From Mustelus asterias (lineage: Eukaryota), in NCBI RefSeq assembly GCF_964213995.1, contig NW_027590388.1, positions 310,001 to 374,000 on the forward strand: a DNA stretch of 64,000 bases, read 5' to 3'. The notes beneath the pieces are model-generated. The model saw only the letters and a list, made by a program, of their open reading frames with translations. It searched no databases and was not told the origin of the DNA. Shown here one piece after another: positions 1 through 64,000 of the stretch (position 1 is its first letter; each line of letters opens with the position of its first letter). Made by a program: the position numbers and the translations under genes.

Positions 1-1027
1 CTCCAGTGTGAACTCGCTGGTGTGTCTGCAGGTGGGATGACTGAGTAAATGCTTTCCCACAATCAGAGCAAGTGAATGGTCTCTCCCCAGTGTGCACTCG
101 TCGGTGTTTCTGCAGATTGGATGCATCTGGGAATCCCTTCCCACAATCGGGGCAGGTGAACGGTCTCTCCCCAGTGTGAACTCGCTGGTGTATCAACAGA
201 TGCGATGAATCAGTGAATCCCCTCCCACATTCGGGGCAGGTGAATGGCCTCTCCCCAGTGTGAATTCGCTGGTGCATCAACAGATGGGATGAGCGACTAA
301 ATCCCTTCCCACAGGTAGAGCAGGTGAATGGTTTCTCTCCAGTGTGAACTCGTTGGTGCATCAGCAGACTGAATGAATCACTGAATCTCATCCCACACAT
401 TGAGCAGGGGAATGGTCTCTCTCTGGTATGAACCCTCTGGTGCATCAGCAGGTTGGATGAATCAGTAAATCCCTTCCCACACTCGGAGCAGGCGAACGGC
501 CTCTCCCCAGTGTGAACTCGCTGGTGCCTCAACAGGTTGGATGAATCACTGAATGCCTTCCCACACTCAGAGCAGCTGAATGGTCTCTCCCCGGTGTGAA
601 TGCGCTCGTGTGACTGGAGGTGGGATAACTGAGTGAATTCCTTCCCGCACTCCGAGCAGGTGAACCGCCTCTCCCTGGTGTGAACTCGCTGGTGCATCAA
701 CAGGTTGGATGAATCACTGAATCCCTTTCCACAATCGGAGCAGGTGAATGGCCTCTCCCCAGTGTGAACTCGCTTGTGTGTCTGCAGGTGGGATGAACTT
801 GTGAATCCTTTCCCACACTCAGGGCAGGTGAATCGCCTCTCCCCTGTGTGAACTCGTTTGTGTGTCTGCAGGGAGGATGAATGAGCGAATCCCTTCCCAC
901 ACTCCAAGCAAGTGAACGGCCTCTCCCCAGTGTGACTGCGTCGATGAGTTTCCAGCTGATATGGGAAATTGAATCCTTTACCACAGTCTCCACATTTCCA
1001 TGGTTTCTCCATGGTGTAGGTGTCCAT
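1..1027 (-). CDS. C2H2 zinc-finger protein (at least 12 tandem fingers, runs off the window start)
   Basis: Reverse frame reads [19 protein letters not shown]...; exact 84-nt finger periodicity with TGE(R/K)PF linkers from 994 down to 8. Absent from the ORF track because it is open at the window edge. Confidence 0.88.
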
Positions 1028-1854
1028 GTGTCTCTCCCAGTTTGACAGTCAGTTGAAGCCTTGTCCATACATAAAAAACCTGAATAGTGACTAGTGATGT
1101 CTTTTCAAGCTGTGTAACTGGTTGAAGCTTTATTCCACAGTCAGTGCACAGGAACACCCACTCATGTCTGTGTCTCCACGTTTTCCAATCACACTTATGG
1201 TTGAAATCTCTTGAAGCAGACAGAACAGAGAAATATTTCTCTTTATAGATTCCAAAGGCTGATGTTGTTCAGGTCCCGATTTATCAAGTTAATCTGGCAG
1301 ATCACCACGAGTATTTGTTTTGAGAAGTCCAATTCTGATATTCTGTAAAATGAGTTCCAAAATTCATCACTGTCAGTGCAACTTAGAAATTCAGAAAAGA
1401 CAATTCTAGTTTTTATAGAAAATTCTTTACTTTCTCCCGCCATTCTTACCCTGCATCTAATACACATCATAGAACAACACTCGACATATCCCTGTCCTGT
1501 ATTAATTTACTGTCTCCTTAATATCAGCTATCTCCTGGGGATCCACCCCTTTAATTGTGACCATTACGAATATAGACCATCCTTTTAGCCAGACAAATAA
1601 ATGTATTAAGCTGAGGGAGCTAAAGAATGTTAATGTCTTTAAAAGAGAAAGACTTGGGGCAACCTTTCCAGAGTCTGCAGCCTCCCTGGATTCACTTCCT
1701 TTCCCTTCAGTTGCTGCAAGTCCCCAATTTCCCCCAGAATGAGAAAAGAAATGGAAAGGGGGAGAAAAGAAAGTGTTTTACTCACAGAGGTTGGAGAGAC
1801 AGAAGAACGTTTCTGTCTGCATGAAGCTCAATCTGCATTGTCACAAAGACAGCA

Positions 1855-1990
1855 TTCTGATTGGCTGGAGGACCAGAGGGCTTCCGGTCCTCCAACTATT
1901 CTCATTGGTGAATGTCTCACGCGACATAATGGTGGGTGGGACCTCCTCCGTACATGCGCACCTTCCCTCTCCCCTGGACATGCGCATTCG
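1855..1990. promoter_or_regulatory. Probable ZNF promoter: NRF1-like (CATGCGCA) sites, reverse CCAAT boxes and a TGGAGGACC/GGTCCTCCA inverted repeat
   Basis: CpG-rich patch upstream of the minus-strand ZNF; the same motif set occurs at 12190-12680. Confidence 0.55.
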
Positions 1991-2199
1991 GGGTCGCCTG
2001 CTTGCGTGGCGAATAGAGCGGTTTCCCCAGCGCCGTGGATTGTGGGTATGCGGCTGCCATTATTCAGCCGTCTCCAAACTCCTGGGACTGGGGTGAAAAT
2101 TCGTGGGTTTGGGTTTGGTACCTGTGGGTTATAACTGGATTTGATTGTGACGCCCCTTTCGCAAAAGAGCTTGTTAAATACAGCTGTAAAGATTTGGAC

Positions 2200-2320
2200 A
2201 GTGGCACAGTGGTTAGCACTGCTGCCTCACAGCGCCAGGGACCCAGGTTCAATTCCAGCCTTGGGTGACTGTCTGTGGGGAGTTTGTACATTCTCTCTGT
2301 ATCTGTGTGAGTGGCTGGGC
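2200..2320 (+). mobile_element. HE1-type shark SINE, 5' part
   Basis: GTGGCACAGTGGTTAGCACTGCTGCCTCACAGCGCCAGGGACCC tRNA-like head. Confidence 0.8.
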
Positions 2321-3133
2321 TTCCCCGTCTTGCCAGCGGTTGACATGAGCTGGCCATGTCAATGATGAACCTCATGCAGGAGGACACCAAGGCAGCCTCA
2401 TGCAGGAGGACACCAAGGGCAGCCTCAAGGCTGGTTTGGCCCTTCTGGTTCCCCTCTCCCCCTGCTCCAATGGCACAGACATTTGGAAATATGTAACCAA
2501 TGTCCAACTCCTCAGTGCCAAAAGATATTGCTGATTTTTAAAATTACTGCCTCTGAAAACTGGCATGGTTTGCAGAGATTAACAATTTAATGCACTTAAC
2601 TGGACAGACTGGAAAATGCCCACATCTTTTCTCTGTCGAGTTAATCCACTCGAATGATCATCTGATGAGTCAGCTGACACTGTCCCATGCAGGGAGCCTT
2701 TTAAAGTGCTGGCCGTGACCTTGTTCTGGGTCACTGCCTGCAGTCTACAACACTAGACATCCCACTCTCCAACACTCATTGAGCAAAATGAAGGTCTACA
2801 ACCCGCCCTTGCTGCTAATTGGTGACAATGAATGTATTATCAGACACGCAGTGATGGCGACCCAGAAGTCGGAATGCTGCTGAATTCCGGATGTGGAATG
2901 TGCTGTCATAGAAGCGAGAAGCAGGAGTAGGCCATTTGGCCCTTCAAACCTGCTCCACCATTCATTATAATCATGGCTAATCATCGAATTCAATGGGCTG
3001 ATCATCGAATTCAATATCCTGATCCCACATGACTGCATTGTTCAGCTGTTGGAAGTTACCTCAAAACTGATTGCAAACGTTTATGTCTCTGATGTAAATC
3101 ACCATTTAAAGTCAATAAGGCTGAGTGTAATTA

Positions 3134-3270
3134 TTGAGCTCTGATGGAGGGTCATCTAGACTCAAAATGTTGGCTCTATTCTCTCTCCACAGATGCTGTC
3201 AGACCTGCTGAGATCCCAGCATTTTCTGTTTTTGTTTCAGATTCCAGCAGCCACAGTAATTTGCTTTTAT
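3134..3270 (+). mobile_element. Penelope pseudo-LTR fragment with decayed hammerhead motif
   Basis: GAGCTCTGATGGAGGGTCATCTAGACTCAAAATGTTGGCTCT...CAGATGCTGTCAGACCTGCTG; homologous to 16015-16120 and 27420-27460. Confidence 0.55.
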
Positions 3271-4049
3271 CTTAAGAGATTATTCCTCAAATTGAAATTG
3301 ACAAAATAAATTGATATGAATGGCTGATTTGAACATCCAAAGGGAAAGTTTAAGGGAATAATCACATTGTCAGAACAAAAAGAAACTAACAACTAACAGC
3401 CAGGTGGTTCCTCAGTGTCAAAAACGATTTCTTTTTCACAATAATATTTCTACTTGAATTTGGGTTAATTTCGGAAAAAAAGTCAGAGAAAATTTGTGTT
3501 ATCTTTAGGAAATAAAAGACCATCTAAAACAAAGATCTTGATAATGCCTGAAATCAAATATGATTATAATATATGAAATATGATATGGGGAAGTTTAGGA
3601 GTGAGAGGAGGAGAAATTTCTTCATGCAGAGAGTGGTGAACTTGTGGAATTCGCCAGCACAGAAGGCTGTGGAGGCCAAAACATTAAAAATATATCTGTT
3701 TACCTTCTGAGATATATTCAGACTCTAAAAGCCTCAAGGAGTTTGGGGGGATCAGTGGAGAATGGTGTTGAGATAAGGGATCAGTCATGATCATATTGAA
3801 TTGCAGAACAGGATCGAAGGGCCAAATGACCTACTCCTGCTTCTATTTTCTATGTTTCTGGAAGTCAACAAAACAAGAATCTCATCAGGACTGTTGTTAA
3901 AAATGGAAACGAGGAATTACACATCTTCAGCCTGATCAACCAACATAAATTATAAAAGTCTGTTTTCTTAAGTATATTTTTCCATTCTATATTGACAAGT
4001 ATTTTTCTTTTAAATAAGCTTCCTTCAATTGATTATCTAAGATTCCTGT

Positions 4050-4265
4050 CATAGAATCCCTACAGTGCTGAAGGAGGCCATTCGGCCCAGGGAACCTGCA
4101 CCAACAACAATCCCACCCAGGCCTAACCCCATAACCCATTTACCCTGCTAATCCCTCTGACACTAAAGGTCAATTTAGAATAGCCAATCAACCTAACCCA
4201 CACATCTTTGGAGTGTGAGGAAATCAGAGCATCTGGAGGAAACCCACGCAGACATGGGGAGAATG
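4050..4265 (-). mobile_element. HE1-type SINE
   Basis: Matches the other SINE copies in reverse orientation. Confidence 0.75.
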
Positions 4266-6080
4266 TCTTATCCAGTGGTTAAAAGTCTTGTTTAAAGTAA
4301 AATAACTGAGGGAGTTGTTTACAGGCATCGGTGAATTGGGCTGATTGCAGACAGAATGAGCAGGACAGTGAGAGAGAGCTGTGTCTGCACTGGCGCAGAG
4401 ACAGAAATCCGATTGGAGGGTTGAAACATGGAGTTACAGGATTTGGGAGGTGACAAGGACGTTACAGGGGAAAAGACGATTAGAGATTGGGGCGGGAGTT
4501 TACAAGGATATTGGGAGTTAAGGGTTGGTTTCATTGGGGGAGGGTGCTGGTGATGATGGCAGAACTGAAGGACATAGGAATACCTGAAGGGAGAGAACCA
4601 TGAACGATATCAGTGAAAATAGGGAAGTTGGGTGAGGAGCAGTTTAGTGGGAATAAGGTCGAGGGAGGAGGTGGGATTGCTGGAAAGATATACTCTGAGA
4701 GGATACAAGGAGAGATAGGAGAGAATTGAAACAAAGGATCAAATTCAGGGCTACAGCAAAGGGGGGTCATTAGAAAGAGTTTGGCTCGGTGGGCTAGGGG
4801 AAGGGAGGGAAGCAGTAGAGGCAGCTGATTACATTGTCTAAATCTTAATGACAAAGAAGCTCCATGAGCTCCTCACACTGGAGGTGAAGATGGAGGAGAC
4901 AGAGGAAAGAGACCTTCAAAGGATCCAAATTGTGTTTGAGATATTAAAAAAGCTCAACACTCTTCATGTCGAACACAAACTGAATTTATTTTACATAACA
5001 ATGTATAACTTAACATTTATAACTATGCTTTGTTTATTAACAGCAATACTGTGATAACTTTCCACACAAATATGAACATACAAATTAGGAGCAGGAGAAG
5101 GCCACTCGGCCCCTCTAGCCTGCTCCACCACTCAATAAGACCCTGGTTGATCTGATTGTAACCTCAAATCCACATTCCTTTTACCCCCTGTTAATCAAGA
5201 ATCTATCCAGCTCTGCCTTCAAAATATTCAAAGACACTGCTTCCAATGCTTTTTGAGGAAGACCCAGAGACTCGCTGCCCTCTAAGAGAAAACATTTATT
5301 TCTCATCTTTGTGTCAACTGAGCAACATTTTATTTTTCAATAATGTATTCAATAATAAGTATTAGATTCGCTCACATGAGAAATCATCCTCTTTAAATCG
5401 ATCCTGTCAAAATACCTCAGGAACTGAAAAAGATTTCAATCAAATTGCCTCTTACTCTTTTAAGCTCCAGCAGATACAAGCTCAGGCTACTCAGTCTTTC
5501 CTCATAAGACAACCTCCCATTTCTGGTATAGTCTAGTAGACCTTCTCTGAACTGCTTCTAACACATTTACATTCTTCTTTAAATAAGGAGACAAATACTT
5601 TAATCATATTCCAAATCGCCAGTGTTCTGTAAAGCAGAAGCATAAGCTCTGTTTTGTATTCAATTCCCCTCACAATGAACAATAACATTATGTTAACTTT
5701 CCCAATTACTTGCTGTACCCTTCTACTAGCCTTTTGTGACTCATGAACCAGGACACTCAGAATCCTCTGACGGGGAACTGAATTTCTCCTCACAGTCTCC
5801 ACATTTACACGGTTTCTCCCTAATGTGACTGTGGATGTGAATGGTGCTGTTTCCTTCCATGTTCAAAATTCTCTGCTGTTAAGGTTACGATAAATTGTGC
5901 AGCTCCATCCAATCCTGATCTGATATTCTGTGTGAGTATCCTGACCCCAAATCCTCCTTCTAAGCCAATTATATTAACACCTATAACAGAGCTGGAGTTA
6001 TTTTTCAATTCAGCAGAAACAGACCCAAATGAACATGGTTCAGTCTGAATATGATTAACTGCAAAATCCAATCACAATAG

Positions 6081-6797
6081 TTACTTGTGAATTTGCTGGT
6101 GTTTTCGCAGCCTGGATGAAGTAATGTATCCCTTCCCACACTGGGAGCAAGTGAATGGCCTCTCCCCAGTGTGAGTTCGCTGGTGATTTAGCAGTGTGCA
6201 TGAGGTAATAAATCCCTTTCCACACACAGAGCAGGTGAATGGCCTCTCCCCAGTATGAATTCGCTGGTGTTTCAGCAGCATGGCTGAGGTAGTGAATCCC
6301 TTCCCACACTGGGAGCAGGTGAATGGCCTCTCCCCAGTGTGAACTCGTTGATGATTTAGCAGCGTGGATGACTGAGTGAATCCCTTCCCACACTGAGAGC
6401 AGATGAATGGCCTTTCCTCAGTATGAATTCGCTCGTGTATCGCTAGGTTGGATGACTGATTGAATTCCTTCCTACACACAGAACATGTGAACGGTCTCTC
6501 CCCTGTGTGAATTCGCTGGTGTTTCAGCAGATGGGATGAGGTAGTGAATCCCTTCCCACATTGAGAGCAGGTGAACGGTCTCTCCCCTGTGTGAATGCGT
6601 CGATGAGTTTCCAGGTGGGATGGGTAATCAAATCCCTTCCCACAATCCTCACATTTCCAAGCCATCTCCCTGTTGCGATTGCAATTATGTTCCGAAAGGC
6701 CAGATGATTGGGTGAAGTCTTGTCCACACACACAGAACACGTGTACAGTTTCTCTCCACTGTGAATGGTGCTTTTTCCTTCTATATTCAAAATACAA
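6081..6797 (-). CDS. C2H2 zinc-finger protein, 7 intact fingers
   Basis: 238-aa ORF with seven CxxC-x12-HxxxH units and HTGERPF linkers; the true start may be the downstream MAWKC. Confidence 0.85.
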   Translation of the reverse strand: MYFEYRRKKHHSQWRETVHVFCVCGQDFTQSSGLSEHNCNRNREMAWKCEDCGKGFDYPSHLETHRRIHTGERPFTCSQCGKGFTTSSHLLKHQRIHTGERPFTCSVCRKEFNQSSNLAIHERIHTEERPFICSQCGKGFTQSSTLLNHQRVHTGERPFTCSQCGKGFTTSAMLLKHQRIHTGERPFTCSVCGKGFITSCTLLNHQRTHTGERPFTCSQCGKGYITSSRLRKHQQIHK

Positions 6798-8279
6798 TGA
6801 TATTCAGGTTACAATAAATTGGTCGACTCAATCAGGTCTGAGATCACATTTGATTTCTGTTTACCAACTGCAAATCCCCCTCTCCTAAAATGCTGTGAAA
6901 TTGATTTAGAACAGAAAAAAACTCATTTTCTTCTCATGCAACTGGCAAACATTATTTTATCTATGGAAAGAGACATAAAGTTAAAAGGCAAAAGCGATCG
7001 AAGGATATGGGGGTTTGGGCTATTATCATAATGAATAGAAGAGCAGGCTTGAAGGGCCAAATGGCCTACTCCTGATCCTATTTTCTATGTTTCGATGGAA
7101 CTCAATGTCTATGAGGATGGTGGAACAGGAGACAAATGGTTTCAAAATGAGATTGGATCGGCACACAAAGGAAATGAACATGCTGCATTAATGGAGATAT
7201 AGAGGGGAATGGGGCTGAGTGATCGCTTTGCAGAAAGTTGACATGGACTCAAGTTCCTTCTGAAGTGTGGAGTCTATGACTGGAAATGTATAACATCGCT
7301 GCAGTACCAGATTACAAGAATGGAAATAATAAATACATTATTTTACTGAAATATAAATATTAGACCTAATACGTACTATAAAACAACACTGGATATATCT
7401 CTTCTTGTGGCGTCCCAAGCCAACTGATAACTCTAAAATAAACACATTTCCAGACAATTCCAAGGATAAAATGAGTGAGGTTTCACTTTTTAAAATGTTT
7501 CATTGTAAAAGTCAAAATAAAAGCAACATAAATGAATCAGGCATTGACAGACAAATAGCATTTGAATAGATGGGATACTTTTTACTTCAATAAAACCAGT
7601 CTCCACAAAATCACCAGCAATTCCTCCCTTAGAATTCATGGCACTAATTTAATTTACTACAACTCTCTGTATTTCCCAGAGAGAAAAAACACAGGAGAAT
7701 GGCACTCAGTCAAAATGCTCATTTGAAGAGTCGGGTACAGATATAATGTTCTAAATGGCCCGTATATATTTATACATTTGCATATTTAATGGATAATAAA
7801 TGTGTGTAATATACAGCTCTCTGTTATGTGATTGGCGAGATAGGGATCAGTGAGGAAGAACTTTGTTTAGGCCCTGGAACTTGCTGCTGATGAGAGTGGT
7901 GCAACAAGAGATGATCAGTGATTTCAAAATGAAATTTGATGAACACTTGAAGGAAATAAACTTTCAGGGAAATGGGGATATCGAGGGGGTATGGAATTGA
8001 CTGACTTTCTGTACAGAGGGTTGGTATTGACTTGAGTTGCCAAATAGATTCATTTTGTGCCACAGTGACTCTGTGGCTGGAAATATAAAACAGCAACGCT
8101 GCTATATATTTCAAGACAAGAAATAATTATAATGAACTTCAGAGAATCATAAATGATTTTGTGTGTGCCATATGACCATACTATCTCTGTCCTCAGTTGA
8201 TTTACTGTTCCTTTAAACGTCATCCATCTCTTGGGAAAACGTTATAATTGTGAACATTAGATAGGAGGCCATCCTATTA

Positions 8280-9750
8280 ACCAGACAAATAAATGTGTCA
8301 AACTGAGAGCTAAAGGATGTCTTTGAGAGAAAAAGGAAAACTTCCCCCTCTGGCCAACATCTGTGAGGAAAACACTTTCTTTCTCCCCCTGGGAAATACA
8401 GAGAGTTGTGGGACTCTGTAACTGGAATTAGAGCCAAATATACTGAGGGGGAAATGTTTGTGATTTTGTGGAATCTGTTTTTATTGTTTGAGCTATTTAA
8501 TGACAAAGTTATCATGCGCATTCAAATACAATTTGAATGTCATTGCATGATTCAGCAATGTTCAAAGAATCCCTAAAGTACAGGAGGTCATTTGGCCCAT
8601 CGAGCCTGCACTGACATCAATCCCACCCAGGCCCTAATCCTTCAACTCCACGTACTACCCTGCTAATCCTCCTGATACTAAGGGCAATTTAGCATGGCCA
8701 ATCCACCTAACCCTCAGATCTTTGGAGTGTGGGAGGAAACCAGAACACCCTGAGGAAACCCACACAGACACAGGGAGAATGTGCAAACTCTACACAAGGC
8801 CAAATTTGTACCCGGGTCCCTGGTGCTGTGAGGCAGCAGTGCTAAACACTGTGCCACTATGTTGCCCGTTTGATAATTTTAATTAGATTGTTACAGAAAA
8901 AGTTTTTAAAATGTGAAATGTTGTCCTTCGGTTTATTCCATTGAGTTTCTCTGGGAATTTATTTGCTTTAAGGTAATTGGTCTCCACAAAGATCATACCA
9001 ACAGGGATACATCTAGTGTTATCCTTTGGTACATTAGTATAATATTTCTGTCATTTGTTCTTATTTCTGGTCTGGTACTTTGGAACTATAGCTATATTCT
9101 ATATTTCCAGCATTAGATCCATGATGGCAGATGAGTCAATTAGTCAACTGGAATCCATGCTAACTCATTATAGGACAATCCAGTTAATCCCATTCCCACT
9201 ATGTATCTCCGTAGCCCTGCAAATTTATTTCCTTCAAGTTCCATCCAATCTTGTTTTGAAATAATTAATTATCTCTGCTTCCACCACCCTCATTGGCAGC
9301 CAGTGCCAGGTCGAGATCGCTCACTGCCTGAGGAGTGGTCTTCCTCATAACCCTGTATCTGGAAATTACACTGACATTTAGTCCAATAAATATATATACA
9401 TGTGAGCAGCTGGCATGAAGACGGTGTGTGTGTCCTGGACAGGAAGCAGTGAGCAGGGATCTGTTGATCAACATGAATTAGCACCTTCAGGAGAATTGGG
9501 AGGATATATATTAGAAATAGCAGAATGAGAAAGGAGAGAGTGTGTGGGATGGAGATTTACAACTTTGGGAGAAGGAGCGAGGAAAGAATATTCCATAGAA
9601 ACTAGAATTGTCTGTTTTGAACTTCTATCCTGCACTGATAGTGATGCTTTTTGTCAAGCCTTTTAAAGTATATCAGAAAAGGGAGGATTTACAGAGTGAA
9701 ATCCCAACAAACATCACATCCAAGATCTGATAGTCACTCAATTATTGGTG
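8280..9750 (+). pseudogene. Relic 5' part of a ZNF gene (non-coding exon and intron) lacking its finger exon
   Basis: 8280-8400 is an inverted homologue of 1590-1800; 9400-9730 is homologous to 12950-13250, the intron/acceptor before the ZNF at 13.5 kb; no fingers follow. Confidence 0.5.
8570..8870 (-). mobile_element. HE1-type SINE
   Basis: Near full-length reverse copy ending ...GCAGCAGTGCTAAACACTGTGCCAC. Confidence 0.8.
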
Positions 9751-10767
9751 CCTCAATTTCGTCTGCATTTGAAACTTCTTCAAATAGTTTAAACATCAGT
9801 GTGACTGGAGAGAACACACGCGTGCATGCACACACACTTTCTATGTCATCCTTGATGAAGACCGACACACATTTGTTTAATAATAAATAAGAACAGGAAA
9901 TGCTGGAGAAATTCAGCAGGTCTGGCAGCATGTGTGGAGAGAGGAGTACGGTTAATATTTTGAGGCCATACGAACTTCTACAGAACTGTTTCTTTTCTCA
10001 GCCATTTCCTCATTCGCCATTATCAATTCTGTGGTAACAAACACACATTTTTTCTTTCTTTTTCATGCATCATGTTTTTACAGTCAGTTTTTATGCTTTT
10101 TACCAGTTCTTTCTCATTGTTTTCTTTTTCTTTATCAGTTCCTTTGTGCCAAATTCTAAAAAGATCCAAATCCTCTGGCTTAATACTTTTCTGATCACTT
10201 TGTGAGCCTCTTCCTTTGATTAATGCAAATATTTACTTCTCTCGATAACCACAGTTGCAATCACTATTCCTGCAGGACTTTTGTCTTTAAAGGAATGCAC
10301 ACTTGTTATAAATCATGTATTAATTCCTGAAATGTTAGGTATTGCCTATCTTCTATCATATCTTTTAATGTAGCTTCCCATCTACCTAAGCTAACTTTCC
10401 CCTCAAATCTTTGAACTTTCCTTCTATGAGGAACACTCAGCTGAATTAAACAAAAGAACCTATTAAACACCACAGCCCATCTCCATGGCAACATGGCATG
10501 CTTTGGGGTGTTCCAAATAGAAATGCAAAGTAAATATCTTTGACCTCCCAAACATCCTTTCATTCTATGATTCAGATGAAATATCAAACTAGAATTTTGC
10601 AACAAGGCTCTAAGAGTATCAAACCATTGGAAGCAAAGTTCCGAGACCAGCCAGTCCACCAGAAAGAAACATTCTGACACTCCCACTTTGCCACCTGTCA
10701 GAATGAACATGGCTGAGTCCCAGAAGTGATTAATAGCAGGAACAATGGCAGAATCCATTCTCTGTAA

Positions 10768-11304
10768 TCACTTGTGAACTCGCTGGTGTGTCTGCAGATG
10801 GGATAACTGAATGAATCCCTTTCCACACAAGGAGCAGATGAATGGCCTCTCCCCAGTGTGAACCCGTTGATGTGTCAGCAAGTTAGATGATTGAGTGAAT
10901 CCCTTCCCACACTCAGTGCAGGTGAACGGCCTCTCCCCAGTGTGAACTCGCTGGTGCATCTGCAGGGTGAACGATTCAATGAATCCCTTCCCACATTCAG
11001 AGCAGGTGAATGGCCTCTCTCCACTGTGAACTCGCTGGTCTGCCAGCAGATGGGACAACGGAATGAATCTCCTGCCACACTCAGAGCAGTTGAATGGTCT
11101 CTCCCCAGCGTTAACACGCTGATGTGTCTGCAGGCTGCATAAGCGACTGAATCCCTTCCCACACTCAAAGCAGGCGAATGGCCTCTCTCCAGTGTGAAGT
11201 CGCTGGTGTGTCAACAGATTCCATGAGTGAGTGAATCCCTTCCCACACACAAAGCAGGTGAACAGCTTCTCTCCACTGTGAACTCGCTGGTGCATCCGCA
11301 GGTT
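10768..11304 (-). pseudogene. 5'-truncated C2H2 ZNF (6 fingers plus a partial one; two have lost a His ligand)
   Basis: HQRVN and LADQRVH substitutions; the N-terminal part of the ORF derives from an adjacent LINE 3' end. Confidence 0.75.
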
Positions 11305-11582
11305 GTTTAAATGCAAAGCAGCCAGCATAATCAAGGACCCCACACACCCTGGACCTAAGGTCATGCACCAACTGACTCAAAAACAGCTTCTTCCCTACTG
11401 CCATCTGACTCTTGAATGGACTTACCTTGCATTAAGGTCATTCTCCGCACCCTAGCTATGACTGTAACATTACATTCTGCACTCCTTTCCTACGTATGGT
11501 ATGCTTTGCCTGTACAGTGCGCAAGAAACAATACTTTTCACTTTATAGTAACACACGTGACAAGAATAAATAAAAAATCAAC
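11305..11582 (+). mobile_element. Rex1/Babar-type LINE 3' end
   Basis: Homologous to the 3' ends at 34900-35225 and 44570-44900, ending in AATAAA and an AAATC-like tail. Confidence 0.75.
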
Positions 11583-12188
11583 AGTCTCCAGACTCTCCAC
11601 TCTTCATCCACAGTTTCAGCCACTCTCCCCTTGTGTTCACCTGCATTTTTCCAGACTCTGCGTTTCATCATGTTTTCCAGATATCTCCCCCACCCCAGAT
11701 TGTTCACCTGCAGTTTCCAGGCTCCCCAGGCATGTGCTCACTTACAGTTTCCTGCCACCCCACCCCACCCACATTCACCCAGTGTTTAGGCCCCCTTCTG
11801 AACCTGTGTTCACCCACAGTTTCCAGCTCCCCACGCCGGCTTACCCACAGTTAGCAGGCCCCACACAATGCTCAATTTGTCAGCAACAGCACCACACTAT
11901 GCATGCTCAGAGCACAGGCCGATTCCATACCTGTGCACTGGGTACCTAGAATCATGCATAGGGACTTTATGGGGTGCTCTGGGTAACTAATGCAGCATTG
12001 ACAGAGTGAATTTCAGATAGATCATTAATGTTTTAGCATTCCAATTGAGATCAGGAAGAGAGCAGACAGAGACTCAATATGAAAAATCATCACGATCTGT
12101 TCAGGATAGAATTCAGATGAGAGACATTTCTCTTGGTTTGAGTTTTGCAGATAGAAATTCATTCCTTTCCTCTGCTGGCAGGGAGCAC

Positions 12189-12766
12189 TGCGCATGCGCA
12201 CTGTTGCAACCTCATGCGATCAAGAGGCAGCCTTGACCCCAGGTCTGTCATCAAAAAACTCGCAGCTTCTCTTCCTGAAAACACGGAACCGATAGCTTCT
12301 TATTCGGATCGTGAATCCTCCAGAAGGTGTTAATGGAACCTCCCAGTCCACTCACCGGCTCTGTTCCTCTCCTGTCCGGGCCTCATGTCTCCCTGCGGAT
12401 TCCACACCACTGTCTGCATCCGCACTGCGCATGCTCCAGTCACAGCCCCGCACAGAGCCTGCGCAGCGGGCTCCGGCAGAGGTTAGGGCCCCGCCCCTCA
12501 TTCACTCCTATTGGTTGGAAGACCAGCCGCTCCAGCTCGGTCCTCCAGCCCCGCCCCTCATTCACTCCGATTGGTTGGAGGACCAGCCGCTCCAGCTCGG
12601 TCCTCCAGCCCCGCCTCTCATTCACTCCGATTGGTTGGAGGACCAGCCGCTCCCGCTCGGTCCTCCAGCCCCGCCCCCTCACATTGTTCCGGAATCTCAC
12701 TCTGCCGCTTCCGCCTTCACCCCCAGCAGCAACTTCAACCAAAGACCCAACTGGGAAAAGGTGAAT
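12189..12766. promoter_or_regulatory. CpG-rich ZNF promoter and first exon: NRF1 sites, three GC-box+CCAAT repeats, donor AAG|GTGAAT at 12760
   Basis: TGCGCATGCGCA at ~12189 and TGCGCATGC at ~12426; lies between divergent ZNF genes. Confidence 0.65.
12488..12680 (+). repeat. 60-bp tandem repeat, about 3.2 copies
   Basis: CCGCCCCTCATTCACTCCGATTGGTTGGAGGACCAGCCGCTCCAGCTCGGTCCTCCAGCC repeated at exact 60-nt period. Confidence 0.95.
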
Positions 12767-13499
12767 ATTTCCGCATGTTTAAAATCAGTCATAAAATCAT
12801 TAAATATGATTTGTTGTTGTGAGCTGCATTATTTGTGAGAATGAGAGTGACGGAGTGGGATTGATCCACAGCCTGAGTCACCAGTTTAAGGACAGGAGGA
12901 GAGAGAATCTGGAGAGGACAAAAGAATCAGGAGACTGCAGTGAGCATGGATCTGTCAATCAGCCTCAATCAGCACCTTCAGGAGAATTGGGAGGGTGAAT
13001 ATTAGATACAGCAGAGTGAAAATGGAGGGAGAGTGTGTGGGATGGAGATTCACAGCTTTTGGGGAATGAGAGAGAAAGAATGTTCCATAGAAACGAGAAT
13101 TCTCTGTTCTGAATTTCTGTCCTGTACTGACACTGATGACTTTTGTAAACTCATTTTACAGGATATTAAAAGAGGAATCACAGACCGAAATCTCAAACGT
13201 CACATCAGATCTGACAGAGTCATATTCCTTGGGAGCTGAATATCATCGGCCTTTGAATCCAGAAGGACAAATGATTGTCCGGTCTGTCGATTTGAAAGGA
13301 TTTCAAATGTCAGTGTGACTGGAAAAGGACCAACACGCTGCCACGCTCGGGTGAGGGTGTTAAAGAGCTTTAACCAGTTACACAGCCTGAATAAAGATCA
13401 CACCATTAACAGCGGGGAGAGACTGCACTCGTGTTGTGTGTGTGTTAACGAGGCTTCAACTGATTGTCCACCAAAGAGAGAGGCAAGGACACATGCACC

Positions 13500-14508
13500 A
13501 TGGAGAAACCATGGAAATGTGGGGACTGTGGGAAGAGATACAGATCCCCATCAGAGCTGGAAGTTCATCGGCGCAGTCACACTGGAGCGAGGCCATTCGC
13601 CTGTTCTCAGTGTGGGAAGGGATTCAGTGAAATATCCCACCTGCGGACACACCAGCGAGTTCACACTGGGGAGAGGCCGTTCACCTGCTCTCTGTGGGAA
13701 GGGATTCAGTCAGTTATCCAGCCTGCAGACACACCAGCGAGTTCACACTGGGGAGAGGCCGTTCACTTGCTCTCAGTGTGGGAAAGGATTCAGTCAATTA
13801 TCCAACTTGCAGACACACCAACGAGTTCACACTGGGGAGAGACCGTTCACTTGCTCTCAGTGTGGGAAGGGATTCAGTCAGTTATCCAACCTGCGCAAAC
13901 ACCAGCGAGTTTGCACTGGGGAAAGGCCATTCACCTGCTCTCAGTGTGAGAAGGAATTCACTCATTTATCCAGCCTGCAGACACACCAGCGAGTTCACAC
14001 TGGGGAGAGGCCATTCACCTGCCCTCAGTATGGGGAGGGATTCACTCAATCATCCAACCTGCAGACACACCAGCGAGTTCACACTGGGGAGAAACCATTC
14101 ACTTGCTCTCAGTGTGGGAAGGGAGTCACTCAGTTATCGAGTCTGCGGACACACCTGCGAGTTCACACTGGGGAGAGACCATTCACCTGCTCTCAGTGTG
14201 GGAAGGGATTCAGTGATTCATCCAGCCTGCGGAGACATGAGCGAGTTCACACTGGGGAGAGGCCGTTCACCTGCTCTCAGTGTGGGAAGGAATTCACTCA
14301 GTTATCCAATCTGCGGACACACGAGCGTATTCACACTGGGGAGAAACCGTTCACCTGCTCTCAGTGTGGGAAGGGATTCACTGACTTATCCAACCTGTGC
14401 ACACACCAGCGAGTTCACACTGGGGAGAGGCCGTTCACCTGCTCTCAGTGTGGAAAGGGTTTCAGAGTTTCAGCCCAGCTGCTGAGACACCAACAAGTTC
14501 ACGAGTGA
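13500..14508 (+). pseudogene. C2H2 ZNF with 12 fingers and a 2-nt frameshift in finger 3
   Basis: MEKPWKC plus 2 fingers in one frame; TGCTCTC-TGTGGG at ~13692 lacks the AG of consensus TGCTCTCAGTGTGGG; 10 more fingers in another frame. Could be a sequencing error. Confidence 0.75.
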
Positions 14509-15323
14509 TTCCAGGGGTTGGATTCTGCTGTTATTGTTTCTGCTCTCAATTACATCCAGGACTGCATTTTATTCATTCTCACAGTTAGTCAATGGGGAGG
14601 GTCGGAGGGTTTCTTTCTGCTGGACTGGCCGGTCTCACGACATTGCCTCCAGTGGGCTGATGCTCTTTGAGTCTTGTTGCAAATACCTGGTTTCAAATTT
14701 CACAAGGATCACAGAGTGACCGGGTGTGAGGAAGTTCAGAGATATTTAGTCAGCATTTCTGTTTGAAACCTCCCCAAATGACCATCCAATTTCCTTTGTA
14801 ATTGTTTATTGTCTCCATTTCCTCCACCCTCGTAGGCAGCGAGTTCCAGGTCATCACCATTCACTGCATCAAAATATTCTTCCTCACATCCCCCCCTACA
14901 TCTCTGACCCAAAACCATAAATCTGTGACCTCCTCGTCCTTGTCCCATCAGCCAATGGGAACGGATTTTCTTTGTCCACTTTATCTAAACCTGTCAGAAT
15001 CTTGTCAGGAATGTGTAGCTGGAAATCCCTCCCTAACAGCACTGTGGGTGTACCTACACCTCAGGCATTGTAGCAGTTCAGGAAGGCAGTGTTGGGGTTG
15101 ACCATGGCCGAGGCAGCTACATACAGCCACATATTCTGTTATAATTGAAGGACAGCAGATTGAATGTGAGGCATTATGGGACTGGACTATCTTGACCACA
15201 TTCCTGTGACTGCTCAGTTTCTGCAATCACGAACCATTAAAGCTGCTTAGCAGGGCCCCGACAGAGGACCTTGTGAGAATATTTACACAGAACGAGTTAG
15301 AATGAAACTTATTCCATAGGTTT

Positions 15324-15620
15324 GGGCGGCATGGTGGCACAGTGGTTAGCACTGCTGCCTCACAGCGCCAGGGACCCGGGTTCGATTCCTGGCTCGGGTC
15401 ACTGTCTGTGTGGAGTCTGCACATTCTCCCCGTGTCCCTGTTTCCTCCCAAAGTCCAAAGATGTGTGGGTTAGGTGGATTGGCCATGCTAAATTGCCCCT
15501 TAGTGTCAGGGGGACTAGCTAGGGTAAATGCATGGAGGATAGGGCCTGGGTGTGATTGTGATCGGTGCAGACTCGATGGGCCAAATGGCCTCCTCTGCAC
15601 TGTAGGATTCTATGAATCTA
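15324..15620 (+). mobile_element. HE1-type SINE, near full length
   Basis: GGGCGGCATGGTGGCACAGTGGTTAGC head to ...TTCTATGAATCTATGA tail. Confidence 0.9.
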
Positions 15621-17879
15621 TGAATAACCAGCTGATATTCAGTGGCTGAGATATCCAAATCTGTAAAAAGGGGGTCTGACCAATCAACAAACGGTGGTAG
15701 GTAGTAGATTAAGAAGCGTTCTCAGGCATTAAATTATTTTATCATAAATTTGTGATAAGAACTGTGAAGGTCTTGTGACCCGGTAGTCGGTGAGGTGACG
15801 GTACACTCCAAGTAGCACTGGACTGAAAAGTGGATCTCTAAGAGTGGATTCTAATGGTTATAATCTTACCCAAGCATGGCCAGTGAAAAATTCAGAGCTC
15901 GAGTGGGCACCAGACAGATTTCTTACCTGTCTTTTGGAAACTAAGAACAAGAAACTTATCGATAAAATGATTTGAGAATAGAGCCAACATTTTGAGTCGA
16001 GATGACACTTCATAGGAGCTCTGATAAAGGGTCATCCAGACTTGAAACTTGGCTCTATTCTCTCCCTACAGATGCTGTCAGATCTGCTGGGATTTTCCAG
16101 CATTTTCTGTTTTTGTTTTACTTTTATAATAAATGATTCGGTCTGATTGGAATCCCCACGATCCTCCTGCAAATCAGAGAGAAAGTGGTGACAAAAGGAG
16201 AAAAAGGATATGGATGATAAAGTCTGGGTTCTGATTCTCCGAGCCCGTGTAGAATTAACAAAATGAGTGAACCAGTTTATAAAGAATAGAAATTACCCAT
16301 CCCTAACAAAAACTGATCAAATTAAAATAGGTTGAGGAATATAACAAAAAAATTAATAGATGAAGTTTAAAATCAAGTTTCTTTTGTTGTTAGAGAGGGG
16401 ATTTTTTACAGTAACTTCATTGCAGTGTTAATGTAAGCTTACTTGAGATTAATTATAAACTTTAAGTTTTTTAAAGTTATTTTGTCAGAGGGGTTCAGAA
16501 TACCTTGAGATTAAAAACTAATAAAAGCTATTGAAACAGGGTGGACTGACTTAGACTAACATAGAATAAGGACGACAACGTGCCTTATTTATATTATACA
16601 AAGGTACTGTCTGCATAGAGATACATATAACCACTGGTAGAGAATTTAAATATGTACTTTTTGGACTAAAATGTACACCTTGGCCAAACTGCAGACTGCC
16701 CGAAAGCATAATGGGATAAAAGCTGAGTGAGACAGGCCACATTCTGTCAGAACAGTGAAGCCACAGAGCACAGTTTTTATCAGCATGAGTTATAAAAGTA
16801 AACGCTTCCCAGACACTAGAATGAATAGAATTATTCATTTTTTACTGATAAGGGATGGCTCAGCAGACAGTGGAAAGGAACTTTTGAACCCTCTAAGCTA
16901 TGTAATAGAAGTTGCTGAGAGTCAGTTAGAAAGCAACCTTTGAACCCTATGGACCTACGTAAGTGAAAGTTTGCTAGTAACAGTGGGCAGGAACTTTCAG
17001 ATTCTACAGACCAATGAATTCCCATTCTTCCAGAAGATAGGATGTTATTGGCCAAGGTAAATATTGTGCACGAACATGATTGGAGCATCCAGTTAGGATG
17101 ACAGAGTGGGCGGGTGAAACGAACTTTCAAAATAGTATAACTACGCGGCCAATGTATTGTAACTTTAGAAAGGAGTTGGACTGCCCAGCTGCCTTTCTCC
17201 CAGCGTGTGTTGGTCAATAAATAATGTCTTTAACCCGTATACTGTCTTTTGCAAATCATTGTATTAGCCGAGTTCAGCTCAATACTTCGCCTCTGAGAAA
17301 AACCCTCATCATATGTAAAGTGAAGTAATTGTGGGCCAAGTCAGAGGGTAAAATGCAATTGGCTGAAGTATATGACGTGTTGAAAATGATTGGTTTACAC
17401 CTGATGAAAGGCAGGAGAATTGATATGAAGAATGTATTATTGAGCCATCCTAAGCATTGTATGTCTGTTATTGGAGAGATCAGGATGCTTCTCTTCTCGA
17501 GAGGGATTAACACCGTCCAATAATTTCTCCCTTCAATCAAATAAAAGATAAGTCTTTAAACTGGGACACTGGCTTTCATGAGTCTTTGTATTGTCTGAAG
17601 ATTTTGGCAATACCTGGTCTCCAGCGGTAATGTACCCAGTGTGTTGGGGGAAATGAACTCAGAAGAATCATTCAATACTCAAGCCTGATTCAATCAACAA
17701 ACAGTTTATTGAGTTACGCCAGGGGGAAGAAGCCACAGGGGCTGACCATGTGTAACTCCACCCAACACAGAATATCATCAATTCTTATCCAGCTGGACAC
17801 AATCCAATCAGAATGGTTATAGATTACATATATTATGTATGTGTCCAATGAAATTAGTATCTGGGCATTCGGGGCTTTG

Positions 17880-19937
17880 TGATCATGCAAAACAGATTAT
17901 GGCTAGGTGCGGAGGTCACAGGGTAGTTGTCATGGGTGACTTTAACTTTCCAAATACTGATTGGAACTTTTTAGGTTGAATAGTTCAGATGGGGCAGTTT
18001 TTGTACAGTGTGTGCAAGAGAGTTTCCTGACACAATATGTGGATAGGCCGACAAGACGTGGGGCCACATTGGATTTGGGTCTGGGAAATGAACCGGGCCA
18101 AGTGTTTAGCTTTGGTTGTGGGAGAGCACTTTGGAGATAGCGACCACAATTCGGTGTCTTTCGTTATTGCAATGGAGAGGGATAGGGCCATACGGCAGGG
18201 CAAGGTTTACAATTGGGGGAGGGGTAATTATGATGCGATTAGGGAGCATGAGATGGGAACAGAAACTGTCAGGGAAAGGCTCAAATGAAAAGTGGAGCTT
18301 GTTCAAGGAACAAATTCTGCGTGTCCTTGATAGGTATGTCCCTGCCAGGCAGAGAGGAAATGGCCGAGTGAGGGAACCATGGTTCACAAAAGAGGTTGAA
18401 TGCCTTGTCAAGAGGAAGAAGGAAGTGTATGTTAGGATGAGAAAACAAGGTTCAGTTGGGTCCATTGAGGGTTACAAGTTAGCAAGGAATGAGCTGAAAA
18501 AAGGGCTTAGGAGAGTTGGAGGGTGCATGAGAAGTCCTTGGCGGGTCGGATCAAGGAAAACCCCAAGGCTTTTTACTCTTATGTGAGGAATAAAAGGGTG
18601 AGGTTAGGGCCGGTCAAGGACAGTAGTAGGAACTTGTGCATGGAGTCAGAACAGATAGGAGAGGCGATGAATGAATACTTTTCTTCAGTGTTCATCAAGG
18701 AGAGGGGCCTTTTTGAGGATGAGAGTGTGATACAGGCTGATAGGCTGGAGGAGGCAGATGTTCTGAGGGAATATGTATTAGCAATTTTGAAAAAACCTGA
18801 AGGTTGATAAGTCCCCTGGGCTAGATGAGATATATCCTAGGATTCTTTGGGAGGCAAGGGATGAGATTGCAGAGCCTTTGGCTTTGATCTTTGGGTCCTC
18901 GCTGTCCACAGGGATAGTGCCAGAGGACTAGAGAGTGGCGAATGTTGTTCCTCTGTTCAAGAAAGGAAATAGGAATGATCTTGGTAATTATAGGCCAGTT
19001 AGTCTTACTTCGGTGGTTGGTAAGTTAATGGAAAAGGTCCTGAGGGATAGGATTTACGGCCATTTAGAAAGATGCAGCTCAATCCGGGATAGTCAACACG
19101 GGAAGGGTAAGTCTTGCCTCACAAATTTGATTGAATTTTTTGAGGAGGTAACTAAGTGTGTAGATGAAGGTAGAGCAGTTGATGTCATATACATGGATTT
19201 TAGTAAGGCGTTTGATAAGGTCCCCCATGGTCGGCTCATGAAGAAAGTAAGGAGATGTGGGATAGAGGGAAATTTTGCCGATTGGATAAGTAACTGGCTA
19301 TCTCATAGAAGACAGAGGGTGGTGGTGGATGGAAAATTTTCAGACTGGAGACCAGTTACCAGCAGTGTACCAGAAGGATCAGTGCTGGGTCTTCTACTAT
19401 TTGTGATTTTTATAAATGACTTGGAGGAGGGGGCTGAAGGGTGGATCAGTAAATTTGCGGATGACACCAAGATTGGTGGAGTAGTGGATGAGTAGGAGGG
19501 CTGTTGTGGGCTGCAAAGAGACATTGATAGGATGCAGAGGTGGGCCGAAAAATGGCAGATGGAGTTTAACCCTGATAAGTGCGAGGTGATTCATTTGGTA
19601 GGACAAATTTGAATGCGGATTACAGGGTCAAAGGTAGGGTTCTGAGGAATGTCGAGGAACAGAGAGATCTTGGGGTTCATATCCACAGATCTCTAAAGGT
19701 TGCCACTCAAGTGGATAGAGCCGTGAAGAAGGCCTATAGTGTGTTAGCGTTTATTAACAGGGGGTTTGAGTTTAAGAGCCGTGAGGTTATGCTGCAACTG
19801 TACAGGACCTTGGTGAGACCACATTTGGAATATTGTGTGCCGTTCTGGTCACCTCACTATAAGAAGGATGTGGAAGCACTGGAAAGAGTGCAAAGGAGAT
19901 TTACCAGGATGCTGCCTGGTTTGGAGGGTAGGTCTTT
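17880..19937 (+). mobile_element. CR1/HER1 LINE ORF2 (APE C-terminus plus RT), disrupted and 3'-truncated
   Basis: [41 protein letters not shown] motifs. Confidence 0.92.
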
Positions 19938-20495
19938 AGGTTGATCTTTCCCCGAATTAAGCTGAAAAATGATGCAGATAGTTTGACGTCTGTCTAATGC
20001 ACAAGTACTGAGTGCCCAGTGCAAGAGGATAATTGATAGATACCGTTTTAAATACACAGGGAAAAAGTAATCACCCAACTCAGAATTGAGATGCGGTTCG
20101 ACTGGGAAAACAGAGATTTCAGTCAGTCAATATTATTAACCCAGCAACTTCAACATGTGACATCTCTGAGTCTGCCTTTGATATTTAATCACTTTTGAAA
20201 GATGTGGTCTGTCACACAGTTAACTGATCTGGAGCATTTAAAATACAGATTGATGACCTTGTTCTCCTGAAAGACCTGCGGGTTTGTGTGAATGGGATCG
20301 GGGAATGATTGGACTTGATCTGATAGTAATATGAGTAAAAATATCTCAAATTTACCAACAGTGACAATTATTGACCTCAATGAGGGAAAACACTCAGATG
20401 GGGCTATATTGTCACGTTCACTATGGGTAAAATTTCTCTGATGTTTAACCCCATGTGTTGTCCTGACAATGAACCATTGATTATCGACCTGTGCC

Positions 20496-20534
20496 AGTTT
20501 TTGTATGAGGCCCGCGGGAGCCTCATTCACTGTG
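20496..20534 (-). promoter_or_regulatory. 23-bp-spacer recombination signal sequence of V segment A
   Basis: CACAGTG-AATGAGGCTCCCGCGGGCCTCAT (23 nt)-ACAAAAACT. Confidence 0.95.
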
Positions 20535-20844
20535 GGTCTCGGTGCACAGTAATACACGGCGCTGTCTGTCATCTTCAAATCTTTCATGGACAAGTGAAAA
20601 GTGGTTTGTTTCAGGTTGAGATTCCCACTGAAGTGTTCAAAGCCGGGAGCCGTATCGGTAAACCCACAACTAGCGGCTCTGAGCAGATACTGAGGAGCTC
20701 GGTGTGGATACTGGCGATACCAGAACAGGTCATGCTGTGTAGCTGAACTCGATGCAGAGTAACTGCATCATATTGCTGAATCTTCACCCTCTGCTGCTTC
20801 AACAACTGGTTCTAACTGGGGCACTGAGTCTCTGTTACTCATGT
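20535..20844 (-). pseudogene. TCR alpha/delta-type V segment A (V exon), pseudogene
   Basis: DSVPQLEPVVEAAEGEDSAI*CSYS...LFWYRQYPHRAPQYLL...LKMTDSAVYYCAPR: one in-frame TGA, and a CR1 inserted at the splice acceptor. Confidence 0.9.
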
Positions 20845-23046
20845 CATGGCCCAAAAGTTAAAATTCTAAATTGGGGCAAGGCGAATTTTGATGGTATCAG
20901 GCAGGAACTTTCAAAAGTTAATTGGAGGAGTCTGTGGGAAGGCAAAGGGACGTCTGGTAAGTGGCAAGCTTTCAAAAGTGTGTTAATCAGGGTTCAGGGT
21001 AAGCACAGTCCTCTTAGAGTGAAGAGCAAGGCTGGTAGACGGAGGGAACCCTGGATGACTCGGGATATTGAGGCCCTGGTCAAGAAGAAGAAAGGGGCAC
21101 ATGACATGCATAGGCACTGGGATCAAGTGAATCCCTTGAAGAGTATAGGGGGTGTAGGAGTAGAGTTAAGAGAGAAATCAGGAGGGCAAAAAGGGGACAC
21201 GAGATTGTTTTGGTAGATAAGGCAAAGGAGAATCCAAAGAGCTTCTACAAATACATAAAAGGCAATGGAGAGAGTAGGGCTTCTTAATGATCAGCATGGT
21301 CATCTACGTGCCGATCCACAGGGATGGGTGAGATCCTAAATGAATATTTCTCATCAGTATTTAGTGTTGAGAAAAGCATGGATGTTAGTGAACTTGGGGA
21401 GATAAATAGTGATGTCTTGAGGAGTGTACATATTACAGAGAAAGAGATGCTGGAAGTCTTAAAGGGCATCAAGATAGATAAATCCCCGGGACTTGATGAA
21501 GTGTGTCCCAGGACATTGTGGGAGGCTCGGGAGGAAATTGTGGGTCCCCTAGCCGAGATATTTGAATCATCGATAGTCACGGGTGAGGTGCCTGAAGATT
21601 GGAGAGTGGCAAATGTTGTGCCTTTGTTTAAAAAGGGCTTCAGGGAAAAGCCTGGTGAGCCTCACATCTGTGGTGGGTAAGTTGTTGGAAAGTATTTTGA
21701 GAGACAGGACCTACAGGCATTAAGAGATGCAAGGACTGATTAGGGACAGTCAGCATGGCTTTGTGAGTGGAAAATCATGTCTCACAAATTTGATTGAGTT
21801 TTTTGAAGGGGTAACCAAGATGGTGGATGAGGGCAGTGCAGTTGGTGTTGTCTTCATGGACTTTAGCAAGGCCTTTGACAAGGTACCGCATGGTTGGTTG
21901 TTGCATAGGGTTAAATCTCATGGGATCCAGGGTGAGATATTTAAATTGATACAAAAGTGGCTTCTGGACAGAAGCCAGAGTGTGGTTGTAGAGGGTTGTC
22001 TTTAAAACTGGAGGCCTGTGACCAGCGGTATGCCTCAGGGATCAGTGCTGGGTCCACTGTTATTTGTCATGTATATTAATGATTTGGATGATAATATAGG
22101 TAGCATGGTTTGCAGATTACACCAAGATTGGTGGCATAGTGCACAGCGAAGAAAGTTATCTCCGATTGCAACGGGATCTTGATCAATTGGGCCAGTGAGC
22201 TGACGAATGGCAGATGGAGTTTAAGTTAGACAAATGCGAGGTGATGCATTTTGGTGGATTGAACCAGGGCAGGACTTACACAGTTAATGGGAGGACGTTG
22301 GGGAGAGTTACAGAACAAAGAGATCTAAGGGTACATGTTCAGAGCTCCTTGAAAGTGGAGTCACAGGTGGACAGAGTGGTGAAAAAGGCATCGGCATGCT
22401 TGGTTTCATTGGTCAGAACATTGAATACAGGAGTTGGGATGTCTTGTTGAAGTTGGACAAGACATTGGTGAGGCCACACTTGGAATACTGTGTACAGTTC
22501 TGGTCACCCCATTGTAGAAAGGATATTATTAAACTGGAAAGAGTGCAGAAAAGATTTACTAGGATGCTACCGGGATTTGATGGACTGAGTTATAAGGAGA
22601 GGCTGGATAGACTGGGACTTTTTTCTCTGGAGCGTAGGAGGCTGAGGGGCGATCTTATAGAGGTCTATAAAATAATGAGGGGCACAGATCAGCTGGATAG
22701 TCAATATATTTTCCCAAAGATAGGGAAGTCTAAAACCAGAGGGCATATGTTCAATGAGAGGGGAGAGATACAAAAGTTCCAGAGGGGCATTTTCTTCGCA
22801 CAGCAGGTGGTGAGCATCTGGAACAAGCTGCCAGAGGCAGTAGCAGTGGTGGGTACAATGTTGTTTTTTAAAAAGCATTTTGACAGTTATATGGGTAAGA
22901 TGGGTATAGAGGGATATGGGCCAAATGCGGGCAATTGGGATTAGTTTAGTGGTTTAAACAAAAAGGGCGTCATGAACAAGTTGGGCCGAAGGGCCTGTTT
23001 CTATGCTGTAAACCTCTGTTACTCTGTGACTCTATGACTCTATCTC
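20845..23046 (+). mobile_element. CR1/HER1 LINE, 5'-truncated, inserted at the V-exon acceptor
   Basis: RT motifs and a (CTATGACT)-like tail; the empty site CTCATGTCTGAAAATA is seen in the paralogue at 36411-36426. Confidence 0.92.
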
Positions 23047-23170
23047 TGAAAATAAACAGCGGACACAAAGCGGATTAGGAGGAACAACAACGGAATAATT
23101 GCCTCGAGATGGAAATGGGGAACTAATCTGGTGATTGCCGGATTTCACCCAAAGGTTCAAAATGACCGAG

Positions 23171-23216
23171 CTGTGATCAGGACAATAACCAGAGTCAGAC
23201 AGAATTTCACCCCCAT
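23171..23216 (-). pseudogene. Leader exon of V segment A
   Basis: 46-nt phase-1 exon MGVKFCLTLVIVLIT+G; donor reads CT where the paralogue has GT. Confidence 0.8.
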
Positions 23217-23403
23217 GATTCCAGTTAGAGCTTCAGAAACAGAGACAGTGATCACTGACTGTACCAGAACTGCAATTGGAGAAGTTGAAACAGTCAGTGG
23301 AATGGTATGAGGTCGAACGTGACTCCCTGTCTCCGCCCATTTTTACATCTTCAAACAGGCGCTTCCTCTCGAAGGAATGGTGACCTTGCATAAGTGATCA
23401 GAG

Positions 23404-23418
23404 AGCGCCCTCCCGTGG
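23404..23418 (-). promoter_or_regulatory. CTCF-like site upstream of the V-A leader
   Basis: CCACGGGAGGGCGCT, 2 mismatches to CCACCAGAGGGCGCT; identical in the paralogue. Confidence 0.45.
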
Positions 23419-25357
23419 ACAGCACTGCCGCATATTGGAAACAGACACACACACGGCCACCTGCAAAGACTGACACATTTCGAGATATTAAAATCATAGA
23501 ATCCGTACAGTACAGAAGAATGCCATTCGGCCCAGCGAGTATGTACTGGCCACAACGCCACCCAGGCCCTATTCCCGTAACCCCATATATTTACCCCGCT
23601 AATCCCCCTGACACTTGGGTCAATTTAGCATGGCTAATCAACCGAACCTGCACATCTTTGGATTGTGGGAGGAAACCGGAGCACCTGAGGAAACCCAGCA
23701 GACACGGGGAGAGCAGATACATACACGGCCACGTGCAAAGGCTAACACATGTAAGGATATATAACCATATAGATATATGCCCAGGCACTGACATCAACGT
23801 CCCTCGCTATAAATACAGAATTATTCTGTAGATTTGTGATATATATTAGTCTCAGCTGTTAACCATGATAATACATGAAATCATAGAAATCATAGAAACC
23901 CTACAGTGCAGAAGGAGGCCATTCGGCCCATCGAGTCTGCACCGACCACAATCCCACCTCCGTGTTCACTGGAAGCGTCGTATACCGCACAGAATCAACA
24001 AAGTATAGACACAGGGACAAGTAAACACAGTGATCGATTCTCAAACCGATCGACTCAAACATAGACACACAGTCACTGAGGAAGATAAACAATCAGATTA
24101 ACACAGCCATAGACACACTAAAGAGAAGTGCGCCCATTGACAATGCCAAAAACGTACTAGTTCCAGAGTAAACTTCCTGAACTCGAATTCCCTGGGGTCG
24201 TGTCAGTGCGGCAATATCCCGTTAGATATTCATCGCGATGGAACTGTCCATTTTAACAACAGGAACAGCCAGAAATCTATTTCTTACCAACGGTGATCAC
24301 TAATTGATGACTATAAGCAATTGACGACTATTGGAGAATAAGCAACAATGCTTATTTATTTTTATTTTTTTACAGTCAACCATATTCTGGATGTGTCCGT
24401 GTCATGTTTAAAGTTTGTTTATTAGTGTCACAAGTGGGATTACATTCATACTGCAATTAAGTTACTGTAAAAATCCACTGGTCGCCACACTCCGGGAGAA
24501 CTTTAGCATGGTAATGCACCGAACCAGTGCATCTTTTGGACTGTGGGAGAAAACCAGAGCACACAGAGGAAACCCACGCAGACACAGGAAGAACATACAA
24601 ACTGCACACAGACCCAAGCCAGGCATCGAACCCGGGTCCCTGGCGTGGTGAGGCAGCTATGTGCCACTGTGCCACCCCGTGTGAGATCAGTGCATGCAAG
24701 ACAGATTTCCCACCCATTCTCAATGTTATCGGATTAAATGTTCGGGACACAGGAGGACAACACAAGGAGACTGCTTTGGGTGCAGGTGATTCATTCTCTT
24801 CTGTTATATTCCACATTCTGTGGAAAGTTGTGGAGTTACTTAGTTATATTATATATAATTCAGAAATAATGAGGAGATGCTTCATCCGATTAAACTCGTT
24901 TTGTAAATTCAATATGAAATCAATTGCATAAATAAATATATGTCTACATTGAAAGCTAAATTGGGAAGCTATATCCAATACTTCATGCCATTGGATCAAG
25001 GAAACGTTGTTACTTAAAGCAAACTGTATGGACACGGATTCCACAGAAACTCCTTCTTCAAATGGGGATTGAACAATGACTTGAAAGGGAGAAAAATCAG
25101 CTTCATGGAATGAGAGGAGGAAACTGAAATGAGAACAAAGAACAGTGCAGCACAGGAACAGGCCCTTCGGCCCACCAAGCCCACACCGATACATCAGTTG
25201 GGTAGCTCGTAATCAAATAATTGGCATAGGCATTGTGGGTCAAAGGGCCTCTTATTGTTGCCTGCCATTGTCAACCATTTTCAATCATTCTTGGATCAAT
25301 ATGTCTACAGCATTCACAATGAGTGTTGCAACATTTCAAGAGACTCCCATTGGGTGC

Positions 25358-25421
25358 TTGCAAGTGGTGATTGCATTCACCTCACACACGAAAGCTCCCC
25401 AGTTCAAAGCCATGCCGGAAT
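25358..25421 (+). pseudogene. tRNA-Val(CAC) pseudogene, 5'-deleted
   Basis: GTGGTGATTGCATTCACCTCACACACGAAAGCTCCCCAGTTCAAAGCCATGCCGGAAT aligns to tRNA-Val; same flanks as 44989. Confidence 0.65.
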
Positions 25422-25716
25422 GTTATTAGTATTTGTTCTTTAAGGATGAGGGAAGTTTACATGATTTAAATTTGTTACTGAACATTATCCGCAACTCAAT
25501 ATTAACGCCATATTATCTTTGCTCTGACCTCGGCCTCAAAATCTTACAACAAAATCTGAAATCTTGTATTTTTATGACGCAATGAAAGGAAATAGAGGTC
25601 CCTTTTTGACACCGTGTTCATATCAGCAACTCGTTCAGTCCACAACAGAATTTAATGGCTTTATTGATGCAGACGAACAAAGTTAATCACCATCTGAAAC
25701 ATATCTAAAAGTATAA

Positions 25717-25871
25717 ATGATGTGGAGATGCCGGCGTTGGGCTGGGGTAAACACAGTAAGGAATTTAACAACACCAGGTTAAAGTCCAACAGGTTTATTT
25801 GGTAGCTAGTGGCGTTTGCTACCAAATAAACCTGTTGGACTTTAACCTGATGTTGTTAGACTCCTAACAGT
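25717..25871. mobile_element. Miniature foldback Penelope insertion (pLTR end plus its inverted copy)
   Basis: ...GGTTAAAGTCCAACAGGTTTATTTGGTAGC / GCTACCAAATAAACCTGTTGGACTTTAACC... hairpin; same sequence as the Penelope termini at 37.6 and 40.3 kb. Confidence 0.8.
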
Positions 25872-26587
25872 ATAAAGACAGGCATACGTGAAACTGTAAC
25901 TGAACTAGAGGAAATAGCGCACATTGCACACCATCTTTTTAACATCGTTGTTCAGAGTAAAGAATTAGGGAAAGCCTCTCAGACAGATGAGGAAATCGAG
26001 AATCAGTGTGGATCTGCTGGACTTCCTGCAGATGAACGAGATTTAGGCGCCAGAATGTTTCACTCGCAGAGTAAAGAGGGATCAAGTATAACTAACAGAT
26101 AATTCTTAAATCTCTTCCCTTTAAAGATATCTGATTTTGTTTAAAAGCTGACTGTCTCAAATAAGCACCATGGGATGTGTATTACCCAGTGACTCGATTT
26201 CTTTTGTTGGTCAGTCATGCTTGCAATTCAATGTTGTATATTTCAGAGATATTCAGTTCAAAATGAGGTGATATGTAATTAATAAAAATATATTAATATT
26301 AAACGTTGAAAAGCAAACAAGCACTGGGTGGAGCTGGTTAAAATTATTCGAAGGAAGATGAGAATGATGCATTAATGATTGAGCAGAAATCATTGCTCCT
26401 TAGATGTTTGCTGGACGACCACTTTTAAATGTTGAAGTTGAAGATAAGTTGAGAAATCAAGTTGAAAGAAATGTTTTTTGTCTTGTATTAATTGACATGG
26501 GCTCTCAGTGTAACCATTAGAACCTGCAGCAACACAGTGGGGGTGAACATTGCGGTCAGGCCAATTGGTGGCGCTATGTTGTCAGTT

Positions 26588-26660
26588 GTTCCTGTAGTGT
26601 AGTGGTTATCACGTTCGCCTAACACGCGAAAGGTCCCCGGTTCGAAACCGGGCAGAAACA
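26588..26660 (+). tRNA. tRNA-Val(AAC)
   Basis: 73 nt, nearly identical to vertebrate tRNA-Val-AAC; intact A/B boxes; one C.A mismatch in the acceptor stem; no clean T4 terminator. Confidence 0.9.
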
Positions 26661-27418
26661 TTAATTTACTCATTCATTGTGAGAGTAGTTTTGCATGGTT
26701 TCAGTTTTTGCTGCACCTCTTCCGAATCTCGATGTTGCAGCCATATTATCTTTGCTCTAAACTCGGCCACAAATGCTCTCAGCAAAATCAGAAATGCTGT
26801 AGTTTAAGACGCAATGAGGAAATAAATGTGTGTATTTGGACACCGTGCGCATATCAGCAACTTGTTCAAACCACAAGAGAATTTAATGGTTTTATAAATG
26901 CAGACTAACATAGTTAATCACCATCTGAAACATGTCAAATAGTATTGTGTGCTCATAAAGACAGACACAAGTGAAACTGTAAATGAACTAGAGGAAATGG
27001 CAGACATTGTCCAGAAGCATCTTTTTGAAATTGTTCTTCATAATAAAGAAATAGGAAAAAGCACTCAGGCAGATGAAGAAATCGAGACTCAGTGTAGATC
27101 TGCTGGACTTTCCTATAGATGAACGGGATTTAAGCACCAGAATATTTCACACGCAGAATAAAGAGGGATCAAGTATAACTGACAGATCATTCTTAAATCT
27201 CTTCCCTTTAAAGATATCTGATTTTGTTTAAAAGCTGACTGTCTCAAATAAGCACCATGGGATGTGTATTACCCAGTGACTCAATTTCTTTTATTGGTCA
27301 GTCATGTTTGCAATTCAATGTTTCATATTCCCGAGATATTCAATTCAGAATGAAGACGTATGTATTAAATACATGTATTAATATTTAATATCGAATAACG
27401 AAACAAATATTGAGTAAC

Positions 27419-28450
27419 CAGCCAACGATTCAAGTCTGGATGACCCTTCATCAGAGCTAAGAGCAAAGAAAAGCAGAAAAGATTTAAATTATGGGTGGAA
27501 GGGTGGAAGGGGGGTGCTGTAATTGGACAAAGGGAATGCAAATGAGGATAAAGATGGCTGAGAGAGATGCTAAAAATGTCCATTAAGCGATCAGAATAGC
27601 AGAGCAGAGGTAAAGGTGGTTAAGGCAGTTGCCCTGAAAGAGGAGTGGGGGGCGGGGGGGGGGGGGGGGGGAGGAGGGGGGGGCGGGGGGCGTTGGTGGG
27701 GGGTGGGGGGAGAGGCAAGAAGGAGAGCAGGAATGAAGAAATGGAAATGAGAAAGAAGTATGATAAAAATGGGTAAATGAGATGAAGAGAAGAAACAGAA
27801 TGAAATAAAATAAATGGAAAGGGGATAAAGGTGGCGGGGAGAGTTCATGCTCTGAAGTTGTTGAACTCAATGTTTATTCCAGAAGGCTGTAAAGTGTCCA
27901 ATTGGAAGATGAGGCACTGTTCCTCCAGTTTGCGTTGGGGTTCATTCAAACATTGCAAAAGGCCAAGGACGGACATGTGGACAGGAGAGCAGGGTGGGGT
28001 GTTGAAGTGACAAGAACTGGAAGTTCTGGGTCCTGCTTGCAGACGGACTGAAGGTGTTCAGCAAAGCGATCACCCAGTTTGTGTTTGGTCTCTCCAATGT
28101 AGGAGAGTAGACTTCATGGGGAGGAGCGAATGCAATAGACTAGACTGAAGGAGATGCATGTGAATCGCTGCTTCACCTGAAAGGGGTGTTCAGGACTTGG
28201 GATGGTGAGCAGGGAGCAGGTAAAGGGACAGGTGTTGCACCTTCCACCATTGCATGGGAAGATGCTGTGGGCAGGGGATGGGATGTTGGGTGGGATGGAG
28301 GCGTGGACCAGGCTGTCCCAGAGAGAACCTTCCTTGTGAAATGCTGTTGGGTGTGAGTGGTGAGGTGAAGATGTGTTGAGGAGTGGCTTCATGCTGGAAT
28401 TGGCAGCAATGGCGGAGGATGATACTTTGAACACGGAGGCTGGTCTCTGA
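27419..28450 (-). mobile_element. Penelope-like element 3' part (GIY-YIG region plus pLTR), degenerate
   Basis: FPCNGGRCNTCPF...FQVKQRFTC...LVYCIR motif; pLTR with hammerhead-like core at 27419-27458; G-rich tract 27645-27715. Confidence 0.75.
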
Positions 28451-29060
28451 TCTGGTAAAAAGCATGAACAAGGGGAGCCCTGTCCTCTTTCTAGGAGGGA
28501 TTATGTGAATGCCAAATCTTTCCTGATTTGTATTATTCTTATTGTGATGTAACCTATAGATTGTAGGACTCCTGTGAAACTGAATGCGAGTTGTTTTCTG
28601 CACAGATAGCTTTGAAATTTGCTGTTGAGTGCAATGAGGTTGGGTTCAACGCCTGCAATGTTCTGCGAACGCTCCACAATTTAAAAATAAGTCTTTAATT
28701 CCAAACTGCGGTCGCAAACAATGGGTATATTCCCATTACCATGACATTAATTGTATCGCAGCTTGATGTATTTCCATTCACTGGCTTCCAGCGCACCACC
28801 GACTGGTGGAGCAAGACCACAAAGTGGCATGATTGTCTTTTGGAAGAATGAGTCGAGTACGGTTCTGTGCTGGATCTGCCTGACAGATTGGATTCTGCAG
28901 TTGTTTTCTCCACTGCTGCTGGAAACAGTTAGGTGGTGGTTTCATCTGAGGTTAACTTGGTTTCCTCTGTGTGTGTGTGTTTGAGAAGCTGACAGCTCAG
29001 TTAACATCTTGCCATTAGGCAATCCTCAATCGTCTCGGGCTCATTCCTCCAGTGTAAGCA

Positions 29061-29099
29061 GGTTTTTGCACGAAAGTGGACCTTCTTTCTATCACTGTG
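29061..29099 (-). promoter_or_regulatory. 23-RSS of V segment B
   Basis: CACAGTG-ATAGAAAGAAGGTCCACTTTCGT (23 nt)-GCAAAAACC. Confidence 0.95.
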
Positions 29100-29406
29100 C
29101 GTCTGAACGCGCAGTAATAAACGGCAGCATCAGTCTGGCTCAGGTCCAATATATTTAAACTCATGAATTTGTTCGAGGCCTGTAGATCCACATAGAACCG
29201 ACTTTTAAAAACATCTGCGTTATCTTCATAACCATCAGGATCTTTCCGCAGAATAAAGACGGGCTGCGTGTCCGGAAGTTGTCGGTACCAGTACAGCCTA
29301 TAGTCGCTCTCTGTGGTTTGATAGTCACAGGTCAAGGTCACGATCTCGCCTTCTCTCTTAACATCTGATGAGAGCGACTGGGTGACAGAATCTCCATGAC
29401 TCAGGT
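29100..29406 (-). CDS. TCR alpha/delta-type V segment B, intact V exon
   Basis: TTTTCAG acceptor; DSVTQ...TLTCDY...LYWYRQ...SRF...DAAVYYCAFR with both canonical Cys and Trp and no stops, followed by a 23-RSS. Confidence 0.92.
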
Positions 29407-29516
29407 CTGAAAATAACAAAACAGAAAATGTTCAGACGGGCGAATCATGAAAGAGACGGTCTGGAACCAAGCTGGGAAATGTGAGAAACGGTGCAATGTA
29501 TTTTTCACATAATTAC

Positions 29517-29561
29517 TGTTAGGAATGGTCCCCACATTACCCACACACCGACCAGCCACAT
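29517..29561 (-). other. Putative leader exon of V segment B (phase-incompatible as read)
   Basis: MWLVGVWVMWGPFLT then GTAATT: 45 nt (phase 0), whereas the V exon needs phase 1. Confidence 0.55.
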
Positions 29562-29759
29562 TGTCGCTGTGCGCTCTGTAGAAGGGGAGCTGGGTGTTTG
29601 ATTTCATCAAGTCTAATGTTTGCCCTCAATAATCAGCTTCCTGTTTCCGGATGTTCTCAGCTCCCTCCCTTCTGTCCCCAGTAATGCTGTGTGACACCCA
29701 AGGTGGTGAGATAGCAGACAGTAAAAAAAACGCACCGTGAGCTGGATGACAATCACTAT

Positions 29760-30397
29760 TTGTTAAGAAGGCATATGGTGTCTTGGCGTTTATTGGTAGG
29801 GGGATTGAATTTAGGAGTCGTAGCGTTATGTTGCAACTGTACACAACTCTGGTGCGGCCGCACTTGGAGTACTGTGTGCAGTTCTGGTCCCCACATTACA
29901 GGAAGGATGTGGAGGCTTTGGAGAGGGTGCAGAGGAGGTTTACCAGGATGTTGCCTGGTATGGAGGGGAGATCCTATGAGGAGAGGCTGAGGGATTTGGG
30001 ATTGTTTTCGCTGGAAAGGCGGCGGCTAAGAGGGGATCTTATTGAAACATATAAGATGATTAGAGGTTTAGATAGGGTGGATAGTGATAGCCTTTTTCCT
30101 CTGATGGAGAAATCCAGCACGAGGGGGCATGGCTTTAAATTGAGGGGGGGTAGTTATAGAACCGATGTCAGGGGTAGGTTCTTTACCCAGAGGGTGGTGA
30201 GGGATTGGAATGCCCTGCCAGCATCAGTAGTAAATGCGCCTAGTTTGGGGGCGTTTAAGAGATCCGTAGATAGGTTCATGGACGAAAAGAAATTGGTTTA
30301 GGTTGGAGGGTCACAGTTTTTTTTTTAACTGGTCGGTGCAACATCGTGGGCCGAAGGGCCTGTTCTGCGCTGTAATGTTCGATGTTCTATGTTCTAT
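29760..30397 (+). mobile_element. CR1/HER1 LINE 3' end
   Basis: RPHLEYCVQFWSP...GLFSLERRRLRGDL; (TGTTCTA)n tail. Confidence 0.92.
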
Positions 30398-30935
30398 CCT
30401 TACAGAGAGAACTTGCAGATTTAACGATTGACTTGGGGAAGAATGTAGAAAAATGGGGTGTAGGAATATGGGAACAGCAGTAGGCCATTCTGCCCTTCGA
30501 TTCTGTTTCGTCATTCAGTTAGATCAGGACTGATAAGCCTGAACACCACTTTCTGGCGCTATCTGCATCGCCCTTGATGAGATTTTGCTCCTTAAAGCTA
30601 TTGATTGAACATACTCAACAATTGACATTCCACAAAGCCCGTTAATTTTCTTATTTTCTGTGACCCGGAAGCTAAGGAAGGCTAAATAGCTCTGCCATTT
30701 TATTTTTTAAACGTCCATTAGCCTTATTATAAGGACAGTTTCAATCGTGAATCCAGTGAAAGTTTGTTCTGTGTGCGGGACATGGGTGCCACTGGTTGGC
30801 CAGCATTTATTGTCCATCACTAGTTGAGAATCAACCACATTGCAGTGGCTCTGGTGTCACATGTAGGCCAGACCAGGTAAGGAATGCAGTTTTTCTTCCC
30901 GAAATTACATTAGTGAACCAGATTCTTAATTGTAC

Positions 30936-32720
30936 ATAGAACATAGAACATTACAGCGCAGTACAGGCCCTTTGGTCCTCGATGTTGCGCCGACCAGTGA
31001 AACCAATCTAAAGCCCATCTAACCTACACTATTCCAATATCATCCATATGTTTATCCAATGACCATTTAAATGCCCTTAATGTTGGCGAGTCCCCTACTG
31101 CTGCAGGCAGGGCACTCCACGCCCTTACTACTCTCTGAGTGAAGAACCTACCTCTGACATCAGTCCTAAATCTATCACCCCTCAATTTAAAGCTATGTCC
31201 CCGCGTGCTAGCCAACACCATCCGAGGAAAAAGGCTCTCACTATCCACCCTATCTAATCCTCTGATCATCTTGTATGCCTCTTAACCGTCTTCTCTCTAA
31301 TGAAAACAACCTCAAGTCCCTCAGCCTTTCCTCATAAGACCTTTCCACCATACCAGGCAACATCCGAGTAAATCTCCTCTGCACCCTTTCCAATGCTTCC
31401 ACATCCTTCCTATAATGCGGCGACCAGAACTGCATGCAATACTCCAAGTGTGGCCGCACCAGAGTTTTATACGGCTGCAACATGACCTCCTGGCTCCGAA
31501 ACTCAATCCCTCTACCAATAAAAGCTAACACTCCGTACGCCTTCTTAACAACACTATCAACCTGGGTGCCAACTTTCAGGGATCTATGCACATGGATACC
31601 GAGATCTCTCTGTTCATCCACACTACCAAGTATCTTACCATTAGCCCAGTACTCTGTAATCCTGTTACTCCTTCCAAAGTGAATCACCTCACACTTTTCC
31701 GCATTGAACTCAATTTGCCACCTCTCAGCCCAGCACTGCAGCTTATCTATGTCCCTCTGTAACCTGCAACAACTTTCCGCACTGTCCACAACTCCACCGA
31801 CTTTAGTGTCATCCGCAAATTTACTAACCCATCCTTCCAAGCCTTCATCCAAGTCATTAATAAAAATGACAAACAGCAGTGGCCCCAAAACAAATCCTTG
31901 CGGTACACCACTAGTAACTGAACTCCAAGGTGAACATTTCCTATCAACCACCACCCTCTGTCTTCTTACAGCGAGCCAATTCCTGATCCTAACCGCTAAA
32001 TCACCCTCAATCCCATGCCTCCGTATCTTCTGCAATAGCTTACCGTGAGGAACCTTACCAAACGCTTTACTGAAATCCATATACGCCACATCAACTGCTT
32101 TACCCGTATCCACCTCTTTGGTCACCTTCTCAAAGAACTCAATAAGGTTTGTGAGGCACGACCTACCCTTCAGAAAACCGTGTTGACTATCTCTAATCAA
32201 ATTATTCCTTTCTAGATGATTATAAATCCTATCTCTTACAATCCTTTCCAAAACTTTGCCCACAACAGAAGTAAGGCTCACTGGTCTATAATTACCAAGG
32301 TTGTCTCTACTCCCCTTCTTGTACAAGCGGACAACGTTTGCTATCCTCCATTCTTCTGGCACTATTCCTGTAGACAATGACGACATAAAGATCAAAACCA
32401 AAGACTCTGCAATCTCCTCCCGAGCCTCCCAGAGAATCCTGGGATAAATCCCATCCGGCCCAGGGGACTTATCTATTTTCACACTTTCCAGAATTCCTAA
32501 CACCTCCTCCTTATGAACCTCAATCCCGTCTAGTCCAATAGCCTGTATCTCAGTATTCTCCTTGACAACACTGTCTTTTTCCTGCGTGAATACTGACGAA
32601 GAATATTAAGTTAGCGCCTTTCCTATCTCTTCAGGCTCCACGCACAACTTCCTACTACTTGTCCTTGACTGGCCCTAATCTTACCCTAGTCATTCTTTTA
32701 TTCCTGAAATACCTATAGAA
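30936..32720 (-). mobile_element. CR1/HER1 LINE RT region
   Basis: 417-aa RT ORF 31250-32503; tail at ~30936-30950. Confidence 0.92.
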
Positions 32721-32938
32721 ATTGTAGATTTATTTTTACTGAATTGGGTCTTCGCACTCTAGCTGAGCTTTTGGATTAATCGTCGAGCGATAATATCACC
32801 AGGACATCGTCTCCCCTGTAGTGAATATCAGCAAAACTGAAAATGTATGGAGGCACTACAGAGTGAATCATGCTGCATTTAAAGAAGTTCAATGTTATTA
32901 CCATTCTCTGCTCCGTTCACCCTGTGACTTTGAGGCAG

Positions 32939-33240
32939 TGTTTTGGTGCGGGGCTCCCTCTGGTTTCTGTCTCTGAGTCTGTCAGTCCGCAGTAATACAC
33001 CGCGTGGCCAGACAATCGCAGCTCACGGATGGGGAAATTCCCATTGTTTTTCGACCGGTCAATAGATGCAGAAAATCAGGCTCCCATGTCCTCTGCAATG
33101 GAAATGTCTCCATAATTAGAATGTAGTTCAAGAAAATGGGAGCTTTCTCTCGGTCCTTGCGGGACAATTGAATGTAATATGCACCAACTGCTCAGCAGTT
33201 GAACTTAATGGTCACCGAGTCTCCTTCAAACGTCAAGCTG
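32939..33240 (-). pseudogene. Highly decayed TCR alpha/delta-type V segment C with relic 23-RSS
   Basis: EGDSVTI...KAPIFL / ...*FSASIDRSKNNGNFPIRELRLSGHAVYYCGLT with stops and a frameshift; CTCAGAG-23 nt-ACCAAAACA at 32977-32939. Confidence 0.8.
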
Positions 33241-33517
33241 AATTGTGGATTGTGGTCGGTGTATACTCCATGGGCCGAATGGCCTCCTTTTACACTGTAT
33301 AGTTTCTATGATTCGGTGAAGTTTTGGGAACCGGAGTTCGAATTCTAACACGACAGATTAACTCAATTCAAGGGCAATTAGGGATGCCTGTAAATGAGTA
33401 AAGAAAATACTATCTATGCAACTTTTCCTCACTTAAACGAATAGGTTTTGAGAAAGTTTGCACCCGATTTTGAAAGGTCGGGCCAATATGTAAACATTGC
33501 TATATCTTGCAGTGTGT

Positions 33518-33590
33518 GGGTCAGTGGCGCAATGAATAACACGTTTAGCTACGGATTAGAAGTGTCCAGATTCGACTCCTGGCTGACACA
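33518..33590 (+). pseudogene. tRNA-Arg(ACG) pseudogene
   Basis: GGGTCAGTGGCGCAATGAATAACACGTTTAGCTACGGATTAGAAGTGTCCAGATTCGACTCCTGGCTG aligns to vertebrate Arg-ACG with multiple substitutions. Confidence 0.75.
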
Positions 33591-33989
33591 TGGGCACTTT
33601 TCAACAATAGTTCATTAACTCCACGTTAGTTTCAATGAACAAAACGTGTTTTCAGTAACTTTAAACAAATGTTGACCAAATACAGTCAGCTTCTATGAAG
33701 AAATTTTTCCTGGGTGATTGTTTTTTTAAAGTTGACTATTTTAAGAAAAGTTCCACTCAAAAACTTTCATCAATTACTTTTAAACTAGTTTCTTTAAATG
33801 ACGAATTCCCCTTAAATTGTGGTTGGTGCTGACTTGGTAGGCCGAATGGCCTCCTTCTACACTGCACGGGTTCTCTGGATTCTCTGGATTCATCGCAGTA
33901 ACCGGCTCGTGGGACCGCGTCTGCAGCAGTGAAATCTGCAGAAATATAGAAATATCGAACGTTAAGTTGATATTGTAACTAATAGCGTC

Positions 33990-34572
33990 AGGGAACGGAT
34001 CACATTGTAAACCTCGATCAGGTCACCCTTCAACCTCCTTATCTTGTCAAAGGCTTCACTGAAGTCCATGTATATAACATCCACTGCCTTTCCCTCTTCT
34101 ACCATCTTAGTCAGTTCCTCGAAAATCGCGATGAAGTTAGTGAGGCATGACCGCCCCTTCACAAAACCACGCTGTCTATCACTAATAAGTCCATTTGTTT
34201 CCAAATGTGATAAACCCTGTCCCTCAGAATATTTTCTAATAATTTCCTGGATTATCCCTGCTGCCCTTCTTACAAGGGCTGCTGCCATTCTGGAACTATC
34301 CTTCAGTCCTCTGGAACTTCACCTGTAGCCAGTGAGGATACAAAGATTACTGTCAAGGCCCCAGCAAATTCCGCCCTTGCCTCCCTCAGTTTTCTGCGAT
34401 AGATCCCATCAAGCCCTGGGGGCTTACCTACTTTAATGTTTTTTTAAGACGCCCAACACCTCCTCCTTTTCGATATCGAGATGACCCTGAATATCTACTC
34501 ATCCAACCCTTGGCTCCTCATCTATCAAGTCCCTCTCTTTTGATGAATACTGAGGCAAAGTATTCATTTAGT
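33990..34572 (-). mobile_element. CR1 LINE fragments
   Basis: GFVKGRSCLTN...[13 protein letters not shown] with internal deletions. Confidence 0.8.
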
Positions 34573-34579
34573 ATTTGGG

Positions 34580-35225
34580 AGAAAGAGTCGAGAGCTTCAA
34601 GTTTTTAGGTGCCCAGATCACCAACAATCTGTCCTGGTCCCCCCACGCCGACACTATGGTTAAGAAAGCCCATTAACGCCTCTACTTTCTCAGAAGACGA
34701 AGGAAATTTGGCATGTCAGCTACTACTCTCACCAACCTTTACAGTTGGGCCATAGAAAGCATTCTTTCTCGTTGGATTACAGCTTGGTATGGCTCCTGCT
34801 CTGCCCAAAGCCGCAAGGAACTAGAAAAGGTCGTGAATGTAGTCCAATCCATCACGCAAACCAGCCTCCCATCCATTGAATCTGTCTACTCTTCCTGCTG
34901 CCTCGGCAAAGCAATCAGCATAATTAAGGATCCCACACACCGCGGACATTCTCTCTTCCACCTTCTTCTTTCGGAAGAAAGATACAAAAGTCTGAGTTCA
35001 CGTACCAACCGACTCAAAAACAGCTTCTTCCCTGCTGCTGTCAGACTTTTGAATGGACTTACCTTGCATTAAGTTGATCTTTCTCTACACTCCAGCTATG
35101 ACTATAATCGTACATTCTGCACTCTCTCGTTTCCTTCTCTATGAATGGTATGTCTTGTCTGTATTGCGCGCAAGAAACAATACTTTCACTGTATGTTAAT
35201 ACATGTGACAATAATAAATCAAATT
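34580..35225 (+). mobile_element. Rex1/Babar-type LINE 3' portion
   Basis: IESIL...ITAWYG...IIKDPTH...NRLKNSFFP. Confidence 0.8.
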
Positions 35226-35252
35226 ACAACATCTGACTTGGAGACAACGAAA

Positions 35253-35342
35253 GGGCTCGTCCACGATTTGAACCCGGGACCCCTTGCATGCTCATCAACT
35301 GAAATTCCCTAAGCGCGAATCAGACCCCTGCACCAACGAAAC
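35253..35342 (-). pseudogene. tRNA-Pro(AGG) gene/pseudogene with an 18-nt insertion at the canonical intron position
   Basis: GTTTCGTTGGTGCAGGGGTCTGATTCGCGCTTAGGG[AATTTCAGTTGATGAGCA]TGCAAGGGGTCCCGGGTTCAAATCGTGGACGAGCCC; 90 = 72 + 18 nt. Confidence 0.75.
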
Positions 35343-35500
35343 TGATGTGGAGATGCCGGCGTTGGACTGGGGAAAGCACAGTAAGAAGTCTCACAACACC
35401 AGGTTAAAGTCCAACAGGTTTATTTGGTAGCAAATACCATAAGCTTTCGGAGCACAGCTCCTTCGTCAGATGGAGTGGATATCTGTTCTCCAACAGTGCA
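35343..35500 (-). mobile_element. Penelope pLTR fragment with hammerhead motif
   Basis: TGATGTGGAGATGCCGGCG... terminus as at 40318; hammerhead core at 35437-35473. Confidence 0.8.
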
Positions 35501-36075
35501 CAGAAACTGCACATAAGCAAGCATTAAAATATAACTCATTTATCTTTCTCCAAAGCAGTTCTGACACCTCCAGTGAAAGACGAAATTGTTGAAAAAACTC
35601 ACCGCATCAGCATTTGTGGACTTAAAGCTCCAGCGAAATATCCGCCCAATATTGTTATCTCGACTGTCTGCAGCTGGGGGCTTTTGTTTATAAAGTACAC
35701 ATGTTACAGTCAATATTTTAACCCAGCGACTTCAACATGTGACAACTCTGAGGCAGCCTTTGATATTTGATCACTTTTGAAAGGTGTGGTCTGTCACAGT
35801 TAACTGATCTGGAACATTTAAAATACAGATTGATGGCCTTGTTCTCTTGGGAGATCTGCGGGTTTGTGTCAATGGGGTCGGGAAACGATTGGATTTGATC
35901 TGATATTAATATGAGTAAAAATATGTCAAATTTCTCAACATTGACAATGATTAACCTCAGTGAGGGAAAACACTCAGACGGGGCCTAATTGTCACGTTCA
36001 CTATGAGTAATTATTCTCTGAAGTTTAACCCCATGTGTTGTCCTGATAATGAATAATTGATTATCGACCTGTGCC

Positions 36076-36579
36076 AGATTTTGAATGAGGCCCGCGGGAG
36101 CCTCATTCACTGTGGCTCTCAGTGCACAGTAATACTCGGCGCTGTCTGTCACCTTCTAATCTTTCATGGACAAGTGAAAAGTGCTTTGTTTCAGGTTGAG
36201 ATTCCCGCTGAAGTGTTCAAAGCCTGGAGCCGTATCGGTAAATGAGCGGCTCTGAGCAGTTAATGAGGAGTTCGGTGTGTGTACTGGCGATACCAGAACA
36301 GGTAATGTTGTATAGCTGTACTCGGTACCGAGTAACTGCAGGGTATTGCTGAATCTTCACCCTCTGCTGCTTCAACTCCTGGTTCTGACTGGGACACTGA
36401 GTCACCGTCACTCATGTCTGAAAATAGACGACAGACCCGCAGCGGGTTAGAAGGAGTAACAACAACGGAATAATCACCTCGAGATAGAAATGGGGAATGA
36501 ATATGGTGACTGGCGGATTTCACGCAGAAGTTCAAAATGACAGACCTGTAATCAGAGTAAGAAAGAGTTTCGCCCCCAT
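36076..36579 (-). pseudogene. TCR alpha/delta-type V segment D (paralogue of A): leader 36579-36546, V exon 36417-36115, 23-RSS 36114-36076
   Basis: Leader MGAKLFLTLIT+G|GT; DSVSQSEPGVEAAEGEDSAIPCSY...WYRQ; TAA plus a net 7-nt deletion near CDR2; heptamer CACAGTG, nonamer decayed (TCAAAATCT). Confidence 0.9.
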
Positions 36580-37642
36580 GGTTCGAGTCTGAACACCAGA
36601 AACAGAGAGTCATCACTGCCTGCATCAGATCTGCAATTAGAGAAGTTGAAACAGTCAGTGGGATGTTATGAGGTCGAAGGTGACTCCCTCTCTCCGCCCA
36701 TTTTTACATCTTCAAACAGGCGCTTACTTCCATTAGAAGGGGATCGTGATATTTCATAAGTGATCAGAGAGCGCCCTCCCGTGGACAGCACGGCCGCATA
36801 TTGGAAACAGGTCCACACACGGCCACCTGCAAAGACTGATACCTATCTAGGTAATAGAATCATAGAACCCCTACAGTACAGAAGGAGGCCATTCGGCCCA
36901 CAGAGTCTGTACCGATCACAAGCCCACCCAGGCCCTATTCCCATAACCTCATACATTTACCCCGCTAATCCCCTGACACTAGGGTCAATTTAGCATGGCC
37001 AATCAAACTAACCTGCACATCTTTGGACCGTGGGAGGAAACCGAAGCACCCGAGGAAACCCATGCGGACACGGGGAGAGCAGATACACACACGGCCACAT
37101 GCAAAGACCAGCATGTATAAGGATATACAACCATATAGATATATGCTCAGACAGTGACATCAATTCTAACGTCCCTCGTTATAAATCCAGAATTATTCTG
37201 TAGATTTCTGACACATTAGTCTGAGTTGCTAACTATGGAAATACATGAATAACTCCAACTCCGTGTTCACTAGAAGCCTCGTGAACCGCACAGAATCAAC
37301 AAAAGCATAGACACAGGGACAAGTAAACACAGTGATCGATTCTCAAACTGATCGGCTCAAACATAGACACACAGACAATCACTAAGGAAGATAAACAAAC
37401 AGATTAACGCAGCCACTGACACACTCAAGAGAAGTGCACTCACTGACAATCCCAAAAGCGTCCTAGCTCCAGAGTAACTTTCTGAACTGGAATTCCCGAG
37501 GGTCGTGTCGGTGCGGCAATATCGTGTTAGATATTCATTGCGATGGAACTGTCCATTTTAGCAACAGGAACAGCCAGAAATCTGTTTCTCATCAATGGTG
37601 GACACTTTTGGAGAATAAGCAATAATGGATGTATTTATTTTT

Positions 37643-40318
37643 ACACAGTAAGAAGTTTAACAACACCAGGTTAAAGTCCAACAGGTTTATTTGGTAGCAA
37701 AAGCCACACAAGCTTTCGGAGCTCTAAGCCCCTTCTTCAGGTGAGTGGGAATTCTGTTCACAAACAGAGCTTATAAAGACACAAACTCAATTTACATGAA
37801 TAATGGTTGGAATGCGAATACTTACAACGAATCAAGTCTTTAAGAAACAAAACAATGTGAGTGGAGAGAGCATCAAGACAGGCCAAAAAGATGAGTATTG
37901 TCTGCAGACAAGACAGCCAGTGAAACTCTGCAGGTCCAGGCAACTGTGGGGGTTACAAATAGTGTGACATGAACCCAATATCCCGTTTGAGGCCGTCCTC
38001 GTGTGTGCGGAACTTGGCTATCAGTTTCTGCTCAGCGACTCTGCGCTGTCGTGTGTTGCGAAGGCCGCCTTGGAGAACGCTTACCCGAATATCAGAGGCC
38101 GAATGCCCGTGACCGCTGAAGTGCTCCCCAACAGGAAGAGAACAGTCTTGCCTGGTGATTGTCGAGCGGTGTTCATTCATCCGTTGTCGCAGCGTCTGCA
38201 TAGTTTCCCCAATGTACCATGCCTCGGGACATCCTTTCTTGCAGCGTATCAGGTAGACAACGTTAGCCGAATTGCAAGAGTATGTACCGTGTACCTGGTG
38301 GATGGTGTTCTCACGTGAGATGATGGCATCTGTGTCGATGATCCGGCACGTCTTGCAGAGGTTGCTGTGGCAGGGTTGTGTGGTGTCATGGTCACTGTTC
38401 TCCTGAAGGCTGGGTAGTTTGCTGCGGACAATGGTCTGTTTGAGGTTGTGCGGTTGTTTGAAGGCAAGAAGTGGGGGTGTGGGGATGGCCTTGGCGAGAT
38501 GTTCGTCTTCATCAATGACATGTTGAAGGCTCCGGAGGAGATGCCGTAGCTTCTCTGCTCCGGGGAAGTACTGGACAATGAAGGGTACTCTGTCCACTGT
38601 GTCCCGTGTGTTTCTTCTGAGGAGGTCGGTGCGGTTTTTCGCTGTGGCGCGTCGGAACTGTTCATCAATGAGTCGAGCATCATATCCTGTTCTTATGAGG
38701 GCATCTTTCAGCGTCTGGAGGTGTCTGTTGCGATCCTCCTCATCCGAGCAGATCCTGTGTATACGGAGGGCTTGTCCGTAGGGGATGGCTTCTTTAACGT
38801 GTTTAGTGTGGAAGCTGGAGAAGTGGAACATCGTGAGGTTATCCGTGGGCTTGCGGTACAGTGAGGTGCTGAGGTGACCGTCCTTAATTGAGATGCCTGT
38901 GTCCAAGAATGCAACCAATTCCGGAGAGTAGTCTATGATGAGTCTGACGGTGGGATGGAATTTGTTGATGTCATCATAGAGTTGTTTCAGTGATTGTTCA
39001 CCATGAGTCCAATGGAAGAAAATGTCATCGATGTATCTAGTGTATAGCATCGGTTGAAGGTCCCGTCCGGTGAAGAAGTCTTGTTCGAACCTGTGCATGA
39101 AGATGTTGGCATATTGAGGTGCGAATGTGGTCCCCATGGCTGTTCCGTGTGTCTGGATGAAGAACTGGTTGTTGACGGTGAAGATGTTGTGGTCCAGGAT
39201 GAAGCGGATGAGTCGTAAAATTGCATCTGGAAACTGGCAGTTGTTGGCGCTGAGCACTGAGGCCGTTGCAGCAATGCCATCGTCATGGGGGATGCTGGTG
39301 TAGAGTCCCGAGACATCCATTGTGACGAGGAGCGCTCCTGGTTCAACTGCTCCATGTGTGCCGAGTTTCTGTAGGAAGTCCGTCGTGTCGCGACAAAAGC
39401 TGGGGGTTCTTTGTACAATGGGTTTCAGGATGCCCTCGACATAGCCGGAGAGGATCTCGCACAGGGTTCCGTTTCATGAAACGATGGGACGGCCGGGTGT
39501 GTTTGCCTTGTTTATCTTCGGGAGGCAGTAGAGATCTCCAACGCGGGGAGTATGTAGGATGAGAGCACGGAGGGTGTTCTGTTGGTCCGGATCAAAGGTC
39601 TTGATCAGAGTGTTGAGTTGACGGGTGTGTTCTTTGGTCGGATCTGCAGGTAACTGTCTGTAGTGTTCCTCGTTGTTGAGTTATCGGTACACTTCTTTGC
39701 AGTAATCCGTTCTGTTCAGTATGACGATGGCCCCTCCTTTGTCTGCTGGTTTGATGACAATGTTGCGGTTGGTCTTGAGAGCGTGGATGGCGTTACGTTG
39801 TGCTTGGGTGATGTTCGGGGCTACCTTGTGAGTGCGGCTGATGAATTTGGTGTTGACGCACCTCCTGACGGCTTGGGCATACATGTCAAGTCGAGGGCAG
39901 CGGCCTTCCGGAGGAGTCCAATTCGACTCTTTCCTCTTCGGATGCACTGCGGATCTCTCTGTCGGCTGTTCCGGTTCATTGGCTGTCTCATTGTGTTCGT
40001 TGTTGGCCTCTTGGGGTTTGTGGAAGAACTCCCTCAGCCTCATTCGCTTGATGAATTCCTCTGTGTCTGCTGCGAGACTGATGGGGTCTATTTTGGTGGT
40101 GGGGCAAAAATTAAGCCCTTGGCTTAATTCATGTAAATTGAGTTTGTGTCTTTATATGCTCTGTTTGTGAACAGAATTCCCACTCACCTGAAGAAGGGGC
40201 TTAGAGCTCCGAAAGCTTGTGTGGCTTTTGCTACCAAATAAACCTGTTGGACTTTAACCTGGTGTTGTTAAACTTCTTACTGTGTTTACCCCAGTCCAAC
40301 GCCGGCATCTCCACATCA
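37643..40318 (-). mobile_element. Penelope-like retroelement (RT plus GIY-YIG) with inverted pseudo-LTRs
   Basis: ORF 37953-39320 with YTRYIDD and VVYLIRC...WYIGET; upstream frameshifted parts (IVIKPADKGG); ~160-bp inverted termini; TTTATTTTT duplicated at 37634 and 40319. Confidence 0.93.
40185..40221 (+). ncRNA. Minimal hammerhead ribozyme motif in Penelope pLTR (inverted copy at 37707-37743)
   Basis: CAC-CTGAAGA-A-GGGGC/GCTCC-GAAA-GCT-T-GTG. Confidence 0.65.
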
Positions 40319-41289
40319 TTTATTTTTACAGCCAAACACATTCTGGATGTGTCCGTATCATGTTTAAAGTTTATTTATTAGAGTCACAAAAGTAGGATTA
40401 CGTTAATACTGCAATGAAGTTACTGTGAAAATCCCCTAGTCGCCACACTCCGCCACCTGTTCGGGGACACTAAGGGAGAAATTTAGCATGGCAATACACC
40501 GAACCAGCACGTATTTCGGACTGTGGGAGGAAACTGGAGCAAATCCACACAGACACGGGAAGAACGTGCAAACTCCACACAGAACCAAGCCAGGAATCGA
40601 ACCCGGGTCCCTGGCGCTGTGAGGCAGCAGTGTGCCACTGTGCCACCGTGCCACCCCGTGTGAGGTCGGTGTAGGTAAGACAGATTCCCCACCCATTCTC
40701 GAGGTTGTCAGATCGGATGTTCGGGACAACTCAAGGAAACTGCTTCAGGTATAGGTGATTCATTCTCCTCTGTTATATTCCACACTCTGTGGAAAGTTGT
40801 GGAGTTAATGTAGTTATATTAGATATGATTCCGAAATAGTGAGGAGATGCTTCATCCGATTAAAGTCGTTTTGCAAATTTGATATGAAATCAATTGCTTA
40901 AATAAATATATGTTTACATTGAAAACTATATTGGGAAGCTATATCCAATACTTCATGCCATCGAGTCAGGGAAACGTTGTTACTTAAAGCAAACTGTACA
41001 AGGATTCCACAGAAACTCCTTCTTCAAATGGGGATTGGACAATGACTTGAAAGGGAGAAAAATCAGCTTCATGGAATGAGAGGAGGAAATTGAAATGAGA
41101 ACAAAGAACAGTGCAGCACAGGAACAGGCCCTTCGGCCCACCAAGCCCGCACCGACACGTCAGTTTGGTAGCTCGTCATAAAATAATTGGCATAGGCATG
41201 GTGGGTCGAAGGGCCTCTTATTGTTCTTTGCCATTGCCAACCATTTTCAATCATTACAACAATCTGAGGTCCCTATCTGCTTCAGGAAG

Positions 41290-43548
41290 TGGAGATAGTG
41301 ACCACAATTCGGTGTCTTTTGTTATTGCAATGGAGAGGGATAGGGCCGTACGGCAGGGCAAGGTTTACAATTGGGGGAGAGGTAATTATGATGCGATTAG
41401 GCAAGAATTAGGGGGCATAAGTTGGGAACAGAAACTGTCAGGGAAAGGAACTAATGAAAAATGGAACTTTTTCAAGGAACAAATACTGGGTGTCCTTGAT
41501 AGGTATGTCCCTGTCAGGCAGGGAGGAAATGGCCGAGTGAGGGAACCATGGTTCACGAAAGAGGTGGAATGTCTTGTGAAAAGGAAGAGGGAAGCTTATG
41601 TAGGGATGAGGAAACAAGGTTCAGATGGCTCGATTGAGGGTTACAAGTTAGCAAGGAATGGGCTGAAAAAGGGGCTTAGGAGAACTAGGAGGGGACACGA
41701 GAAGTCCTTGGCGGGTCGGATCAAGGAAAACCCCAAGGTTTTTTACACTTATGTGAGGAATAAAAGAATGACCTTGGTGAGGTTAGGGCCGGTCAAGGAC
41801 AGTAGTGGGAACTTGTGTATGGAGTCAGTAGAGATAGGGGAGGTGATGAATGAATACTTTTCTTCAGTGTTCACCAAGGAGAGGGGCCATGTCTTTGAGG
41901 AAGAGAAGGTGTTCCAGGCTAATAGGCTGGAGGAAATAGATATTCGGAGGGAGGATGTCCTGGCAGTTTTGAATAAACTGAAGGTCGATAAGTCCCCTGG
42001 GCCTGATGAAATGTATCCTAGGATTCTTTGGGAGGCAAGGGATGAGATTGCAGAGCCTTTGGCTTTGATCTTTGGGTCCTCGCTGTCCACGGGGATAGTG
42101 CCAGAGGACTGGAGAATGGGGAATGTTGTTCCTCTGTTTAAGAAAGGGAATAGAAATGACCCTGGTAATTATAGACTGGTTAGTCTTACTTCGGTGGTTG
42201 GTAAATTGATGGAAAAGGTCCTTAGGGATGGGATTTACGACCATTTAGAAAGATGCGGATTAATCCGGGATACTCAGCATGGATTCGTGAAGGGCAAGTC
42301 GTGCCTCACAAATTTGATTGAATTTTTTGAGGAGGTAACTAAGTGTGTTGATGAAGGTAGGGCAGTTGATGTCATATACATGGATTTTAGTAAGGCATTT
42401 GATAAGGTTCCCCATGGTCGGCTTATGATGAAAGTGAGGAGGTGTGGGATAGAGGGAAAGTTGGCCGATTGGATAGGTAACTGGCTGTCTGATCGAAGAC
42501 AGAGGGTGGTGGTGGATGGAAAATTTTCGGATTGGAGGCAGGTTGCGAGCGGAGTGCCTCAGGGATCAGTGCTTGGTCCTCTGCTCTTTGTAATTTTTTA
42601 TTAATGACTTAGAGGAGGGGGCTGAAGGGTGGATCAGTAAATTTGCTGATGACACCAAGATTGGTGGAGTAGTGGATGAGGTGGAGGGCTGTTGTAGGCT
42701 GCAAAGAGACATAGATAGGATGCAAAGCTGGGCTGAAAAATGGCAAATGGAGTTTAACCCTGATAAATGTGAGGTGATTCATTTTGGTAGGACTAATTTA
42801 AATGTGGATTACAGGGTCAAAGGTAAGGTTCTGAAGACTGTGGAGGAACAGAGAGATCTTGGGGTCCATATCCACAAATCTCTTAAGGTTGCCACTGAAG
42901 TGGATAGAGCTGTGAAGAAGGCCTATAGTGTGTTAGCTTTTATTAACAGGGGGTTGGAGTTTAAGAGCCGTGGGGTTATGCTGCAACTGTACAGGACCTT
43001 GGTGAGACCACATTTGGAATATCGTGTGCAGTTCTGGTCACCTCACTATAAGAAGGATGTGGAAGCGCTGGAAAGAGTGCAGAGGAGATTTACCAGGATG
43101 CTGCCTGGTTTGGAGGGTAGGTCCTATGAGGAAAGGTTGAGGGAGCTGGGGCTGTTCTTTTTGGAGCGGAGGAGGCTGAGGGGAGACTTAATAGAGGTTT
43201 ATAAAATGATGAAGGGGATAGATAGAGTGAACGTTCAAAGACTATTTCCTCGGGTGGATGGAGCTATTACAAGGGGGCATAACTATAGGGTTTTTGGTGG
43301 GAGATATAGGAAGGATATCAGAGGTAGGTTCTTTATGCAGAGAGTGGTTGGGGTGTGGAATGGACTGCCTGCAGTGATAGTGGAGTCAGACACTTTAGGA
43401 ACATTTAAGCGGTTATTGGATAGGCACATGGAGCACACCAGGATGATAGGGAGTGGGATAGCTTGACCTTGGTTTCAGATAAAGCTCGGCACAACATCGT
43501 GGGCCGAAGGGCCTGTTCTGTGCTGTATCGTTCTATGTTCTATGTTCT
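41290..43548 (+). mobile_element. CR1/HER1 LINE, 5'-truncated and relatively young (one frameshift near 42595)
   Basis: Long RT ORFs 41111-42604 and 42672-43466; (TGTTCTA)n tail. Confidence 0.93.
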
Positions 43549-43549
43549 A

Positions 43550-44902
43550 AGAAGATGACCATCATCCCGGTACCTAAGAAAAATCAAGCAGCATGCCTTA
43601 AGAACTATCGGCCGGTGGCTCTGACATCCATCATTATGAAGCGCTTCGAAAGGTTTGTCATGGCACGAATCAATTCCAGCCTCCCGGACTACCTGGATCC
43701 ACTACAGTTGCCTATCGCCGCAACAGGTCCACAGCAAGACGGCATTTCCCTGGCCTTGCACTCAACCCTGGATCACCTAGATCACCTATTTATCGACTAC
43801 CGCTCAGCCTTCAACACTATTATTCCACGAAACTCATCTCCATACTTCGTGGCCTGGGCCTCAGCACCTCCTTTGTGACTGGATCCTGAACTTCCTAACT
43901 CACAGACCACAATCTGTAAGGACAGGCAACAACACCTCCTCCACGATCATCCTCAACACCGTGCCCCACAAGGCTGTGTTCTCAGCCCCCTACTACACTC
44001 CTAATATACCTATGACTGTGAGGCCAAATTCCCCTCCTATTCGATTTTCAAGTTTGCTGACGAGACCACTATAGTGGGTCGGATCTCAAACAATGATGAG
44101 ACAGAGTACAGGAATGAGGTAGAGGATCTGGTGAACTGGTGCAGCAACAATAATATCTCCCGCAATGTCAACAAAACGAAGGAGATTGTCATCGATTTCA
44201 GGAAGCGTAAAGGAGAACATGCCCCTGTCTACATCAATGGGACGAAGTAGAAACGGTCGAGAGCTTCACGTTTTTAGGTGTCCAGATCACCAACTATCTG
44301 TCCTGGTCCCCGCATGCCGACACTATAGTTAAGAAAGCCCACCAACACCTCTACTTCCTCAGATGACTAAGGAAATTTGGCATGTCAGCTACGACTCTTA
44401 CCAACTTTTACAGATGCACCATATAAAGCATTCTTTCTGGTTGTATCATAGCTTGGTATGTCCTGTTCTACCCAAAACTGCAAGGAACTACAAAAGGTCG
44501 TGAATGTGCCCAATCTATCACACAAACCAGCCTCCCATCCATTGACTCTGTCCACACTTCCCGCTGCCTGGGCAAAGCAGCCTGCATAATTAAGGACCCC
44601 ATGCACCCCGGACATTCTCTCCTTCACCTTCTTCCTTCTGGAAAAAGATACAAAAGTCTGAGGTCACGTACCAACCAACTCAAGAACGCCTTCTTCCCTG
44701 CTGCCGTCAGACTTTTGAATAGATTTACCTTGCATTAAGTTGATCTTTCTCTTCACCCTAGCTCTGACTGTAAGACTGCATTCTGCACACTCTCATTTCC
44801 TTCTCTATGAGCGGTATGTTTCGTCTATGTAGCGCGCAAGAAACAATACTTTTCACTGTATGTTAATACATGTGACAATAATAAATCAAATCAAATCAAA
44901 AT
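43550..44902 (+). mobile_element. Rex1/Babar-type LINE
   Basis: IIPVPKK...NYRPVALTSIIMK; (AAATC)n tail. Confidence 0.85.
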
Positions 44903-44988
44903 CATACTTGGATCAATATGTCTACAGCAGTCCCAATGAGTGTTGCAACATTTCAAGAGAGTCCCATTGGGTCCGATGGACGCCAGCA

Positions 44989-45061
44989 GTTTCTGTAGTG
45001 TAATGGTGGTTGCATTCGCCTCACACACAAAAGGCCCCTCGTTCAAAGCCATGCCGAAATA
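44989..45061 (+). pseudogene. tRNA-Val(CAC) pseudogene
   Basis: GTTTCTGTAGTGTAATGGTGGTTGCATTCGCCTCACACACAAAAGG...; stems disrupted. Confidence 0.7.
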
Positions 45062-45975
45062 TTATTAAAATTTGTTCATTCAGGGTGAGGGAAGTTTACA
45101 TGATTTTAAATTTGTTGTTAAACATTATCCGAAACTCGATATTAAAGACATGTTATCTATCATTGCTCTGACCTCGGCCTCAAAATCTTTCAGCAAAATC
45201 AGAGATCTTGTATTTTTATGACGCAATGAGAGGAAATAGATGTTCCTGTTTTGACACCGTGGACGTATCAGCAACTCATTCAGTCCACAACAGAATTTAA
45301 TGGCTTTGTTGATGCAGACTAACAAAGTTAATCATCATCTGAACCATGTCTAATAGCATTGTGTGCTCAAAAAGGCAGACACAAGTGAAACTGTAACTGA
45401 ACTCGAGGAAATGACGCACATTGCGCGGAACCATTATTTTAACATCGTTCTTCAGAGGAAACAAATAGGGAAAACCACTCTGACAGTTGAGGAAATCGAG
45501 AATTCGTGCGGATCTACTGGACTTTCCTGCAGCTGAATGGGATTTAGACGTCTGAGTGTTTCATACACAGAATAAAGAGAGATCAAGTATAACTAACAAA
45601 TCATTCTTAAATGATCTTTAAGTTATCTTTAAAGATATTTGATTTTGTTTAAAAGCTGATTGTGGTCAATCTCAATGAAGCACCGTGACTTGTGTATTAC
45701 CCAGTGATTCGATTCCTTTTGTTGGTCAGTCATGTTTGCAATTCAATGTTTCCGATTTCGGAGATATTTCATTCAGAATGAGAAGATATGTGATTAATAA
45801 AAATATATTAATATTAAACATTGAACAACGAACAAATATTGGATAGAACTGGTTGAAATTATTCGAAGGAAGATGAGAATGATGCATTGATGATTGAGCA
45901 GAAATCATTGCTTGCTTCAATATTTGCCGGACGACCGCTGTTAAAGGTTGAACTTCAAGATAAGTTGAGAAATCA

Positions 45976-47480
45976 GGTGCCAGGTGTGCGAGCATCTTAC
46001 GTCATTGTCGCACTGTGCTCCTGGAGAGCCGCAGCCGGCGGCGGCACGTCGCCTCCGAGACAGCCTCAAATAAATTTCTGGGCCTGTACCACCTTGCCCT
46101 CTCAACCTTTTTGAGAGACTGCTCACCCACCTCCTGGACCTCAGCGACAGCTCCCTGCTGTCCTTCCTGAGGGACTGGTATTGACTGCTCCTGCGGTGGT
46201 CTCCCCACACCCGCCGCCTCCTGAGCCACCTCCTCTTCCTCCTCATCCACCACCATAATGGCCAGCTCCAAATCTATTAATCTAAAATCCATCTGCACAA
46301 TGGGGTTTGGAAAGACAAAGAATTACTGATTCGTGTCATTGGAAGCATCGACCCAGCACCACCCTAATTCCTCACTTGGGCCAATACTCCCAGTTGTGGG
46401 TACTGTCAACACCACACAATCCATGGTGCCGGACGCGACCTGATTCGGTTGTGTGAAATTCCCATCATGACAAATGCTGGCACAGATTATGCAGGTGAGT
46501 GTGCAGCTGTGGCACTGCGCACCCTTGAACAATTGCCATATGTGCAACTGCAGTATCCGTTACAGGCATGGTCAGTGTCACGGGGCAGAGGCAGAGTTAA
46601 ATCATCACCGGATAGGTGCCCAGTGACAGCAGATTCCATGCAGTCGAAGTGCGAACCACCGCACCCCGGCCTGGAGCAGCAGCTGCTTGATGTGGTTAAG
46701 CCTCAGTCAGCACATGGTGCACTGGCCCCCCCTCCCTCCCCCGGAAACACAGTACTCAGTGCAGTTCCTAACCACACCCCAGGTCCAGATAATACCACTG
46801 CACAGTGCCCTCAAGGGGAAGGCTGAGCAGCACTCCTTCAGGGCCCCTTTTCCACAAAGTTATAGCAGTGCCCTCTGGGGGAAAGCTGAGCAGAACTCAT
46901 TCAGGGCCCGCCCACCTAGAGCTCTGAGAAAATAGAAGCCCCCCCCCCACCCCAACACCAAATCCGCCTCCCCACCCCGCCACCCCAGGTATCACTGGTC
47001 CACCAGCCAGCACCGGAAGACAGCCAGGAGGAACCCCACCAAGCACCTCCAGTGCCTGCCAGCAACATCCCCCACATTCCTTTCGCTTCAGGTCCACAGC
47101 AGTCACGAAGCTTTGCAAAACACTGCTTCAGCCTTATTGGAATCATGGAGGTGACTCTCCCAGAAAAATCCAAGTGTGGCATTCGCGGGAAAGCTGGAAT
47201 AATTCACGCTGGTTTAATCAGCGGGAGTTCAGATTAGAGTCTCCCACACTTTGTACAATGCAGAGCCCACCGGCGCGAATATCATTAAATCTCAGGGGGC
47301 GGGGCCTATTCGCAATGGGGGGTGGGCTGAATTCAGCGGGCCTCTGCGCATGCGCAGTGACCCCGCTCGCTCGCTGGTCAGCCCGGGACCCCCGCAGTGT
47401 TCCTCCCCAAAACCTCCCACGATCGTGGCCGCCCTGTCCATTTGCGGGCCAACCCCGAACCCCCACGTCCCAGACCGATC
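45976..47480 (-). mobile_element. Probable PIF/Harbinger DNA-transposon remnant
   Basis: EEEEE...RWYRPRNLFEAVSEATCRRRLRLSRSTV resembles the N-terminus of HARBI1-like transposases; GC-rich block starting abruptly at the duplication end. Confidence 0.5.
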
Positions 47481-48149
47481 TCCAATCTTGCTCCTTCCCA
47501 CAGTGGGAATAATCTCTCTCTCTAACGACTCGGCCCAGATGTCTCAGAGTTTTAAAACCTCTCTTGAATCCTCTTTCTACGTTCTACGCTCGAAGAAACA
47601 GACCCAGCTGCTTCCATCTATTCACAAAACGGTACTTCCTTATTTCTGGTGTCATTCTCTTGAATCTTTTCCACCCACGCAGCCATACTTTAACATCCTC
47701 CCTGCAGTACAGAGTGCCGAACTAGAACAATGCTCTACTTGAGGCAGAATCAGTTTTTACAGCCGTGTAAATCACATTTTAACACATTTGTGCACATACA
47801 TTAAGATAAACTCTTTATACTTTCCTCATTAGCAAGCACAGACGGTTAACATACGAAACAATCATATTGGAAAGCAAGTCTCATACCGATATAAATCTAA
47901 GCCTCTGATCAACCTAGACAGTTCAGAGCAAACAAAGAAGGTTTTTATTTAGAGTGCAGTCAGTGTTGCAATGTTAGACATGGGGCAACCATGTTATGCA
48001 AAGCGATATCGCAAAAACAGCAATGTGAGACAAGGAGACCAATGTTTTTATCTTTCAAAGCTGTCGTCTGAGAAACAGCGATTGTCCCCAGGAAACAAAG
48101 AGAATGTCACACACTTCCTCATAGCCCTGTTCACAGTACTGGCCCTGTG

Positions 48150-48705
48150 ATCTTTACTGAGTTACAGACTGGATTCGAATTGATGGGTTCAGGATGGTCT
48201 ACACATAGAATAACAAATAACTGGGAGTGAGTTACAGACCGGAATCCAAGCAATGAATCTAAGCAGAGGGTTTATATATAGGATAAGATACCCGGGAGTG
48301 TGTTACAGACTAGAATCTAATCAAGGGTTTGGTGTGGTTTATATATGGAATAACAGATACTTGGAAATGAGTTCCAAACTGCAATCCAATCTCGGGGTTT
48401 GGGGTGGTTTATCTATAGAATAACAGATACCCATAAGTGAGTTAAAGACTGGGGTCCAATCGAGGATTTTGGAGTGGTTTACATAAAATGACAGATACCT
48501 GGGAGTGAGTGACAGAGTAGAATCTAATTGAAAGGTTCATGGTGGTTTATGTACAGAATAACAGATACCTGGGAGCGTCATAAACTAGAATCTAATCGAG
48601 GGTTTCTGGTGGTTTATAGAACAACAGATACCCGGGAGTGAGTTACAAACTGGAATATAATCAAAGGTTTTCGAGTGGCTTAAATGTAGAATACGCTGGG
48701 AGTGA
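48150..48705 (+). repeat. Diverged ~69-bp tandem repeat (about 8 units)
   Basis: GGGAGTGAGTTACAGACTGGAATCTAATCGAG...TGGTTTATATAGAATAACAGATAC recurring. Confidence 0.85.
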
Positions 48706-48744
48706 ATTTGTACCTGTCTCACTTCCCAAATCTATCTTGTTGCC

Positions 48745-49235
48745 TTACAATGTTGTCTTAAGTGTCACCTCCTCTGCTTCTGCTGAATATGTTACTGCAC
48801 TTTGACCATCAGGTCCCTGTCCGCTGAGGAGTTGGTAGTCAGCATCTTTTGGTCGTTTCTTCAGGCTTGTGTATGTTGAATCTTGTACTGGAACCATCTG
48901 GGGAGTGTTAGGCTTAGTCTCATCCTGCCTTTGGAGGCTTGCAGCAGGCCCAGCCTCGGCCTGCTCTCTTATTGAGCCTGAGCTCGGCCCAGACTCGGCC
49001 TGAATTCTGAGGCTTGCAGCAGGCCCAGCCTCGGCCTGCTCGCTTAGTGAGCCTGCACTAGGCCCAACCTTATCCAGCCTTCTGAGGCCTGCAGCAGGCC
49101 CAGCCTCGACCTCCACTGTCAGTTGCGAAGACCGCTTTGGCCTGCCCTGCACCCGTTGGCCAGTGGCCTGGGCTTGCTCCTTGGTGTCAGGTTGAGTTCC
49201 AGGACTTAGCAAATCAGAGTAAATTCCTTCTTCTC
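48745..49235 (-). CDS. Ig-superfamily receptor, terminal cytoplasmic exon (25-aa repeats, ITAM)
   Basis: CTCTTTGCAG acceptor; EEGIYSDL...DSTYTSLKKRPKDADYQLL...VTYSAE...stop; phase 1. Confidence 0.8.
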
Positions 49236-49611
49236 CTGCAAAGAGGAAAGATCAATTTCAGTGGAAAAAGAAACCTAGGAACAAGGAGCAGTTGGATGCA
49301 GTGAGCTTGGTTCTCGTCCTGTGGCACGATTATGCTGATCCTATCAACTCTATTCTCCACTCCACTCCCCGTTCTCTTTTAGAAAATGCCCGAAAATCTC
49401 TCAAACTCTGTCTTGAATCTACTCAATGAATGATCATCTACCGCTCTCTGGGTTAGAGAATTTCAAAGACTTACCACTCTGACTGAAAAGCCTGAAATTT
49501 GATCCCTTACCCTGAAACCGTGACCCCCATATTCCGGACTCCGCAACCGGGGGAGACATCCGGTAAGCATGTTGCACTTGAAACTGTGAGAGATCTGTAT
49601 ACGTTTCAAAC

Positions 49612-50416
49612 AGATGGACTTCAACCCGGATAAGTGTGTGGTGATCCATTTTGGGATGAAGCAGCAATATAATATGAAGGGTACCATTCTTAGCAGTGTA
49701 GAGGATCAGAAGGACCTTGGGGTCCGGGTCCATAGGACTCTTAAATCGGCCTCGCAGGTGGAGGATGCGGTCAAGAAGGCGTACGGCGTACTGGCCTTCA
49801 TTAATCGAGGGATTGAGTTTAGGAGTCGGGAGATAATGCTGCAGCTTTATAGGACCCTGGTAGACCCCACTTGGAGTACTGCGCGCAGTTCTGGTCACCT
49901 CATTACAGGAAAGATGTTGAAGCCATTGAAAGGGTGCAGAGGAGATTTACAAGGATGTTGCCTGGATTGGGGGGCATGCCTTATGAGGATAGGTTGAGGG
50001 AGCTTGGTCTCTTCTCCCTGGAGAGACGAAGGATGAGAGGTGACCTGATAGAGGTTTACAAGATGTTGAGAGGTCTGGATAGGGTAGACTCTCAGAGGCT
50101 ATTTCCAAGGGCTGAAATGGTTGCTACGAGAGGACACAGGTTTAAGGTGCTGGCGGGGGGGGGGGGGGTAGGTACAGAGGAGATGTCAGGGGTAAGTTTT
50201 TCACTCAGAGGGTGGTGGGTGAGTGGAATCGGCTGACGTCGGTGGTGGTGGAGGCAAACTCGTTGGGGTCTTTTAAGAGACTTCTGGATGAGTACATGGG
50301 ATTTAATGGGATTGAGGGCTATAGATAGGCCTAGAGGTGGGGATGTGATCGGCGCAACCTGTGGGCCGAAGGGCCTGTTTGTGCTGTGGCTTTCTATGTT
50401 CTATGTTCTATGTTCT
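49612..50416 (+). mobile_element. CR1 LINE 3' end (intronic)
   Basis: RT C-terminal motifs and (TGTTCTA)n tail. Confidence 0.9.
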
Positions 50417-50809
50417 ATCACCTCTCACACTATTTGCTTCCAGAATACTAATCTCACATCAGCCAATATCCCTCAGCCCAGGAGTCAGTAGCAAAATGAT
50501 TTTCTCTGTATCGCTCGAATATGAGTTAATTCGGTAAGGAGACCAAAACTGTTCGCAGTATTCCAGCTGTGACAGTACCAACGTAGCTCTAACAAGAATA
50601 CCTCACTCTAATACACCAAATGCTTGTGTAAAAGAGGCAAACATGGGTTTCGAGCTGATTCCTGTGCCCGCCTGTTTGACAAATCTCCAGGCAAGGGAGA
50701 TCGGGAGGCAGATTGACACAGAGACAGTCTGAGCATCTCCAAAATGATAAAATTACACTCAGTAATGTTTACAAATAAAAAATTCCCTCTTACACTGCCC
50801 CACAACCAA

Positions 50810-51640
50810 ACATTCCGAACAGGTACAGCACGAGGTTAGGGACGGAATACATCTCCGTGTACATAGTTCCCATCAAACACTCCCAGGACAGGTACCGCAC
50901 AAGGTTAGATACAAAGTAAAACTCCCTCCACACTGTCCTCATCAAACGCTCCCAGAACAGGTAGAGCACAGAGTAAGATACAGAGTAAAACTTGCTCTAC
51001 ACTGTCTCCATCAAACACTCCCAGGCCAGGTATAGCACAGGGTTAGATACAGTGTGAAGCTCCTTCGAGACTGTCCCCATCAAAAACTCCCAGGACAGGT
51101 ACCGGACGGGGTTACATACAGAGTAAAACTCCCTCTACACTATCCCCATCAAACACTCCTCGGACAGGTAAAGCACAGGGCTCGATACAAAGTAAACCTT
51201 CATCGATACTGTCCCCCATCAAACACTTCCAGGACAGGTACAGCTCAGGATTAGATACAGAGTACAACTTCCTCCACACTATCCCCCATCAAACATTCCC
51301 AGGACAGGTACAGCACGGTGTCAGATACAGAGTAAAGCTCCCTCTACACTGTCCCCATCAAACACTCCCAGGACAGGTACAGCACGGGGTTAGATACAGA
51401 GTAAAGCTCGCTGTACACTGTCCCCATCAAACACTCCCAGGACAGGTACAGCACGGTGTTAGATACAGAGTAAAGCTCCCTCTGCACTGTCCCCATCAAA
51501 CACTCCCAGGATAGGTACAGCACGGGGTTATATACAGAGTAAAGCTGCCTCTACACTGTCCCCATCAAACACTCCCAGGACAGGTACAGCACGGTGTTAG
51601 ATACAGAGTAAAACTCCCTCTACACTGTCCCCATCAAACA
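50810..51640 (+). repeat. 69-bp minisatellite, about 12 units (intronic)
   Basis: CCCCATCAAACACTCCCAGGACAGGTACAGCACGGGGTTAGATACAGAGTAAAGCTCCCTCTACACTGT. Confidence 0.95.
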
Positions 51641-51753
51641 ATCACCGTTGTACCGGCGGAAAACTGCTGACCTCCTCGTACCCACAGTAATGGACAGCAG
51701 TTTGTTAGGCAGAGTCAGACAGTTTTGGCGTACACGCTGGATTGAACCCCTAC

Positions 51754-51786
51754 CTTGGTTTTGTCTCCTTTTCTTTTCATTTTTAC
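51754..51786 (-). CDS. Ig-superfamily receptor, 33-nt basic juxtamembrane exon
   Basis: Polypyrimidine-TCTAG|GTAAAAATGAAAAGAAAAGGAGACAAAACCAAG|GTAGGG; KNEKKRRQNQ; phase 1-1. Confidence 0.7.
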
Positions 51787-51904
51787 CTAGACATAAGAGG
51801 CAAAATAAGAGAAAGTCAGTATCAGATGATATTGAGTCTCTGTTATCACTCCCTCCCTCTCCCCACTCTCTCCCTCTGCTGCCACCCTCCATCCCTCTCC
51901 GACT

Positions 51905-52160
51905 AAAACCCCAGTTCCAGTGCGAGATTCCCTCTTTGCCGCACAGCACCAGTGCGAGATCTCCTGTCTCTCACAGCCCAGTGTGACATCCCCTGTCCCT
52001 CACACCCCCAGTGCGAAATCTCCTCTCTCTCACACCCCCAGTGTGAGATCCCCTGTCTCTCGCACTCCCAGTGTGAGATCCCCTGTCTCTCAAACCCTCG
52101 TGCGAGGTCCCCTGTCACTCATACCCCCAGTGCGAGATCCACGACCTCTCACACTCAATG
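51905..52160 (+). repeat. ~30-bp minisatellite, about 8 units
   Basis: CCCAGTGCGAGATCCCCTGTCTCTCACACC-like units. Confidence 0.85.
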
Positions 52161-52226
52161 TTCGGGAAGCATTCTGGGATTAAGAGGAGATTGTTTGCTG
52201 CTATGAGAACAGACCCAACACTTAAC

Positions 52227-52337
52227 TGCTCTGCTGATGGCACAGATAGAAGGTGATCAGCAAAGCCGCCGTATAAACTGCCAAGAAAATTGCAGTAAGA
52301 ATAATCTTCACTTTCTGGTACTGAACTGAGGAAACAT
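52227..52337 (-). CDS. Ig-superfamily receptor, transmembrane exon
   Basis: TTTACAG| DVSSVQYQKVKIILTAIFLAVYTAALLITFYLCHQQS |GTTAAG; 111 nt, phase 1-1; the donor is weak. Confidence 0.8.
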
Positions 52338-52791
52338 CTGTAAATAGAACAATATGGAGAAAGAGAGTCGTTCAATAGCAAATGACAACAGCAGGACATT
52401 CTCTCACATGCAGTGTGTGTGCGCTTGTGTGTCTCCGTACATTTGTGTGTGTTCATATGTGTCGCGTGTGTGCAGCCTTCTTGAAACGCTGCAGTCCTCG
52501 TGCTGTGTGATCCACAATGCCATCGTGATTGTTAACATTGAGTGTCTCGCTGGGCTATTTCTGACAGCAGCTGAGAGTCAACCACATTGCTGTTTTTCGA
52601 TTCACAGGTGGACCAGTCAGGGTAAGGACTGCAGTTTTTCTTCCCTAAAGGACAGTAGTGAACCCAACCATTTCCAAAAATGGTTTCATGCCACCAGCAG
52701 ATTCTTAAATCCAGATTTTTGTTATTGAATACAAATACCACTGTCTGTGAGTGCGTGTGTGCGTGAGTGTATGTATGTGTGTGCACATAAG

Positions 52792-52922
52792 NNNNNNNNN
52801 NNNNNNNNNNNNNNNNNNNNNNNNNNNNNNNNNNNNNNNNNNNNNNNNNNNNNNNNNNNNNNNNNNNNNNNNNNNNNNNNNNNNNNNNNNNNNNNNNNNN
52901 NNNNNNNNNNNNNNNNNNNNNN
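52792..52922. other. Assembly gap within TG-rich microsatellite
   Basis: Run of N. Confidence 0.99.
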
Positions 52923-53219
52923 TGTTTGTGTGCATGAGTATGTGTGTATGAATGAAAAAAAAAATCACACTCCTGATGTTGTGCCTCCTAGATGGTGGAC
53001 AGATTGTGGGGAGTTAGGAAGCGAGTTAATTGACACAAGACTGCCTCATAGTGTCTGAGCAGTATCCTTCCTTATATCATGACGCAGAATATATTACAGT
53101 GACAGTGGTAGAATTGATCATCAACCCGCAGGTTAGGGGGGGATTCAGTGTTGGTAACGTCACTGAATGGCAAGGATTTGTTCATGCATTTGAGATGTAG
53201 TAAAACGATAGGTTGTTAC

Positions 53220-53519
53220 CTGGTTGAATTCTGATATTGTTGCTGTAGCCACAAGTTTCTCCCAAATCAACAGTCTGCTCGACTCCTGCTGCAGCTTCCT
53301 TGCATTTATAAACCGTTTCTCCAAGCTGGGAATCGAGTGTGACATCCAAAATCATCCCACCAAACTTCAGCTCATGCCTCTGATCACTGATAACCTTCTT
53401 GTTCCCTCTGAACCACTCAACAGCCGAGTCACGCAAGCTGGAACACATCAGTTCCACTTTGCATGTCCCACTGCTGGGCTGCTTTCTCTCGAGGCAAATC
53501 TGCAGCTCCCCAGCAGTAC
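53220..53519 (-). CDS. Ig-superfamily receptor, SLAM/CD2-like C2 Ig domain exon
   Basis: 300-nt phase 1-1 exon (CTAG|...CCAG|GTAACA): GTCKVELMC...VEWFR...VYKC...GETC, the 4-Cys layout of SLAM/CD2 membrane-proximal domains, plus one extra Cys. Confidence 0.8.
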
Positions 53520-54079
53520 CTAGTGTGAAAAAGAGATTCGTAACTCGAGCAGCTGGCTGCAAGCAAAGATCTATTTTTATTCTCTCACAAGGTGTGGGTG
53601 TCGCAGGCTGGAACAGCATTTATTGACCATCTCTAATTGGTCTTGAGAAGGTGGTGGTGAGCTGCCTTCTTGAACCGCGTCAGTCCCCGTGATGTAGGTA
53701 TGCCCACAGTGCTGCTCGAAAGGGTGTTTCAGGATTTTGACACAGCGACAGTGAAGGAACAGTGATATATTTCCAAGTCAGGATGCTGAGTGACTTGGAG
53801 GGGAACCTCCAGGTGGTGGTCTTTCTGCTACTCTTCTAGATGGTAGAGGTCGTGCAATTGAAGCGTGCTGTCGAAGGAATCTCAGTGAGTTCCTGCAGTG
53901 CATCGCGTAGAGGCTACTCATGGCTGCCACTGTGCGTCAGTGGTGGAAGGAGTGAATGTTATTGGAAGGGCTGCTTTATCTTTGGCCGTGTAGAGCTTCA
54001 TGGGTGTTGATGGAGCTGCACATACCAAGGCAAGAGCAGACTATTCCATCATACTCCTGACTTGTGCCTGATGGTGGGT

Positions 54080-57000
54080 CTGTCTTCACAACGGAAGACA
54101 TGAATAATGTACCAAAAGCTCTGAGAGAAACAAGTTTTAATGAAGTGCTGAAGGAAATCAGTATTTATAGCGAAATGGTTTGGGGGAAAATAATGGGATT
54201 GAACAAAGAACAAAGAAAATTACAACACAGGAATAGGCCCTTCGGCCGTCCAAGCCTGCACCGACCATGCTGCCCGACTGAACTAAAGCCCCCTATCCTT
54301 CTGGGAACCTTATCGCTGTATTCCCATCTTATTCATGTATTTGGCAAGATGCCCCTTAAAAGTCACTATCGTATCTGCTTCCACTGCCTTCCCCAGCAGC
54401 GAGTTCCAGGCACCCACCACCCTCTGTGCAAAGCACGTGCCTCATACATCGCCTTTAAACCTTGCCCCTCGCAACTTAAACCTATGCCCCCGAGTAATTG
54501 ACTCTTCTACTGTGGGAAAATAGCGTCTGACTATCCATTCTGTCCCCCTTCATGATCTTGTAGAGGTTGATCAGTTCGCCCGCTCAACGTTTGTCGTTCC
54601 AGCGAGAACAAACTAAGATTCTCCAACCTCTGCTCACAGCTAATGTCCTGCATACCAGGCAACATCCTGGTTAAAGGGTGGCAGGTAAGAAGATTGGATA
54701 GGATAGGATAGGATAGGATAAAGACAGCAAAGAATGACAAAAAGATTAATAAAGAGGGAGAATGAGAGAAAGTTATCGAGGAATATGAGAAATTGAAATG
54801 TAGTATATAATGTAACAATTTCCACAGATACTTAAAAAAGAAAAGTCAACAAAGTGAGCATTGGTCCTATAGAAAGTATGTCTGGGGAGTTGAAAAAAAA
54901 CAATAAGGAGATAGTAGATGAACTGAACCAGTATTATAAAAAAAGGTTGGTGGCACGGTGGTTAGCATTGCTGCCTCATAGCGCCAGGGACTCGGGTTCA
55001 ATTTTGGCCTCGGGTAACTGTCTGTTTGGAGTTTGCACGTTCTCCCCATGTCTGCATGGGTTTTCTCCGGATGTTCCGTTTCCTCCCACAGTCCAAAGAT
55101 GTGCGGGTTATATTGATTGGCAATGGTAAATTGACACTCTGGTCAGGGGACTTAGCAAGGTTAATATGAAGGATGAGGGGAATAGGGTCTGGGTGGGATT
55201 GTGGTCGGTGGCAGACTTGATGCTCTCAATGGCTTCCTTCTGCACTGCAGGCATTCTATTCTATGAAATTTCTTCTGCACCCTCTCCAAAACCTCCACAT
55301 CCTTCTGGTAGCGTGAAGACCAGAATTGAACACGATATTCCAAGTGCAGCCGAACTAAGGTTCTATAAAGATGCAACATGACTTGACAATTTTTAAACTC
55401 AATGCCCCGGCCGATGAAGGCAAGCATGCTGTATGCATTCTTGACTACCTTATATGAAACTACAGCACAAAACAGGCCGTTCGGCCCCACAAGTTGTGCC
55501 GAACATATCCCTACCTTCTAGGCCTACCTATAACCCTCCATCCTATTAAGTCCCATGTACTCATCCAGGAGTCTCTTAAAAGACCCTATTGAGTTTGCCT
55601 CCACCACCACTGACGGCAGCCGATTTCACTCGTCCACCACCCTCTGTGTGAAAAGGTTCCCCCTAACATTTCCCCTGTACCTACCCCCCAGCACCTTAAA
55701 CCTGTGTCCTCTCGTAGCAGAGATTTCCACCCTGAGAAAAAGCCTCTGAGAGTCCACTCGATCTATGCCTCTCAACATCTTATACACCTCTATTAGGTCT
55801 CCTCTCATCCTACGTCTCTCCAAGGAGAAAAGACCGAGCTCCCTCAGCCTATCCTCATAAGGCATGCCAGTCAATCCAGGCAACATCCTTCTAAATCTCC
55901 TCTGCACCCGTTCAATCTTTTCCACATCCTTCCTATAATGAGGCGACCAGAACAGAGCACAGTACTCCAAGTGTGGACTGACGAGGGTCTTATATAGCTG
56001 CATCATTATCCCCGGACTCCTAAACTCAATCCCTCGATTGATAAAGGCCAGCACACCATACGCCTTCTTAACCACCTCCTCCACCTCTGGGGCCAATTTT
56101 AGAGTCCTATGGACCCGGACCCCAAGGTCCTTCTGATCCTCTACAGTACGAAGAGTCTTTACCTTTATATTGTACTCCTTCATCCCATTTGACCTGCCAA
56201 AATGGACCACTACGCATTTATCTGGGTAGAAGTCCATCTGCCACTTCTCCACCCAGTCTTGCATCCTATCTATGTCCCTCTGTAACTTCTGACATCCGTC
56301 CAGACTATCCACAACCCCACCAAACTTCGTGTCGTCGGCAAACTGACCAACCCATCCCTCCACGTCCTCATCCAGGTCATTTATGAAAATGACAAACAGC
56401 AAGGGTCCCAGAACAGATCCCTGGGGCACACCACTGGTGACCGACCTCTATTTAGAAAAATCTGTACCCACTCTCTGCCTCCTCTGGGCAAGCCAGTTCT
56501 GGATCCACAGGGCAGCAGCCCCTTGGATCCCATGCCCTCTCACTTTTTCTAGAACCCTTGCATGGGGGACCTTATCGAACGCCTTGCTAAGATCCATATA
56601 AACCACATCTACCGCTTTCCCTTCGTCACTGTGTTTAGTCACATTTTTCAAGAACTCCACCAGGCTCGTAAGGCACGATCTGCCTTTGACAAAGCCATGC
56701 TGAGTATTCTTGAGCATACTAAACCTCTCTAAATGCTCATAAATCTTGTCCCACAGGATCTTCTCCATCAGCCTACCAACCACTGAGGTTAGACTCACCA
56801 GTCGGTAATTTCCTGGGCTATCCTTAATCCCCTTCTTGAAAATAGGAACCACATCCGCAATCCTCCAATTCTCCGGCACCTCTCCCGTCTCCATCGACCT
56901 TCTCCACCTGCGTTGCCACTTTCAGTGACTTGGATATCTGCACACCCAGATCCCTCTGCCTGTCAATATTCTTAAGGGTTCTGCCATTTACTGTATATTT

Positions 57001-59900
57001 CCCATCTATATTAGACTTCCAAAATGCATTACCTCACATTTGTCCATTAAACTCCATCTGCCATCTCTCCGCCCAAATCTCGAACCATTCTATATCCTGC
57101 TGTATCCTCTGACAGTCGTCACTGCGATCCACAATTCCTCCAATTTTTGCATCGTCTGCAGACTTACTAATCAAACCAGTTACATTTCCCTCCAAATCAT
57201 TTATATATATTACAAGCATCAAAAGTCCCAGCATTGATCCCTGAAGAACGCCACTTGTCACAGCCCTCCATTCAGAAACGCACCCTTCCATTACTACCCT
57301 CTGTCTTCTATGACCGAGGCAGTTCTGCATCCATCTTGCCAGCTGATCTCTGATCCCGTGCGACTTAACCTTCTGTACCAGTCTGCCATGAGGGACCTTG
57401 TCAAAGGCCTTACTGAAGTCCATGTAGACAACATGCACTGCCCTACCCTCATCAATCATCTTCGCCACTTCCTCGAAAAACTCGATTAGCTAAGTGAGAC
57501 ACGACCTCCCTATCACAAAACCATGTTGTGACTCACTAATACGTCCACTTATTTTCAAGTGGGAGTAAATCCTGTCTCGAAGAATGCTCTCCAATAATTT
57601 CCCCACCATTGGCTGAAGGCTCACCGGCCTTTAATTACCTGGTTTATCCTTACTACCCTTCATAAACAAAGGAACAACGTTATCCAATCTTCTGGGACCT
57701 CCACTGTACTAGTGAGGATACAAAGATTTCTCTCAAGTCCTGAGCAGTTTCCTGCCTTGCATCTCTCAGTATTCTGGGGTGTTTCCCATCAGGCCCCGTG
57801 GACTCGTCTAATTTAGTGCTTTTCAAGAACCCAATATTACCTCCTTTTTGGTCTCATCATGACCCAAACTATCTACACACACTTCCCCAGACTCATCATT
57901 AAGCAAGTCCTCCTCTTTTGTGAAAACTGACGCAAAGTATTCATTTAATACCGCGCTCATTTCCTCTTTTCCTCCAGCTCCATGCATAGATCCCCTCCCC
58001 TGTCCTCCTCCAGGTTCCTTGCTTTCTCTTCATATATGCATAAAAAGGATTTTCCTTAATCTTGCTGGCCAATTACTTTTTGTTACCCCTTTTAGCCCTC
58101 CTTACTCCTTGCTTGAGCTTCTTTCTACTTTTCTTGTATTCCACTTCTCCTTCGTGTGTTCCCATTCTCCTAGCCTTGACAAATGCTTCCTTTTTCTCCA
58201 GCCAAAAGAGAACATGCTGGAAAATCTCAGCAGGTCTGGCCGCATCTGTAAGGAGAGAAAAGAGCTGATGTTTCGACTCCAGATGACCCTTTGTCAAAGC
58301 TAAAAGACATAGAAAGTCAAAGATATTTATAGTGCAGGGTGAGGAAATGAAACATGAGTCATCGCCACAGGAACCATGAGCTTCCTTTTTTCTCTTTGAC
58401 TAGGCTCACAATATCTCTCACTATCCAAGTTTGCTGAAACTTGCCACAATTACCCTTCAGCCTCATAGGAATGTGCCAGTCCTGAATTCCTACCAACTTG
58501 CAGTTGAAAACCTCCACATGTCAGAAATTGATTTGCCCTCAAATATCTGCCCCAATCTATATTCTTCAATTCCTGCCTAATAATGTTGTAATTCGCCTTC
58601 CCCTAATTTAGCACCTTCACTTGAGGACTACACTTATCTTTATCCATCAGTACCTTGAAGCTTACTGAATTGTGGTCACTGTTCCCAAACTGCTCTCCTC
58701 CTGAAACGTCGTCACCTGGCCAGGCTCATTCCCCAATAACAGGTCCAGTATGGCTCCTTCCCGAGTTGGACTATCGACATAATAGTTCAAGACATCCTCC
58801 TGGATGTGCCTTACAAACTCTGCCCCATCCACGTCGCGAGCACTAAGTAGTCCCAGTCATTTTGGGGAAGTTAATATCTCCCTCCACAGCAACCCTGTTA
58901 CTTTTGCACCTTGCCAAAATCCGCCTATATATCTGTTCCTCTGTCGCTGGCTTTTAGGGGGACTACAGTAAACCCCCAGCGTTGTGACTACACCCTTCCT
59001 ATTCCTGAGCTCTACCCATGTTGCCTCGCTGTATGAGTTCTCTGAGGTGTCCTCCCACAATACATTTGTGATATTCTCCAGTAGTGTAACTCCCCCAACC
59101 CTTTTAGATCCCCCTCTATCCCACTGAAAACATCTGTATCCTGGAACGTAAAGCTGCCAATCCTGTCCTTCCCTTAGCCAAGTCTCTAATGGCAACAACA
59201 TCATAATTCCAAGTATTAATCCAAGCCCTAAGTTCTTACCTGTTACACTTCCCGCATTGAAACAAATGTACATCAGTCCACCAGAACCTCTTTGATGAGC
59301 AACCACACTCTGCCTGCTCTTTCTCTGAATTTTACTGGACCTACTCTCCAGTCCTCCTTAAGTGGGCGGCATGGTGGCACAGTGGTTAGCACCGCTGCTT
59401 CCCAGCGTGATGGACCAGGGTTCGATTGCCTTCTTGGGTTACTGTCTGTGTGGAGTGTGCACGTCCTCCCCATGTCTGCGTGGGTTCCTTCAGGGTGTTC
59501 CGGTTTCCTCCCACAGTCTGAAAGACGTGCTGGTTAGGTGCATTGATCCGAACAAGTGCCAAGTGCGGTGACTAGGGGAATTTCACCGTCACTTAATTGC
59601 AGTGTTAATGTAAGCCTTATTTATGACTAATAAATGAACTATTACTTTAAGTTAATTCACCTTTGCTTTGGTTCCTATCCCCTGCCAAAGTACTTTAAAT
59701 CCTCCCGTGTGATACTAGCAAACCTCCCGGTCAGAATATTAATGCCCCTCCAGTTTAGATACAAGCCGTCCTTGTACAGATCCCACCTGTCCCGTAAGAG
59801 ATCCCAGTGGTCCAGATATCTAAACCCTTCCCCGTACACCAGTTGTTGAGCCACATGTTGAGCTGTACTACCTTCCAATTTCTCGCCTCACTGGTACATA
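54080..59900 (-). mobile_element. Nested CR1 LINE fragments (RT, APE, ORF1 esterase-like) with SINE insertions
   Basis: RT ORFs 55626-56894 and 57034-57468; endonuclease-like 58857-59306; GFRYLDHW...DGLYLN at 59675-59878; HE1 copies at 54948-55265 and 59365-59630. Confidence 0.85.
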
Positions 59901-59904
59901 GCGC

Positions 59905-60975
59905 AGGGTCACTGTCTGTGTGGAGTTTGCACATACTCCTCGTGTCTGCGTGGGTTTCCTCCGGGCGCTCCGGTTTCCTCCCACAGTCCAAAGATGTGCG
60001 GGTTAGGTTGATTGGCCAGGTTAAAAATTGTCCCTTAGAGTCCTGGGATGCGTAGGTTAGAGGGATTAGCGGGTAAAATATGTGGGGGTAGGGCCTGGGT
60101 GGGATTGTGGTCGGTGCAGACTCGATGGGCCGAATGGCCTCCGACTGCACTGTAGGGTTTCTATGTCTTCTATCTAGGTAATAATCCTGAGATTACAATC
60201 CTAGAGGTCCTGCTTTTTAACATTCTATCTAACTTCCTAAACTGCTGCAGGATCTCATCACTCTTTCTAAAATGGTCTCTGGGGCCTTATAATCTTCATC
60301 TCAGAGTACATAACGGAACAGCCCTAGAGGGGGGTGGCACGGTGGCACAGTGGTCAGCTCTGTTGCCTCAAAGCTCGAGCTTTAATTCCAGCCTCGATCA
60401 CTGTCTGTTTAGAGTTTACACGTTCTCCCCGTGTCTGCGTGGGTTTCCTCCGGGTGCCCCGGTTTCCTCCTACAGTCCAAAGTTACAGAGTTAAAGGTTC
60501 CAACAGTGCAGAAGGAGGCCATTCGGCCCATCAAGTCTGCAAGGAACGCAATCCCACCCAGGCTCTATCCCCGTAACCCCATGTATTTAACCAAGCTAGT
60601 CCCTCTGACACTATGGGGCACTTTAGCATGGCCAATCCACCTAACCCACACATGCTTGGAATGTGGGAGGAAATCGGAGCACCTGGAGGAAATCCACGCA
60701 GACACGGGGAGAACGTGCAGACTCCGCACAGACAGTAACCCAAGCCAGGAATCGAACCCAGATCCCTGGCGATGTGAGGCAGCTGTGCTAACCACTGTGC
60801 CACCGTGCCGCCTGCAGATTAGGTTTATTGGCCATACTAAATTGACCCGAGTGTCAGGGGATTGGCAGGGTAAATATGTGGGGTCATGGGAATAGGGTCT
60901 GGGTGGCATTGTGGTCGGTGCAAACTCGATCGGCCAAACGGCTTCTTTCAGAACTGTATGAATTCTGTGATTCTA
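59905..60975. mobile_element. Cluster of nested HE1-type SINEs
   Basis: Copies in both orientations; one reverse copy is nested in a forward copy at 60335-60970. Confidence 0.85.
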
Positions 60976-61009
60976 TGAAATAGGGACACATTTGGTGTCA
61001 TTTTCCAGT

Positions 61010-62265
61010 TCTTTGGTCTCTGGACTGGTTCCTGCAGATTGGAGGGTAGATAATGTAAGCCCGCGATTCAGAAAATGGGGTAGAGAGAACAGGGTACTAT
61101 GGACCAATGAACCTGACATCAGTATTGGCGAAGGAGCTGGAGTCCGTTTATCAAGTATTTCAAAACTCAGCAGTTGGAAAACAGTGGTATAATCAGGCAA
61201 TGCCAGCATCTATTTACAAAGGAGAAATCATGCTTGGTGAATCTATTGGAATTATTTGAGAATGTAACCATTCGAGGAGAACTAGAGAAGGTGGTTTATT
61301 TGGACTTTCAGAAGGCTTTTAACAAGTTAGTGTTTTGAGATAGATAGAGAGCTGATTAGCAGGCAGGAAACAGAGTTAGCATAAATGGGTCTTTTTTCGA
61401 TTGGCAAGCAGTGACTCGTGGACTACTGCAGGGATCGGTGTTGGGATCCCAACTGTTCACATAAAAGATTGATGATTCGGAAGAGGGAACGAAATGTACT
61501 AGCTCCAAGTTTGCAGATGACAAATTATGGTGGGAGGGTGAGCTGTGAGGGGGATGCAGGGATTCTTTAATCTGATTTGGACAGGCTGAATGAGTGCGCA
61601 TACGCATGGCAGATGCAGTACAACGTGGACAAATGTGAGATTATCCACTTTGGTGGCAATAATAGGAAGACAGATTATTGTTTGAATGGTTGTAAACTGA
61701 GAGAGGTGGATTCTCACCGAGACCTTGGTGACCTCGTGCATCAGTTGCCGAAAGTAAACACTGAGGCACTTAGCAGGCAGTAAAGAAGGCAAATAGTATG
61801 TTGGACTTCATAGCGAGAGATAAGAGTGTCGGAATAGGGATGTTTTATTGCAATTGTGTCGGGTGTTGGTGAGGCCACACTTGGAGTACTGTGTGCAGTT
61901 TTGGTGTCCGTATCTGAGGAAGGGTGTCCTTGCTATAGGAGGCAAGCACCAAAGGGTTACCAGGCTCATTCCTGGAGTGGCAGGTCCGTCATGTGAGGAG
62001 AGACTAAATCAGTTACGCTTATATTCACTGGGGTTTAGAAGAGTGAGAGGGGATCTCATAGGAATTATTAAATGGCGGGGGAGTCCAGAATTAGGTGTCG
62101 TACTTTGAGGATAAGGGATGAACTGATTAAGACTGAGGTGATTAAAAATGTCTTCACCCAGAGAGTGGTGAATCTGTGGAATTCAATGTGACAGCAAGGA
62201 GTTAAGTCCAAAACGTTGTGTGATTTCAAGTTATTAGATATAGCTCAAGGGATCAAGGGATATGC
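61010..62265 (+). mobile_element. Old CR1 LINE RT fragment
   Basis: KFADD and RPHLEYCVQFW motifs. Confidence 0.8.
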
Positions 62266-62569
62266 GGGGGGTTGGGGGGGGCGGGTGAGGTGGTGGGGGG
62301 ATGGTTGAGGGAGGGGGTGATCAGTTTCTGAGTATCTGACTGAGAAGATGAGTGGTTATGCTGTAGCAATGAGAGGCAAACATAAGAAATATTTCTAAAA
62401 TCAACAAATGAGACGCCATCAAATCTGAATTTCAAATTGAGCCTGAGGGTTTTTAAAGTCTTAATCAAAGGGATTTCAGGAAAAGGTGAGCAGATGATGT
62501 TTGATCTCAAAGTAGACAAGATCATGTTGAAAAGCTCAACAGTTTTGTACTGCCTGTCCTCAACTGCCT

Positions 62570-63165
62570 CACACTCAGACCCTTCCTCACACTCACACAC
62601 ACCCCTCTCACCCTCCTTCATACACCCTCTACTATATAAGCACCCTCCATCACAAGCTCACCACCTCCCCCTCACATTATCTCCCTCACACCCCCCCACC
62701 CCTTCTCCCTCACCCCCTCTCCTTATGCACCCTCACTTATACCGTCACCCGCCCTCACAATCACACCCACCTTCGCACCCTGTCCTGCTTATACCTTCTC
62801 CTTCCCTCACATCCTTTCCTTCACACCTGCTTCCTCATGTGTATTCTCCTTCATACTCACCCCCTCTGCCACACTCTCCCCTTCCCTCTCCCTCACACAC
62901 TCTCCCTCACACTCACACCATCCTTCAGGCTCACCGTTCCTCTCGCTCAGTCACATTCACTCACGCTGGTGCTCACTCACAACTCACACCTTTTCCCTCT
63001 CATACCTTCTCCCACCCTCTCATCCTTTCCTGCACACTCGCCCTCCTCCGCACTTATGCCATCCCACGCCCTCATCCCCTCTCCCCCACACTCACCCTCT
63101 TCCCGCACTCTCGCCCCCTGCCCTCACACGCCCTCACCCCCTTCCTCATCCTACCACTCCGCACT
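62570..63165 (+). repeat. C/T/A-rich low-complexity tract
   Basis: CCCTCAC/CTCACAC-like motifs with few G. Confidence 0.85.
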
Positions 63166-63171
63166 CTCGAG

Positions 63172-64000
63172 TCATAGAAACCCTACAGTGCAGAAGGAGG
63201 CCATTCGGCCCATCGAGTCTGCACCGACCACAATCCCACCCAGGCTCTACCCCCACATATTTACCCGCTAATCACTCTAACTACACATCTCAGGGACAAT
63301 TTTTAACCTGGCCAATCAACCTAACCCACACATCTTTGGACTGTGGGAGGAAACCGGAGCATCCGGAGGAAACCCACGCAGACACGAGGAGAATGTGCAA
63401 ACTCCACACAGACAGTGACCCGAGCCGGGAATCGAACCCGGGACCCTGGAGCTGTGAAGCAGCAGTGCTAACCACTGTGCTACCGTGCTGCCCAAGTCAT
63501 AGAGCTTTATAGCATGGAAACAGGCCCTTCTGCCCAACTAGTCCCTGCCACCCTTTTTTTTAACCACTAAGCTAGTCCCAATTACCTGCATTTGGCCCAT
63601 ATCCCTGTCGACCCATCTTACCCATGTAGCTGTCTGAACGCTTTTTAAAAGACAAAATTGTACCCGTCTCTATTACTATCTTTGGCAGCTTGTTCCAGAC
63701 ACTCACCACCCTCTGTGAAAAACTTGCCCCTCTCGACAAATTTGTATCTCTCCCCTCTCACCTTAAACCTATGCCCTCTAGTTTTCCCCTACCTCTGGGA
63801 AAATATGTTGATTAGCTAACTGATCTATGGCCCTCATTATCTTATAGACCTCTATTCTCACCCCTAGGTCCTCCTAAGTCTCCTGCTCTCCAGGGAAAAA
63901 TGTCCCAGCCTATCCAGCCTCTCCTTATAACTCAAACCATTAAGTCCTGGTAACATCCTAATAAATTATTTCTACATTCTTTCTAGTTTAATAATCTTCT
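63172..64000 (-). mobile_element. HE1 SINE (63172-63495) followed by a CR1 3' end
   Basis: Reverse SINE head at 63460-63494; downstream sequence homologous to 22560-23040. Confidence 0.85.

Follow-up and report, generated by a model that had tools for sequence, protein, structure and literature searches.

The stretch of Mustelus asterias DNA analysed here, a 64-kb window on the unplaced contig C356, is best read as a piece of a repeatedly copied shark antigen-receptor field, in which the pairing of TCR alpha/delta V segments with tRNA genes is likely a neutral by-product of segmental duplication (probability about 0.72). The V-tRNA co-duplication proposed in a first-pass annotation stands: the V/promoter/tRNA-Val junction recurs at many loci, far beyond one duplication event.

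Results

The window carries, in order, V-A (pseudogene), tRNA-Val (pseudogene), tRNA-Val(AAC), V-B, V-C (pseudogene), tRNA-Arg (pseudogene), tRNA-Pro (pseudogene), V-D (pseudogene), and tRNA-Val (pseudogene). This is the order first annotated, with coordinates and strands re-established. All four Vs lie on the minus strand and carry a 3′ RSS with a 23-bp spacer, near-consensus in V-A, V-B, and V-D and degenerate in V-C. They match the Pfam V-set family (E = 1.6e-10 for the open part of V-A) and are closest to TRAV/TRDV, with TCR alpha and delta chains as best single-domain PDB matches; P0003 matches at 61%.

The V-A exon (20535–20845; RSS 20496–20534, with a consensus heptamer and one nonamer mismatch) has a stop ahead of the first Cys, and is separated from its splice acceptor by a plus-strand LINE fragment (20846–23036), which we take to be CR1 and which we recognized by its RT motif, its junction, and its lack of a counterpart at V-D. 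The V-A intron, leader exon (~23165–23212), promoter, and spacer follow on the minus strand (23037–25289) up to a tandem tRNA-Val array on the plus strand. Unit 1 of this array is a pseudogene (~25350–25422) that has homologous flanks and is 80% identical over 49 nt to an intact tRNA-Val. The intact tRNA-Val(AAC) gene (26588–26660) is the only tRNA hit that ARAGORN or Rfam (61.5 bits) gives across the window, scoring above cut-off in each, and folds into a cloverleaf, its A and B boxes intact, with a single acceptor-stem mismatch, C4:A69. V-B (29061–29561) consists of a 23-RSS (29061–29099), an open V exon (29100–29406), and a leader (29517–29561) whose donor is one base short, and is followed by the V-C remnant (32939–33213; V 32978–33213). 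The tRNA-Arg(ACG) pseudogene (33518–33590, plus strand) is 81% identical to an ARAGORN-called Arg(ACG) and matches Rfam when a narrow stretch is searched (27.9 bits, E = 3e-4). The intron-containing tRNA-Pro(AGG) pseudogene (~35250–35342, minus strand) gave no match in an Rfam search and is 81% identical to an intron-bearing tRNA-Pro(AGG) called by ARAGORN at locus L023. V-D (36076–36420; V 36115–36420, 23-RSS 36076–36114) has a frameshift and two stops, and the last tRNA-Val pseudogene (44989–45061, plus strand) is 75–77% identical to intact tRNA-Val. Several tRNA-derived SINE heads are also present (24611–24682, 40545–40634, and others); we rejected these as the source of the tRNA relics, as the window's four relics are separate from them and match real tRNA genes.

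The window contains a duplication. Copy A (20124–26462), spanning the V 3′ flank, V-A, its leader and promoter, and the tRNA-Val pseudogene unit, aligns with copy D (35707–45978) in six collinear blocks totaling 3,877 aligned bases at 83–89% identity. Each copy has its own retroelement insertions, those at 37624–40322 and 41256–44899 enlarging copy D. We therefore reject assembly stutter as the source of the duplication. The duplicated cassette of V and tRNA-Val described by the first-pass annotation is thus real as a duplication, but the tRNA inside it is a pseudo-tRNA, the intact tRNA-Val lying just outside as the second unit of the tandem array.

V-B had been annotated as intact. Its V exon is open, but its leader exon is one base shorter than those of its paralogues, which is predicted to put the V exon out of frame. 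The short donor recurs on contig C147, with two out of seven copies of the leader carrying it, which makes a sequencing error less likely. The V-B family is spliced with the longer leader in RNA-type contigs of relatives, and contig C87 has, inside the same duplicon, a V-B copy whose donor is intact. V-B itself has no RNA match among the matches listed, which carries no weight either way. No V in the window combines an in-frame leader with splicing to an open V exon, and judged from sequence all four look dead, three being broken and one carrying the predicted frameshift.

To either side of the junction, the two partners have fared differently. Among 20 V-A-anchored 10-kb stretches, nine contain a collinear tRNA-Val array and one more a mixed tRNA cluster. 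Among 20 tRNA-anchored stretches, the V is retained in 3, 16 have the V-side spacer without a V exon, and 1 is a solo tRNA; the V exon is thus lost from 16/19 junction-bearing loci, although these copies are near-relatives whose counts are non-independent, and the losses reduce to about three to four events. Of the 16 stretches lacking a V exon, 15 still show a leader relic. None of 15 V-A copies linked to tRNA-Val look functional (14 have broken frames, and one has an open frame without an acceptor). Unlinked V-A copies look functional in 5 of 16 cases, four of these five belonging to one sub-lineage for which only ~5 kb of upstream sequence was covered. The remaining one (L172) adjoins a mixed cluster with ARAGORN-positive tRNAs; together with the C87 copy of V-B, it indicates that working Vs can neighbour tRNAs. 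The tRNAs are better conserved than their flanks (97.5% versus 86.7/90.5% identity, 14 loci), and the V exons are not (86.6% versus 90.0/84.2%, 17 loci). In a tree of the copies (24 different rows among 30), V-less copies are nested among V-bearing ones, with four label changes overall. The decay and loss of the linked Vs show that the two partners are not maintained together, as they would be in a selected V-tRNA module.

The M. asterias genome (G000) contains an antigen-receptor field of more than 12 Mb, made up of scaffold C71 and dozens of unplaced contigs. The field is a duplicated mosaic of TCR alpha/delta Vs in both orientations, IgM exons, zinc-finger (ZNF) arrays, and tRNA genes. A search with the V-B protein, in which 150 of 1,771 candidates were scored, gave at least 171 matches, on both strands of C71 between 4.9 and 17.4 Mb and on dozens of unplaced contigs. 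C71 links these Vs with CH exons, which we take from their sequence to be of IgM type, and with TCR C and J segments. The window's own contig is tied to C71 by shared duplicons.

At the scale of the field, Vs and tRNAs occur together. Using a relic-detection library of about a dozen isotypes made from these same samples, we found a tRNA or relic in 10/20 V-anchored sample windows, compared with 1/17 ZNF blocks (p = 0.004) and 0/14 control windows on large chromosomes. The tRNA enrichment around Vs holds against ZNF blocks and large chromosomes, but not against the rest of the same zone, where 5/14 unanchored windows scored (p = 0.50). Removing one SINE false positive lowered the grid count for C71 from 11 to 10. 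In two independent 200-kb stretches of C71, only 1/12 and 2/18 Vs have a tRNA or relic within 5 kb, and a shift test detected no fine-scale V-tRNA attraction there (p = 0.68 and 0.18). The same test on the window's contig, a selected region, gave p = 0.03.

As a separate observation, the genome has at least 19 copies of a likely TCR-delta D-J-C cassette, which stand away from its one main alpha J-C block. At 12.25–12.27 Mb of C71, one free D, flanked by 12- and 23-RSS, and five J motifs precede the C; at 11.02 Mb, the D is fused to a V. Three cassettes lie on the scaffold that bears the alpha J-C block, with a D read in two of the three, and we found no likely delta C adjoining that block on C71. 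The transmembrane exon of the multi-copy C scores equally against TRDC and TRAC, and its automatic NCBI names read "alpha chain-like".

Discussion

We propose that the V-tRNA pairing arose once, when an ancestral V gene came to lie beside a tRNA-Val array. It would then have spread through rounds of unequal crossing-over and of segmental duplication, in blocks of 10–100 kb with breakpoints at interspersed repeats, with purifying selection acting on the tRNAs and birth-and-death on the Vs. The same process likely multiplied the IgM clusters and the TCR-delta D-J-C cassette. The copied units are whole multi-gene segments, including V-B, V-C, IgM, ZNF, and TCR constant genes, and the junctions inspected pass, at L135, L141, and L170, through a short interspersed repeat within the leader and, at L150 and L152, through a LINE; none passes through a tRNA.

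These junctions bear directly on the earlier suggestion that Vs are passengers of tandem tRNA-array duplications. Dead passengers they are in the V-A family, where no linked copy looks functional, but the tRNA array does not appear to be the engine. That selection on tRNA dosage, or recombination seeded by the arrays, drives the duplications amplifying Vs, IgM clusters, and TCR-delta cassettes would fit the tRNAs being the conserved element of the unit, the presence of 13/18 exact tRNA-Val(AAC) cores on V-bearing contigs of the field, and the growth of arrays, up to seven copies in 10 kb, after V loss. We nonetheless consider this unlikely, given where the junctions fall and given that ZNF blocks without tRNAs were also amplified. 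Moreover, a tandem tRNA array on C16 has no V in the 10 kb read. A scan with RF00005 (63 of ~897,000 rough candidates scored, not a census) showed tRNA arrays on C16, C11, and C6.

Less likely still is a role for tRNA genes occupied by Pol III as barriers, or as seeds of open chromatin, that would let RAG reach scattered V promoters in chromatin rich in zinc-finger genes and LINEs. A divergent V-promoter/tRNA geometry at 3–6 kb does recur, tRNAs share blocks with Vs more than with ZNF arrays, and tRNA barrier activity is described in excerpts of PMC3258141 for yeast and mouse and as putative in human T cells. However, with the linked Vs apparently dead and Vs no closer to tRNAs than expected in the two C71 stretches, where most lie more than 5 kb from any tRNA, Pol III control of V accessibility appears unsupported. 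Ten of 20 V-B-family windows (19 with open-frame anchors, leaders checked in part) likewise have no tRNA within 5 kb. It is very improbable that the many copies are mostly unpurged haplotypes or mis-assembly of a single locus: some copies are 99–100% identical across contigs (C356/C147), most lie on unplaced contigs, and copy counts may be inflated up to about two-fold, but the window's two copies differ by 11–17% and have private insertions, the tree has 24 distinct rows, three TCR constant cassettes on a single scaffold are 92–97% alike, and one unit occurs in six copies, more than two haplotypes allow.

Unrelated multigene families sit among antigen-receptor Vs in mammals too, with olfactory receptor genes in TRA/TRD and ZNF280/PRAME in IGL, and are copied or deleted with them as in the field described here. 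The passengers here differ: they are Pol III genes, they span many isotypes, and purifying selection on them is visible even as the V next to them decays. In humans, tRNA gene clusters lie beside immune loci in the extended MHC and at 14q11; a literature search returned nothing to confirm this. As here, fast-evolving regions house tRNA clusters together with ZNF arrays and immune multigene families; the human clusters flank the immune genes, whereas those here are interleaved and co-duplicated with them.

Scattered TCR alpha/delta Vs are already published for the elasmobranch AgRC (Flajnik et al, 2025; PMC12227049). There, as in the field here, these V exons run in either orientation across megabases of one chromosome, interspersed with IgM clusters and alongside NAR-TCR and IgH-like Vs. 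The main text and two supplementary files make no mention of tRNA or zinc-finger genes, both present here, and a table gives stingray and catshark a single delta constant gene immediately 5′ of alpha C, compared with at least 19 likely delta C genes here. Newts also have TRD separate from TRA and more than one TRD C-J-V cluster, according to excerpts of PMC12698447, but these are one or two clusters on separate chromosomes, compared with at least 19 copies here, three on the alpha J-C scaffold. A search of largely open-access literature, thin on shark immunogenetics and thus a weak negative, turned up no account of tRNA genes within a TCR V field, and none of TCR delta constant genes present in multiple copies in sharks.

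That M. asterias has a multi-cluster TCR delta system, resembling that of antibodies, in place of a single locus is by itself probable. The fuller proposal, of at least 19 D-J-C cassettes with their own V neighbourhoods over tens of Mb, off the alpha J-C block and with tRNA arrays in the scaffold that spreads them, is doubtful, the causal role of the tRNA arrays being its weak link. If true, a multi-copy TCR constant cassette would break the textbook contrast in which shark Ig loci are clustered and TCR loci are single translocons, and would prompt the question of how allelic exclusion operates with many delta loci. Certain tRNA genes have most of their copies in this field, and T-cell clones would therefore lose tRNA genes too through V(D)J deletion.

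Our findings place tRNA clusters among the components of the shark antigen-receptor complex, and suggest how its scattered V field grows: mixed blocks are copied, and most V copies die. With hundreds of related Vs near to and far from Pol III genes, the field also offers a natural experiment on whether tRNA genes affect RAG access.

V segments and tRNA genes of the window

The minus strand of the window carries four TCR alpha/delta V segments (V-A, 20535-20845; V-B, 29100-29406; V-C, 32978-33213; V-D, 36115-36420), each followed by a recombination signal sequence (RSS) with a 23-bp spacer, degenerate in V-C. Self-comparison, an RSS scan and six-frame reading upheld the order of V segments and tRNA genes given in the first-pass annotation. 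They likewise bore out a unit present twice, which that annotation had placed at 20124-26460 and 35706-45975: 20124-26462 and 35707-45978 share six collinear blocks at 83-89% identity, and their retroelement insertions differ. Because of this divergence and the copy-specific insertions, which contradict an assembly artefact, the duplication is old and real. Within the second copy, 37624-40322 holds a minus-strand reverse-transcriptase remnant of a class unlike the LINE fragments, which we take from its motif to be Penelope-like. Separately, 50779-51643 is a tandem repeat (unit ~69 bases, 81-84% identity), and the 23-bp RSS spacer of the V-A family (20505-20527 and 36085-36107) is an imperfect inverted repeat, a potential hairpin.

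ARAGORN and Rfam agree on a sole tRNA gene in the window, Val(AAC) at 26588-26660. The four tRNA pseudogenes (relics) named earlier are genuine: two tRNA-Val, 75-80% identical to intact genes, one tRNA-Arg(ACG) and one tRNA-Pro(AGG). What looks like an insertion in the Pro relic corresponds to the 18-base intron in a tRNA-Pro(AGG) that ARAGORN calls elsewhere in the genome. This intron-containing family comprises that gene (fetched stretch L023:2526-2616) and matches on C5, C9, C12 and C24, with 179 first-look genome candidates.

V-B encodes a V-set domain; among single domains, its nearest relatives belong to TCR alpha and delta chains. V-B had been entered as intact, and its V exon is open, but its leader exon lacks 1 base relative to the paralogues read. 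Two of seven copies of the leader share this lesion (the window's and one on C147), and the longer leader is spliced to the exon in RNA-type contigs of relatives (90-99% alike). V-B is thus predicted to be non-functional, and since the other three are broken, no V of the window appears functional.

A recurrent V-A/tRNA-Val junction

Stretches were drawn from the top 40 matches, 20 of them lying upstream of a V-A-family copy and 20 upstream of a tRNA-Val copy. In the V-A-anchored set, promoter, spacer and tRNA-Val array were present and collinear in 9/20, and one further stretch had a mixed cluster of tRNAs. Among the tRNA-Val-anchored stretches, the V was kept in 3/20, V-side spacer DNA was present without the V exon in 16/20, and one had no common flank. 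The exon of the 16 V-less copies was replaced by extra tRNA-Val units in 11 and by other DNA, often C2H2 zinc-finger (ZNF) arrays, in five; 15 of the 16 retain a V leader relic. A tree of the 30 loci with both segments, rooted for drawing only, nests V-less among V-bearing copies with only four label changes, so the V-less copies are a few amplified losses, not sixteen events. Six contigs carry a larger unit with the Pro relic and V-D at 99-100% identity; on C71, a scaffold of the antigen-receptor field, its identity is 90%. The junctions inspected cross either a LINE or, within the leader, a short interspersed repeat.

The tRNA copies are 97.5% alike and their flanks 87-90%, while V exons (86.6%) keep step with their flanks (90 and 84%). 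Functional-looking V-A copies number 0/15 when tRNA-Val-linked versus 5/16 when unlinked, one of the five adjoining other tRNAs; the nominal p of 0.04 is void because the copies are related. These data show one junction in many copies, with conserved tRNAs and decayed or deleted Vs.

V-tRNA association at regional and fine scale

We compared 20 evenly spaced windows on C71, 20 V-anchored windows and 14 on large chromosomes. ARAGORN called tRNAs in 4/20 evenly spaced windows (10 genes of many isotypes, one SINE dropped), 4/20 V-anchored windows (8 genes) and 0/14 on large chromosomes; with relics included, the counts were 5/20 (5/14 inside the V zone), 10/20 and 0/14. Exact tRNA-Val(AAC) core copies lay on V-bearing contigs in 13 of 18 cases, the others being four singletons on large chromosomes and one solo copy on a small contig. 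Within the V zone, the tRNA content of V-anchored and unanchored windows did not differ significantly (p 0.50). In each of two contiguous stretches of 200 kb, V blocks and tRNA blocks adjoined one another, and a tRNA or relic lay no more than 5 kb away for only 1/12 and 2/18 Vs (p 0.68 and 0.18 in a shift test); the same test gave p 0.03 on the window's own contig only. Both Vs and tRNAs shun ZNF blocks (tRNA or relic in 10/20 V-anchored versus 1/17 ZNF stretches). The V-tRNA association is thus general at the regional level, but not at the fine one. Elsewhere, on C16, tRNA arrays had no V in the 10 kb read; there L184 (98.59-98.60 Mb) is a homogeneous tandem array with a 1.78-kb unit carrying tRNA-Lys(TTT) and tRNA-Thr on opposite strands.

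Human tRNA genes form clusters near the MHC and 14q11. In the literature searched, coverage of which was partial, no paper came up that places tRNA genes among TCR V segments; the portion of PMC10322711 consulted holds nothing bearing on tRNA. A regulatory role of Pol III genes for the Vs might be proposed by analogy with tRNA genes acting as barriers (PMC3258141, in part), but it predicts living linked Vs, the reverse of what we found. The junction copies, conserved tRNAs and decayed Vs instead favor Vs as passengers of duplications, a reading close to the other part of the original proposal. A V gene would have ended up head-to-head with a tRNA-Val array, and blocks holding several Vs and arrays would have been copied by unequal crossing-over and segmental duplication, the tRNAs probably kept by selection and the Vs subject to birth and death. 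This direction of hitch-hiking is shown for the V-A family only, because such units can also carry a working V, as the V-B copy on C87 exemplifies.

An antigen receptor complex with amplified constant cassettes

The window is C356:310001-374000, and the 162 kb of this contig examined beyond it contained ZNF arrays, one tRNA relic and no V. C2H2 arrays also lie left of the V block (window 70-994, 6149-6653, 10836-11256 and 13518-14440) and in 14/17 flanking stretches of the contig. V-B has at least 171 matches (best 150 of 1,771 candidates scored), on both strands of C71 from 4.9 to 17.4 Mb and on dozens of unplaced contigs. The same scaffold and contigs carry constant exons that we take, from their sequence, to be of IgM type. 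Behind a V at C71 12.2297 and 12.3150 Mb (L122/L123 and L131), three 23-RSS are stacked at 61-base spacing. This V field is what PMC12227049 describes as the elasmobranch antigen receptor complex: there, in section 6 and Table S1, TCR alpha/delta Vs of either orientation lie between the IgH clusters of four species, as among the Ig clusters here.

A search with the TCR constant region of protein P0058 matched 19 Ig-domain and 19 transmembrane exons (58/58 candidates scored), at C71 7.14 Mb (L182-L183), 11.04 Mb (L179-L181) and 12.27 Mb (L124-L127) and on 16 unplaced V-bearing contigs. Over 11-16 kb, the three C71 cassettes share 92-97% identity, and at 12.25-12.27 Mb the constant region comes last, after one IgH-like V, one 12/23-flanked D and five J motifs. 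Identity over the constant exon among eight gene models located on different contigs ranges from 82 to 100%, and models identical over the tested exon carry the NCBI label Mustelus asterias. What looks like a germline V-D join in a TCR cassette lies at L179:3469-3780 (C71 11.0235-11.0238 Mb): immediately ahead of the first J, a broken V runs straight into a D remnant whose 3' 23-RSS is retained.

At C71 18.42 Mb, a distinct, alpha-type constant gene is preceded by 13 or more J motifs, and the 40 kb examined there contain no D; the exon of this gene has a 70% identical paralogue at C546:240135-240455. No multi-copy cassette was found next to this alpha J-C block (18.40-18.43 Mb). The genome thus likely holds at least 19 TCR-delta D-J-C cassettes and one main alpha block; sequence comparison by itself failed to tell alpha from delta. 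Cartilaginous fish TCR genes are described, in the part of review PMC6795676 consulted, as having a translocon arrangement. Table S1 of PMC12227049, a gene-model list and not a census, gives stingray and catshark a single delta C, adjacent to alpha C, in contrast to the cassettes found here.

The V-tRNA arrangement is real, wider than the window alone could show, and new in detail. Most likely, it reflects passengers carried along in a known immune complex that is prone to duplication, and the lead worth following is the amplified TCR constant cassette.

What the first reader, a model, noticed from the sequence alone, without database searches (positions are those of the whole stretch)
48745..53519. 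SLAM/CD2-like Ig receptor with its own ITAM, hidden across four small exons
Seen: exons 53519-53220 (Ig C2), 52337-52227 (TM), 51786-51754 (basic) and 49235-48745 (tail) all have AG/GT boundaries and phase-1 junctions, and splice into a stop-free ~310-aa partial protein. The tail has D-S-T-YTSL-KKRPKDAD-YQLL (48882-48826), an exact D/ExxYxxL-x8-YxxL ITAM, plus GIYSDL and VTYSAE tyrosines; the TM has no charged residue. Known: SLAM-family receptors signal through ITSMs (TxYxxV/I) and SAP/EAT-2, CD2 through proline-rich motifs, and ligand-binding receptors with their own ITAM (FcgRIIa, CEACAM3) are uncommon. Inference: a shark activating receptor joining a SLAM/CD2-type ectodomain to direct Syk/ZAP70 signalling, with no ITSM.
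Basis: partly seen in the sequence, partly recalled or inferred. Interest (0 to 1): 0.85.

Follow-up and report, generated by a model that had tools for sequence, protein, structure and literature searches.

The report
Shark single-Ig membrane protein with ITAM
This is a real, transcribed shark gene for a small surface protein with one SLAM/CD2-type constant Ig domain and a conserved activating (ITAM) signalling tail, from a shark-and-ray family that databases list only as uncharacterized.

Summary
All four minus-strand exons are open, AG/GT-bounded and phase 1. The N gap lies in the intron between the Ig and TM exons. Spliced contigs from two runs show all three predicted junctions. The four exons match RefSeq XP_078060885.1, "uncharacterized protein LOC144486731" of Mustelus asterias, at 307 of 307 residues. 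The gene is therefore annotated, not hidden; only the leader exon lies outside the window.

The Ig domain's nearest relatives outside its own family are C2 domains of shark CD2/SLAM-like proteins. The ITAM is present in 5 of 6 shark and ray genera, and no member has an ITSM. However, every full-length homologue is signal peptide + one Ig + TM + tail. There is no V domain, so this is not a SLAM/CD2-type ectodomain. A conserved Lys sits at the outer edge of the TM.

The family was found only in elasmobranchs, with at least 9 loci in Mustelus, 3 of them without the ITAM. In this window the gene sits beside TCR alpha/delta-like V segments. My paper searches found no description of it. Syk/ZAP-70 signalling is inferred, not shown. 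Four other first-reader notes report the same kind of gene elsewhere in this genome.

The parts
53220..53519 (-). Ig exon: last 4 residues of the signal peptide plus one C2-like Ig domain (G20-P119). Cysteines are C28, C39, C45, C92 and C109.
   Evidence: 99 of 99 residues identical to P0041. AF2 model is a 7-strand sandwich, pLDDT 82. Spliced contigs end and start exactly at 53220.
52792..52922 (.). Assembly gap (131 N) inside intron 1. Not coding and not filled.
   Evidence: The joint 53220|52337 in spliced contigs skips it.
52227..52337 (-). Stalk plus transmembrane exon (D120-S157). The hydrophobic core is I131-C152.
   Evidence: 36 of 36 residues identical to P0041. AF2 helix spans residues 122-167. 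L138, L145, T148 and C152 are invariant across 12 aligned sequences.
52306..52308 (-). Conserved Lys (K130) at the outer edge of the TM core.
   Evidence: Its role is inferred.
51754..51786 (-). Basic 33-nt mini-exon (S157-G168, KNEKKRRQNQ). It is skipped in some isoforms.
   Evidence: Both of its junctions lie in one spliced contig. Isoforms without it are P0033 and P0004.
48745..49235 (-). Cytoplasmic tail exon including stop TAA 48747-48745. The tail is predicted to be disordered.
   Evidence: 162 of 162 residues identical to P0041. pLDDT is below 50.
49210..49233 (-). Membrane-proximal acidic YxxL motif, EEGIYSDL (Y173).
   Evidence: I172 and Y173 are nearly invariant and S174 invariant in 12 sequences.
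48934..49112 (-). 75-nt (25-aa) EAGPAASLR-type tandem repeat, 2.4 copies. Copy number varies between paralogues.
   Evidence: TRF. P0031 carries one extra unit.
48826..48882 (-). ITAM: D-S-T-YTSL-x8-YQLL (Y289, Y301).
   Evidence: Y289 and Y301 are nearly invariant, L292 and L304 invariant.
48781..48795 (-). C-terminal VTYSA motif (Y317).
   Evidence: V315, T316 and A319 are nearly invariant and S318 invariant.
48608..48744 (-). Start of the 3' UTR, covered by RNA-like contigs.
   Evidence: X1 records 1-3 lie on 48608-48846.

Best explanation
The locus is one copy (RefSeq LOC144486731, Mustelus asterias) of a multigene family found only in elasmobranchs. It encodes a 330-aa type I membrane protein.

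Architecture:
- A signal peptide, whose exon lies beyond the window.
- One Ig domain descended from the membrane-proximal C2 domain of CD2/SLAM-type receptors. There is no V domain.
- A short stalk and a well-conserved TM helix with a Lys at its outer edge.
- A disordered tail carrying an acidic YSDL motif, a variable EAGP repeat spacer, a canonical ITAM and a C-terminal TYSA motif.

Shown:
- The exon structure and its splicing.
- Identity with the annotated protein.
- The single-Ig architecture.
- The relation of the Ig domain to shark SLAM-like C2 domains.
- Conservation of the tyrosine motifs from sharks to rays.

Inferred:
- On leukocytes the protein is clustered, probably as a disulfide-linked dimer, because 5 of 6 genera have an odd number of ectodomain cysteines.
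- Src-family kinases then phosphorylate Y289 and Y301.
- The doubly phosphorylated ITAM recruits the tandem SH2 domains of Syk/ZAP-70 and gives an activating signal without SAP/EAT-2.
- Whether the lone Ig domain binds a ligand itself or docks onto another chain is open.
For: - Exons and frames.
- Junctions: all three (53220|52337, 52227|51786, 51754|49235) lie in single spliced contigs of X1 (organism A, 472 nt) and X4 (organism B, 948 nt). X1 covers exons but not unique intron bins, which looks like mRNA.
- Identity: 307 of 307 exon residues match P0041.
- Family range: Scyliorhinus (2 species), Heterodontus, Stegostoma, Rhincodon, Mobula (2 species), Narcine and Mustelus.
- Architecture: single-Ig in all models with an N-terminus.
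- SLAM-like C2 relation. The shark SLAM-like group itself hits SLAMF6, CD2 and CD48 structures at E 1e-12 to 1e-13.
- ITAM: present in 12 of 17 tails and 5 of 6 genera. The chance rate in shuffles is 0.16%. The manta protein hits Pfam ITAM PF02189 at E 3.8e-4, 21.2 bits against a cut-off of 22.2.
- Motif columns are among the few conserved tail columns between sharks and rays.
Against: - There is no direct evidence of phosphorylation, Syk binding, the expressing cell type or the tissue. Run identities are coded.
- The spliced contigs differ from the window by 2-5%. For example, the first 6 nt of the mini-exon differ. They come from a close paralogue or another species, so expression of this exact copy is not shown.
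- Heterodontus has D in place of the second ITAM Tyr, in 2 of 2 models.
- 3 of 9 Mustelus loci (P0036, P0037, P0038) end before the ITAM.
- A lone C2 domain has no obvious ligand-binding face.
- Direct profile search of the PDB does not reach SLAM/CD2. Structure search ties NCAM2, MDGA1, CEACAM and NTB-A at Z 9.1-9.6. The SLAM link therefore rests on shark intermediates.
Confidence: 0.65

Rival explanations
1. It is an obligate signalling subunit built like CD79 or CD3: one small Ig domain, a TM and an ITAM. It would pair, through its unpaired cysteine and TM contacts, with a separate ligand-binding chain instead of sensing ligand itself.
For: - There is no V domain.
- The ectodomain cysteine count is odd in 5 of 6 genera. 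A stalk Cys just above the membrane is present in Heterodontus, Stegostoma, Mobula and Narcine (sequences).
- The TM is as conserved as the Ig core: L138, L145, T148 and C152 are invariant and the Lys is conserved.
- The tail profile weakly touches the CD3 gamma ITAM (E 1.3-1.8, not significant).
- The Ig exon weakly hits Pfam Ig_4 (CD3 delta) at E 0.009, below the cut-off.
Against: - Known signalling subunits carry an acidic, not a basic, TM residue and are single-copy. This family has at least 9 loci in one species, some ITAM-less.
- No partner is known.
- There is no significant sequence relation to CD3 or CD79.
Confidence: 0.3
2. One reading: a two-domain (V + C2) SLAM/CD2-type receptor whose V and leader exons lie beyond the window.
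For: - The X4 spliced contig extends 464 nt upstream of the Ig exon, onto sequence not in the laid stretch. That is long enough for a V exon.
- No V-like open frame was seen on the minus strand at 53520-64000, so upstream exons are outside the window in either case.
Against: - 19 of 19 homologue models with an N-terminus have signal peptide directly followed by this Ig domain.
- The window's Ig exon starts with the signal-peptide end TAG|ELQ.
- The S. torazame model shows a long in-frame 5' leader of non-Ig sequence (107 residues) ahead of the start Met, which can account for a long 5' UTR.
- No V-set hit in the 5 models scanned.
Confidence: 0.05
3. The tyrosine motifs do not drive activation. 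They would act as inhibitory ITAM (ITAMi), ITIM-like or YxxPhi sorting signals, or this copy is a silent duplicate on its way to becoming a pseudogene.
For: - The first ITAM Tyr sits in S-x-Y-x-x-L, which also fits the ITIM consensus, in Mustelus and Scyliorhinus.
- 3 of 9 Mustelus loci are truncated before the ITAM. A 1-nt deletion variant at 48984 is seen in reads of X2-X4.
- The spliced contigs are not identical to this copy.
Against: - The ITIM-like context is not conserved: Stegostoma has PVYTSL and M. birostris has PTYQPL.
- Both tyrosines and both leucines, with x7-8 spacing, are kept from sharks to rays.
- This copy has an intact frame across all four exons.
- Exact-match exon-4 contigs occur in the RNA-like run X4 (records 26 and 28).
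Confidence: 0.1

Closest known systems
CD2/SLAM family receptors (SLAMF1-9, CD2, CD48, CD58), and their shark relatives that NCBI names 'SLAM family member 5-like', 'Ly-9-like' and 'HEPACAM family member 2-like'
   Same: - The Ig domain aligns to their membrane-proximal C2 domain (hhalign probability 96.6%, E 5e-10, 63 columns; phmmer 18-26 bits per domain).
- It shares the C-x5-C ... YxC ... C cysteine pattern visible.
- The ESM Atlas nearest clusters are named SLAMF7 and SLAMF8 (0.94 and 0.93).
- All exons are phase 1.
   Different: - No N-terminal V domain.
- No ITSM (0 of 17 tails).
- It has an ITAM instead.
- In this window it lies among TCR V segments.
- There is no direct significant hit to solved SLAM or CD2 structures.
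CD3 gamma/delta/epsilon and CD79a/b (single-Ig, ITAM-bearing signalling subunits)
   Same: - Same architecture: signal peptide, one small Ig domain, stalk, TM, and a disordered tail with ITAM.
- The manta ITAM, YQPL-x7-YNTL, is of the ordinary canonical type.
   Different: - No significant sequence relation: Pfam Ig_4 E 0.009, below cut-off; CD3 gamma E 1.3 or worse.
- The TM has a basic, not an acidic, residue.
- No CxxC stalk motif (recalled feature of CD3).
- The tail is much longer.
- The family is multi-copy.
Receptors with their own ITAM: Fc gamma RIIA, CEACAM3, CEACAM4, CEACAM19 and CEACAM20
   Same: - An Ig-superfamily type I protein carrying the ITAM on the same chain.
- CEACAM C2-type domains are among the tied best structural matches (CEACAM1 domain 2 Z 9.3, CEACAM5 Z 9.2).
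- The shark SLAM-like profile also hits CEA and CEACAM1.
   Different: - Those receptors have ligand-binding N-terminal domains.
- No CEACAM or Fc receptor appears among the 18 of 22 significant sequence hits whose source names were looked up.
- The extra A'-G disulfide pattern is a CD2/SLAM feature, not a CEACAM one (recalled).
Xenopus expanded CD2/SLAM family with NxxR-type TMs (Guselnikov et al. 2011, as cited in PMC4536121)
   Same: It is a precedent for a non-mammalian CD2/SLAM-derived family diversified towards ITAM-type activation. I saw this only as passages of PMC4536121.
   Different: - Those receptors are said to use an NxxR TM motif, a feature of receptors that borrow ITAMs from Fc receptor gamma.
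- Here there is no NxxR motif and the ITAM is on the chain itself.
- I did not read the 2011 paper.

Membership tests
CD2/SLAM family | Membrane-proximal C2-set Ig domain homologous to the family's C2 domain, with two disulfides | tested here: met
   - hhalign A2 against A4: probability 96.6%, E 5e-10.
- Per-domain phmmer: 18-26 bits.
- The cysteine pattern C39-x5-C45 ... C92-x16-C109 parallels GIC-x5-C ... YKC-x18-C of shark SLAM-like proteins.
- The shark group itself hits SLAMF6, CD2 and CD48.
- The disulfide pairing is inferred.
CD2/SLAM family | N-terminal V-set domain that mediates homophilic or heterophilic binding | tested here: not met
   - 19 of 19 homologue models with an N-terminus lack it.
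- No V-set Pfam hit in the 5 models scanned.
- The signal-peptide end is encoded in the Ig exon.
SLAM subfamily | Cytoplasmic ITSM, T-x-Y-x-x-V/I, that binds SAP/EAT-2 | tested here: not met
   0 of 17 family tails contain T.Y..[VI].
ITAM-bearing proteins | Y-x-x-L/I, then 6-8 residues, then Y-x-x-L/I in a cytoplasmic tail, with an upstream acidic residue | tested here: met
   - Window: DSTYTSL-x8-YQLL at 48882-48826.
- 12 of 17 tails and 5 of 6 genera.
- Pfam PF02189: 21.2 bits against a cut-off of 22.2 in Mobula.
ITAM-bearing proteins | Phosphorylation-dependent binding of Syk/ZAP-70 tandem SH2 domains | not testable with these tools
   Needs biochemistry.
CD3/CD79-type signalling subunits | Sequence homology of the Ig domain to CD3 or CD79 | tested here: not met
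   - Pfam Ig_4 E 0.009, 17 bits against a cut-off of 30.1.
- PDB profile search: CD3 gamma only at E 1.3 or worse, and only over the ITAM.
- VIA: CD79b at Z 8.2, tied with many unrelated Ig domains.
CD3/CD79-type signalling subunits | Acidic or polar TM residue used to assemble with a basic-TM receptor chain | tested here: not met
   The TM has no Asp or Glu. It has a conserved Lys at the outer edge instead.
Rearranging antigen-receptor constant region | J segments with RSS upstream of the C exon | tested here: not met
   - No J-like heptamer plus FGxG frame near the gene. The only such match in the window, at 47505, lies downstream of the gene and has no nonamer.
- Homologues have their own leader exon.

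The most novel reading that the evidence does not exclude
The family is a previously unrecognised ITAM signalling module of cartilaginous fish. It would be a CD79/CD3-like one-Ig-domain subunit that arose independently from a CD2/SLAM C2 domain. It has been co-amplified with TCR alpha/delta V segments and works with a T- or NK-cell receptor complex that has no counterpart in bony vertebrates.
Probability: 0.12. Interest if true: 0.85.

Novelty: new variant of a known kind. Interest (0 to 1): 0.6.

Why it matters
ITAM signalling chains are few and ancient: CD3, CD79, Fc receptor gamma, DAP12 and zeta. Receptors that carry their own ITAM are uncommon.

This family has a V-less, SLAM/CD2-derived Ig domain joined to a canonical ITAM, and the motif is kept from sharks to rays. 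It would add a lineage-specific way of coupling an Ig-superfamily chain to Syk-family kinases in the oldest living jawed vertebrates. It would also show that CD2/SLAM-type domains were recruited to ITAM signalling independently of the ITSM/SAP route.

Its repeated placement beside TCR V segments in Mustelus gives a concrete locus to test. The question is whether immune-receptor arrays carry passenger signalling genes when they amplify.

The family currently has only 'uncharacterized protein LOC...' names. My searches of open papers found none that mentions these loci.

Tried and rejected
- V or leader exon in the window: no V-like or leader-like open frame on the minus strand between 53520 and 64000. 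tblastn with P0032 residues 1-19 found nothing. The 5' exon is outside the window.
- Rearranging-receptor idea: no J/RSS near the gene. Rejected.
- CD3 or CD79 membership: only sub-threshold hits. Rejected.
- Pre-T-alpha-like idea: considered from memory because of the single C-like domain, the basic TM residue and the TCR locus. It was dropped because no search returned PTCRA and the Ig domain relates to SLAM-like C2 domains.
- Structure searches: Foldseek gave only generic I-set matches, best E 7.8e-4 and TM 0.41-0.60. VIA-wide tied NCAM2, MDGA1, CEACAM and NTB-A at Z 9.1-9.6. The fold confirms an Ig C2/I-type sandwich but cannot assign a family.
- PDB profile search with the family reached only myomesin (E 0.005) and VEGFR2 D7 (E 0.07).
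- Pfam on the window's tail and TM exons: no hits.
Whether the TCR-V neighbourhood holds outside Mustelus is therefore untested.
- The search of earlier findings by place and by sequence returned nothing.
- Domain tree (25 rows): it separates the family (18 rows, 100/100) from shark SLAM-like C2 domains (7 rows) and groups the 9 Mustelus copies (80/87). With only two groups it cannot place the family among Ig families. Rows left out were the isoforms P0001, P0004, P0009 and P0033, the near-identical P0027 and P0029, and SLAM-like domains scoring under 14 bits.
- Supplementary files of papers were closed and not consulted. They might list these loci in expression tables.

Full report
**1. Observation**

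Reading the minus strand and translating each exon on its own confirms the four exons at the stated coordinates.
- The exons are 53519-53220, 52337-52227, 51786-51754 and 49235-48745.
- Each has AG before it. The first three have GT after them, and the tail exon ends in a stop (TAA 48747-48745). All junctions are phase 1.
- The ITAM D-S-T-YTSL-x8-YQLL occupies 48882-48826.
- The only assembly gap in the window, 52792-52922, lies inside the intron between the Ig and TM exons.
- That gap is flanked by CA-rich simple sequence, does not touch coding sequence, and was not filled.

**2. Transcription and splicing**

One 601-base stretch of the tail exon was used to find runs. Four runs were then laid on 48600-53600.
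- X2 and X3 cover exons and introns evenly, like genomic DNA.
- X1 (organism A, study P1) covers the exons and repeats but has zero depth in the unique intron bins, like mRNA.
- X4 (organism B, study P2) is exon-enriched.
- A single contig in X1 (472 nt, depth 199) and one in X4 (948 nt, depth 15.5) carry all three joints: 53220|52337, 52227|51786 and 51754|49235.
- The two joints at the mini-exon have a 'side' of only 27. That is unavoidable for a 33-nt exon whose first six letters differ in these contigs.
- The contigs differ from the window by 4-7 letters per exon, so they come from a close paralogue or a related species. The splicing pattern is shown for the family, not strictly for this copy.
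- The X4 contig continues 464 nt upstream of the Ig exon, onto sequence outside the laid stretch.

**3. Identity of the gene**

An exhaustive HMMER search with the Ig exon gave 22 proteins at E 0.001 or better.
- The six best single-domain matches are elasmobranch proteins named only 'uncharacterized protein'.
- They come from Scyliorhinus canicula, Heterodontus francisci, Rhincodon typus, Stegostoma tigrinum, Mobula and Narcine.
- A profile of six of them found 12 proteins, all elasmobranch, including seven Mustelus asterias loci.
- Exon-by-exon comparison shows that XP_078060885.1 (LOC144486731, M. asterias, 330 aa) matches the window at 99/99, 36/36, 10/10 and 162/162 residues.
- Three further 330-aa loci differ by 1-6 residues.

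The window is therefore M. asterias or something indistinguishable from it. Residues 1-19 (the leader exon) are not in the window. Counting cluster members, Mustelus has at least 9 loci.

**4. Architecture**

Every homologue model with an N-terminus runs signal peptide, one Ig domain, stalk, TM, tail.
- None has a V domain, and Pfam finds no V-set in the five models scanned.
- The window's Ig exon begins with the signal-peptide end (TAG|ELQ), as in the manta and Narcine proteins.
- The S. torazame model has 107 non-Ig residues of in-frame upstream sequence before the start Met. This suggests a long 5' UTR, which can explain the 464 extra letters of the X4 contig.
- AlphaFold2 gives a seven-strand Ig sandwich for the exon (pLDDT 82).
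- For the full-length database protein it gives Ig plus one long helix (residues 122-167) plus a disordered tail.

**5. What the Ig domain is related to**

Pfam recognises it only weakly.
- The window's exon hits Ig_4 at E 0.009.
- Homologues hit I-set and Ig_2, also below cut-off.

Rescoring per domain, the best non-family matches are C2 domains of shark proteins that NCBI calls SLAMF5-like, Ly-9-like or HEPACAM2-like.
- These score 18.4-26.5 bits.
- Titin-, obscurin- and hemicentin-like domains score 11.4 bits or less.
- Profile-profile comparison gives probability 96.6%, E 5.3e-10 over 63 columns of that C2 domain.
- The shark group is itself CD2/SLAM-like: its profile hits SLAMF6 (6e-13), a CD48/CD2 chimera (1e-12), CD2 (4e-12), and also CEA and CEACAM1.
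- The protein-language-model search puts clusters named SLAMF7 and SLAMF8 first, at 0.94 and 0.93. This is a lead only.

Structure searches cannot discriminate between families.
- Foldseek returned only generic I-set matches.
- VIA-wide tied NCAM2 (Z 9.6), CEACAM1 domain 2 (Z 9.3) and NTB-A C2 (Z 9.1, rmsd 2.1).
- A direct profile search of the PDB does not reach SLAM or CD2.

The reading 'CD2/SLAM-type C2 domain' is therefore supported, but only through shark intermediates.

**6. The tail**

In the 12-sequence alignment most of the tail is unalignable between sharks and rays. Three tyrosine motifs stand out:
- EEGIYSDL, next to the membrane.
- The ITAM.
- VTYSA..EEV, at the C-terminus.

The ITAM counts are as follows.
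- The pattern Yxx[LI]-x6-8-Yxx[LI] is present in 12 of the 17 tails the script could delimit (19 proteins were given). By genus it is present in 5 of 6.
- Mantas have two copies: YQTL-x8-YSRL and YQPL-x7-YNTL.
- Narcine keeps only the upstream one (YQDL-x8-YCKI).
- Heterodontus has lost the second Tyr.
- Three Mustelus loci stop before the motif. A matching 1-nt deletion at 48984 is seen in reads.
- No tail has an ITSM.
- The manta protein nearly reaches Pfam's ITAM threshold: 21.2 bits against 22.2.
- Chance gives the motif in 0.16% of shuffles of the tail.

A 75-nt repeat varies in copy number between paralogues. The 33-nt basic exon is skipped in some isoforms, and the frame is kept because all exons are phase 1.

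**7. TM and cysteines**

- The hydrophobic core (I131-C152) has no charge, but K130 at its outer edge is conserved. In rays the equivalent Lys is preceded by hydrophobic residues.
- L138, L145, T148 and C152 are invariant.
- Mature ectodomains have five cysteines in 5 of 6 genera, counted by eye.
- C39 and C109 are invariant. The canonical B-F pair is lost in Stegostoma and Rhincodon.
- A stalk Cys occurs in four genera.
- From this I infer a covalent dimer and possibly intramembrane contacts. Neither is shown.

**8. Surroundings**

- On the same strand, downstream of the gene, lie two V-set segments. Each has CACAGTG, a 23-bp spacer and an A-rich nonamer (heptamers start at 29099 and 20534).
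- One of them resembles TCR alpha/delta V clusters.
- The window also holds four C2H2 zinc-finger open frames and many reverse-transcriptase fragments.
- No J-like element lies near the gene.
- Four other first-reader notes in this genome describe the same kind of gene beside TCR V segments. I could not test those places.

**9. Literature**

- Searches for shark or cartilaginous-fish ITAM and SLAM terms found no description of such a protein.
- A search for six of the LOC identifiers found nothing.
- A search on Xenopodinae, SLAM family and ITAM also found no such description.
- From PMC4536121 I read passages only. They say that expanded Xenopus CD2/SLAM genes include members with NxxR-type TMs, citing Guselnikov et al. 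2011, which I did not read.
- All other papers were seen as search listings only.
- The library covers open-access papers and bioRxiv, and supplements were closed.

**10. Verdict**

- The gene is real, spliced, annotated but uncharacterized.
The V + C2 receptor picture does not.
- The best reading is a V-less, CD2/SLAM-C2-derived, ITAM-bearing surface signalling protein that is specific to elasmobranchs and multi-copy in Mustelus.
- Signalling through Syk/ZAP-70 is the most likely mechanism, but it is inferred.

Noticed in passing
window 29100-29580 (-) and 20535-20767 (-): Two germline V-set gene segments. The 29 kb one has a split leader, and each is followed by a CACAGTG heptamer, a 23-bp spacer and an A-rich nonamer. 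Pfam V-set gives E 2e-14 and 5e-10. The 29 kb one resembles TCR alpha/delta V clusters in the ESM Atlas (0.96).
   Followed up: partly
window 36263-36703 (-): An open frame ending in a leader/V-start-like stretch (DGDSVSQSEPGV). It has no Pfam V-set hit and no RSS was found. It may be a V relic.
   Followed up: partly
window 2-1048 (-), 6084-6803 (-), 10771-11376 (-), 13240-14505 (+): Four C2H2 zinc-finger open frames with up to 12 fingers (zf-C2H2 E 7e-87 for the first). They form a ZNF cluster next to the TCR V segments. The frame at 13.2-14.5 kb is broken across reading frames.
   Followed up: partly
window 50779-51640 and 51917-52154: Intronic tandem arrays inside the gene: a 69-bp unit in 12.4 copies (intron 3) and a 30-bp unit in 7.9 copies (intron 2). 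Both attract very high read depth, so they are genome-wide repeats.
   Followed up: no
window 37956-39473 (-): A 506-aa open frame with a reverse-transcriptase domain and a weak GIY-YIG hit (E 4e-4). This looks like a Penelope-like retroelement. Many other LINE RT fragments occur, for example at 55629-56447, 31253-32605 and 41099-43463.
   Followed up: partly
window 48984 and 48822-48823: Read variants in the tail exon. A 1-nt deletion at 48984 in some contigs of X2-X4 matches the frameshifted, ITAM-less paralogues P0036 and P0037. At 48823, just after YQLL, all four runs read a letter that gives Arg where the window has Ser. Some contigs also differ at 48822, which would turn the next Gly into Arg. 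The other 330-aa paralogues have Arg-Gly at this spot.
   Followed up: partly
Narcine bancroftii P0009 compared with P0035: Isoform X2 of the electric-ray homologue lacks the TM segment but keeps the Ig domain and the ITAM-bearing tail. It may be a TM-less splice form or a faulty gene model.
   Followed up: no
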